A stretch of DNA of 64,000 nucleotides. It comes from Microthyrium microscopicum (Eukaryota). Made by a program: the position numbers and the translations under genes. The notes under the pieces are model-generated. The model was given only the letters and a program-made list of their open reading frames with translations. It did not search any database and had not been told where the DNA came from. Shown here in pieces: positions 1-64,000 of the stretch. The stretch's first letter is position 1, and every line of letters starts with the position of its first letter. The stretch is from positions 1,738,566 through 1,802,565 of the forward strand of contig MU004233.1 of NCBI GenBank assembly GCA_010405405.1, in the 5' to 3' direction.

Positions 1-859
1 GTTATTCCCAACCTAGTAAGTAGATAGTAATTAGTATAATTAAAGATACTTCGTATAAGTATATAGAATGTAATATACCTAAAACCTAATTACTACTAGA
101 ACTTTTATCTATCTATGCTTATAGTTATAGTATATATAATCTAGCATCTTTACTATAGTACTACAGCAAACCCTAACTATTGTTAAGCTAATAGTTCTAG
201 TAGTATATTCCTTATATAAAGTATCTATTATTCTTAACGTTTAAATATTAGTAAAGTTGTTAAAGTTCTCTCCTATATATAATAATATAATAAGCTGTAA
301 AGCAAGCGTGTTGTATGTATACTAGACATAAATATAGACATAATGTAGCGAGTTAATTTATTCTATTAATTATTACCTAGGTTTAATAAATAAAACTATT
401 TATAAGTATTATGTATTAATATTATCTATAACTATTAAAAAGATTAGTAGTAGTAATTATAAGTATAGTTGTAAGCTTACTGTAACGAAGTTATAGTACT
501 CTACTAATACTTTAGTACTAAAGGCGGATAAGTACGAATAAGAATATTAGAATTACGTATTGTATTATATAAAAGTTATAGCCTATTAAACTTATAATAT
601 GCCTTAGAGTCTTAAATTATACTATGCCTCTTTTAGTATAGCATTATAAACTATTTATACGTTTGTATTATTCTAAAAGATATTGCTTAACTTAATCTTT
701 AATTGTTTACTTCCTCTCTACCTCTCACTTTATTCTCCTTCTTTTACTTTCGATATATAGCTTTGTTTACTTATGCCTACTTTAATAAGCTATAGTATAG
801 TTCCTTATTTTAGGTTTTTTTTTTAGTTAGTTATCTCTAAATTTGAAGTTATATAAAAA

Positions 860-2000
860 CTAACGTTCTAATCTAATAAAACGGTAAATTACCGCCTAAT
901 GCGTTACTAGCTTTACTAATATAATCTTTAAGGTTGTAATTAGCTAAGTCTAGTTTACTATGCTACGTATTAAGCCTTCTAAGCGAATTAACGTAACTAA
1001 ATCCTAGCTTGCTTTTTAAATAAAGAAAGCAAAAGTAATTACTAAAAAGTCTACTTTAGCAAAACTAGAGCAAAGCGTACTATTAAAACTATAGAGCTAC
1101 GACGCAACGAGTAAGATTAATAACTCCCTAAACATAAATATAAAATAATACTATGTTACTAAGAATGACTACCTAAATAGGCTAGCTATTGTAGCGGACA
1201 ATATATTTAATACTATAGACGTTGTTAATTTTTACTTATTTAATAAATTAAAATACGACTTTTCTAACTAGTCTAACTATGACCTTATTAATATTTAATA
1301 GGTCCTCCTAATACAATTTGTATTTCTGAGATAGCTAATATACTTTATTACGTATAATAATTAGGAATTAAATAAGGTTTAAGACAAACTAATAATTATT
1401 AAAACTATAGATTTGTTTTATCTCTTTTAACCTTCTTATTGAGAAAGATATAGGAAATTCTTACTAGATCGTTATAGACCTACTATTTAATTCTTTTCTT
1501 ACTTATAAGTATTTAACTTTTAGAGATTTATTGCTTACTCTAATAAGGAGGTTATTAGGCAAGGTATATAAGAGAGCCTTAAGTAGGTTAGTTTAATAAC
1601 GCCTAACGTTTTTAAATTTATTTACTTTATAGACTTTATCTTATAGCTTGATTTAGCTCTAAAAGCTATTAAGGTTGTATTTCTTATAAAGTTTAGTAAA
1701 AATAACTTACTATAACTATATAAGCAATTATTAGATATTAGTAACTAATATTTAAGCTTTTAGGCGGGCGTAGATAAGAACTATTTTTAATATTAAGGTG
1801 TACTTATAGCTAAAGATTTTAATATAAATAGTAATAACTATTTTAGATAGGTCTTAATACAAGTAAGATTAATTTTTAGAAGGAAGCTTATAGTTCTTAT
1901 TAAGGATTTAATTTATCATTATATAAAGAAGAAAATTAAAATTCTTTACTATAGCGATATTATCTTTAGGATATAGTTAAATTACTTATACTAGAAGAAT
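860..2000 (+). pseudogene. RIP-degenerated coding relic, product unknown
   Basis: One frame reads protein-like (…KKAKVITKKSTLAKLEQSVLLKL*SYDATSK…) with stops mostly TAA/TAG, consistent with mutated CAR/TGG. No recognisable motif. Confidence 0.35.
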
Positions 2001-2639
2001 AGTCTATACTATATACTCTATTTATATTAATAATAAATAATCCTAAAGCTAGTCTTATTAATTTGTTTAGGATATCTACATCTACTAGAAGTTATACTAT
2101 AGTTAACATAATTTATAATAGGAGTAGCTAGGCACCTATATCATAATATTAAAATATATTAGTATAAGGTAAGTATTTAGGTAAGTATATATTTATAAGT
2201 ACCTTTAGTACTTATAAGTATATATACTTTAGCTACTACTAGGAACGAGAACGCTTTTAGTAATAAATATTTAAAAAATCTATTTTTACTTAAAGATATA
2301 AATTAATTACGGTATAAAGTTATCTTATAATTAATTATCTTGCCTACTAGTATATAAAATAATACCTTATCTCACAGTATTTAATCTTTTTAGTTATACT
2401 AATACTACTATTATTTCCTTTTCTTCTATACCTAATACTTTTTATTAGTATATATACTTAAATAATTCTAAAGATAGTATATACTAAGTATATATCTCTA
2501 TAGTACTTCTTATAGTAAGTACGTTATAATATAACTTATACTAATTATAGTATATTAATACTACCTAGGTATATAGTTCTTATAGAGCTAATTTAAACTC
2601 TAAGAACGTACCTAAACTTAGACTAAATAGACTTAACTA

Positions 2640-3640
2640 ACATAATATCTATTTTAGATGCTATAAGTATTAGCATAAATACTTAGCATAAATACGTTCT
2701 TAAACTAATTTAGTTATCTATTAACTATAAAGAAATTATAATAACTATATATAATGTATATCTTAGCGTTAATAGTAGTAATGCTATATTATAATAAAAG
2801 CCTTTTATATTATTCTTCTACCTTATAGCATAATACTACGTTATAGTACCTATAAGGTAGATTGCCTTAATCTACGTTAAAAAGCTAGAGTATAGTTTTG
2901 CTATGCTAGGAGAATAGTATATTTTAGAACTAGATAGCAAATATAGAGCTTCTAAAGTTAAGTTTAAGAGTCTCTTTAACTTTTTCTAATAGTTTAGTGC
3001 CTATTTTGATAGTAGTTTAAAGAACGCTAAAGCTAAAATATAGAGATTATAGAGTAATCTAAATACTCTTTATACGTAGAAGTCTTAGAGGTATAAGTAA
3101 AGCTTTAACGTAATGAAGCTAAGAGTTATAATAATAGATATTCTTACGAAATTCTCCTTACGTAAGGACTATACTATAAGTAATAGCTAGAACTTTTAAA
3201 ACGTAGACTTAGTTATAATACTAGAGTATACTATTAATACTAAAATTGTTTGCGCTAGATTTAATACGTTCTAGGAGGCTAGAATCTCTAATATTAATAA
3301 GATTTAAAGAATTAGGCTAAAGGCACTATAAGGTAGAAACTAATTAGGCAAGTTATATAAACTAGTAAGGAATCTAGCATGTAGTAAAACGGTATTAGTT
3401 AGTTACTATATCTTTTAGCACCTATTAACTTAACTACTATAATCTTATAATTAGATAGCATATAATACTTTTAACGTTAAGAAATAAGGAAAGTATATAA
3501 TAGTACCTCTTTATATAATATACTACTAATCGTAATAAAGGATAGAAATAATAAGATTATTATATCTAAGCTACTTTAGTATTTATAGTTAGATTAATTA
3601 GGATAGTTAGACTATAGTGTTAGCACCTATATATAAATTT
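2640..3640 (+). pseudogene. RIP-degenerated coding relic, product unknown
   Basis: Protein-like frame (…IALIYVKKLEYSFAMLGE*YILELDSKYRASKVKF…). No family recognised. Confidence 0.3.
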
Positions 3641-6600
3641 AAATATATGCTATAAGTGCCTTTCCTTTATTTAAGTTTATAATACTCTATTTAATGTATT
3701 TATATATAGGAACGTTAGCCTTATATATTATAAATTTATATCTAGTACCTTAATAATATAAGTAACTACCTATATACCTACTTATAGGTAGAAACGAACT
3801 AGGATATAAGGCCTATATATAGTAGCTAAACTACCTAATAGGGCACGTAAATCCTACTAGTATAAAATATAAATATATTTAAATAATAGTTACTACTTAA
3901 CGTTTATAATTTAATAAGAATAAACTAATTAATATAGTAATAAGTTATATATAATTAGAAAAAGTTACTTTTAAGTAGTATCGTATAAGCTAAGGTAGGC
4001 TGCTTGCTAGTTATTAATAAGTACTTTTAATATATTAGCATATAGGTTTTTGGTTAATATTTTATTTAATAGCGTAATTACCTCTTTAGGATAGTATCCT
4101 ATATACTTATATATATATCTAATTAATATATCTTATAGTAGTTTTGTTCCTAACCTTTTAAAACTACTTTAATACTAAAGTTTTATATAATACTTAGTAT
4201 ATATACTCTAGTAAAGCCTATAGTATAAGCATTAAAATACTAGTTAAATTAACTACTCTTACAGTATATAGATAACCTACCTAGATAAGGAAATACTAGG
4301 CAATAATAGTCTATCTTTTATACTAGATAATTTTAAGTCTTAATATATAGACAGATTTATTAAATACTCTATTATTACCTATAGACTATCTACGTTACCT
4401 TATATACCTACTATAAGTATTATCTCTAAATAGTCTTTGCCTAGCTTAGAGTTTTTGCTTAATAAGTCTATAGTATATATAGAAGTAGTAACCTCTAACT
4501 TTGTATAGATTACTTATTATTGCTAGCTAGACCTTAACTTAGCTAAACTTAAAGCTAAGTATATAGATTACCTTAATAAATACTACGTTAGCTTTAGAGA
4601 TATAAGAGAGTATTATAGCTTTAGCCATAAGTTGTTTAAAACTAATATTTATAAAGCTTTTTATAACTTAAGTTAATACGCTTTAAAGCAAATAGTATAT
4701 AACTTTTAAGATTCCTAAGTTAAGGCTAATTTTAACTAAATTTATAAAAAAGTTATAAAATAAGAGTTATTCTATAAATATAGCCTTATTTATAGTAAGT
4801 ATATAGATAAAGAATATACTACTCGCCTTAACGCTTAAGTAATATAGCTATATAAAAGATTAGTATCACGTTTAAAAAGCTAACTAAATTATAGCATTAT
4901 ATCCCTTAGTTATGACCTTTTTTAGGATTGCGGAATCTCTAAAGCTACTAAGTTAAAGGAAATAATAGATAAAGGCAAGGGTCTACTAGGATAAAATACT
5001 ATAGGAAAACTTTACAAGGAGATAGTTACTATTAGTAATAGTAATCTTCCTATGCTAGATATCTTTTTGCGTAGATAATCTATATAATTAGATATTAAGG
5101 ATACCTCTAGGATTTATAAGGATTATAGTTACTAGTCAAATTGTAGTTTATTTATTTAAAGTAGGACATTGTTAGTTACTAGGAATGTAGCCATTTATTT
5201 AATAGATCTTATTATCATATTATTAGTATATAATAGTTTATACGTAATTTCATAAGGTTAGGTCTTTATTAACTAAAATAAGAGATATATAATTTAGCTT
5301 TCTAAATAATCTCTAGTAATAATAATAGAAATTAAGGACATAGATATTAAACTTTAGAGTACTTAATCTTCATAAGAAAGTTGTTTTAGTTAGTAAGTTA
5401 GAATAAAACTAACAAATAGTAATAATAGCTACCTAATTAGCGCCTTCGCTATTACTTAATATAAATACTCTCTTCCTCTATTAATCTTACCTATTTCCTA
5501 TTGTTTTCTCTTTAACTAAAATTAACTACGCACTTAGTATATATACTCTAGTCGCTATTTATTACTCACTGCATTTACGTATACAATTACTTTATATAAA
5601 CTTTATTTAATAACTTAGTCTCTAAATTTATTAAATTAGCCTTTCTTAGAAGTTAAGCGCTAAGGGTAGGAGTAAATACTTCGTAATCTCTTCTTATAAA
5701 AATATTAAGTTAGTCTAGCAAGCCTATATATTTAGTATGTAGTAATCTTCCGCTTTTAGTATAGCATAATTAACGTACGTAATAATACTAATACTAATTA
5801 ATAGAGAGTTAGTACTCTATAATGGTAACCTACTAGTCTAAATAGGAAGCAATTTATAATCTTAAATTAAAATTCTTCTTCTATTTATTGTATTATAATT
5901 AGGATAATTAAGATAATTGTTATAAACCTACACTAGACGAAGAAATCTATCGTAATTTTATACTAAATGCCTCTATATTACTATTTATAGTTCTAGTATC
6001 TATCTTTACCTTCCTCGTTAGACATAGAGATAGCAACTTAGATATAGTATAGACTAAATAGAATTGTGCTTTAACGTTTAGATATAGTAAAGAAGAACTC
6101 TTATTTCTTAGTATTAATTATTTCTAGAGCTTTAGCAAAGCTTACTTTAATAACAATATATTAAAAGCTAAAGAAATTCTAAATAAGCTAGAAGAATATT
6201 AAGCATACTAGATTTATAGTTAATAGAAAAGAGGCTAATTTATTAATATTTAATGCAATATTATGCGTTTAGGACTAGCGTATAAATATAAACTATTAAA
6301 TACTTTGGGTGTATTATTAAAGCTAAAAAGTATCTTTCCTAAATAAGCAGCCATTCTTAAAGCTTATAGTAATAAAACGATTATTTATCTTAAAAAGAAT
6401 AGATACTAGCAGGCTAATATTAAATTAGCTGAGATAGTTAAAGAGTTTACTATACGTAGAGGTAATCCCTACGAAGGTAAAAATATAATAAGTGTACTGT
6501 ATAAAGAAGTAAGAGCAATACTTCATAGTAAGGAGAGCATTCTAATTATTTAAAACGTTTTAATTAAATAAAGGGAATAAGAGGTTAGTTATAATGAATT

Positions 6601-7399
6601 TGTTTTATCTCTATTGCCTTATTGACTTTTTAGATAAAGTATAGTAAATATTAAAATGTAAACTATTAACTAATATTTATGCTATTTATAGGTTAATAAT
6701 AATAAAGGTATAGTAGGTACCTAGGCTAGGTACCTAGGTACTTACGTAGGTAGGTATAGTAAGTAATATACGTATAAAGAAGGATATTAAATTGCTATAT
6801 TCTAGTAGAAAGTTATTTAATTAGACTAGTCTTTCTTTATCCTACAATAGATAAGAGCATTAATACTAACCTGCTATTCTGTACTATAATAGTAAGTTAA
6901 GATAGAATAATTATTTAGCTTATAAGTAATTAATATATTATTACTATATACTTACCTACTAGGCATCGTACCTACTTAGGTAAGTACTTAAGTAAGTACT
7001 TTTTATACTATATTAGACGTCGTTACTAAAGTTAAGTAGTAGTATATAGCGTTTTAGGTTAGCAAATTAACGTAGTTAGAAAGGCTTATAGGTTATATTC
7101 TAGCTATATATATCCTTATCTAACGTTAACTATATAGATCCTTTTTTTTCCTTCTTTCCTATACTCTATATAATTCTTTAGTATATATACTATATTTACT
7201 CCTAGGTGCTATTAAAACCTAGGATTATTTTATATATCCTTAGTTTATAAGAGCCTCTATATATACTAGATATACTACTCTAATAGATTTAAATAAATAT
7301 ATTATTTATAGAAGAAACTTAAAGTATATTCTTTAGAGCTTATTAGTAAGTATAGTTTAATATAAGTCTAGAATAGAAGATAATAACTAATTACTTATA

Positions 7400-8390
7400 T
7401 AGGACTAGTGCTATACTTCCTTAAATATAGAATCTAAATCTATACTACTAGTTAATATTAAGATTCTACTACTATTCTTTACTTATAGCCTAAGCCACAA
7501 AATAGAAAGCATACTATATAGATATAAAATTAGTATAAAACCTACTTATAACTTCCTTCTTAATAAATTAATTACGTAGTTCTAAGTCCTACTATTAGCA
7601 TTAGGCTTTATTTAGGTATATACAAATCGCTATCCTAGCGTCTATCTTAATAAGATAGAATTTTAATATATTCTTAACTTTAATAAGGCTAAGGAACTCA
7701 CCTTTATAAGTATAAATTACTTTCTTAACTTTTGCTATATATATTTTAAGGCTAGCGTTAAGGACGCTACTATTATTTTATATAATTACAACTTATACGT
7801 TAAATATCTAGATTTCTATACTCTATACTAGTTTAAATCTCTAGTAATATAGAATAAATTTTAAGAGATTCTTATTAATATAGTTAAACTAGGACTATAT
7901 TATAAGTTTAAGCTTAGTTTATTTAGTAACACCCTATTAGAGGTACCTACTAGCTAGAATAAGAAGAAAGCTTAACTTCTTCTCTTATTAGGAAGTATTC
8001 CTATTATATTATTAGGTTATAATAAGATTTAGCTAATAAAACCTATTAAAGAAGGTTAGGCATATAATTACTAAGGTGCTAAAGTAGATATAATACTAGT
8101 AGTTAAAGGATTTACGCTTTATAGTACTAGTAGACCTTTTCTAGGTTAGAATATAATAAGCAAATTATATAGTAAAGTAAGAGCTTTACTTAGTAGTATA
8201 GGTAAGATTAAAGAGATATAGATTTATAAGAAAATGTAATAAAGAATAGAGTATACTATACGTTGTCCTATTAGCTATTATAAACTACGTATATAGCTAT
8301 AATTACTAGTCCCTAGGCAAATAAAGTTATATAATAGGCCGTCTTATTTATACTAGAGGAAATAGACTATTACTTTAATAGAAAACTAAA
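7400..8390 (+). pseudogene. RIP-degenerated coding relic, product unknown
   Basis: Long protein-like frame (…YTNRYPSVYLNKIEF*YILNFNKAKELTF…). No family recognised. Confidence 0.3.
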
Positions 8391-8611
8391 GTTAATATTA
8401 TATTAAAAAGAGCATTACTAATATATTGCGTATTACTATTACACAAGTCTAAAGTATATACTATAATATTATAAATTATAGTTAAATTTTTATATTATAG
8501 TAAAACTATATAATAATATAAGACTAATAGTAATATTAGTAAATATACGTTATTAGGTCTTTTATAAATATTTAAATATTAATAGCACTATAAAAGCTAT
8601 TAATTAATAAT

Positions 8612-10235
8612 AAAGTATTTATATCTAGTATATATAATCTAGCAATCCCTAATATATAGTTATAAGCATTTTACCTCTAAATTATTCTACTTAAATATAA
8701 TTTTAAATAGTATCTAGTATATATACTCTAGCAATCTTTAATACGTAGTAATATTTTTTTAAAGCGTATCTATAAGTAACTTTACTCTCTAGGCGAGCTA
8801 ACTAATAGATTTAAGTCTTAGATAATAATAATAATGACGATTTGTACTACTCTTTTAAATTTAACGCTACTAGTAATAAAGATACTATGTTCTTTAAACG
8901 CGAAATACACGAATTTCTTTAGAAAGAAAAGTAAGGCAAGCTAGGAAGTAGGTATTTTATCTTAAAATTATTCTACTTAAATAAGTCATAAAGGATTAGG
9001 TAGCTAGTATGTATACTCTAGTAATTTCTAACGCGTAGTAATAGGCATTTCCTTTAGATATTTTTCTACTTAAATATAATATTAAATAGTATCTAGTATA
9101 CATAATCTAGCAATCTCTAATATATAGTCCTAAGTATTTTACCTTAAAATTATTCTACTTAAATAATTCATAAATAATTAGGTAGCTAGTATATATACTC
9201 TAGTAATCCCTACCATATAGTCCTAGGCATTTTATTTAGATATTCTTCTTCTTAAATATAGTGTTAAATAGTATTTAGTATATATAATCTAGTAATCCCT
9301 AATGTATAGTTATAAGCATTTTACCTTTAAATTATTCTATTTAAATATAATGTTAGATAGTATCTAGTATACATAATCTAGTAATTCCTAATATATAGTT
9401 ATAGGCATTTTACCTCTAAATTATTCTATTTAAATATAATGTTAAATAGTATCTAGTATNNNNNNNNNNNNNNNNNNNNNNNNNNNNNNNNNNNNNNNNN
9501 NNNNNNNNNNNNNNNNNNNNNNNNNNNNNNNNNNNNNNNNNNNNNNNNNNNNNNNNNNNNNNNNNNNNNNNNNNNNNNNNNNNNNNNNNNNNNNNNNNNN
9601 NNNNNNNNNNNNNNNNNNNNNNNNNNNNNNNNNNNNNNNNNNNNNNNNNNNNNNNNNNNNNNNNNNNNNNNNNNNNNNNNNNNNNNNNNNNNNNNNNNNN
9701 NNNNNNNNNNNNNNNNNNNNNNNNNNNNNNNNNNNNNNNNNNNNNNNNNNNNNNNNNNNNNNNNNNNNNNNNNNNNNNNNNNNNNNNNNNNNNNNNNNNN
9801 NNNNNNNNNNNNNNNNNNTAGTATCTAGTATATATACTCTAGCAATCTCTAATATATAGTCTTAGGCTTATTACCTTAAAACTATTCTACTTAAATATAA
9901 TATTAAATAGTATCTAGTATGTATACTCTAGTAATCCTTAATGCGTAGTAATAGAAATTTTATCTTGAAATTATTCTACTTAAATAAGTCATAAAGGATT
10001 AGGTAGCTAGTATATATACTTTAGCAATCTCTACTATGTAGTCCTAGGCATTTTATCTAGATATTCTTCTACCTAAATATAGTGTTAAATAGTATCTAGT
10101 ATGCATAATCTAGTAATCCCTAATATATACTCCTAGGCATTTTACGTCTAAATTATTCTACTTAAATAGAGCGTAAAAGAGTAGGTAGCTAGTATTTATA
10201 ACCTAGTAATACTTAATATATAATAATAGTATATT
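8612..10235 (+). repeat. Left tandem array, 89-93 bp unit, core TCTAGTATGCATACTCTAGCAATCCCTA; spans an assembly gap
   Basis: Cores start near 8624, 8713, 9004, 9092, 9185, 9274, 9363, 9452, 9824, 9913, 10006, 10095 and 10188, mostly 89 or 93 bp apart. Unrelated sequence interrupts the array at ~8760-8950. Confidence 0.95.
9460..9818. other. Assembly gap (N run) inside the tandem array
   Basis: Run of N flanked on both sides by the same 89-bp repeat unit. Confidence 0.99.
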
Positions 10236-10739
10236 ACTATCTATAACTTTAATATTAAGATACTATATATAGTAAGTAAAATAGACTATTAATAGTTTAT
10301 ATTAATATCTTTTATAATAAGAAAGTATAAGTACCTTTAGCAGTTAGTATATATAAGGTTTCATTAATTAAGGCTTAATAGCTATAGCTTTAGTACAGGT
10401 TATATAAAGCTCTAGAATCATTAGACTTAAAGACTTCTTTATACTATCTTTAACCCTTTTAATTAGTATATATACCCTAATAGCGCCTATTTTAATAGCT
10501 ATGTACTAACTCTAAGCCTAGCTAGCCTACTTTATCTTCTTAACCTTAGCTAGTAATACTACTACTATACTACCTATATACTATATTACAGCTCCTTAGT
10601 ACATATAAATTACTTTCTTATATATTAGTTAGCGTTAATATACTACGTATACGCTTACTAAGCTAGTTATAATTTAAAACTTAAAGAATTAATAGTACTA
10701 AATTTTCTATCGTTATATACTTAATCTATAATTAGCGAT

Positions 10740-11870
10740 ACGTTTAGAGTTATAAAACTAATAGTTTTAATAGCGAAGAAGATTAGCAAAAAAATTATAA
10801 AAAGATCGTCTATAGTAGCTACTAATAGAGCTATATTCAAAATAGCTACGCAACTAAGTAAACCTATAATATCCTGTACAAAGAAGCGTAAGCGCCTTAA
10901 TATAGACTATAATAAAATTATAGTAAATAGACTATGTAGCGCTTATATAGAGCTATACAAATAATACCCTTATACGCTTAACTTAAGTATTAATATGTTT
11001 TTTTTTTTACTACGTAGTAGCGTCGTTAAACGTAACTAAGTAGACTATATAATTAGGAAGCTTAGAAACGCTTATAGATAAAGAAGCAAAGCAACCTTTC
11101 CTTCTTTGCTAGCAGCATACTAGTTTAGTTGCATAATTTACTAAGGTTTTATTAACTACGCCATTAAAGGTCTCAAAAGGCTAAATAATAGAGGCAATAT
11201 ATAGGAACCTTACCTATTTACAAAAATAAAGATGTTAAAGGAAGAGTAGGATTTGTATAATTCTTTTAAGCGTTTTCTATAATTAAAGATTCTTAAGATA
11301 TAGTTTAACCCTTCTATTAATCTAGATTTAGCGTCGCATTTAGAGGCTACTAGGGAACGGAAAATTAGATATTTAGGTAATAATATATATTAGAAAATAG
11401 GTCATAATGAAGTCATTAGCCAGCAAGAGCTTAGCAATAAATAGGAGAAGAATTAGCATAAATGACTTATAATACAATAGCGCAATATTCTTTATTATTA
11501 AGATTACGTAAAAGCTTTTCTAGATCCTACTACATTGCTTAGAATCTAGGTACCTTTAGAAGATAATATAGAATCTAAACTAGATAGTATACTTATTAAG
11601 ATTAAAAACGAAGATATAGACATTATAGCATCTAAATAAAGAGGAAGGATATTACTCAATTTATAGATACAACCTAAATTGTAGTAAATATTATATAGAT
11701 TCTTTTATATATTAGATAGTATAGAAATATCGTTAGGTTTAGGTACGCTATATATTATGTATATAAGGTTCTAAATGATGTTAGATAATTGTCTAGAAAC
11801 GTATTAATAAAATTAAAAAAATCGTTTAGAAAACATTAGGCAAAAGAATAATTATTTTAAGTAATAGCTA
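10740..11870 (+). pseudogene. Coding relic with a possible Zn2Cys6-like N-terminal cysteine cluster
   Basis: 10871-10970 reads SCTKKRKRLNIDYNKIIVNRLCSAYIEL, which de-RIPs to C.KKRKR…DCDE….GPCSAC. The first Cys of a canonical cluster is not recoverable. A protein-like frame continues downstream. Confidence 0.3.
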
Positions 11871-13140
11871 ATAGTAGCAATTATAAGTTATAGCCTTAAA
11901 GTATATTAAGTTAGACCTACACCTAGAAGTTAACCTATACTTATAATATTATATTAAGTCTTATTAGTTAGTCCTCTTACCTATAATGTATCTTTTTAGG
12001 TGTTTAGTAACTAGTAGAGGGATTATTTATAATGAGGCGTTATAGAACGATATCTAATTTCTAACTAAAATTAAAGTAATAATGTAGTTACAATAGATAA
12101 TATTAATTTTTATAAAGAGAGTAGATAATAAAAAAGTTACCTTAATCTATAACTATACCTTATAATGCTAATAGATTAGGCTATTATATTAGCTTAACTA
12201 TTATCTAGTAGTAATCTTAGCGCTATTCTAATACGCCTTAGCGCTCTACTTTATATATTTAACTAACTTTTTATCGTTACTCTCTATCCTTTTAATATTA
12301 ACCTTCTTATATATTTAAAGCTTAGTAACCTAATTACTAACCTATTAGACTGATACTAGACCTAAGAGTTTGTTACTATTAGCCTTTAGAAGGTTCTAGG
12401 CTATCCTCCTATTTATTAAATCTTTCTTTTACCTTATTTCTACCTATAACGTTTCCTTGACTCTTTTATAACTATTGATTTCTTTGTCTATTACTTATTA
12501 CTTTAACTAATAGTAGGTATAATCTAGGTTTATTGCTTAGCTGCTATACTTTTTTATTGTTTAGACTAATAATTTGTTTAAAGATATTTACTACTAGTAT
12601 AATCCTTATTCTAGTAGCTTTTAAGGTAAGTTTAATTTATATCCTGCCCTAAAACTATGATACTAACTTATATCTTATAGAAGACTTGTGTTTAATATTA
12701 CTATTAGAGAACGGTATAATTAGCTTTATAAGGTTACACGTAGCCTTAGCGTCTTTCTTTTTAGGAGCGTTATTTTATTATTAACTTCTTACTTAGTCTA
12801 GAGCTTGTACTTCTTTCGTATTATTTTCTATATAACCTACAACCTTTACTTTATAAACTTTATTGTCTTAAATAGTATATATATTATAGGCTCTATTTTA
12901 TTCTATCTTAACTAACTAGCCTACTAGTAAAACTAATACTCTTTACTAACTCTATTATTTAGTATATTATTACCTACTTGTCTTACTATATTATGCCCTA
13001 TCTATTAAATTAACATATTGCTATAGCGGAATTCTATTGTATACGTTATCTATACCTTGTGCTATTTAGTCTTGTTAATAAACTACTTTATAATCCTTAC
13101 TATACTGTAATCCTAATTTGACCCTACTAAATATAAGGAA

Positions 13141-16100
13141 ATAGCCCTATACAAGTCTTATAATAAATAAAAGTAATTATAGTACCTACTGGCTTAATCT
13201 AGTATACTAATTAATTTAGATAAGTCTTTAGAATCTACTAATAATACCTTAGATGAAGAAGAAGCATCCATAAGAAATATAAGTAACTCTAGATAGTACT
13301 AATCTAAAGAGCAAGACGACAAGGATTTAGATAAACTATTTAAAGTAAAAAGCCTTAATATTAAACAAAATAACTATAATAAAATAGAGAATCCTTACTC
13401 TTTAGTAAGTCCTAATGAAATAAATACCTTAGAAAGTAAGAACGTATCTAACGTTAAGAATATATTAAAGTCTACTAACGAAGAAGATATCTTTAACTAG
13501 GCGCCTATAAAACTTCCTCGTAATTTAGTTTTGGAAATAGAAGAGATAAAGTTACAAAATAATGAAAACATTATACTTAACGTAGTTGTAAAGTACTATA
13601 ATAATTAGTATAGCGAATAAGGTTAGTAGTTTCTCGTACTTTGAGTTATAATATATTTCTTAATATTTTAATACCCTAGCTAACTATTATATTAGAGAAA
13701 ATAGTTAATATTCTTAAACTAGATCCTAAATATACTTTTAGTATAGTTCCTAAAAAGGTATTAGAATAGCTAAAAGATAATAAAGCAGGTAGGCTAAAGG
13801 ATACTACTAGACTATAGTTAGGTAGTATTAATTATAACTACTTTTGTTATAATATACCCTCTTAGTGTTAAACTAAATAGTATAACGAAAATGCTAAAAT
13901 AGCTAAGGCTTAAATCGTTAAGATATATCCTAATAATATCTTTATAAACTCTAAAGAATAATTCCCTATAGATATCGCTAGTAAATTAGATTAGGATAAG
14001 CTACTAAAATAATATATAAAAGATAGTCGTAGAAAAGAGAATAGCTATAACAAAGCTCTAATAATATATTCGTAGGGATTATTATAGAATTGTAAGGAAG
14101 TTAAATTAACTATAGTACTTTATATTAATCCTTTAGATTTAGATATTCTTTAGGAGTTTATACTCCTATATAGTAAGTAGTATTGCGTAATAAGAAGGAG
14201 GCAAATACTAACTATGCTATTAGTATAGTATAATAAGTAGATGTACGCTTTTTTATATAACTACCTTATCTATAAATTATTAAGCTAAATTAAACTAAAT
14301 AGGGGACTAAAGTCTCTTATTAAATAGCTCCTAATACTTAAAATTAACTCTAAAGACTAATACTATAAATAGGTAATAGGCAATAAGGATAATAAGATTA
14401 TAGTGCCTCTATTTAGATAAAATAAGCAAAATAGTAAAGAGGATAAAGTTAATAACCTTATAACTTTTGCTTGTATTATTTATAAGCTAATAATCTTATT
14501 TCTAGGCATATTTATTAAATGTTAACCTATAGACTCTAAAGAGCCTTGTAATATAAATAGAGTAAAGTATCTACTTAGTTATATAGTTACTAACTAGTAG
14601 CGTAGTTATATCTTAATCGTTTACATAGTAGACTAGGTTAGAAACGCTCTAGTATACAAATTTTTAAACGTTATTAACAAAAGACTAACGCTCTTTTATA
14701 ATAAGAAGAATAAGGAATAGCTTAGATTATTAATACTTTATAACCTTTTAAATAATAAGGCATAGGCTATTATATTTAGTATATTCTTTAATTTTACTTA
14801 GCATAGTAATAAGGCTCTTTAAGCTACTAAGGTAGCTAAAAGTTATTAAGAGTACTTTGTTATAAAGGAGATGAAATTTAAGAAATATAAAGAAGCGTAT
14901 AAAGATATAACGAACGGAAAAGCTAGATCTAAAAAGCGATTCGTTAAGAATGTTAACTATATTAACTCTATAGACAAAATTTTTTTAGCTTAGAAAAGAC
15001 TTAAAGTAATTAATACCTAAAATGTTTAGCGTTTCTAGTATATAGTAATACTAATAACAGAGCCTTAGCCTTTTAACTTTATAGTACAGACTTATAATAA
15101 ATACTATAAGTATAAAGTTCTAGAGTTCTTTAGAGTTATTAGTAGTAAGAGCTATAATAAAGATAGGGAATTTCCTAGTTTTAGTAAGTATAAAACTTAG
15201 AAGCAACTAACTCTACTATCCTATACTATTAAACTTAATAAATAGAAGATTAACTAACGTATACATAAAGAACTTAAAGTAGAGCGTATATATACTAAAA
15301 GTTAAGGAAATAATGCATTTGCTATAAATATCTTAGATAATAACGTACCTAAGCGTTAAGAGATAATTAGTACTATAGTAGTAGAGTAGGAGAAGTTTAG
15401 TAATAATAAGATATTAAGCCATATATAACTATTTTAGGACTATATAACGGCTCTTAGCCTTAATTATCTTAGCCCAAATTATATTACGTTTGCTAAAGAG
15501 GGTGCTTGTTTAACTAATCCTTAGCTGTGCAAATTAAGCGTTATTAATATCTTTCCCTATCTAAAGAACGCTACTAATAAGCTATAGGTTCCTAATATTA
15601 TTAGTAAGTAGAATTTCTATATTAAAAGAATATTATATGCCCTTTAAAGCTAGCCTATAACTTTATATTATTTAGCGCTCTTTATTAGAAATACTAGCTA
15701 ATATATATAACTATATAGATGTAGATATTATTCTTCGTTTCTAGAACTTAGAGGTTATATTAGGAGTACTTACTAGCATTATAGGCGCTAGTAAGAGTTT
15801 AATAGCTCTTATTGCTATTTTCTAGGATATATAGCATAAATATAAAATATATAATAATTTACTATATAAAGAGAATAAGGACTAGTAACAGATTAACTAT
15901 AATAAGAAGGAGGTAGTAAACTATAGATTCTACCTAACTAAGGTTATAATGCTACTAAATTATATATATACTTAGATTAATAAAGTAATTAAATTAATCT
16001 CCTAATAGAAAAAGGAGAGCACTAATAATTTTAGTTATTTAAATTTTAAGGTTATACTTTAGTATAGCTAACCTTAATAAGACAAAGTATCTCTAGTACG

Positions 16101-19100
16101 TATCCTTAATAGTAGGCAAGAGAATATAGATAATTAGTATTATAAGACAGAAAATACTAATTTAGTAGCTATATATTAAATTATTCTCTTACTATTAAGA
16201 ACATTATAAGCTTACGTAATTTAGTTAATTATACCTAGTTAACCTCCTAAAATTAATACCCTAGGTTTCTATAACTATACCTTAAATAAGGTATATAGCA
16301 AAATAAAGAAGTAAATAGGAAAGGAGTAAGAGAAAGCTACGCTAGCTTAAAGCTAACAAAATATAGTCTTACCTAGCTCTAAGAACAACTCTTAGGCTTA
16401 ATCGCCACTATTTAATAATGTACGTATAGTTAATAGCTTTTTATAATAGCTTAATAAGGCTAAAGAAGATTTAGAGGAAGAGGACGTTAACATAGTTTTA
16501 GATAATAAAGACGATCTAGAGAAGACTAACTATCGTACAGAATATTACAAAATTCTAGACAAAATGGAGTTTATTTAGCTATTTAAGTATACTAAATTTA
16601 AACGCCTAGTCATTAATAAAAGTTATATAACTATAAAGAATAATATAAATTAGTTATATCGTAGTATATTAAAGTTTCCCTTTACTAAAAATCTTTTACA
16701 TAAGCTTTTTTTAATTACTAGGACGCTCTTTAAGACTTAAATAGAAGATAGGTTAGCGTTAGTAAAGCTATTAACTCCTTAGTAGGTAAAAGGTATTAAA
16801 TTTCCCTATTAGATTAATTAGGCTAATAAGAATAAAGTTATAAGATTCTAAATCTACTCTATGGAACTAATATAGGATCTATTTAATCCTACTTAGGACG
16901 ATAGAGAGGCAATAGGTAAGGATTTTGTCTAGATATTTAGTCCTAATAAGAATAATATAAATACTTAATTTAAGAGAGCTTATAAATAAGTATTTAATAT
17001 TAATAATAAGAAGAATAGCTTTAAGTAAAGTTATAAGATTAGCATTTAGCTATTACTACTTTTGCTAGAGTAGTTTATCTTTACTTACAAAAGCCTAAGT
17101 TAAAATAATAATATTACGTTATTTAGTAAGAAAATATTATTACTATTTTTGCACATAACGTATACTTATCGTACACTTAATAGCTAAGTAAGTAATAGTA
17201 AGCATACAATTATTCTAGGAGCTAATAAGCTATTATGTCTATAATAATAGATTGTTGTAGATTATATCAACTAGCGCAATTATTATATATATAACCATCT
17301 AGCTAACGTATACTAAGCTAAAGTTTTAGAATTAATTACGCAAGAAGATTAAGAACTAAATTAATTCGTAAAGATTTTAATAGATCTAAGTCTCTAGCGA
17401 TATAAGCTTGCTATGGCTTTATTACTTAGAAGTAGAAGATTACTATACGGTGTAAAGCTAAAGAAGAATTTCACTAACAAATTACACAAATTATTACGTA
17501 TAATAAAGAGCTTAAGCCTTACAGGTGTTAATTAGCTTAAATTAAGCTAGTCTGTAAGTCGTAAGTAGAAGAGTAGAACAACTATAAATTCCTTAACTAC
17601 TATTACTAGTCCTATAGGTAAGTATATTAATACTTTTTTAGAAAGTGGCTAAATATATAGTATTAATTAGTTATTCTTAGGTACCGTAGTTAAGTAAGGG
17701 CTTTATCTACCTAAGAGTTAGGTAAAGATTATAGAATTCCTATTTAATGACTCCTTAAAACTTGCTATACTTACCTATTTATATTAGGACATATAGAAAA
17801 ATAGCTGGAGTTTTAGTATAACTGTAATTAAAAAAGCCTAGACTAAACATTAACCTAAATCTAAAGTCTTAGCTTTCTTTAATAGTCTTAAAAACTAGGG
17901 CCAATTTAAGTCTTACTTTACTAACTTAGGGTTTAAATACTACTTTATCCATATAGAAAATATATAGGCGAAACGCCTTAAAATTATCTAGGAGTATTTA
18001 AACAATCCTAATATAACTAAGTTACTTATCCCTTACGCTAGTTGCTTAATAGAGTTAAATAGCCTCTAAAATAAAAAAGGTAAGTTTAATATAGTTTTAT
18101 TAAGCTTTATAACTAGCATTAATATAGATTAGTCCTAGGCTATTACTTAACTCTTTTATATTAGCTAAGAAAAGATAGTTTATATTTAGTAAGTCCTTCT
18201 TAATAACTTAATTAATACTTCCTTAGAGTATAGCGCTACGAAGAAGATTAGTTTAGTATAGCTTACTAAGCTAAGTGCCTCTAGCTTTATGTTAAAATTT
18301 AATAATATACTAGCATATAAGAAGCTAGCCTAGTTTAAGAACTAGTAACAGAAGAAGGATAGGTTAATTATTTTCTTAAACTATAATTAATATTCTTAGG
18401 ATAAGCTTAAGATTATAAACTTTTATAGATATTATCTAGCCTACAAAGTCTTAACCAAAGTAGGTAACATTAGTAATTAGTCTTAGCTATTAGATAACGA
18501 GAGATTTTAATACTTGTATAATATATAATATAAGTAGGCCTTATATTTTTGTATTAAGATAGCTTACGCTATTTAGTAAACTATTACTAAATCTAATTCT
18601 AATAAGCGATTAGCTACTTATAAGATATTAAAGAAGTCTATACGTACTTATAAGTAAAAGCGTAATGTTAAAGACTCTAATCATAATAAGAAGACAAAGA
18701 TAGCTTATAATGTAGTAGTAGATAACGAAGCAGCATTAGAGGAAGAGACTTTTAATAATAAAGGATCTAAAGATTTAGATAGAGAGTCTTCTAATAGAGA
18801 AGGGTCTAATAGTAAAGGACCTAATAAATTAGATAGAGAGTCTTCTTATAATAAAGGGTCTAATAGTAAAGGACCTAATAAATTAGATAGAGAGTTATCT
18901 TATAATAAAGGGTCTAATAATAATTCTACCAATAAGTCTAATAGTAAGTTAGTAATATCTAATAATATAGCTATGCCTTAGGGCATAAGCTAGGATGGCT
19001 TTAGAAAGATTCCTTTAATAAAGCTAAGCTTATTAAGACTGCTTCTACTTACTCTTACAGACTTTTGAGATTTTATAAGTAATAATAAAAAGCGATAAGG

Positions 19101-20100
19101 TAACTTAACAAAATATAAAGATATACTAGGAATAGTAGGCCTTAATAATAGTTCTCTAATTTATTATAGGTATAACTACCTAGAGTACTATTAGAAATAG
19201 CTTAGAGCTAAGATAATTTATAGTCTTAATGAAATTGTTAGCTACTTAATAGATGATAGTTTGCTATTATAAGAAAAGCGCATAGATATAGCCTAGGCAG
19301 CTAAGAAAAGTAGTAAGGATATTACCTTTAGTAGGCTAGTAGTACTAGACTTAATAGTTAAATAGATCATTAGTTATATTAAGAAAGAAATAGGAGCATT
19401 AGACCTATATATACTAGATAATAAACTTAAATAAGAGGAAGCTAAAGAGCATAGCTATACTAGCGTAGAAAACCCTATTAATAATTATACTATAAATATT
19501 AACGTTTTAGAAGACGACTCTAACTATACACTAATTAATATAGAAGGTTAAGGAGTAACAACTTTAGTAGGAGCTAAGTCTATAAGCTAAGACATTGCCT
19601 TAGCATTAGTACTATAGTTAACATTACTTCTATAGGAGGACATAATAGTAAAAACTATTAAACGTGTTAAAGTAGACGTTAATAACTATAGTCTACTAGC
19701 TTTATCTCGCTATAGAAGTTAGAGCTATAGTTTAATAATATCTATAATGCGTTACAATTCTTATAGATCTACACGTTTGGCGTTACTTAGATTCACTAGT
19801 TAGCAAGTTAGTAAACATATATTAGCGCTACTAGCATTTATTCTAGAAAGCACCTTAAGTACTAAGTAGGTTTAGCATACTAGCAATTTTGACTTAGATA
19901 TTTTAATAAATATAGCGTCTACTACTAATTTACAATTAGCCTCTCGTAAAAAGAGCTAGAAGAGCTTAAAGTACTAAGTTTTTTTATTAGGGCGTAGGTT
20001 ACTCTAAGTAAGTAGGCTATTAGAGGCAGGTAGGATTTTAGCTAAGATAATATAACGAATAATGTTTTTCTATAGCTAAATAGAGCGTATTTATTTAAAT
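13141..20100 (+). pseudogene. SNF2/SWI2-family SF2 ATPase pseudogene with long N- and C-terminal extensions
   Basis: Walker A GVLTSIIGASKS (~15763-15798; …MGAGKS). Motif II KRLVINKSYITIKN (~16600-16640; RLVIDESH..IKN). Motif III FLITRTLF (~16710; LITGTPF). Motif IV KVLAFF (~17863). Motif VI *AIT*LFYIS*EKIVYI* (~18136-18190; QAIARLFRIGQEK.VHIW). Order and spacing match SNF2_N plus Helicase_C. Confidence 0.9.
18760..18925 (+). repeat. 54-bp (18-codon) tandem repeat x3 in the acidic tail of the SNF2 relic
   Basis: GATAGAGAG at 18778, 18832 and 18886. Confidence 0.9.
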
Positions 20101-21010
20101 AATATTATAAAATATTAGGGTAAAGAATTATATACTAATTACTTAGTAATAAGGTAAAAGAGTATTAGATAGATAAATTATAGTCTTCTAGCTGCCTTAC
20201 AAAATAAAGTCCTTTTATAATAAAAAGTACTTTATTATAGTAATAGGTTATACTAGAATCGTCCTACCTAGAATTACTATTACTTTATATATACCTAGGT
20301 AAGGTTATCTACTTACTAATAGTCTATTATATAGACCTTAATAAAGCACTACCTATTAATAAAGTTAAAGTTACTTTAAGCCTCTAAAAAAATAAGTAAT
20401 AATATAATAATGCTATTTTAGTTCGTATTATAGTAAAGCTATAATTATACATAATAAGTAAGACAATTTCTAGTTTAAAGTCATAAAGCACCTACCTTAC
20501 TAAGGCTACTTAATATAGTATTTATTATAAGTAGGTACCTATATATAACATAAGTAAAGATAAGTAAGATAATAATAGAGTAGTTTAGACTTATACTTAC
20601 TATACAATTAGAATATTTTTAATACTAAATAATACTAATTACTATTACTATTTAATCAAAATTACTATATACTTAGTAGAGGCGTTAATACTAAAGGCTT
20701 ACTACTATATTTATAGCGAAAATAGTTAAGTGAAGTTAGAGTATAAGTATTAGATCTCTATAGTACCTCTACTATAGATTATAGCTAGCGTACTTAGACT
20801 ACTTAGGCAACTAAGTATTTATCTCCTACGTTAGTACTATAAAATATATATTTAAAATATTAGGTAATATACTTAGGCTAGAAAAGTAGAATAGTAATCC
20901 TATATATATAGTATTATTATATAGCTACTTTAGCTAATAAATTATCTCTAAGTAGGTATATAGGTATATAGGTATCTATTAAGTATATATTATGCTTATT
21001 ACCATTATAT

Positions 21011-21143
21011 TAGGTTAAAATTATAATAGCTAGGAATATAACGTATAGAGAAGGAGATTAGGATCCTATGCTTAAAGGTAAGCTTACTAAGCCTTAAGCA
21101 TTAGAGGGGACTAAGCGTACCTAGAGATAAGCTTATAGCTTAG
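21011..21143 (+). repeat. Dispersed ~130-bp repeat, copy 1 (copy 2 at 42608-42741)
   Basis: GGAGATTAGGATCCTATGCTTAAAGGTAAGCTTACTAAGCCTTAAGCATTAGAGGGGACTAAGCGTACCTAGAGATAAGCTT aligns with 42650 onward. Confidence 0.85.
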
Positions 21144-21949
21144 CATATTTATAAAAAGGGATAATTTAATTTTACGTCTTAACTAAATATAATATTAATA
21201 TTAAGTTAGTATAAATTATTATAGATATATAGGTACGTAGGTAAGTAGGTACGTTGCATAAAAGTAGATAGATATATTTAGTATAGCATCTACTATACCC
21301 TAAAAATAAGCAATATATAGAGCCTTTAGCCATCCTATAGGTATATTTAATATACTTAACTTAGATAAGCGTATTATATTTTAATAGCTTGTAGTAAGCT
21401 ATCTTCTCTTCTAACTATTGTTTTACAGCTAGCTTATTAAACTTAAAATTATATAATAGCATAATTATAAAGCTTACTAGTTTTAGATTAGAGCTAGTTC
21501 TTATCTTAGACGCTATCCTCTTTTGTATAGTATATACTTAGGATTATAGTTTAAGTATAAATATATATAGTATTCTCTCTAATACGCTTAACTAGGTACT
21601 TAGTTTTAGAGTTATTCCTATATAACCTATAATATTTGCTTTCTAAACTACTAGTCTCCTTCTTAACTAATCTATACTATTTTTATTCTATCTTTATTAC
21701 CTTCTTGTCTATACTAGAAATAATACTATACATAGTTCCTAAATCTAAATCTAATTTCCATATACGTAGTTTGTTAGCACTATTAACTACGTATAACTAT
21801 ACTTTTAGTACTTACTCCTCGTAGTACAAACCTTATAGTTAGTAGTTCCACCTATTACTAAGATGCTATTATTACTACCTACGTTAGTAGTATAATATAC
21901 TCTTAGGTAATAGTTACTATACTAACCTTGTTACAATTACTTAATTTAG

Positions 21950-22560
21950 TAGACTTAATAACACGTAGTGTCCAAGGGAGCTAAGCTTATTAAGCATTCA
22001 ACGCAATCTTATCTTATTTAAGGCTATAATAACTAAGGACTAGCGCTATACTAAAAATTCTAATATGTTGTAATATTAATAGGAACTTAAATTTATTAAG
22101 TAATTAGACGACCTAGCTTATACATTTAAGGAAGTTATTCTCTACAAACTAAAAGAACTAAATAAGTGCCTATATAATAAGTTGCTAGATAAGCTTATAA
22201 GCTCGTCGTGTAATAGCTATACGTTATAGAAGCAAAAGTTAGACCGCTACTTAGCTATAAAGGGTATATAGAATATAGTATTTACTAGTAATAAGATATA
22301 TTAGAGGAAGCTACCTTTAGCGTAACGTCCTATACAAGAATACTTAAATACTTACGTCTATAACTTCTTAAATTAATTCTATAAGCAATACCTATTAATA
22401 AACTATACTTATATAAGTAGTAAGCTAGGGCACATATAGTACGTCTCCAACTAGATTTATTAGGCATTAGAGGATAGGAAGTTTAAATAGGTTACCCCTA
22501 AATAGCTAGTATATAGGTAGTTATTCTATTTACTTAGGTAGTTATTATATTATTAGATTT
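21950..22560 (+). pseudogene. RIP-degenerated coding relic, product unknown
   Basis: Protein-like frame (ELKFIK*LDDLAYTFKEVILYKLKELNKCLYNKLLDKL…). Confidence 0.3.
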
Positions 22561-23599
22561 AATTAGTAGAAATATTATACACGTTACTCTATAACTATAT
22601 ACTAGCAGACCTAAGAATAAAACAAGATTAGGTTATATTTAGCCTTAGCTAATATCTTACTCTAGAAATAAAGTTATTTATATACTAAGTATAATACGAT
22701 ATATACTATTAATATTAGAATATAGGGTTAAGATATTACCCAGACTATTTTACCTAATAAAAAGTTAGCTAGACCTATATAATTAGCAAGAGTACATAAT
22801 GCTAACTAGCTTACCTATATTTAAATTTATCCGTAGTTACTACATTTACTAACAGACAAAAAAACCTACATATATTAATATATACATTAAATTTTTAATT
22901 AATATAATGTCTATTACAGTATTATCGCTTTTACATACCTATAGCAGGTACCTACTTTATGCTTCAAGATATAAATAATTAGTACTACTACTACTTACAA
23001 AACTTCTAGTTACTTACTACTAGCTACTGCTACTAGAGGGGAGGATACACCTAATAATAATAGTTACATATTAGAACATAAAATTTAAACTACGCTACAA
23101 CTTAAAGGAAATAAAGCTATATATTCTTAGCTAAATTAACGATTAACTACTTACTAAGTTAGTAAGTACCTAAAGTACCCTATCTATAGCGTTACTTAAA
23201 TTTTGATTACTAACTCTTTACTATTAGCATATACGTAGTTTGACTATAATATAGGGTTATAATACTTAGTTAACTACGTAATGTATTAAAACACAACCTA
23301 CTTAGACTATAAGGTATACTTACTTTTAATTAATACTAACCTATATACTTATATTTATATACTAGTTATCTATATTATATCTACCTTTATTAGGAGTTCG
23401 TTATTACAATTTAATTAAGTAAAGAGTTATACAAGTTTAGATAGTTCGTTTCTTCCTTTTATATTACGTTATTTTATACTAACTATATATTATTAGTTAA
23501 TAGTTACTACTAAACATAATACTATAAAGCTACTCCCTCTTCTAGTCTTCTACTTTCTATTACCCTTTTTAACTACAGTAGACTATTTATTATATTTAT

Positions 23600-25170
23600 A
23601 TATATAATTTCTAGCCTATCTGACATCCGTTATATTATAAGTCGTACTAGCACTATAGCGAAAGAATCTACCTCTAATAATCGTTCCAATCTAGATATTA
23701 ACTATAATAACTTAATAACTTGCGCTAGTCCCTCCTATAATCCTCACTATTCTATATTATTACCTAATATATAAGGCTAGCTAGTACCTACTATTAATAA
23801 TAAATACTATTACGCTAATTATGTTTATATAAAGCTAATAAAAGCATAGGTCTTTAAACTCCCCTTGCAAAATAATAAGCTATATAGTCATTAACAATAT
23901 TAGATGCCCTTTAAGCAACTTACTTTGCCTAAGTTACGTAACCCTACCAATTTCTATCTATATATTATTAATTAGGTATATTTATTAGTACTTAGCTCCT
24001 TAACTAGATATATAATAAAAGATCTTATTACTAGCATCGCTAGTAAAAGCGTAGTTATATAGAATATATATACGCTAAATTACTTTATACTAGCAACTAG
24101 TAGTTATAATTTCTATCTTACCCTTAGCATGCCTAGGGTAAAATAGATAAGTAATCTATACATATGCTTTATTAACTATAAATATACTAAAGAGTATATA
24201 TTCAAAGATTTTACTACAAATACCTTACCCATCGCCTACTAGGGACTTACTACTTACTATTATAATAGCCTCTTTATTTACTATTTACTTATTGGATACA
24301 AATAAGGATATAAATAGCATTATTATATCTCTATTACTACTAAACAAGTATTAGTACATATCTTAGGCAGAGCCCTAGCGCACAAAGGCAAAAAGTAGGC
24401 AGATAATTAGCAAGAAGTACCTAAATAGTTAAGTAATAAATAGCTATACCCTAATGTTTATAGTTAGCAAATTACTAATAACCTATATCTTACTAAGACT
24501 AAACTTAAGCCTAAAGTTAACAACTTTTTACTACTAGAGGCATTACTTAAGCTATATTAATAGAATGTAGGGTAATTTAAGCCCTCTAAACTAGGTAGTT
24601 AGAGCAAGAAATATAATTCTTATTATCTACTTAAATAGATTTACTTACTACGTATTAACTAACTCTATATCTTTAACTTATACTTATAGCTAAGTAATTA
24701 TACCGTCGCTAAGTTAGTTACTAAATAGACTAATTTACTATTAGTAGGGTAGACTATATTATTAGGCTATAGAGCGTAGTACTCTATATAGGCTTCATAT
24801 ATGCTTTTTCTTTCTATAATGTAGAGAAGTAGAAAGTTATTAATACTAGGATGAATTAATTTTAAGTATTCTATATTCTGCTTAAGTATCCTTAAAGTAA
24901 CGTTAAAGATAATAAGAGGATAATATACCTAGCTAATATATACTTTATTTAAGTAGGACTTTTTTAATATAAATAGTACGTATAAGTTATTACTATCTAG
25001 TACTATCTAGTTAGTAATTATCCTAGGATAAGCATTAGACTTAAAGCTTAATATAATTATACTACGTAGTGCCCCTTTCGTTATTTTATTAATATAAGTA
25101 TAGCTAACGAGATATATCCTAGACGTTAATCTAGATAGAAGCATACTAGAAATAAGATATAGTTAGTTTA
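23600..25170 (+). pseudogene. RIP-degenerated coding relic (~1.5 kb), product unknown
   Basis: Long protein-like frame (SDIRYIISRTSTIAKESTSNNRS…LVHILGRALAHKGKK…). Confidence 0.4.
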
Positions 25171-27479
25171 TAATAAGTAGAAGTAGATAAGTTATATTAC
25201 ATAGTTAACACCTACCTACGTAGTACTAAACTTAGAACTAAAATAACTATACAATAAAGCCTAAATAAAGGTATATCATAGATCTTAGCTCTTAATTAGT
25301 AACAATATTCCTTAATGCAGTAACATTAATATATTCTCGCCTCTTTAGTATAAAACGCATAACCACTAGGAGCATTAAACCATCTAGCTAACCATCTAGT
25401 ATTAACCCATATTATAACGAAGTAATATAGCTCTTAAAAAGGTAGGTAATATTTATATAGAAGGCTTACTAATTAGTTTTTAAAGTATAGGGTATTATAA
25501 TATAATACTATTATTTAGCTACTAAGGTCTATTAAGAGGCATATATTAGCGATTATAGTATATAAACTTTAGGTACCTATATAGGTATATACCTAAGTAA
25601 AAGGTAGAGTTGCCTAACTAACTAGAGTACGTTTACTTACTTATACTATACTTAGCTAGTAGACTATAGTTACTCTACGTGTTATATATATTAAGCTATT
25701 TGCTATTTTTTATATAGTCTATAGTTACTAGTATTTTTGCTATATATACTACTCTTTTGCTACTACTTTATTAGAGGTTATATATCATTATAGTATTAAC
25801 TTTAAAGTAACTTTAAGTACTATATAGACTAGAGTAAAGCTTATATTTAGTAGTTATAGTTTAGTAGTCTAGAGTGTAATAGCTTTAGGTAATATATACA
25901 TATATCTTTAATATATTAGCTAGTAGAGTACTAGCTACTAGTTAGTAAAGTAGAGGTAGCTTATACTTAAGGTTAGGTTTTTATTATATAACTCTAGAAT
26001 AAAGAATAATTCGTATTAGAGTTAAGACGTAGTATACTATAATAAGTTTAATATAGGCTAGTAGATAATACCTAGCTATTATAATCCTAAGTATTATTTA
26101 GTAGCGTTAGTTTTTACTATAGTAATTCTATATTTCTAATACGTTATAAAAGGAGAAAGGCAACGTAATAGTTATATTGCTCTACCGTCTAATTTTCGTA
26201 TAATTCTTTAATCTTAGATATTAGATTAGCATCATAATATATATATATTCTATCTAGTAGAGGCCTTACTCTTCTTAGGCCTAAGCATAGTTTAATATAT
26301 ATACTTTAAACTTTTACTACGAAAAAGGGGTTTAGTTAAAGTAGATTAGACGTTAGTATTATTAGTAATAATAATAACCTAAAACGCTATAAGAACCTTT
26401 CTTTTACTATTATAGTAAGTACAATGTATAATTAGGTACATAGCTAAGCTACTATTATACTAATTATAAGGTTTATATTTCTTTCTAAATAGTTATATTA
26501 TTCTAGTAGACTAGGTATAGAAGAATAAGGATTTAGGTTAGATTAAAGTAGCATATTTATAGGACGTTAGAAGTTAGAATAGAGAGTATATAACGTTTAG
26601 CTACTAAATATAATTACCCTAAGCCTAAATATTAATTAGCAACTATAGTCTACGCGGACTATATAGCTTAATACATTAGTCCGCGCTAGCATAGTTCCTA
26701 GCTTGTTAGCTGCCCCTATTTTATTAGCTTAATAAGCGCTTAGACTAGGTTAAGCCTAATAGCATCTATATATAGTTATATATAGAGTTTATTAGTTTTG
26801 CTTATCTCTAAATTATAATACGTATATAGTATATAGTTATCTTATATATTTATATAAAAACCACGTTAGCTAGTTATATAGATATATAGCTTTAGAGAAT
26901 TAATAATAGCTAATTAAATTAAAACGTATACCTTAGCGCAATTAAGTTCTTACCTTCTAAATAATCTTTATAAAGTAGAAAGTAATTAACTCTCTTAATA
27001 GGCTATAGGCTATAGTCTAGCTTACGAATATTAAGGAGTAAATATTATTTAACTAAAGCTATGTTTATACTTAGTCTTAAGGCTTATAGAACCTACTCTT
27101 GTGTAAATTATTTATATTAAGGGTTTAACTATCTCTAGTTAGGTACTATAAAACAATATTAGCGTATCTTTCTTAAATAGACTAGCGTTTTAGTACAAAT
27201 TTATATAGATTTAGATAGACACTTTTAATGTTTAGTACGTAGTAGACTATTTAAGTATTAGATTTAAAACCTACCTATATAGCTATTTAACCTTGCTATC
27301 CTTATTTATAATCCTTCTAATAGATAGCAATACTACATTTTTAGTTATCTAGCCCTAGCATAGATACAACTAGATAAAAAAAATAGTATATTTAATAGTA
27401 TTAATAATAAATATAGTAGCAAAGTACTTTATTATAATATACTTAGTTTAAAATACTTATTATAAAGATAACAAATTTT

Positions 27480-28430
27480 TTATTACTTATAAGGAAAGAA
27501 TTAGCAACTATAGATAACAAAGTATCCTTTAACTATTATTATTATTAACTAATTATGCTAGCTTTATTTAATGTAGCTCTAATAGAGTTACTTTATTTAT
27601 AAACTCTACTACCTAGTTATTATGTTTAAGTCTATATATACACCTATACAGCATATAATAATAATCTTGTATTACTCTTAGTACTACAAATAATAGCATA
27701 GAGATTAAATATATAAACTTCTATATAACATTATATAGTAAGTTAATTACATTAATACGCTTATAAAATTAACTATCATTAAAGTCTACTATAATTAGAG
27801 GGTAGAAGGCTTAACTTAGCGTAATACTATTTAATATACTACTATTAGAAATTATAAGAATCCTTAAGTTCTATAACTAGTACTCCTTAAGGCTAAGTAG
27901 TTTTAGGGTTTAAAAGTCCTACGTTCTTACTAATAGTTCTATGCTATTAGTTATAAAGTTAGATATTATAACTTTTCATTCATCTAGTATAGTATATAGT
28001 TTAATAACTACAATTAGCGTATTCTAGAGTCCGCTACTCTTAATAAACCTAATATTAAGTAGACAAATTAGCTTAATAGAATATAAAGCTCTTATACAAG
28101 TTTTACTTACCTTCTAATTATAGTACTAGTTAAAAGAACAACTATATAGCAAAGCTAGTACTTAATATTATAAGCTCTTAGTATTATTTCTATAGCCTAT
28201 AGTAGGCTTGTTTAGATGCTATAGTTTATTCTAAGCAACGTATAGCTTATATTGGCCGCTAGGTTAGTATAACTTAACTTTTACTAATTACTTTGCTAGA
28301 ACTACTAATATAGACTTAAGCTAGTATATAGCTAATCGCTAATATTTGTTATTATTATCAAGAGGGTTAGACAATACTTTAATAATACTTTATTAAAATT
28401 ATATTATATTTAGTAAGTAACTAGGCATTC
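27480..28430 (-). pseudogene. Minus-strand intron-containing coding relic, product unknown
   Basis: GTAAGT…GCTAAT…TAG intron on the minus strand (~28110-28050), flanked by protein-like frames. Confidence 0.3.
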
Positions 28431-31400
28431 TATTACTAAATTAGTATTAAGATTTATACTACTCTAAGTAAAACTAGGATAACTTAAAGTTAAAAATAAT
28501 TTAGTATATATAGTAAAGGAAGACTTAATATATATAGTTTCATCATCTAAAGTTATAGATGGCGCTAGGTATAGTTCTATACCTTAAGAGTTGCTATAAA
28601 TATACCTTATATATAGATATTATTAGTTAGACTCCCTAATTTAAGGCGAATAGATAGTAGATTATAGTAGCTTAGACCCCCTACTTTAAGGTAGATAGAT
28701 AGTAGATTATAGTTAGGCATAGGCTAGAGGACTATATAGGAATATATAGCTTAATATTGCGCTAGACTATAGCTTAATATAGTCTAATTTAGATTCTATT
28801 CTAGTAACTATTAGAGGAAGGAGAGAGTTAATCTATAAAAAGTTAGATAACTTAATATATAGATATATTTAATATATATATATATGCTCTTAACTTACAC
28901 TAGTAGTAGTTAATCTAGAGTCTTCTATTATTAGTAATTAAGAATAAATTTAATTGTTCTTATAGAAAATAGGAGTAAGATTTAATAAAGAGCTTAATTA
29001 ACGATCTAAGTTAAAAAGATTTATATCTAAGTCTAATAATAAAGCTATTAACTATTATAGGTAGTAGCTATTTATAAGCAAAATAGGGTATTAATATAAT
29101 ATTTAATAAAGAAAAGGATTAATAAGCATAATAAACTATAATAATAGATAAGTTAGTTTTATAGAGTATAGAATATACTTAATATAAAGATAAATATTTT
29201 AAAATAGTATATAAGTTCTTTTAGCCTTTTCTATTAGCTAGTTATGCCTTCTACCTAGTATTCTTAGCGTATTAATTAGCGTCCTATATACATAGCTTTA
29301 AAAAGTTTTAGCCTTTTCTACAAGTAATAAATAGCTCTAGATCGCGTATACTTTAATACTCCTTATACTCTAGTAAATAAAAAGCAACTATATACGTAAT
29401 GCTACTTTTGTAGGCTCTAATATCGTAGCATATATAGCGTGCTAGAATAAGTATATAGCCTTATAAGTATACAATATAAGATAACTACTTAGATATTTAT
29501 AACTTGATATATATATATAAAGTAGTAGATAGCTTTTTTCTTTTAGTATATACTCTAATACTATCTTGACAAGCTACTATATAGTATAATATATATATTT
29601 AGGTACCTATTAATATAAGGCATATAAGTAATACTTTAAAGACTAGTATTTTAAATTAAGGAACCGTAGGTTATTTGTAGTATAAATATAAAAAACTAAA
29701 CTATTTTTAGAAACGTATATATACTATTTCTACTATTATTTTTGCTTATGATACTTGTTATATTTAAAGCAGACTAGCACTAAATTTTTAGTAATTTTAA
29801 ACACCTCTTAGCTAATTTAAGCAATATCCTACATCTTATCCTTCTATTTTTAACAGTAAGTTAGCATAGTAGATAAAAAATTTCTAACTATTTAAGATAT
29901 ACATATAGGCGTTAGGTTAACATAGTATATAACTTTAGCAACCTTAGAATATTAGTACGTTAGAATATGCTTTAACGATATAAGTTAAATAGAATCAATA
30001 TTAATAATATATAATATACAACTTCTAGCACTAAATATTAAGTTAGACAAGGCCTAAGGGTTAGATATAATTAATATAGACAGCTTTTACTTAAGACACT
30101 TATTATATAATTTACTTAGTTTTTAGTGTTTACGTATAAATTCCAAGGTACTTATATTAAATTTTATCCTACTAGCTGCTAGTCTAAGTCTACTATCATA
30201 TAAATAGATTATCTTAAAATAACTTAATTTATATTTATTGTCTAATCTTTCCTAAAAGGAACTATAACTAAAGTTAGCATATTGTTACGTTTAATAATTA
30301 TTTTATATCTATATAGCCTTACCATCTAATATATAGGCTTTTAATATATAGAATAACTTATTAATTAGATACCTCTCCTTGCGCTTAGTAGAAGCAAGGT
30401 TTAGTGTAATAGGTAAATGTATATTATACTTAATAGTTACTAAATATAACCTAAGTATATATATTTTATATTATTATCTCTAGTATATAGTTATTATTAT
30501 TACTTACTCTACTTCTTATAGGTATTTTGCTATATAAGATATAGTAATTAATATCTATATAATAAGCTTCTATATCGTTTAACGCCTAGAAAAATAAGCT
30601 TAGATTCTAACTAGTTAGTTAGTATACATATTAAAGTTCTAATATTATCTTTATTCATAGGCTTAAGGGTAGGACTTTAGGAATAGATAGGATGCTATAT
30701 AGACTATACTATACCTTAAAGTTTTTAGTATAGATATTATCTAGGATAAGTAGTAGTTAGTAGATATAACTTTATTTTTTAATATATAATATAATTAGTA
30801 TATATACATAATTCCTTACTCTTAGCTATACTTTTACTAGGTATTATAAGTAGTATAGATATTAAAATAGTAGTAGTATTATATAATAGAAGGAAAAGTA
30901 AGTAATGTTATATATATATATATAGAGGTATAGAGTACCCTTTACTATATTAAATACTCTAATAAGAGATAAAGAGTAACTAGATATATATCTATAAAGT
31001 ACTATACTACTATATACTTATTAAGTATACTATCCTTATAAGTAAATTATAAGGGAGTTTACGCGTTAGTATTAACTCTATGCTATCCTTAAATTTACTC
31101 CTATCTATATACTAGAACTATATAACAATTTTTATAGTATTATTATAAGCGTAGTTTAGCATAGCAACTACTTATACCTTATTATTACGCCTATTTAATA
31201 GCTACCTAGTATATATAACTTCTATAAAGCACTATCTAGATTAGAGCCAAAAGGAGAGGCTTGCATTATAAATAAGAAGCATACCTAACTACTACTAGTA
31301 GGCTAGGTATATTATCTAGGAAAGTAGTTATTTAACTACGTTAGTAGTATATAGCTCTAAATATACGTTAATACAAGATACTAGCTAATTATTTAAAGCT

Positions 31401-32778
31401 AACCTAATAGGAATTAATAAGGCTTTTAGCCTACTACTAAGGTAGTTAGTTTAGTTTAGTATAGAGGAGTTAAGACATAGTATAGTTAGAGTAAAATATT
31501 TAGTAAAAGGCTATATAGTCTAGAATATATAAGTTTATAATAATTTAAGGTATATTATTAAAACTATATAATTTATAAGCTACTAATATTACTAGAGAGC
31601 TAATTATTAGTATACTACAATGCTCTATCCTATAAAGGGAAAATACTAAATTAAGATTAAATATACAAGAGTAATATAATATAATTAGGCTAATAAGTCA
31701 GTAGGATTAACCGTTTTAGCGTCGTTAAAGCATTACTAATTTAGACTATAGCGTTAGTAAAGAGAGAGTTATACGCTAAAGATATATTCTATATTCCCTA
31801 GATAATAGTCTTGCCTTAAAAATTTAGAAACAAATATACTACTAGCGCACTAGGAAATTTTAGCTAGCAGCTAATAGTTCTATAGCTAAGAGTTAGGTAA
31901 TAGTAGCTAAAGTACTAGAAAAGGCATAGCAGCCTACCTATTTAGTTTTAAATAAGCCTTAACTAGCTAGGAACCCTTTCTACCCTATAGATTTAAAACT
32001 TATAGAACGCACAAGCTAGTTATAAGTAACTAGTGCCTAACTACCTCTCTTATAATATAGCTACATTATTTATATAGCATTAATATTATATAACGTAAAG
32101 AAGGCTAATTTAATAGAACAAGCTACTAAGTTAACTAGGTTAATATAGGTCAGCCTATATATAATAATTTAGTAAGAAAAAGGCAAACTTATTAATATTG
32201 CGCTCTATTAATTACGCGTTATTACGTAAGTAAGTAAGGCTTACTACTACTCTCTATTTTATATAGGTATATATAAGTATCTACTTTACTAATAGTAGAC
32301 TAGTTGCATTGTTTATAATCTACGTAGTATATAACTTAATAGGTAATAGAATAATATATTATAATAAGTATTTTTGCATTTAAGGTAACTAAATAAATTT
32401 ATATACTATTATTCTAACTCTTACAAATATAACTAGTTAATAATAGCTTATTATTTCTACGTTAACTTTTTGTTTAAAGTTTAATTCCTCTTATTAGTTA
32501 TAATATAAGTAAAGACGATTAAGTATAACATAAATAGGTTAATTAGGATTAAACGTTATATTAATAGCGCTACTATTTTAAATATTATCCTTACTAGGTA
32601 GGAATACTACTAAGCAGCTATAAGTACGTAACTTGTCTTAGACTATTAACTTTTAAAGTACGCGTTGTTTTAATATTTACTTAACTACTATTTTATATAC
32701 CTTTATAATAATAAGATAGTATATTAATTAGTACGTAGTCTAGACGCTATATTTCTAATAGTATTTAGGTTTTACTAC

Positions 32779-33278
32779 TAAATAAATAATATTAACACCC
32801 TATTGCTATCCTAGTATCTACTAATCTTATAGCTTTAAATTTTATATATTAAAATACTAGCTTTATAGCTATCCTTAGCAATAAATTAGAGCATTAATTA
32901 GTAATGTATTAATTAATATAATACGCAAAGAATATTTAGGTACTACTAGCTTAGAATAGTTAGGGATTTTAATATAATTAGTCCTCTAGTTATTTTAATA
33001 TACCTAAGTATAATAACGTAGTAAGGCATAGGCCGTTAGATAGTTAGTCCTTATAGTATTTTTAAGGAATATAGTATAGTTAAGTATAGAACTTAAATAA
33101 ATATTATTAACGCCCTATTACTATCCTAGTATCTACTAATCTTATAGCCTTAAATCTTATACATTAAAATACTAGCTTTGTAGCTATCTTTAGTAGTAAA
33201 CTAGAGTATTAATTAGTAATATATTAATTAATATAATACGTAAAAAATATTTAGGTACTACTAGCCTAAAATAGTTAG
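32779..33278. repeat. Direct duplication of ~185 bp (32779-32963 and 33094-33278), offset 315 bp
   Basis: CCCTATT(G/A)CTATCCTAGTATCTACTAATCTTATAGC…AGGTACTACTAGC occurs twice, differing mainly by transitions. Confidence 0.92.
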
Positions 33279-33593
33279 TATAGTTTAGTATAGATAATAG
33301 CTATAATATAATATATTAGGGCTAACACTACCCTAGATAGATAAAGGATAAAGTATACCTTATATAGAATTATTAAATTATTAAGGAAAGGTTAGGAAAT
33401 ATATAAAAGCTCTAGCTACGTACGTACTTACTAATTTGTCTTTAATTATTAACCATTCTTAAAGCTCTTTAAGATTAATATCTTATTTTATTATTTACTA
33501 CCTACTTACTAATTTCGTCTCTACTATTTTATTTCTACCTTATTAATTAAGGTCTTTCTTATAAGTAATTTACCCTTTCTTAATATATTTAAT

Positions 33594-36500
33594 ATGTTTT
33601 TAGTTAAATTTAACAAAGCCTTTACCTATTTAGTAAAGTATTAAGTTATTATCTATAAATAATATTATTGTACTATCATTCCTTTAGTAGTATATGAGCA
33701 TCTTTAATTAGCCTATGTCTTAAAACTTACTCCTAAAGTGTAAAAGCATATTAGTAAGCATATTAAGAGAATGTCTAACTTAGCAATACAACTAAATAAA
33801 GTTGTTTTTCCTCTTATTATTAAACTATTAATTCGCTAACTTAATGCCCCTAAAGCTAATAAATTTAAATATAAATACCTAACCGTAAATAATAACCTAG
33901 ATAGTTAACTATTTATTTATAATTATATAGGTAGTACTAAACGTACTATACATATATACTTTAAGAAATAATATTAATAGAGCAACCCTAGACGCTATAG
34001 CTAACTATTAGCTAGCATAGAAGATAAAGTAAAGGATATATTCTAGAATAGTAATATTTACTACTAGTCATTTTTTAAACCTAGCAAATAGTAGAGATAC
34101 TTTATTATTATGCCTATTTCTAATTAAGATACGCTTAAAACTTCTTATACTACTACTAAGCTACTATTTATAAGGACTATTATAGATAGGCAAAAAGTAT
34201 TTAAAGATAAGTAGGAAGAGGCTTTATAAGCGTAAGCAGTAGTTAACGCCTAGCCAAAGAGCTAATTCAAGTTAAATACGTAGCTTAGACGTACTAAGTA
34301 GACTTAACATTTTAATAGATTTAAATTATTCTAGTTAATTAGTCTAGCTTAAGAACCCAACATAGCTAAAGTTATTTTGATTAAAGCATACAAAGTAATT
34401 AAGAATATTATATAGGCATCTATAAAATATACAAAGCAAGCTAGTAAGAACATAATAATACTACTTAAGAATAAGGAATTTAGTAGTAGGCTAGTTATCT
34501 TTTACGCTAGACATAAAAGTAATACTATTATTACCTATAGTAAGAATTAGAAATCTATATTTTGCTACATTTAGAGAACTTAGCAGTTATTACCTAATAA
34601 GCCTAAGTCTATTAAAAAAGATAACTACGCTAATACTTAAAAATGCTATTCTCCTTATTAGCTAATATCCTCCTAGGAGAAGCTACTTTATAGCCTTAAG
34701 TCTTTACTTAGTAATAGTTATGTATCTAATCCTAATATTAACTTAGAGTCTAGCTAGGAGAATATTCTATACTAAACTATATTAAACTTTTAGATTTTTC
34801 TTCTAGATAATTAAATTAAGAATAATAACTTTTAAAGCGCACTAGTTAGTAGGCTTGCTATACTTAGAGTTCATAAGTAAAATAGTAGCTAGACGTTAGT
34901 ATAATATTATACGTTACGCTTTTTTGCTATTATAATAATCGCGCGTATACTTATATACTATAAAGCTATAGAGATTTATTAGCATAATATTTAAATTGTT
35001 ATAAAAGATAGAGGCATCAGCTAAGTGTAGGCTAAAGAACTCTAAATTATACTAGAAACTAGGACTAAAGTACAACAAATATATAGAAAGTTTATAATAG
35101 TTGTAACCTTTAATAGCTAGCTAAGCCTAATAAACTATATTCTTTATCTATAGAGCTATAGTATAGTAGCTAGTTAAAATACTAATTAGGCTAAGTTTAT
35201 TAAATAGGATAGGGATAAGCTCCTATTTAGCCTAATATTATTTAGTATAAGTTAGTATTACTCTATAGTTTATAGGACACTAGATTCTTATTAGTATATA
35301 CTATATTAGGATATCTTATTATTACTACTTAATTATATAGCTAATAACTCTCTTAAGCTACTAGTTGAGTTATTTAGAGAACTACTATTAATCTTATAGA
35401 ATGCCTTACAAGACGACTACTTGGAGACTAAAATTAGCTAGAATTTCTTAAATAACCTAGCTAATAAGATAAGTATTAATAGAAGAAGCTAGCTCTTTTA
35501 ACGCATTATATAAACTTTAAAACTATACAAATTCTTTATTAATATTAGTAATTTTAAGGACGTAGATAGATCTTTAGGTAGCCTAACTATAACCTTAATT
35601 AGTCTTAATAGATCTTTTAGATAGAACATTGCTTACTTTACTAAGTACCTAAGAGCTATTTAGAAATTTAAAGAAATACTTTTAATATTAATTTATATTA
35701 CCTCTAGTGCCCTAGCTAGAAGTATAGAACTTATTTTTGTATAATACGTTAATAGTGCTACTAAGGATTATAGAATTTTTATACATAAAAATACTCTAGT
35801 CTTTTTAACTAGATACTATAAAAATATAGCTAAGAGTAGCTAGGCTAAACTTATATATTAATATCTTAGTTAAGAGGTAGTAAGCCTATTAGTTTATTAT
35901 CTCTAGCTTATACTACCCTTTTAGGAAACTATTAAGGTTTTATACAACTAGCTTCTATTTAATAACCTATATATCTAAAAGCCTTAAGAAGAAGCCAAGA
36001 AGCAACGTACATAGACACAACAGCAAGCTTCTAACAAGAGGACTTACTAGCAATATTTAAGCAATAATAACAATTCCAATAGTAATAAAGATAGCCAAGA
36101 TAGCGCAGCCTTAAATCTATCTAGTAACAGCAAACCTTCATTATCTTTGTTACAAAGTTTCTCTTAGTCTAATACTTCCTTAGGTTCATCTACTATAAAT
36201 ACCTAAGAAACGTACTTTAAAAGGGTTAAGAGTTTACTTTTTTAGTTTATAAACAACTTATACTCTACTTTATAAATACACTATATTATAATTAAGCTAT
36301 TTACTAAGTAGACTAGGCGTCTTATTAATATACAAAAATAGAAGTATATAGCTATTACTATTACTCATCAAAAGCTTATATTTTACCCTAGAGATGCTAA
36401 AAAGTTAATAAAGTATATCTACCTACAAAATTACGAACTAGATACTATAGAAAGCGATCCAATAGACCTTTAAGCTATACACACTACTAAGACGGCTAAA

Positions 36501-39280
36501 GGCATCTATACTAGACATACATCTAACTATCCTAAAGCAGTTATGTTACATATAGCTAACTTCTATTATATAAGTACTTAATAGCATGCCCTAGGTAGAC
36601 TTAGTAGTTACGTAACACTATAATATAATGCGACTAAGCTACTACTAGTCATCTAGCTAGTATATCTCTAGTTACTCTAATCGCATAGCTAACATAAATA
36701 AGCCTCCCGCTAGCAATAACAATCGCTATTAGACTTACAGGACGAATTACAATTATTATTGCATTCTAAAGACGCAATCTTCCGTAGTAATTAAGAGTAT
36801 GTACTAAAAGATGTGCTTACTTAAAAGAGTTTAATTCTATATATAATAGGAATAAGTAGTAGTAAGAGTTTAAGTTTTATGCTCCTAGTATACTCTATTA
36901 GAGAAGTTATAGTAGTTATTATACTTCTTATCTCTCTATGCTAAGATTTATTTAAGCGATATATATTAGCTAGGATTAACTATATTAAGTAGAGCTATAC
37001 TTATCTATAAGACTAAGCTTTAATTGTTCTAGTTACGCCTAAGATAGTAATATCTATAGCGTTTTAATTTTTTCTTAATTATTAACGTATTCTTAGTCGC
37101 CTAGACTATATTATTATTAATAAGTATTACGTTATACTTAAGGCTAGAAATAAAGACAACTTATAGAGAAAAGTATACCTATTACTTAATAAGTTAGTAA
37201 CTCTTAAGGTCTAGTTACTTTATCTTACTATAACTCTCTTACCTAGTTAAATAGAGGAATTTAAGCACTTTATTAGCCTTTAAAGTTCTAATATTCTACT
37301 ATATAAATAAAGAGAGTCTACATAGTAGTCAAACATTAAGTATTAAGAAATTATATATTAACTAGAATAGTAGGACGACATAGTAGCTTAAATAGTTAAT
37401 AAGTTACTTAAGTGTTTTAAAATTGGCACTATACTTATTTACTACGATATAGTTGCTATAGCTAAATAACTAGAGAATCTTCTTAGCTATCTTACCTACT
37501 ATAAGAATATTAGTAATACCTAAGTTAAGTAGCATATTATATAGTAGCTACATAATAGCGAAAAATCTATCTATACTATAACTTCTATAGCTAGATTGGG
37601 TCTTTACCTACCTAATATTTAGGCTATTCTCTATATTAGTATTATAGTTAATATAATAGCTTAGCTATAAGAAAGTAGCTATAAAGATAGAGATAGCTAG
37701 CTTTGTCTATCTATAGTTATTTACGTAATATATAGCTATATAGGACGCCTAAAGCAAATAAGCTAATATCTTAAAAATTATTAGAAAGGTTCTTAGAAGA
37801 TAGATTAACTCTTAATAGATTTATTTTTCTTAATAAATAAATATTACAAACAATATATTATAGGTAGCTATATTGACGGCTTTTAGAACATTAGAATTTA
37901 GTATAGATTAGGTAAAGACGTTCTATATAGCTAATGCTAGCTTAAATAGACTATTACTAATATTAATAAAGAGTTTTAATAGGTTAGCTAATAATAGAAA
38001 CATAAGATAGATAACGAAGATTCTACTTCTAGTATAATAGTATTAGATTATATACATAATACTAAGACTAATATTAGTAAGTTAGTTCTTATATCTAATT
38101 CCTACTACTATAGTAGCATCTTCCTTTATAAGATAAATACTAACTACTATGCCTTAAATAGTTATATAATAGTATCTAGATAATAGTCTTAATAGCTTAG
38201 AAGATTTCTACGTAGTTAACTCTCTAGTTCTTAGTCTAGATTAGCTAAGATATAGTTACTATGCTCCTCTAGTTATACCTATAATTTTAGAACTAACTTA
38301 CTCTGAACCCTCTAGCTCTAACGATTCTAAATTAGATAGCTTTAAGACTAATACTATACTAGACTTATTATCTAGCCTACTAGTATCTATAGCGTAGCTT
38401 AGGCTAAACGAAAGTAATTAAGCATTGTTTTGTTATCTTACTTAGCATAATATACCTTATAAATTACTACTAATACTAGGCTTATTATTTTTATAATCCT
38501 TAAAGACTTTGCTACTTAGTTGTTCTTTTCTAGTTATCTTACTTATATTCTTTCTATTAACTATATTATTATATACTAGCTTTAAATTTATAAGACTTAT
38601 ATTATTACTTAGTTTTAATACTATAACTATTATAAATATATACTAAGATTTTAGTAGTAGTAATCTAAAGCTAGATATGCTTAATTTTTAAATTACCTAA
38701 GAAAAGACTAAGGCTACTAAATAACACTTAAGCTAGCTATATTAGCAAAGCGTAAAGGATAGTAGCCTTTACTATAAGTTAATAAGTTAGCGTCTACATA
38801 ATTAGGCAAATAGTTACTTACTTTACTATCTCTTTAGCAAACCCTTATATAATAATTATACTTTAAAGAGCTATAATAAATTTAGGATTTCCTAGGTCTA
38901 TGCCTTTATTAAAAAGATTAGCTCTATTAAATAGGAAGATTATAGTAGATACTAACGTTGCTAAGTTTCTTAATATTTTTATAACAAGTAGGAGCTAAAC
39001 TAATTATAAAGCTATAAGTTCTAAAAAACTAGTACTAATAAAGAATATTAGTATTAGTAGCTATTATCTATAGTATGTGCTACTATACTAACGTTAAAAT
39101 AGGAAAAGGTTTATAAATAGTTAGTAGGTAAGATAATTAGTAATAATACTCTATAAACTCTTAATATTAATCTAATAGAAACGGAAATATAGAACTAGTT
39201 AGGATAGAAAGTTAAGATAGATAATAAGCTAGAAACGTCTAAGATAGCTATAATATTTATATAGTTTACTTCTTAAGTAG
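33594..39280 (+). pseudogene. DUF3505 Zn-finger + tyrosine-recombinase-like region + RecQ helicase fusion (telomere-linked-helicase-like), RIP-inactivated
   Basis: ATG at 33594: MFLVKFNKAFTYLVKY*VIIYK*YYCTIIP…YEHL (VICKQCHC…HL). LIYITSSALARSIEL (~35690-35732; HITSGAPARGTEL). RecQ motifs: FRSN*E…IGISSSKSLSFMLL (36780-36888; FRG.Q…MGTGGGKSLSFMLP), LDYIIINKYY (37101-37130; LDRIVIDECH), LTITLLP (LTATLPP), GLYLPNI, *ESSYKDRD (QESGR.GRD). A Zn motif (…YIDG…C..C) and a C-terminal YSGC..C….FCNKW follow. Confidence 0.92.
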
Positions 39281-39799
39281 TAGTTTATAGCTAATATTAT
39301 AATTATTATCTATTATTTATTATTATTGCCTAGTATTTAAATACTTAATAATACTTAGACTACGTAATATTATATATAGTATCTTGTATTTTTTATTATA
39401 GAGCCTAAATAAAATATAAAATAGGCAAGTTTTACTAGTATATATACTTATAATATTTAGGAGACTCTATAATATTTATAAACTATCTTTACGCGTCTCT
39501 ATAATAATAATAAAGGCTATATTTATATTTTAAAAAGCTATATAGTTAATAAGTTTTCTATACTTCTTCTTATCTTTTTCTTATTTCTTCCTCTCTCTCT
39601 CTTTTTTTCTTTTCCTAGATAAATATACCTACCCTATCTAAATATTATCTTCTCTTCTTTAGCACTAGGGGTTAGTATATATTTAATATACTAAGCTATT
39701 AACTAAAGCTAAGTATTATAGTACCGTAATATCTTTAGCTAATTACTAGTATTTATATAAATACTTATAGAAAACTAGCTAAAGATAGAAGTAATATAC

Positions 39800-42420
39800 T
39801 ATATAGTGGATTACTACTCGTTCTAAGTCTACTATTATCTTTAGGCGTATTTACTTTGCGCTATTTATACTACTATATTTAGAAGGATTATATTTCTACC
39901 TAAAAGGACTTAAAGAATAAGTATAATACAGCGAATAATATAAGGGAGACTAGCTATAGCATCCTTAATTAGGATATTTCATAACCTACTACTAACAACA
40001 AACTATATAGCCTTACTAAAGATAACTTTAGAAATAATTTTAATCTTAAAGACATAGAAGAGGCCAGCCATAGCATCCCTAATTAGGATATTTCGCAACC
40101 TACTACTAACAACGAACTATATAGCCTTACTAAAGATAACTTTAAAGATAATTTCAAACTTAAAGACATAAAAGAAGCTAGCCATAGCATCCCTAATTAG
40201 GATATTTCACAACCTGCTACTAATAACGAACTATATAGCCTTACTAAAGATAACTTTAGAGATAATTTTAATCTTAAAAATATAGAAGAGGCTAGCTAAG
40301 GCCTTTAGACTTAAGACATTTTGTAAACTACTAGTAACGAACTATATAGCCTTACTAAAGATAAATTTAAAGATAATTTTAATCTTAAAGATATAGAAGA
40401 AGCTAGCTAAGACATTTAGGATTTAGACATTTCGCAACCCACTAATAATAAACTATATAGCTTTACTAAAAATAATTTTAAGGACGACGTTAACCTTAAT
40501 AAGGACGTAGATAAAGCTAGCTAAAGCCTTTAGAATCTAGATATTTTATAAATAGCTATTAATAAATTGCTATATTATTATAATAAAGAGGATTTTAAAG
40601 ATATTAATAATATAAGCTTAGCTAAGCAAGAGATTCAAACATTAGATCTTACTTAACTTAGTAGTTAAGACGTATATTTACTATATTTAAGTACTAGTTC
40701 TAATACGCCTATTCTATAGTCTTCTTTGCCTTTATATAAGCAAATTTCTTTAGACATTAATACTACTTCTATTAACTTTACTATAATAAATATTAACCTA
40801 AAACCTATTTAAGGCAATACTTTGCTTACCTAGGATAATATTAATATAGATATTAATACTAAGAAAAAGAATAATACTATATAGGTTTATTAAATCTTCT
40901 TAAGCCCTAAGTAGTAAGTAATTCTTAATTAAGTTATAGACTAAAGCAAAAGTATTTTTTTTATAGAATTTGTTAGTATTAGTAAGTCTGTCCTACTTTA
41001 AGAAATTATTACTAGGCTCTAAAGTAAGTATAAAAGCTAGAATAATTTTGTTATTATTATAGCTTTAACGGGACTTATAGCTTGTAATATTAGAAGAATA
41101 ACTCTTTATAGTTTTGCTAGTATTAGCCTTAGAAAGAGATCTTTAGAGGAATACATTAAGAGTATAGCTATATCTACTTAGGAAAGGTAAGCAAAAGTAA
41201 GAGTTTTTATTATTAATAAGATATCTATAATTAATAGTAATCTCTTTAATAAGATTAAATATATTACTTAGTTAAAGAAGCAGAGCAATCTTTCTTTTAG
41301 AAGTATATAGCTTATAATTACTAATAATTTCTTCTAGTTATCCCTAGTACTAGAAGCAGGAGAGTAATTAAAGTTTGCTTTTAATACTTAGACTTAAAAT
41401 TTATGCCTTCTAAATACTATTACTCTTTACAAGGTATTTAGATAATAAGATCTAGGTATATATATCTACTATTTTCTTAGACTACTTACTACTATTTAAA
41501 ATAGCTTTTAATAGATAACTAGAATTCGCTAGCATGCTTAATTAACTACGTAAAGACTATACTAATACCTTTTTAATTAAGGTTTTCTAGAGCCTTAATA
41601 GAAACCTTAATTTTCCTAATAGCATAGAGCCTACTAAGCTATTTCTAACTTATTTAGAAGTTACGTAGGCTAATTATATATAACTAGCTAGTCTAAGTAG
41701 AGGCAGCTATATATTTCTAGCTAAAGATAGTAGCCGTATTTCTATAGACATACGCTAGAAACTACTCTTTAACTTAATAGTATAATCGTAAATTACTATT
41801 AAGGTTAGTACTTAAGTTATACTTATAAAGAATTTAAATAATATACTTATTAATAGTAGTATTAGAAAGGTTATTACGTTTATAATAGCATTAGAGTAGG
41901 TTAAGAATATAGCAAATAGTAAGTTAAACTTATTATCCTAAGCCTTAGTTAAACTTACATCTTAGGTCTATCCTAAAGAGATAGTTATTAGTTGTACTTA
42001 GAGCTATCTAATAGATCCTAACGCAATATACCTATTAGTATAATTTTCTTTTATAAATAGTATAAGCTAGAACTACTACTATTAGCCTAAACTCTAGAAG
42101 ATTAAGCTACTAAATAGCTAATTCTAGGCATCTTGGCTATAAGTTCCTCTAATTTTAGCTTAGTCGTTATCTATTTATAAAGTATAAGGCTAGACCCTAG
42201 ATTAGGTAAAGGTAGATCTTACTTAGATTTTTAAGCAAGGCTAAGCGTATATAGCTCTTAGTTGCGTAACTAGTATAGCAAGATTACAAGTTATAGGATT
42301 TTATAATACTATAATAATAGTTTATAAGTCAGTTTAAGAGTTTTACGTAGGTTTATTAGATATAGTAGCAGCTAAACCTAATAATGCTCTATATACTTTA
42401 CTATTAAAATTATTAGTAAG
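39800..42420 (+). pseudogene. PIF1: PIF1-family (SF1B) DNA helicase pseudogene with a 67-nt intron (41456-41522)
   Basis: SKSIFFIEFVSISKSVLL*EII (GKSVFFTGSAGTGKSVLLREII, ~40945-41010). ALTGLIACNIRRITLYSFASISLR (ASTGLAACNIGG.TLHSFAGIGLG). IINKISII (IDEISMI). PFGGIQL…GDFFQLPPV relic. R**DL^EFASMLN*LR spans a GT..AG intron. VPLILA*SLSIYKV*G*TLD…G*AYIALSCVTS (AWSLSIHKAQGQTL…GQAYVALSRATS). Confidence 0.95.
39949..40625 (+). repeat. 114-bp (38-codon) tandem repeat, ~6 copies, in frame with the PIF1 helicase domain
   Basis: Units start at 39949, 40063, 40177, 40291, 40402 and 40516. De-RIPed consensus is about ASHSIPDWDISQPATDNELYSLTEDDFGDDFDLEDMEE. Confidence 0.92.
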
Positions 42421-42607
42421 TAAAAGGAAGAGATAGTTATATAACGTATAACGTTTACTACTACTACTAAATGTACTTATAACGAATTAGACTTAACCTA
42501 AAAGGATAAAGACATAATATTATATATAAAGGCTATATTCTTATAGTTAGTTTGGTGTATTATATTTAGCGTAAATAAGAACTATTATATTTATAAATTA
42601 TACTCTA

Positions 42608-42741
42608 TAGGCTAAAACTATACTAGTAATTAGTGTAATATATAGAATAGGAGATTAGGACCTTATACTTATAGGCGAGCTTACTAAGCCCTAAGCGCTA
42701 GAAAGGAACTAAGCGTACTTAGAGGTAAGCTTACAACCTAG
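42608..42741 (+). repeat. Dispersed ~130-bp repeat, copy 2 (copy 1 at 21011-21143)
   Basis: GGAGATTAGGACCTTATACTTATAGGCGAGCTTACTAAGCCCTAAGCGCTAGAAAGGAACTAAGCGTACTTAGAGGTAAGCTT. Confidence 0.85.
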
Positions 42742-44819
42742 GATAGAATATATAAATTAATAAGTAGCATTAGGTTAGAGTTTATATAGAAGGATAGAAC
42801 TTATTTGCAATTCTATAGGAATACGTTATATATTTAACAGTAATTACTTTACTAAATATACTACTTCTATTAGCCTAGTAAGAAAGTTAGCTTTTAATAT
42901 AGCACTATAGACTACTAAGCTTACAATAATAATAAGCAAATACAACCCTTTACAGCTAGGACTAAGGTTCTTATTATTACTACCATTATAGATAGAGAGA
43001 ACTTTCTAAGGAGGGCTTACGTCTACTATAAATGCTATTAGGTAATCTTATACTAATGCTTAATATAAGTAATTATAGAATAGTAGTAGTAATTACCTTT
43101 TATATACTTATAAATATTAAGATTAGCTAGGTATATTTACAAAGGGCACTTAGGATTAATTAGCTAGTACCTAGAGTAGTATAATAAGAATAAGTTTTTT
43201 TATATTAGTATTTTCACTCATAGAAATACTATTAATCTTAATAACATTTTATACTACTAATATATGCCTTTAATAAACTATTAAACCTCCATTTATTAAG
43301 AGCTAATTTATTACTATAGTAATACGTTTTTCCATTATATCTATATTAACTACTGCTTCATATTCTAAATAGTTAACCTTTAATACTATTAATTTCTACC
43401 GCGCTATATAGATAGTAAATAAGATTAATAATAGCTTAATATAGACGTTAATCTATATTTATAACTTAAGGTATAATTTAGTCTTTTCGTAGTTTTGCCT
43501 AGCATTATAGCTAATAGACTAAGTCTTATTAAGATATAGCTATTTATATTAATAGTATCTATTAAGGGACTAATAAAGTTAATATAATGGAGTCTAGGCT
43601 TAGTTAGCTAGAATATAACTTACATTTAATATAGACCTAAGCCTAGTTAACTAGATTTCCTAGACTATTAGTCTAATATTATTAGATATATAGTAAGCAT
43701 TTAAGGCGGCTTAGAGTTATTATATATTTACGTTTTTATTAAACGAAATTAATTGCTAAAAAGCGCTTATATAATAAATTTGCTTATAAGTAGAAATAGT
43801 ATAGTTATTATCTTAATCCTATACTAATAACACTTAGAGCTAATGTCTTATACAATAATTACTAAAATTTAGTTATTATAGTATTAGTAGTACTTACTAC
43901 TTAAATTAGCTATACTAGCAACATAACTAAGTATGTTTAAACTATATCGTTTGCCTAAATAAGCTAATTATATATAGTATTACCTTATTAGTAATTTTAA
44001 AATAAAATAGTAGTTTAAGACTAACGTTATAAGTATAAATAGTAAGTAGCTATTACTATGTAGCTATAAATTAGTTATGAAGATATAGTAGGGCCTTCTC
44101 CTCTTTATATAGTTTAGAGTTAACCTATAGGATTTAAAGAGACAGATTAGGCTATACTTAAGTTACAAAATTTAAAGTAGTACTAGTTAAAAGGATAATA
44201 GAAAAGGTGTATATGTAATAAAGGTAGTAATAAAGCTAATTCATTAAAGGGTCGCTCTCTATAATAATAGTCTAAATATAAAAGGTAAAGATTTCATCTA
44301 TAACTAAAAAGCGTAGTATTTTACGCTTTAATTTAAGTAGAAAGTTGCTTAGAGAGCGTATCTAGGTAACCTTTATTAACATTTTTAGTCGTTATAATTA
44401 ATATACTTAAACTAAATAAGGTCTACTAAGAAAATAATAGGAGTTATTAAGGTAAAAAACCTAGAGTATTATAAGGTTTCATAGTTAAAAAGTACTTAAT
44501 AAGATAGTAATTAAATTTATAAAACAAAAAAAAGCCACCTCTATTAAAGTAACTACTATACCTACCTTATGCTACGTATCTAGTAGGAGCTAATATTAAC
44601 TTTTTTAAGTTATACACCTTAAATCTTTTTAATTAATTTTATACCTTATACTAGCTACTATAGCTTATATCTAAGTAAGTAAGAGCTACTAGTAAATACG
44701 TTAAATACCTACCTAATAACCTAATATATTTTCTACCTACTTACTTAGTTATTAACTCATATTCTCTTCTACTAACTCCGCCTCTTAACCTTAATATACT
44801 ATATATACTTCTCTCTATT

Positions 44820-45630
44820 AGAGCCAAAACTCTTAAATCCTCGTTTCTTCTACCGTAATAGTAGATCCATATAGTAATATTTAGTTTAATACTAATATAA
44901 TTAATATACAAAACCTATATAGACCTAATTCTATATCTATTCCCTTTATAATTAGATAAGCTAACTAGATACGTAGTTTTACTAGCAATATTATTTAGAT
45001 TATAGTTAGCTAGAGCCTAGATTAGCATTGCTTAAACGTATACAAGCAGCATTTAATTAGTAACTTAGATCTATTCTAGTCAATGTTTAAACACGCTAAC
45101 TACAACAATATAGAAACTTCTATCTTCCTACCGAATTAAAAGCTAGACGTTTTCTACCTATTTCTAGTCTTTATTTACGGCGGTCAAGTATACAATATAA
45201 TTACAAACCTCGTATCCAAGAAACTATTACAACTCACTAACAACATAACGTTAATAGAGACAACAATAGATCTATTACTTAAGGCCCTATTCTACACAGA
45301 GTACCTACAAAGTAATAGCTTTTATAATATACTAATTAACGCTATTTACTACATAATAGTTAATTATAATCATATACCTACTAGTACTATTTACATTAAC
45401 GCCATTATTAATCTAGCCTTATCTATAGTTATTAAGTTATTTTAGGATTTATTTATCTTACAAGGAACAATAGAATAACTAGCTTTTAGTAGTAGTACTA
45501 ACTAAGAACATATAGACTTTTAGAAAGGGTTAGCGATAAAGGCTTATTGTAAATTACGTAACAAGACCCTATTAAAAGGATTAACCTAAGTAGTAGATAT
45601 AGACTTTTATAAATACTATATCCATTAAGA
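44820..45630 (+). pseudogene. Fungal BTB/POZ-domain protein pseudogene
   Basis: II*IIVS*SLD*HCLNVYKQHLISNLDLF*SMFKH…IFLPN*KLDVFYLFLVFIYGG…LLLKALFYTEYLQSNSFYNILINAI. This fits the I.VG…VHK..L…S..F..MF…LPD..P..F..F..FIY…AEYLQ…F.N..IDAI pattern of fungal BTB proteins. Confidence 0.85.
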
Positions 45631-46146
45631 TAGTAAAAAGTGCTACGATTATTAACAGTTTATTTAGCTTATTATACAGCTAAAATATATAACATTTAAG
45701 TTATATAGTACAATAAAAGATTATAGTTCTACTATACTTCTTTAAATATATCTAACTAAGCTATACTTATATAGTATAGATAATAGTCAAGTTTACTATA
45801 TATATATATATATATTTCCTATATAGGTACCTTGCCCTTCCTATACTATATAGTTAAAAGAGAAACCTACTTCTTATAGTAGTCTACGTAGGTCTTACTA
45901 TTTAGGATAAGTATACTAGGAGCTACTTTTTATAGTAGTTACCATAGGTTTTATAGTCTAGGATAGATATATAAGAGCTTTTTAGCAAACGCAAGCTAAA
46001 GAATAAACACTAGAATGTCTATAGGCTAAAAAGGTAGGTACTACTTCCTTTTATAGCTAGTCTAGTAGGTAATAATCCTTCTACCCTTTAGATAGACTCT
46101 CTATATCCTCCTTAGTATTATATGCTAAATTAATACTATAATATAT

Positions 46147-48570
46147 AGCTTACTTAATACATTCTTTTAGGAAAATAAGCTAGTTAAAGTTTTATAGCGT
46201 ACCTACCCTTTCTATAAGGCTTTTATTTAATTGCTATAAAGGCTAGCTAGACCTTATTAATAAACTCTAGAAGCTATAGCTAGTTAGGATCATATTTTCT
46301 TAGGCTAGTAGTATTTAAGAATAGTAATATTAACTTGCCTAAAGGAGTATCCTTAAGCTTTATAGAATTATCTAGGAAGCAGTAAATTAAGATATTAGTC
46401 TTAACTTTTAGTTTCTAGTAACGATTAATAGCTACTTCTTTTATAGACCTTTTTGATAGCTAAGATCTAATCGTCATTTTTATTATCATCTTTATTTTCT
46501 ACTTTTAGAATTTATCCTATAGCATTAATAGCTTTCTAGGTCTACTTTAAATCTAAGTTTAGAAGATAGTTAATTTTAGGCGTTAGTATCTTTTTTCTAG
46601 CTCTTTTAATTTCGTTATAGCTACTAGTTCTTACGACTTTCTATAAACGGTAAGGTTAAAGAGTAATAATACTAAGAAATAATACTACTTAAATAGGCTA
46701 TAGCTAGTAGTAAATAATACTAAACTACTACCTTTTTAGGTAATATATACAGCTATTAGATATTCTTTATCTATTCTTCCTCTCTCTATAATTACTATAA
46801 ACTAAACCTATAGCCTACTTAATATATTCTTTTAAGAAGATAAGCTAGTTAAAGTTTTATAGCGCACTTACCCTTTCTATAAGGCTTTCGTTTAATCGCT
46901 ATAAAGGCTAGCTAGACCCTATTAATAAACTCTAGAAGCTATAGCTAGTTAGGGTCATATTTTCTTAGGCTAGCAGTATTTAGGAATAGTAATGTTAACT
47001 TACCTAAAGGAGTATTCTTAAGCTTCATAGAATTAGCTAGGAAGTAGCAAATTAAGAGATTAGTCTTAACTTTTAGTTTCTAGTAACGATTAATAGCTAC
47101 TTTCTTTATAGACCTTTTTAATAGCTAAGATCTACCTTCTATAAATAGAAAAGTTAAGAGTAATAATACTACTTAAATAGGCTATAGCTAGTAGTAAATA
47201 ATACTAAACTACTACTACCTTTTTAGGTAATGTGTATATCTATTAGACATTCTTTATTTATCTTTCTTCTCTCTATAATTCTAATACTATTACTTTATCG
47301 TAATAGCACTATAGTACTAAGCCTTAGCTAAGCTACTACGCTTGCTATAAATAGAACCTATAGCCTACTTAATATATTCTTTTAGAAAGATAAGCTAGTT
47401 AAGGTTTTATAGCGTACTTTTTCTATAAAGCTTTCGTTTAATTATTATAAAAGCTAGCTAGACTTTATTAAAAAACTCTAGAAGCTATAGCTAGTTAGGG
47501 CCGTATTTTCTTAGACTAGCAGTATTTAAGAATAGTAATATTAACTCACTTAAAGGAGTATCCTTAAGCTTTATAGAATTATCTAGGAAGTAACAAATTA
47601 AGAGATTAGTCTTAACTTTTAGTTTCTAGTAACAATTAATAGCTACTTTCTTTATAGACCTTTTTAATAGCTAAGATCTACCTTCTATAAATAGAAAGGT
47701 TAAGAGTAATAATACTACTTAAATAGGCTACGACTAGTAGTAAATAATACTAAACTACTACTACCTTTTTAGGTAATATATATATCTATTAGATATTCTT
47801 CATCTATTCTTCCTCTCTCTATAATTCTAATACTATTACTTTACTATAGTAGCACTATAGTACTAAGCCTTAGCTAAGCTACTACGCTTACTATAAATAG
47901 AACCTATAGCCTACTTAATATATTCTTTTAAAAAGATAAGCTAGTTAAAGTTTTATAGCGTACCCTTTCTATAAGGCTTTCATTTAATTACTATAAAGGC
48001 TAGCTAGACTCTATTAAAAAACTCTAAAAGCCATAGCTAGTTAGGGCTATATTTTCTTAGGCTAGTAATATTTAAGAATAGTAATATTAATTTACCTAAA
48101 GGAGTATCCTTAAGCTTTATAGAATTGTCTAGGAAGTAACGAATTAAGATATTAGTCTTAACTTTTAGTTTCTAGTAACGATTAATAGCTACTTCTTTTA
48201 TAAACCTTTTTAATAGCTAAGATCTAATTATTATCTTTATTATTATCTTCATTTTCCGCTTTTAGAATTTGTCCTATAGTATTAATAGCTTTCTAGGTCT
48301 ACTTTAAATCTAAGTTTAGAAGATAGTTAATTTTAGGCGTTAGTATCTTTTTTCTAACTCTTTTGATTTTGTTATAGCTACTAGTTCTTATAACTTTCTA
48401 TAAATAGCAAGGTTAAAGAGTAATAATACTATAAAATAATACTACTTAAATAGGTTATAGCTAGTAGTAAATAATTCTAAACTAAGATAGCTACCTTTTT
48501 AGGTAATGTGTATATCTATTAGATATTCTTTATCTACCCTTCTTCTCTTTGTAATTCTAATTAGAACCTA
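46147..48570. repeat. Tandem repeat of four 546-665 bp units (long-short-short-long)
   Basis: AGC(C/T)TACTTAATA(T/C)ATTCTTT at 46147, 46812, 47362 and 47908. An extra ~190-bp block is present only in units 1 and 4. Confidence 0.93.
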
Positions 48571-49974
48571 TAACTAATCTAGCGGCAAATCTTTTATAAT
48601 AATAAAGCTCTTATTTAATATTAAATAATATTAATAGCGCTAGATATTCTAAATAGAAAAAAGGCAAGTCTATATCATTATATTAATTATAGAAGAAACT
48701 ATAGCCTATTAGCTAATTATACTTACTTTTCCTATACTATAGTTAACGGGTAGAGCTACTTCTTATAGTACTCTATATAGGTCTTATAGTTTAGGATAGG
48801 TACATAAGAGCCTTCTAGTAAACGTATAAGAGCCTTCTAGTAAATACATACTAAAGAATAAATAATATTTAAATAGGCTACAGCTAGCAGCAAATAATAC
48901 TAAACAAATATAGCTATCTTTATAATAGTACCTATATCTAGTAGACTTACTTTATTCTTCTATTCTTACTTTTCTTTATCCTTCCTTTCTCTTTATTCTT
49001 CTTCTTTATTCCTCTTCTTTATCCTCTTTTCTTAACTTTATTAGAGAGGCATTAGCTATTTCGTAAATACTATTATTTAAGTAGCTAGATAGTTAGCTTT
49101 AAAAAGGACCCTAAGAAGACTCTATCTTTTATAGTAATACTAAGCCTTAGGCAATTTTTTATGCTTGTCTTAATAGAACCTATAGCTAGCTAAATTGCGA
49201 AGCCTTTACTAAGATAAAGCTTTTATTTAATACCTAATAAGGTTAATAGCGCTATAGCTTCTAGATAGAAAATAAGCAATTCTATATAGGTATATTGCCT
49301 ATAAAGAAAACTATAGCTTATTAATTTATTAAGCTTGCCTTCTTGCCTTATAGTTAATAGAAAGACCTTAACTATATATACCTAAGTAGTTTAGGCTATA
49401 TATAGAATATAGTAGAGAAGGTATATATATAGACTTTTAGTATAGCTATATGCCTTTTACGCACTTAGAGTCGTAGATGTTAAGTAGTTTAACTATATAT
49501 TTACTACTAGTAGATTATATAAAGTAGTTACGTCCCTTAAGATTATATGCTTAATACTCTAGTTTTGCTTTACTATATCTTAGCTTCCTACTCTTATACT
49601 TTAAATAGGCTTTAGTATTAGGTTTTTTAAGAGTAGTAATCTTCTTATCCTTAAGGTAAATACGATCGTAGTTACTAGTAAAAACCTAGCTTACGCATAG
49701 CCTATACTACGTATATAGCCTTACTTTGTTATACTTTTTCTTTTTTACTTTATAGTAAGCATAACCTTATCTCTTTATAGTAGCTATATTAGTCTTATTC
49801 CCTTTAAATACATTTACTAGCTACTACGAGAAGCCTTTAGAGAAGGCTATACTAGACAACTTAGAGGAAGCTACGACTTATTAACTACTTATTCCTAATA
49901 CTAGACATTATAGCTAGAGGTACTTTATATAGCTATCTTTTAATAGCTCTTTACCTCTTCTAGTACGTAGAAGT

Positions 49975-50700
49975 TTGCTAACTTTAACTTATCTTTTAGC
50001 AATTTATTTATAATTACCTCTAAAGCCGCCTCACTTAAAACTTATTTAGAAGGATTAGCTAGTGCTGCCTAATATTAGGAATCTGCGTCCTTAACTGCTC
50101 CACTAAGCTAGTTTAAGTTTAGAAATAATAAACTTACCTAGTTTACTTCTAATTTAGGAAGGTAGGCTCTATTACTAACTTTAACTTATCTTCTAGCAAT
50201 TCATTTATAATTACCTCTAAAGCCGCCTTATTTAACACTTATTAGGAAGGATTAGCTAGTACTACCTAATATTAGGAATCCACGTCCTTAACTACTCTAC
50301 TAAGCTAGTTTAAGTCTAGGAATAATAAACTTGCCTAGTCTACTTCCAATTTAGGAAGATAGGCTCTATTGCTAACTTCAACTTATCTTCTAGCAAGTCA
50401 TTCATAATTGCCTCTAAAGCCGCCTCATTCAATACTCATTAGGAAGGATTAGCTAGTACTACCTAATATTAGGAATCCGCGTCCTTAACTACTTCACTAG
50501 AGGTTATTTAGTAAGCCATAGAGTGGCGCTACCTACTTCAATACGAACGCCTAGATTTACGAAGCGTCAAGACGTATTGAGACGCTACACTTAGCAATTT
50601 GGCTTATCTCGACGCGTATTAAGTATTGTTCTAGTTTCTTTAAGTCTAGGAATAATTAACTTGCCTAGTCAACTTTCAATTCAGTAAGGCAGGCTCAAAA
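49975..50700 (-). repeat. 197-bp tandem repeat x3 (exon + intron module)
   Basis: CTAACTT(T/C)AACTTATC at 49978, 50175 and 50372. The minus-strand unit parses as a 68-nt G(C/T)AAGT…CTAATATTAG intron plus a 129-nt exon. Confidence 0.9.
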
Positions 50701-50887
50701 TATCTCTTTCCATTATATAGGCAATATATACATCTTAGACCTTCTTTATCTATCCTTCGTCTCTATCCTTTATCTCTACAATCCTAATTCCTAAACCAGA
50801 CCACAGAAGCATAAGCAAGTATACCTAGTTAGATTAACCCTAGAGGCAACTATAGCCTATTTGTTAGCGTCTCCTATACTACACTTC

Positions 50888-51270
50888 AACAGTATATAGC
50901 TACTCCTTATAGTAGTAATTTACGCTATCCTATAGTCTAGAATAAATATACTAAGGGCTACTTCCTTATACTAGTCTATATATGTCTTGTCTATATTACG
51001 GCACTATGCCTCCTAACTTTAGCTATTACTAATACTAAATGAAATTAATCCTAGAGGAATTTCGCAAGCAAAATATCCTAGTCAGTAAAACGTCTACTAT
51101 TTCTCTAAACAGTATATAGCTACTCCTTATAGTACTAGTCTATGCATATCTTTTTAATCATCTACATTACGGCACTATGCCTTCTAACTTTAGCCATTAC
51201 TAATACTAGATAAAATTAATCCTTAAAGAATTTCGCAAGCAAAATATCCTAGTTAGTAGAACGCCTACCC
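50888..51270. repeat. Direct duplication (50888-51097 and 51108-51268)
   Basis: AACAGTATATAGCTACTCCTTATAGTA…TTACGGCACTATGCC…AATTTCGCAAGCAAAATATCCTAGT occurs twice. Confidence 0.88.
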
Positions 51271-51680
51271 TAAATAGTATCTACAGTAGGCAATTCATAT
51301 TAACCTAAGCACTTTCCTTTTTAGGTTATATATTGCGTCAGGTATAATAGGTTTTAGATAGTTAAATATAGTAGTTAGTAGTTAGGCTAAAATAATAGCT
51401 AACACTTCCTTTAATAGCTATTTAAGCAATACTCTTTTTACTTTTTAGATAACTCTAGCTTTAGATATAGTAATATTAGCTTGCACGAAGCAACATCCTT
51501 AAGCTTTATAGAATTGCCTAAGAAGCAGTAAATTAAGATATTGTTGCTAACTTTACGATTCTAGTAATCGTTAAGTGCTACTAATTGTAATTAACCTTAA
51601 TAGCTAAATATACCTTATAAGAACGGAAAGGTAAAGAGTAATAATACTACTAACGAATACTCCCGGAATAGGCTGCGGCT

Positions 51681-52380
51681 AGTAGTAGTGAATAGCACTA
51701 GACCAATACAGCTACCTTTTTAGGTAACGTGTACATTTAGCTATTAGACCTGCTTCATCTATTATTAAGTCTACTAAGTTCTCTAACGCCCCTATATTAA
51801 GCGCTACCCAGCAGCCCTACGCTTATTCTATTAACGTTCTGCCTTCCTTAACGCTTAATAGCTACTATCTCCATCTAGATTTTACTAGCTCTAACAAAAA
51901 TAGTAGTATAAAAAAGTACTACCTAAATAAGCTACGGCTAGCGAAAAATATAGAACAAACACTACTACCTCTTACGATAGGTGCATAGGATACTCCTAGC
52001 AAATGCATGCTAAGTAGTAGTAAATAGTACCAGACCAATATAGCTACCTTTTCAGGTAACGTATACATTCAGCTATTAGACCTTCTTTATCTATCATTAA
52101 GCCTACTAAGTTCTCTAACGTCCCCTAAATTAAACGCCACCTAGCCCTACGCTCTCTAGATAAAGATAGTAGCCATTCAGCGTTAATAAAGGAAGAACGA
52201 CTACTATCTTCATCTAGATTTTGCTTACTCACAGCCGCGTTCCAAAGATACGAGCTCCAACAAAAATAGTAGTATAGAAGAACATTACTCAAATAAGCTA
52301 CAGCTAGCGAAAAATGCGGAACAAACACTACTACCTCTTGCAACAGGTGCACAAGATACTCCCAGCAAACGCATACCAAA
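51681..52380. repeat. Direct duplication (~51681-52010 and ~52013-52378)
   Basis: AGACCAATA(C/T)AGCTACCTTTT…CTACTAAGTTCTCTAACG…AAATAAGCTAC(G/A)GCTAGCGAAAAAT occurs twice. Confidence 0.88.
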
Positions 52381-53049
52381 AAGGAATACTAGAACGTTTA
52401 ATATCCTTATTTAGTAAAGTACGTACAACTATTTAGGTAAGTATTTAGCGTTACCTTTTATAGTTATATTATTCCTCTACCCTTATCTACTATAAGTAAT
52501 TAACTAAGTATAGCAAAAAGGTAGTACAAGTACCTAATAGCTTCTATAGTCTTTAGGCTACCCATAAGTGTTAACTTCCAAGGACATTTATTAACTAAAC
52601 TACGAATTAGCATTTTGTATAATAATAATCCAAATATCTACTTTACGCGTTTTTAGTCCTAGATGTTCATCCTCTACCTACATTAGCTTTATTATATTTA
52701 AGTAGGTAATTAAGTACTCTATAATTATATTAAAACTTACGTAATACTAAGGGATGATACTCATCCTATTATTAAAAATACTACTTAATAGCTTACTAGA
52801 TATTTAAGCGCGCTTATTATTTATAACATGCATGTATTTAAAAGTCAATATAATAATGCATAATGCATGTCTAAAGGCACGTTATATACGTTCTAGGCTT
52901 TCACCTCTAGGCTATACATAATTTAGGGGAACAAGGATATTCTACAAGTTTAGACCAAAATAATTAGCTAAGCAAATAAAGGATACTTTTACTACAAAAG
53001 CTAACCCCCCCCCTCCAACCTCCCCCCCTAATGTGCGCCAGCTAATAAT

Positions 53050-54300
53050 ATTTAGTATCACTTAGCAGTAATAAGCATGTTAGGTTCTACTTAGATACTT
53101 ACCTTCTAAGTAGCTTGTTGCTTTCAGCTATAAACATCTACAACCTTTAATTCCTTCATCTTCTTATCGTAGACTAAAGTCATAGTGCAAGTAAGCCCTA
53201 AACCAACCTAGTATGCAAAACAGCCACCTTTAGTAAGAGTATAGATTATAAACTTAAGTAATAAAGTAGTAAGCTATTACTAGTTATTAATATTTACATA
53301 CAGTATAGTAAAGCTAACTAAGGTAGCAGAACTTTTTCTATTAGACGTAATAAACGCGCTATAGTCAAAAGAGCAACAATTATTAAGCTACAACCTATAC
53401 GTTACCTACGCATATAAAAGCTTTCCCTTTAAGCTAAAGAGGTTATACTAACTATTAACTCGCAAGGTATTATCCTATTTAGCTAAGTTATAGCCTCTAA
53501 GAAACACGTCAAACTATACTAAATCTATAACTAAGATTTCCTAGGTAATAGTCTTTCGTAGGCCTAATTTGCTAACTATTTTATATAGAGCTAGAAGTTA
53601 TTCTTTAGTTAGCACAGAGCATACTAATCGTAGTTCTAGCAAGTAACTAGGCGCTTACATAACTTTCACAAGAAATCAGACTCAGTTAAAGTACTCCGCA
53701 AAACTAGACTCCTTTAAAGGTACTAGCACTATAGCCTTAAAATCCCTAAATGGTAGGCAAGTCTAAATTAGTTTAAACTACTAAGTGTTCTAGAAAAGTT
53801 GTAGTAGTAGTAAGATTAGAGTAATTTATTAGGGTACGCTATATTCCATACTAGGTAAACGCAAGCTATTCTAAGATCTTAAGTTAAAAGCAAACTTATT
53901 TTCTTAGAAGAATATACCCTTTACTTTATAAGCAAAGCCTAAATATATTTGCATAATTTTAGCAAGTAATACTAGATGCGCCAACTTAGTAAGAATTTCC
54001 TAAGACGCAAGTAATAGTGTTAAATCCTCAATTAAGGTATAGTAGAGCTAATTATCTAGTCCTCAAATGCTATATTCTGCGTCGCTATATATATAGCTAT
54101 TTTCTATATATTTCTCTAATGTCTATACACTACCATGTAGGCAAACAACAAGTTATTATATAATATGTATAATAATCTTACGCAAAAGTTTCTATAGAAG
54201 GAACGTTAATAGTACTATTGTAGCAGGCTTACAATCAGTATCCTAGGCTTTTCCTTACGTTTTAACGCGGCTTCATGCTTTCTTATAACTAAGCTTAGTT
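53050..54300 (-). pseudogene. F-box-like (DUF7730/2EXR-type N-terminal motif) protein pseudogene, multi-exon
   Basis: TFLL*KLLRKIIIHII**LVV (FPL.KL.REI..HI…LVV), followed by KIMQIYLGFAYKVKGIFF*ENKFAF (…EAKG.FF.ENKFAF). Minus-strand GT..AG introns near 53405-53360 and 53300-53255. Confidence 0.6.
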
Positions 54301-54999
54301 AAAGGCTAAGAGTATAATTTAGTTTATAGCTCATAAATAGAGGAGCGAGTTGAGCAGGTTAAGCGAGTATACATAATAGAAATAGACGGACCTATATATA
54401 GAAAGCAATGCATGCAGTAGAGTAAAGGAAAGGAAAGAGGAAGGATAGTAGAAAGGTTTAAAAAGGGCCTAACAGTCACCTATTCAAGTTTCGATACGTA
54501 ATATATAGCATATACCTTAATTTAAAAACTTAAGCCAAAAATAGAAATTCTATTAGCAAGCTCTCTTAAGACTATTATATATACTTATCTAGCGCTAGGA
54601 AAAGATTCATAAACAGTATAGATAGGAGTTCATACTAAGCTTTAGGGCGGTAAATAGATAATCTATAATATCTATAGACCTTGCCATTAAAACCTTGCTA
54701 CTTAATCTATACTACAGAATGAAAGTAGCTACTTCCATCTATTTAATTAGATTTTAGTGCAGCGAGTAAAGAATATAGAGTATATGCGTCCATCTCCAAG
54801 TTAGGTACCTTAATAGGTAGATAAGTAAGAAGCAATTATATATATATATAATGTCTACACCATTTAGTGTACAGTACTAAGCATCAATTATAAATATATA
54901 AATAGACTAAGAATAAAGTTATATAGAAAGTCGTAGAGAGTTTAATAGTAGATAATATTACAACGATTATTATTTTTTCCTACTAGTAGCCTAAATAAG

Positions 55000-57900
55000 G
55001 ACAATGCTCTAGCATAATTCGGTTATTAACTAATATACTATAGTTATTTAGGTCGCTTGAATAGACTAGACTATTAAGAGTAAACGAGCTATATCTTTCT
55101 TTAAATACACATACAATAATAAATAGAATCTTAACATCGTCCGTCTTTAGTATCTACGAGGTACCGCGTTAGTAGGTACTAAAGTAGTAAAATATTCCAA
55201 GTTATATAGTATTTGTATACTTACTTATAATACTATACCTAGTCATACTTTATCCTAGTTATCATTTTAAAGTAGTTTAGAGAAGAGAGGATAATCCAGT
55301 TCTCAAAGTCTAAATTAGGAGATATAGTCATTAGCATAAGGTAATAAGAAACCCAATAGTAGTATGGATAGTTAAAACATACCTATACTAAATCACTTAG
55401 AGAGTCTGGCTACAAATGTTATAGACCTTAAAGAGGTTTAATCCTATTATCAACACTACTATATTAGTATATAAACGTCTAATACTAAGTAGAAACTCAT
55501 ACCTGCATACAGTTCTTAAAGGCTAAGATCATAGTATTAGTCCTCCTTAAGCAGGTATAGCCAACTACTAGGCAACGTATCAACATATAGAGGCATATCT
55601 ACTAGTACTTAAATAAAATTATCCTTTATGTCAGACTCGCTAGATCTTAGCTCTTACAACACGTCTAGTAAAAACATAGTATATATTCTTAATTTCATTA
55701 TATCTTCGTCTATAACGCTATGCCGCCTCGCGCGTTGCACAAAGTCAGTATCCCTTTTCCTTTACTATCCCGTAGCTAAATCACGACACTAGGCAGTTTC
55801 GTACAGGCGTAATACTACCAGTCCTAAACGTATTAGTATTGTTAAGTCTAGCACTAGACCTAGATCCCAGCCAGCTTCGCGAAGAGGCATAAAAGTTAAA
55901 TTGTCGCTATATACGTACATATAACTAGTAGCATTGCGTATAATTATTTAGCAAAGAGCCGTATAAAAATCGTACTTTAGTATCTTACTATTAACGAAAA
56001 TAGCAGAAGCAAAGCTTTTGTATAATTAATGCTATTAATGTAGATTACCCTTAAAATAAGATAATTACGCAAGTTTGTTGTATAAATGCATAGCATTATA
56101 AGCTACAGGTATAATTATTAAATTACGACCTATATAATGTACCTCTTCTAGTACTTAGTTTAAACTAGCCCCACATATAAATAGGCAGTACTCCTATAGA
56201 CCGTTATTATTAGTAGCAAGGAAGCAAGACTCCTTTCTAGGCTAGATGCAACTACGCCACATGAGATAACCTCCTATACATTTTTTAAGGCCATATAGTA
56301 TTTTGTCGGTTTAATTAGAGAAATTGACCTTAACTCCAGCCAAGGACGACAATAGACCAGTTAGAGAGTGCAGAAAAAAGTCTATATCTCTCTTTACTAA
56401 AGCTACGAATAGCAGTATTATAACGTGCCCATCGTAGGGATAAAGCGTCCAGCCGTGAGACGATATAAATAAATCAGCAATATACCTATTATAATTGTTA
56501 ATTACACTATATACCGTTAGGGTTCAACTCTAGCTATTTAACCTACTACAACTAAAAGACAGTTTGCGGGCTAATACTACGCTCTAACGCACTAGGGAGT
56601 TCCAACACTAGAAGTAACATAATGTTGCAAATATACTATTAAAGAGTTAAAATGAGCGAAAACATGTAGATCCTAAGGATACAGAGTTTAATACTTATAC
56701 CATCTATGCCAAACTAAACCTTAGAGTTATGTAGTAGATTATCGCTCAACTAATCTAGCGATTAAATAAGTTATTAATTCAGAACCAGTAAAATTCTTAG
56801 CTTCTTAGAGGGCAATAGCATCATAATAGAGCGATTAACAAAGTTATATAACCAACCAAGTAGATATAATCTTCGCTACTAGATTTAATCCGCATCATTA
56901 ATTGTTTACAGGTCTAACGTTAGAGACTACTATTTTAATTCCTTCCGTAGTAGCTTAGTCGGCCTTTCGTCAAAATTAATCTAAAAGTTAGCTATAAACT
57001 CTAGTAGATGCTTAAAAATATAGACTAATAATTGCTCTAAGAAATAAAGCTATGCTTATCGTACTACTATATCCTTCCCTCCTAGAACTCTTATCGTAAG
57101 GACGCCTAAAAATTTCTAGTCATTTGGCCTACTACTACTATTTATAATAACGTCCATAAGCGCTTTAAATGAATCCTAGCCTAGAATAGGGAAGTCCGCC
57201 TACAATACTTATTAACCCTATTTAATCTTTTTCGTAGCGATTTTCAATATTTTAGCGCTAATCACGCTATTAAGGTTACTATATATAACTTAATTCTATA
57301 CACCTTAGGCATACCTTTAGTACTTAATCTAATTCTAGCAAAAGGAAAATATAGCTAGTTAATATTCTACGGACGTTACATTATCTAAATATAAAATGCC
57401 ATACTACTCCAATAGCTAAATTGAATTAACTTCTATAGCATTAGCTATATTAGATTAAGAATACTCTTTATCTAGTTTATTATCTATTATACTTAGGACG
57501 GAATAGGGATTAGAGGAGTTTCAAGCCTCTAACAAGTTGCTATCGTTTTAGGTAGCATTACTTAGCTTATTTAAGTTATTCTAACTTTTAAATTCGTATA
57601 AAATCTTTAGTAGAATATTATTAAAATACTAATAGCATTCATTATTCCGCATTAATTCTAGGTCGGGATTCGTTATTACCTAGCTCTTATACATATTAAT
57701 AAACGTAGCCCTTACTTTTTAAACGCGCTATAAAAATTAGATATAGATACTTTTAGAAACTTGCTACATAATATAGCAATATATATGCTTACCTTAATTA
57801 AGTTAATAATACTTAGCAGTATAATTCTAGTATGCGTCTAAATTAATTTTGCGTATTAAGGAAAATAGCTAATTAGGATTTTACTAGTCTAATTCAACTT

Positions 57901-58050
57901 AGCTACGTTATCTCGTTAGCAATATTCTATCTAGACGTTTTTATTACACTTATATACTTTAGAATCTAGTCTTTTAAAGGATGTTATTATATTTAAGAAC
58001 TATCCATTACACGATAATACGTATATTATATTTATACTAAGAATAAGAGT
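55000..58050 (-). pseudogene. Multi-exon coding relic, moderately RIPed, product unknown
   Basis: A long exon (56635-55503) reads …FISSHGWTLYPYDGHVII…MPLREAGWDLG…FVQRARRHSVIDED…. Canonical minus-strand introns include 56700-56636, and there are further donors at 55502 and 55382. Confidence 0.7.
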
Positions 58051-58339
58051 AAAAGTTAGATATGCTTACAAGTATAGGCTTAGGATACAAGTTTTAGTTA
58101 ATCCTAAAACAAGTATAGCTAGAGAAGAAAGTAATAAAGGAGAATTAAAGAAGTAGATATAGAAGGCTAGAGAAGTAATAAACAAAACGTTAAATTCCTT
58201 AATTATTAAATAAGGTTATAGCTAAGCAATTGAATACAAGCATAAAATAATAATAGTAAGATTTATTACTCTAGTATAGCAAGAAAAGGAAGCTAAAGAT
58301 ATATTTAGTTAGATATATAAATACATAGAAAACGATTCA

Positions 58340-59405
58340 TATAGAGATTGCTAGAGTATATATACTAAACCTTAAATATTTTACTACTAGTTTTATTTAG
58401 TACTTATTCTAAGTTTATATAAGTATATACTAATATTTTAGTTTAAATATATTTATATAGGGATTACTAGAGTATATATACTAGACCTTAGATATTATAC
58501 TACTAGTTTTATTACTTACCCTAAGTTTATTTTATATAAGTATATACTAATATTTTAGTTTAAATATATTCGTATAGAGGTTGCTAGAGTATATATACTA
58601 GACCTTAAATATTTTACTACTAGTTTTATGCCTTGCCCTAAGTTTATATAAGCGTATACTAATATTTTAGTTTAAATATATCCGTATAGGAGTTGCTAGA
58701 GTATACATACTAGACCTTAAATATTATACTACTAGTTTTATTACTACCCTTAGTTTATATAAGTACATACTAATATTTTAGTTAAATATATTCGTATAGA
58801 AGTTACTAGAGTATATATACTAGACCTTAATTTTTTTACTACTAGTTTTATTTAGTACTTATTCTAAGTTTATATAAGTATATACTAATATTTTAGTTTA
58901 AATATATTCGTATAGGGATTACTAGAGTATATATACTAGACCTTAAATATTGTACTACTAACTTTATACCTTGCCCTAAGTTTATTTTATATAAGTATAT
59001 ACTAATATTTTAGTTTAAATATATTCGTATAGGGGTTGCTAGAGTATGCATACTAGACTTTAAATATTATACTACTAGTTTTATTACTGCCCTTAGTTTA
59101 TATAAGTATATACTAATATTTTAGTTAAATATATTCATATAAGGGTTACTAGAGTATACATACTAGACCTTAAATTTTTTACTACTAGTTTTATTTAGTA
59201 CTTATTCTAAGTTTATATAAGTATATACTAATATTTTAGTTTAAATATATTCGTATAGGGATTGCTAGAGTATGCATACTAGACCTCTAATATTATATTA
59301 CTAGTCTTATTACTTACCCTAAGTTTATTTTATATAAGTACGTACTAATATTTTAGTTAAATATATTCGTATAGAAATTGCTAGAGTATACATACTAGAC
59401 GTTAA
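58340..59405 (-). repeat. Right tandem array, 110-117 bp unit x10, carrying the left array's core in inverted orientation
   Basis: CTAGAGTAT(G/A)(C/T)ATACTA at 58351, 58467, 58584, 58696, 58806, 58922, 59039, 59149, 59265 and 59381. The best-preserved core reverse-complements to TCTAGTATGCATACTCTAGCAATCCC. Confidence 0.95.
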
Positions 59406-60717
59406 TAACTATAATAGCGCTAGGTCTACTATTATTAATATACTATTTATAGATCTTAAGTTCCTATAAAATAAGTATATACTAATATATTTATTTAAAT
59501 ATCCTATATATTATATTATAAATATATAGTAAGATATTTATTTATATATATTTAAATAGGTCTTACTAAACTATATAGATTAATAGAGCATCTTAGCAAC
59601 TTTAATTTTTATCTAGCTATACTTAATATTTACTACTATACTATAGTATATTTATTTATTATACGTACCTAGTATATATTTTAGTTATATATATATACGT
59701 TTAGTATAAGTTGCAATATATCTAGTATTTATCTAATCTATAATCTAAGTAATACTAACCTAGTACTAATACTACTAAACGAGTTTCTAGAGTTATTATC
59801 ACTAGATCCTATATACGTATTATTGCTAGCTTTAACGTCTACATCTAAGTACAATTAGAGCAAAATTACTAACGAGCAAACCTTAGTACTAGTAAAGTTA
59901 AAGAGCCTAATTCTGCCTTACTTCTAAAAGAGAAAGTCTATAACTTTCCCCTATATAACATTTCTCTATATATAATAGGCGAAGATATAATATATAGTTT
60001 AAGTTAAATAAATACTAAGAGTAACTCAAATATAGAGCAGTAGGTTATTAAATTCATACCTAGTAGAATACCTAGCTTTAAACTTACGCTATATTCCTAC
60101 GATTAAGCACTACCCGCAAATAGACTACGCTAGTCTATATAAGAGATAACGTTACAACAGAAGTAGTAATAGATTATAAATAATAACGTCTTTAGTATAA
60201 TAGATCTAATCGTTTAGAGAGATTATAGAAAAAGGTAGGATTATAATAGGTCGCTATTCCTAGTTGTATATTAATAGAGTATTAAAAAGTAAGTACGTTA
60301 ATATATATTTAGGTAGTTACATTTATGTTATTTAAGTTAGTCTAAGTACTCTACTTTAGCTTATACCCTTTTCTACTAAGTATTATATTTCTAAATAATA
60401 TAACGCCTAGGCTTATAGACTAAGCTTTACTATTTCTATATTGCTATAACGATTATTCTTTTACTTAAGTTCCGCTTGTTCTATTCTAAGCTAATTCTAA
60501 GGCTATTATATTTATATAAGGCCTATAGTAAGTATGCATAACCTTACTAATAGATATAGCTTTTAGCATTAGCTACTTTCTAACTTCTAGCTATAAACTA
60601 TAATTAGAAGTCAAGATATAAACATACTTAAGATACTACTTCTTAACCTCGCTTAATAATGTACACCCTTTTTCTTTAATTATATAAATCCTAGCAAAGT
60701 ATCTACTACATAATACA

Positions 60718-61781
60718 TTATAGCAAAGTGTCTATTTATCCTTCCTTATACATTATAGCCTTAACTTCTAGCTATGGACCTAAGTTTAGACCTATAGTAA
60801 TATTATAATACTACTTCTTAACCTTACCTAATAATATATACTTTTCCTTTTCCTTAAGTATATAAAGAGTAAAGTAGTATATACTACTTCTAAAAGGTTT
60901 ATATTCTACTATTTGCTAAACGTAAACTGCCTAGCTTAGGAATATATTTACTAGCTTTAGTACTAGACGTTTTATAAGTTTGTATACTATATTTTAGTAA
61001 TATTTTAGATTATGTCTAGGGTTATAATATATATTAATATATAATTATATTTAAGAGTCTTAGGTTAGAGTAGGAATGAAAGAGTAGAAGTTAGTATTAT
61101 CGTCTATTAATACATTAATACATATAGAAGTAAACTTAAGATACTTTATCTTCTTATTTAGAGTATATAAATACGTCTCTAGTTTATTATATTTATATTC
61201 TAGGTTAAGTAGGTCGTAGGAATGTAGTATTTAGTACTAGCGCGCTAGGACATCCTTATTATATATTGCTTTTATATAGATGCTATTAATATCTAATTTA
61301 GGTCCTAGCTAACTCTTTACTAGGTCTAAATTATAAAATAGATCTTCCTACTAGATAAAGACTTAAATATTCTATATTAGGTATCTATTAAGCGTAATCT
61401 TATAGTATTACTAGATTATACCTTTAATATAGTCTAGTTATTATTAAGCAAAAAGTAGAAAGGTTATATTCTATAAACTCTAAAACATAGAAGTAATAGA
61501 GAGCGCGTTAAATATACTATTAGTATTATATTTAGAGTAAAAGTAAAATAGTATTATATATATAGTCTTACTACAAACCTTAACGTTAGAGTCCCTATAG
61601 AAATCTTAAGTAATAGCGTATCCTACTTTAGCTATAGTAATTATATATTTAGTAGTTACAAGTTTAGTAGCTATAAGTTTAGTAGTTATAAGTTTAGTAA
61701 GACTAACCTTATTACTCTACTAAAGGTACTTCTTAGTAATAACAATAAAAATAATTCATATAATAGTCTCTCTAAACTTAT
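60718..61781 (-). pseudogene. Duplicated coding relic, copy 1, possible F-box-like N-terminus
   Basis: ISLERLLYELFLLLL (MSLERLP.ELF…) at 61781, then a ~300-codon protein-like frame. A frame offset between the two parts is unresolved. Confidence 0.4.
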
Positions 61782-62647
61782 ATTATATCTAATAGTTAAT
61801 AGCCTTTATAAATAGTAGACTCTTATTAGACTCTTCTAGGTTTAGCTAGCTAATTTAGGAATTAGAAAATAGAGAATCTTATAGAATCTAATTAAAATAT
61901 ATCTATTAATTATTTATAGGTTAGAAATATACTTCTATAAAGATAGCTAGTTTATGTTTACTCTATATAATATATTAGTATATTATATCTTAGATTTTAT
62001 AAAGATATTCTAATAAATACAACTTTTATATAGTACTAAATAGCGTAATTAGGTTCATTATAATTATACTAGTAGTATAATAAGAGCTAAATAAGACATT
62101 ATTAGTAAAGGTTTTCTTTTAAAAGCTAGTACGTTATTAGAATTAATTAATAGTAATAATAAGAATCTATAAAAATTTTAATATTAGGACGATAGTAATT
62201 ACGACGCTCTTCTACGTCTTCATATTAGGTAGGAGGATAAGTTTAGAGAAAGCTAGAGGGTTATCTTACTACTTAGTATAGAAATACTCTAGTAGTCTTT
62301 AGCCTATTATTAATTTAAGTAGGAGTAAAGCTAAATAACCTTTTTCTAGTAATATTATTAAGTAAAGCATTTTAGGTACTTAATCTTAGGCTACAAGTTA
62401 GTTTATTTTATATATAGTAGTAGCCTTCTCTAGTTTTATTAGTATATCTTAGTCTAGGCAAGAGCCTTAAGTTAAGTTATCTTAACTTTTTATATCTCTA
62501 TCTAAGGGTTTTCGCTAGTTAGCACTATAATCTTACTACTCTTAGCCTAGATACTTACGATACTACTCCTTAACCTTACCTAACAATATACATACCTTCC
62601 TTTCCTTTAATTATATAAATCCTAGCAAAGTATCTACTACCTAATAC

Positions 62648-63700
62648 ATTATAGCAAAGTATTTATTTCCTTATCTTAAGACATTATAGCCTTAACTTTT
62701 AGCTATAAACTAAAGCCTAGCGGACCTATAGTAACATTATGATACTACTTCTTAACCTTACCTAATACTATATACTTTTCCTTTTTCTTAAGTATATAAA
62801 GGATAAAGTAGTATATACTACTTCTAAAAGGTTTATATTTTACTATTTGCTAAATACAAACTACTTAGCCTAGAAATATATTTACTAGCTTTAGTACTAA
62901 ATATTCTACTAGTTTGCATACTATATCTTAATAATATTTTAAATTATATTTAGGGTTATAATATATATTAATATATAATTGTATTTAAGAGTCTTAGGTT
63001 AGAGTAGTAATAAAGGAGTAGAAGTTAATAACTCTATCTATTAATATATTAATGCGTATAGAAGTAAACTTAAGATACTTTATCTTCTTATTTAGAGTAC
63101 GTAAATATATCTCTAGTTTATTATATTTATATTCTAGGTTAGGTAGGTTGTAGTAATATAATATTTAGTACTAGCGCGCTATAATATTCTTATTATATAA
63201 GGCTTTTATATAGATACTATTAATATCTAATTTAGGTCCTAGCTAACTTTTTACTAAGTCTAAATTACAAAATAGATTATTCTACTAGATAGAGACTTAA
63301 ATATACTATATTAGGTATTAGTTAGGCATAATCTTATAATATTGCTAGATTATACCTTTAATATAGTCTAGTTATTATTAAGCAAAAAGTAGAAAAGTTA
63401 TATTTTATAAGCTCTAAAACCTAGGAGTAGTAAAAAGTATATTAAATATGCTATTAGTATCGTATTTAGGATAGATATAAGATAGTATTATATATATAGT
63501 CTTACTACGAACCTTAATAGTAGAGTCCCTATAGATATCTTAAGTAATAGCGCGTCCTACTTTAGCTATAGTAGTTGTACGTTTAGTAGTTATAAGTTTA
63601 GTAATTATACGTCTAGTAATAGTAACTGCATTACTTCTAAAAAGGTAGTTATTAGTAATAATAATAGGAATAATTCATACAATAGTCTCTCTAAACTTAT
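62648..63700 (-). pseudogene. Duplicated coding relic, copy 2, possible F-box-like N-terminus
   Basis: ISLERLLYELFLLLLLITTFLEVMQLLLLD at 63700. Paralogue of 60718-61781. Confidence 0.4.
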
Positions 63701-64000
63701 ATCGTATCTAATAGTTAACTACCTTTATAGATAGACTCTTATTAACCTCTTCTAGGTTTAGCTAACTAGTTTAGGAATTAGAAAATTAAAAATCCTATAG
63801 AATCTAATTAAAATATATCTATTAATTAGTTATAGGTTAGAAATATACTTTTATAAAGATAGCTAGTTTATATTTGCCCTATATAATATATTAGTATATT
63901 ATGTCTTAGATTTTATAAGAATATTCTAATAAATATAACTTTTGTATAGTACTAAATAGTACAATTAGATTTGTTATAATTATACTAGTAGTATAATAAG

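What the first reader, a model, noticed from the sequence alone, without database searches (positions are those of the whole stretch)
13141..42420. Three different helicase families (SNF2, RecQ, PIF1) co-oriented within 30 kb
Seen: all three are on the + strand and all are RIPed; RecQ and PIF1 are only ~0.5 kb apart. Established: RecQ and PIF1 translocate in opposite directions (3'-5' vs 5'-3'), and SNF2 ATPases remodel chromatin. Inference: this could be an element-encoded toolkit for replication, recombination and chromatin access, which is not a normal fungal core-gene neighbourhood.
Basis: partly seen in the sequence, partly recalled or inferred. Interest (0 to 1): 0.75.

Follow-up and report, generated by a model that had tools for sequence, protein, structure and literature searches.

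The report
Dead recombinase-helicase block with extra helicases
A mutation-wrecked stretch of a fungal chromosome holds a telomere-type recombinase-helicase gene beside a captured copy of the host's PIF1 helicase and an odd SNF2 motor gene; intact relatives show similar pairings, hinting that these elements collect DNA-copying genes to spread, though one single mobile element is not shown.

Summary
Confirmed: three RIP-killed + strand genes, SNF2-like (13.2-19.9 kb), RecQ (33.5-39.3 kb) and PIF1 (39.9-42.4 kb), contiguous and single-copy in a Dothideomycete genome. The RecQ is not SGS1 but a telomere-linked-helicase (TLH) type OrsD-tyrosine recombinase-RecQ fusion; an intact relative's middle domain folds like Xer/Cre (Z 9.4). 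The PIF1 is an old copy of the host's core PIF1 (same intron; host best of 122). The SNF2 has no close host paralog. The pairings recur: of 48 metagenome loci, one has an intact TLH-type gene directly followed by a PIF1, another by a SNF2-type gene; both partners are non-orthologous to ours, and no locus has all three. A 90-140 bp repeat found only in this island follows SNF2, PIF1 and a dead Pol12 gene, so the block looks modular. No termini or captain were found; one element is unproven. Best reading: a TLH-type block that captured DNA-metabolism genes, plausibly for recombination-driven copying (BIR). The scan has noted the TLH recombinase fold many times, and TLH+SNF2 elsewhere; the three-helicase set, PIF1 capture and cassette-like repeat are new here.

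The parts
13210..19990 (+). RIP-killed SNF2-like ATPase gene, about 2,000 codons in three coding blocks (13210-13605, 13650-15506, 15688-about 19.5-20.0 kb); long N-terminal part of no known family
   Evidence: coding-potential map; profile hits; only database relative is a 156-aa Microthyrium microscopicum fragment, 44% over 107 aa; no host paralog of the N-terminal exon
15763..15846 (+). SNF2 motif I (Walker A) region, tentative
   Evidence: best local hit of the profile's motif I lands here but is not significant alone (51 of 300 shuffles as high)
16444..16749 (+). SNF2 N-lobe, motifs II-III
   Evidence: 37.3 bits, top hit in the island
17857..18267 (+). SNF2 C-lobe, motifs IV-VI
   Evidence: 29.5 bits, same frame, collinear; z 7.4 with host ORF L042
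21011..21168 (+). Repeat R, copy 1, about 1 kb after the SNF2 gene
   Evidence: 77-79% identical to copies 2 and 3; exactly three copies in the island
33543..39300 (+). RIP-killed TLH-type gene: OrsD/DUF3505 zinc region, tyrosine-recombinase-fold domain, RecQ helicase, C-terminal Cys-rich part
   Evidence: 430 bits to intact L083; Pfam OrsD+DEAD+Helicase_C on 4 of 5 intact homologs, the fifth lacking OrsD; 52% RIP-compatible residues vs 18% shuffled
35685..36620 (+). Tyrosine-recombinase-like domain of the TLH gene; end approximate
   Evidence: alignment to L083; R, K, R, H, Y invariant in 22 homologous domains; model of the L083 domain matches Xer, Cre and integrases, Z 9.4, rmsd 3.4 over 152 residues
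36735..37721 (+). RecQ helicase core, motifs I-VI in order
   Evidence: no hit of 30 bits or more with host RecQ-family ORFs
39877..42390 (+). RIP-killed PIF1, a diverged copy of the host-lineage core PIF1; intron 41456-41522 at the host position and phase
39950..40552 (+). 114-bp (38-codon) tandem repeat in frame in the PIF1 N-terminus, amplified from an acidic stretch of the host PIF1 N-terminus
   Evidence: 35.9 bits to host residues 179-258, 0 of 200 shuffles as high
42608..42745 (+). Repeat R, copy 2, about 220 bp after PIF1 (copy 3 lies outside the window at about 72,164-72,274, about 350 bp after a dead Pol12 gene)
8600..10269 (+). 89-bp tandem array with an assembly gap; shares a core motif, inverted, with the array at 58.3-59.4 kb; possible boundary, not shown
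   Evidence: no terminal repeat beyond the arrays
58335..59405 (-). 116-bp tandem array with the same core motif in inverted orientation

Best explanation
The window is part of a RIP-killed, modular block built around a TLH-family gene: an OrsD-tyrosine recombinase-RecQ fusion of the kind that sits at this genome's chromosome ends, but of a separate lineage. The block captured intron-bearing DNA-metabolism genes: an old copy of the host-lineage PIF1 0.6 kb downstream, a divergent SNF2-type translocase upstream and, 30 kb further right, a Pol12 copy. Shown: gene identities, the recombinase fold of the family, PIF1's host origin, recurrence of TLH+PIF1 and TLH+SNF2 pairs, and repeat R after three cargo genes. 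Inferred: the block was once duplicated (hence full RIP of single-copy DNA) and spread by recombination. The recombinase would nick or exchange strands at a target, the fused RecQ would extend the joint, PIF1 (with Pol alpha/Pol12) would drive break-induced-replication-type copying onto another chromosome end or site, and the SNF2 motor would help strand invasion or clear nucleosomes. RecQ+PIF1 is the tight unit; SNF2 is a neighbouring module of the same block.
For: TLH identity and recombinase fold. Intact L115: TLH-type gene followed on the same strand by PIF1 (tblastn E 3e-37 to 9e-23). Intact L080: TLH-type gene followed about 1 kb later by a SNF2-type gene (HMM E 2e-12; Pfam SNF2 + Helicase_C). 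That is 2 of 48 loci, and 2 of about 7 distinct lineages with 3 kb or more of DNA beyond the gene. No multicopy transposon piece was found inside 10.5-43 kb (loose search). CpA and TpG depletion are alike over SNF2, spacer, TLH and PIF1 (CpA o/e 0.31-0.40, TpG 0.16-0.22), and 1-82 kb shares a milder, TpG-biased RIP than the saturated flanks. R is private to this island and follows three genes. Whole duplicated giant elements are RIPed, often strand-specifically (PMC10104507, passages). Pif1 acts in BIR and telomerase-null survival (PMC7073672, passages).
Against: No termini, TSD or second copy found. No locus holds all three genes. The L115 PIF1 (28% to core orthologs) and the L080 SNF2 (z 0.9 against the relic) are not orthologs of ours, so the pairs are convergent, not a conserved operon. 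5 of about 7 informative lineages have no second helicase family. The 13.6-kb spacer has little coding signal. PIF1 and SNF2-like genes are common in transposon-rich fungal DNA (recalled), so chance adjacency is not negligible. Function of any of the proteins is untested.
Confidence: 0.5

Rival explanations
1. Unrelated captures and insertions piled up in a subtelomere-like, AT-rich graveyard. TLH and PIF1 may be one unit, but SNF2 arrived on its own (for example as an X3-like SNF2 repeat), and the set is no toolkit.
For: The left flank (-12.6 to -4.3 kb) is this genome's shared subtelomere core, 84-92% identical to the ends of C14, C8 and C4-left, followed by a 2,860-N gap at the window start. 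A RIPed multi-copy cluster with Rad5/SNF2-like helicases is described in Stagonospora nodorum (X3X3R8; PMC3017866, passages). At the true C4 telomere a different, weakly supported SNF2 relic lies 28 kb from a TLH. R separates SNF2 from TLH.
Against: Uniform RIP signature and no detected transposon boundary between the genes; the private repeat R is shared by the SNF2, PIF1 and Pol12 neighbourhoods; tight intact pairs in L080 and L115.
Confidence: 0.27
2. The genes are cargo of one Starship of about 80 kb (window about 0-82 kb) whose DUF3435 captain is erased or lies in a gap; the TLH recombinase is a passenger.
For: Size, single copy, strand-biased RIP over 1-82 kb, as reported for duplicated Starships (PMC10104507).
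Against: No DUF3435 match in the genome (weak, since the same kind of search missed the RIPed PIF1); no DUF3723, FRE, PLP or NLR seen; 'helicase' does not occur in the main text of PMC9156397; no terminal repeats.
Confidence: 0.15
3. An old segmental duplicate of an ordinary host region, later RIPed.
For: PIF1 keeps the host intron and N-terminus; a Pol12 copy lies nearby.
Against: Host PIF1 is on C5 and no DNA similarity to a core region was found; fourfold sites show 19 of 56 and 27 of 69 transversions; TLH is not a core gene; the SNF2 has no close host paralog.
Confidence: 0.04
4. A remnant of an endogenous DNA virus or plasmid with its own helicases.
For: Large DNA viruses encode SNF2-, PIF1- and RecQ-like helicases (recalled).
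Against: Spliceosomal intron at the host position in PIF1; no TLH-type motif or relative in viral or prokaryotic collections; no capsid or polymerase gene seen.
Confidence: 0.02

Closest known systems
Telomere-linked helicase (TLH) genes and TLH-containing regions (Magnaporthe oryzae, Fusarium oxysporum, S. pombe tlh1)
   Same: C2H2/OrsD region + TLH domain + RecQ in one gene (bioRxiv 10.1101/2024.02.27.582403, passages); AT-rich setting with tandem-repeat arrays like the HARs (PMC1635262, passages); same subfamily as this genome's telomeric copies on C14 and C4-left.
   Different: Lies 1.77 Mb into scaffold C4 (with a gap and subtelomere core to its left); only patchy DNA similarity (70% over 125-167 bp) to the telomeric copies, which are 92% alike; carries PIF1 directly downstream and SNF2 upstream; 'pif1' and 'snf2' do not occur in the Fusarium TLH paper.
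X3X3R8 repeat family of Stagonospora nodorum (Hane and Oliver 2010, PMC3017866)
   Same: RIPed multi-gene repeat with Rad5/SNF2-like helicases and another DNA-repair gene, in a Dothideomycete that also has RIPed telomere RecQ repeats (passages).
   Different: There the helicases are tandem SNF2 copies with Rad6, and RecQ is a separate family (X26); homology of our SNF2 to X3 was not tested.
Starships (DUF3435 captain)
   Same: Giant, tyrosine-recombinase-associated, cargo-bearing, RIP-sensitive.
   Different: The recombinase here is the TLH domain fused to RecQ in the middle of the block, not a 5-prime DUF3435 captain; no termini found.
Helitrons (Rep-PIF1) and AcademH (RecQ-like helicase + transposase)
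   Same: Fungal transposons that carry a PIF1 or RecQ-type helicase; Helitrons capture genes.
   Different: The PIF1 is core-type, with no Rep/HUH domain seen in front of it; the RecQ is fused to a recombinase fold, with no DDE transposase seen beside it.
Yeast Y-prime element (recalled; also PMC4522978 passages)
   Same: Subtelomeric helicase-bearing unit that spreads by recombination.
   Different: One helicase, no recombinase domain, no captured replication genes.

Membership tests
TLH gene family | N-terminal C2H2/OrsD region | tested here: met
   alignments to L083 and L102 start at 33,609-33,612 within their OrsD domains; host OrsD ORF maps weakly (20.8 bits) to 33543-33896
TLH gene family | TLH domain upstream of the helicase | tested here: met
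   alignment; invariant residues
TLH gene family | RecQ motifs I-VI | tested here: met
TLH gene family | Adjacent to a telomere | tested here: inconclusive
   internal on scaffold C4, no telomere array nearby, but subtelomere core and a gap lie directly left of the window: possible mis-join or fusion
TLH-containing region of this genome | Near-identical copies at several chromosome ends | tested here: not met
   single copy; telomeric copies are 92% alike, this one is not
Tyrosine recombinase superfamily | Catalytic-domain fold | tested here: met
   on intact homolog L083, not on the relic: the top 15 of 48,161 chains are recombinases, integrases, topoisomerase IB or kin; best Z 9.4; model pLDDT 66
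Tyrosine recombinase superfamily | Catalytic R-K-(H)xxR-H-Y set | tested here: met
   R69, K104, R237, H279, Y288 invariant in 22 of 22 rows; relic alignable and RIP-compatible at the first R, last H and Y
Tyrosine recombinase superfamily | DNA cleavage and rejoining activity | not testable with these tools
   needs assay
Starship | DUF3435 captain at the 5-prime end | tested here: inconclusive
   no match in the genome, but RIP blunts this search (one search missed the PIF1 relic)
Starship | Terminal repeats and empty site | tested here: inconclusive
   none found; no other strain available
Helitron | Rep/HUH domain fused to a Helitron-type PIF1 | tested here: not met
   relic is core-type PIF1 with a host-like N-terminus and intron
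Core fungal PIF1 | Orthology-level similarity and gene structure | tested here: met
   77% and 67% RIP-compatible residues vs 18-19% shuffled; shared intron; host best of 122 proteins (the set was chosen by similarity to the host)
SNF2 ATPases | Two lobes with motifs I-VI in order | tested here: met
   chain 66.8 vs at most 41.4 bits in 8 shuffles; motif I alone not significant
SNF2 ATPases | Subfamily (chromatin remodeller vs Rad5/Rad54-like) | tested here: inconclusive
   best of 22 queries only 30.7 bits
X3X3R8 family | Homology to the S. nodorum X3 helicases and a linked Rad6 | not tested
   sequences not in hand

The most novel reading that the evidence does not exclude
TLH-type genes are the engines of an unrecognised class of fungal mobile element. 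Their recombinase-RecQ fusion both moves the element and adds gene cassettes, integron-like, at a short site (repeat R, which has an imperfect inverted repeat with an inner direct repeat), and the cassettes are chosen from the break-induced-replication machinery (PIF1, Pol12, a SNF2 translocase), giving a self-copying block that spreads between chromosome ends.
Probability: 0.15. Interest if true: 0.85.

Novelty: new variant of a known kind. Interest (0 to 1): 0.52.

Why it matters
What TLH genes do and why they sit at chromosome ends is open. If their recombinase-RecQ fusion repeatedly recruits PIF1 or SNF2 partners, that points to a mechanism (recombinase-started, BIR-type copying) and makes TLH regions selfish elements, not host telomere factors. 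It is directly testable with the intact loci found here. If the adjacency is chance, this is an ordinary RIP graveyard with a few captured genes.

Tried and rejected
Direct database searches with the RIPed proteins mostly failed: word search with the TLH relic, 0 hits; Pfam hit only PIF1 among 8 X-read segments; PDB, 0 hits for the SNF2 C-lobe; the 1.84-billion-protein search gave 1 fragment, and a search for longer relatives of it found none. A reversed-sequence control for my RIP-aware aligner was invalid (scores inflated by composition) and was replaced by codon shuffles. A stop-density map was too noisy. No TLH-type relatives in viral or prokaryotic collections. R: no Rfam match at gathering score and only chance hits at E up to 10; no further copy in 127 other loci or by genome search; it also reads as a short peptide in all three copies, but not in frame with the upstream genes consistently, so a coding origin is not excluded. 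The C4-left SNF2 relic is only marginal (40.5 vs at most 38.1 bits in one frame), so I do not count it as a firm co-occurrence. The window SNF2 does not match that relic or L080's gene. Only the source sample holds this DNA, so no polymorphism test. The ESM Atlas could not be used on the stop-riddled gene. No phylogenetic tree was built; placement of PIF1 rests on RIP-aware scores. Literature searches listed no paper describing TLH with PIF1 or SNF2 partners; most subscription journals are not covered and supplements were not read.
Full report
Setting. The window is G000:C4:1738566-1802565 of a 37-Mb fungal genome. The host's core PIF1 is 74-79% identical to named Dothideomycete proteins. The whole window is RIPed and lies in an AT-rich island from about -42 kb to +101 kb in window coordinates, between ordinary gene-rich DNA. 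The left part of the island (-12.6 to -4.3 kb) is the genome's shared subtelomere core, also found near the ends of C14, C8 and C4 itself (related arrays on C3), and is followed by a 2,860-N gap at the window start. C4 has a true telomere at its position 1. The island may therefore be an internalised or mis-joined chromosome end; I could not decide. From 1 to 82 kb RIP is milder and biased (TpG more depleted than CpA), while the flanks are mostly saturated.

Method. Standard searches fail on these genes, so I wrote a local aligner that scores each observed codon against the residues it could have come from by C-to-T and G-to-A changes, with codon shuffles as control. Its bit scores are my own scale and are quoted only beside controls or for ranking.

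PIF1. The gene runs from about 39,880 to 42,390. It hits Pfam PIF1 and the host's core PIF1. It keeps the host's intron at the same position and phase (41456-41522), and its in-frame 114-bp repeat is an amplified piece of the host N-terminus. Among 120 core orthologs plus two host genes, the host PIF1 scores best (187.5 vs 177.3 bits; the set was picked by similarity to the host). Fourfold sites carry 19 of 56 and 27 of 69 transversions, so this is an old capture from the host lineage, not a recent copy and not a Helitron helicase.

RecQ. One frame from about 33,540 to 38,400, with a shifted C-terminus to about 39,300, encodes a TLH-type protein. A motif scan of metagenome contigs gave 48 loci. 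47 carry the motif in a TLH-like frame (46 listed, L111); L079 is a bacterial chance match. The best, L083 and L087, align along most of the relic (430 and 393 bits). Intact members have OrsD, DEAD and Helicase_C domains. Host RecQ-family genes give no hit of 30 bits. The middle domain has five invariant residues in the order R, K, R, H, Y, and the L083 model matches Xer, Cre and phage integrases (Z 9.4). This recombinase fold has been reported by earlier agents of the scan for other copies; my test agrees. The telomeric copies on C14 and C4-left belong to the same subfamily and are 92% alike, but the window copy shares only short 70% patches with them.

SNF2. Three coding blocks from 13,210 to about 19,900 hold collinear N- and C-lobe hits to a host SNF2 profile, 66.8 bits chained against at most 41.4 in 8 shuffles. 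No host gene is close (best 30.7 bits of 22 queries). The only relative among 1.84 billion representatives is a 156-aa Microthyrium microscopicum fragment. About 400 codons separate the lobes; a RING-type insert as in Rad5/Rad16 is my reading by eye and untested. The subfamily, and so any chromatin role, is unassigned.

Do they co-occur elsewhere? In L115 an intact TLH-type gene is followed on the same strand by an intron-rich PIF1; in L080 an intact TLH-type gene is followed about 1 kb later by a long SNF2-type gene. That is 2 of 48 loci, most of them too short to tell: 9 have 3 kb or more beyond the nominal gene end, which I group into about 7 lineages. Of 7 loci with 6 kb or more upstream, none has PIF1 or SNF2 there. 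Neither partner is orthologous to ours (L115 PIF1 28% to core orthologs; L080 SNF2 z 0.9), so the pairings arose independently. Other neighbours include a Tet/JBP-like gene below the Pfam cut-off, lying between two RecQ-type genes in L104 (E 0.0025 on its twin in L085). A weak SNF2 relic lies 28 kb from the TLH at the C4 telomere (marginal). No locus has all three.

One element or several? For one block: contigs of the source sample cover 13,000-33,000 continuously with no second copy at 80% likeness; no multicopy transposon piece was found between 10.5 and 43 kb; RIP indices are alike across the three genes and the spacer. Full RIP of single-copy DNA implies that the block was once duplicated (established RIP biology; shown for Starships in PMC10104507, passages). 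Against: no terminal repeats, TSD or captain, and a 13.6-kb spacer. A 90-140 bp repeat R occurs exactly three times, co-oriented: about 1 kb after SNF2, 220 bp after PIF1 and about 350 bp after a dead Pol12 gene at 70.4-71.8 kb (Pfam DPOA2_OB E 8e-26). It was not found in 127 other loci, among them the host PIF1 locus, and is no Rfam family. Read with RIP ambiguity, it has an 11-bp inverted repeat, six bases of which are a palindrome, around a short direct repeat; it also reads as a short peptide. R ties the three neighbourhoods together and also divides them into modules. Arrays with a shared core motif face inward at 8.6-10.2 and 58.3-59.4 kb, with further arrays at 82-83.4 and 99.7-100.4 kb; they may be boundaries, but nothing beyond them matches.

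How it most likely works. Shown: the parts and their relationships. Inferred: a TLH-type recombinase-RecQ fusion is the engine of a repeat block that spreads by recombination, and captured PIF1, Pol12 and a SNF2 translocase would suit break-induced-replication-type copying. Pif1's role in BIR and in telomerase-null survivors is from PMC7073672 (passages); Pol12's role in lagging-strand and telomere fill-in, and the role of SNF2-type motors in strand invasion, are recalled. I give this 0.5, independent accumulation in a subtelomere-like graveyard 0.27, Starship cargo 0.15.

Known systems. The TLH genes and their repeat arrays are described (10.1101/2024.02.27.582403 and PMC1635262, passages). 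A RIPed SNF2/Rad6 multigene repeat is described in S. nodorum (PMC3017866, passages). Starship definitions are from PMC9156397 (passages). PMC10799480, PMC12730594 and PMC4522978 were searched for terms only. Nine literature searches listed nothing on TLH genes with PIF1 or SNF2 partners; coverage is limited to open papers, and supplements were not read.

Verdict. This is a new variant of TLH-containing regions with captured replication and repair genes. The single-element toolkit is plausible but unproven, and the copy is dead. Interest 0.52.

Noticed in passing
window 8752-8945: About 200 bp captured from a host SNF2-family gene (C3:590499-590704, 74% identical), sitting at the start of the 89-bp tandem array.
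   Followed up: partly
window 21011-21168, 42608-42745 and L021:8164-8274 (about 72.2 kb): Repeat R, three co-oriented copies private to this island, each after a DNA-metabolism gene; imperfect inverted repeat; also readable as a short peptide.
   Followed up: partly
L021:6393-7810 (about 70.4-71.8 kb, right of the window): Dead Pol12 (DNA polymerase alpha subunit B) copy, + strand, in a stretch where RIP hit almost only G on the + strand.
   Followed up: partly
L019-L020 (window -12.6 to -4.3 kb) and the gap at -2859 to 0: Subtelomere core shared with several chromosome ends lies in the middle of C4, next to a gap; the right end of the island resembles the inner edge of the C8 subtelomere. 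C4 may be two chromosome ends joined.
   Followed up: partly
window 43199-44528 and 60624-64000 (continuing to 66.8 kb): Two pieces of one unidentified repeat family that lie together on C16 and C8; the second piece is in three tandem copies of about 1.9 kb.
   Followed up: partly
window 49367-50360: Ends match a multicopy MITE-like family found on at least five contigs; includes a 197-bp tandem repeat.
   Followed up: no
window 45800-48900 and 51400-52400: About 546-bp repeat in 4-5 copies, with related pieces at 51.5-52.4 kb; unexplained.
   Followed up: no
window 1527-1961, 4270-5250, 11376-12000, 22100-23300, 30900-32100: Weak + strand coding-like relics of unknown family; the three tested (11.4, 22.1, 30.9 kb) had no convincing match at three chromosome ends.
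   Followed up: partly
window 32778-33278: 185-bp direct duplication just upstream of the TLH gene, in the place where Magnaporthe has helicase-associated repeats.
   Followed up: no
L104:10397-11473, L085:6063-7139: Tet/JBP-like dioxygenase gene (below the Pfam cut-off) next to TLH-type genes; L087 and L104 each hold two TLH- or RecQ-type genes in tandem.
   Followed up: partly
L103:5006-7306, also L078, L089, L112: A conserved gene of no Pfam family directly downstream of one TLH subfamily; its motifs look like a 2-oxoglutarate/Fe dioxygenase (recalled resemblance, untested).
   Followed up: no
L010 (C3:40759-40998): Un-RIPed OrsD fragment at the inner edge of the C3 subtelomeric AT block.
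   Followed up: partly
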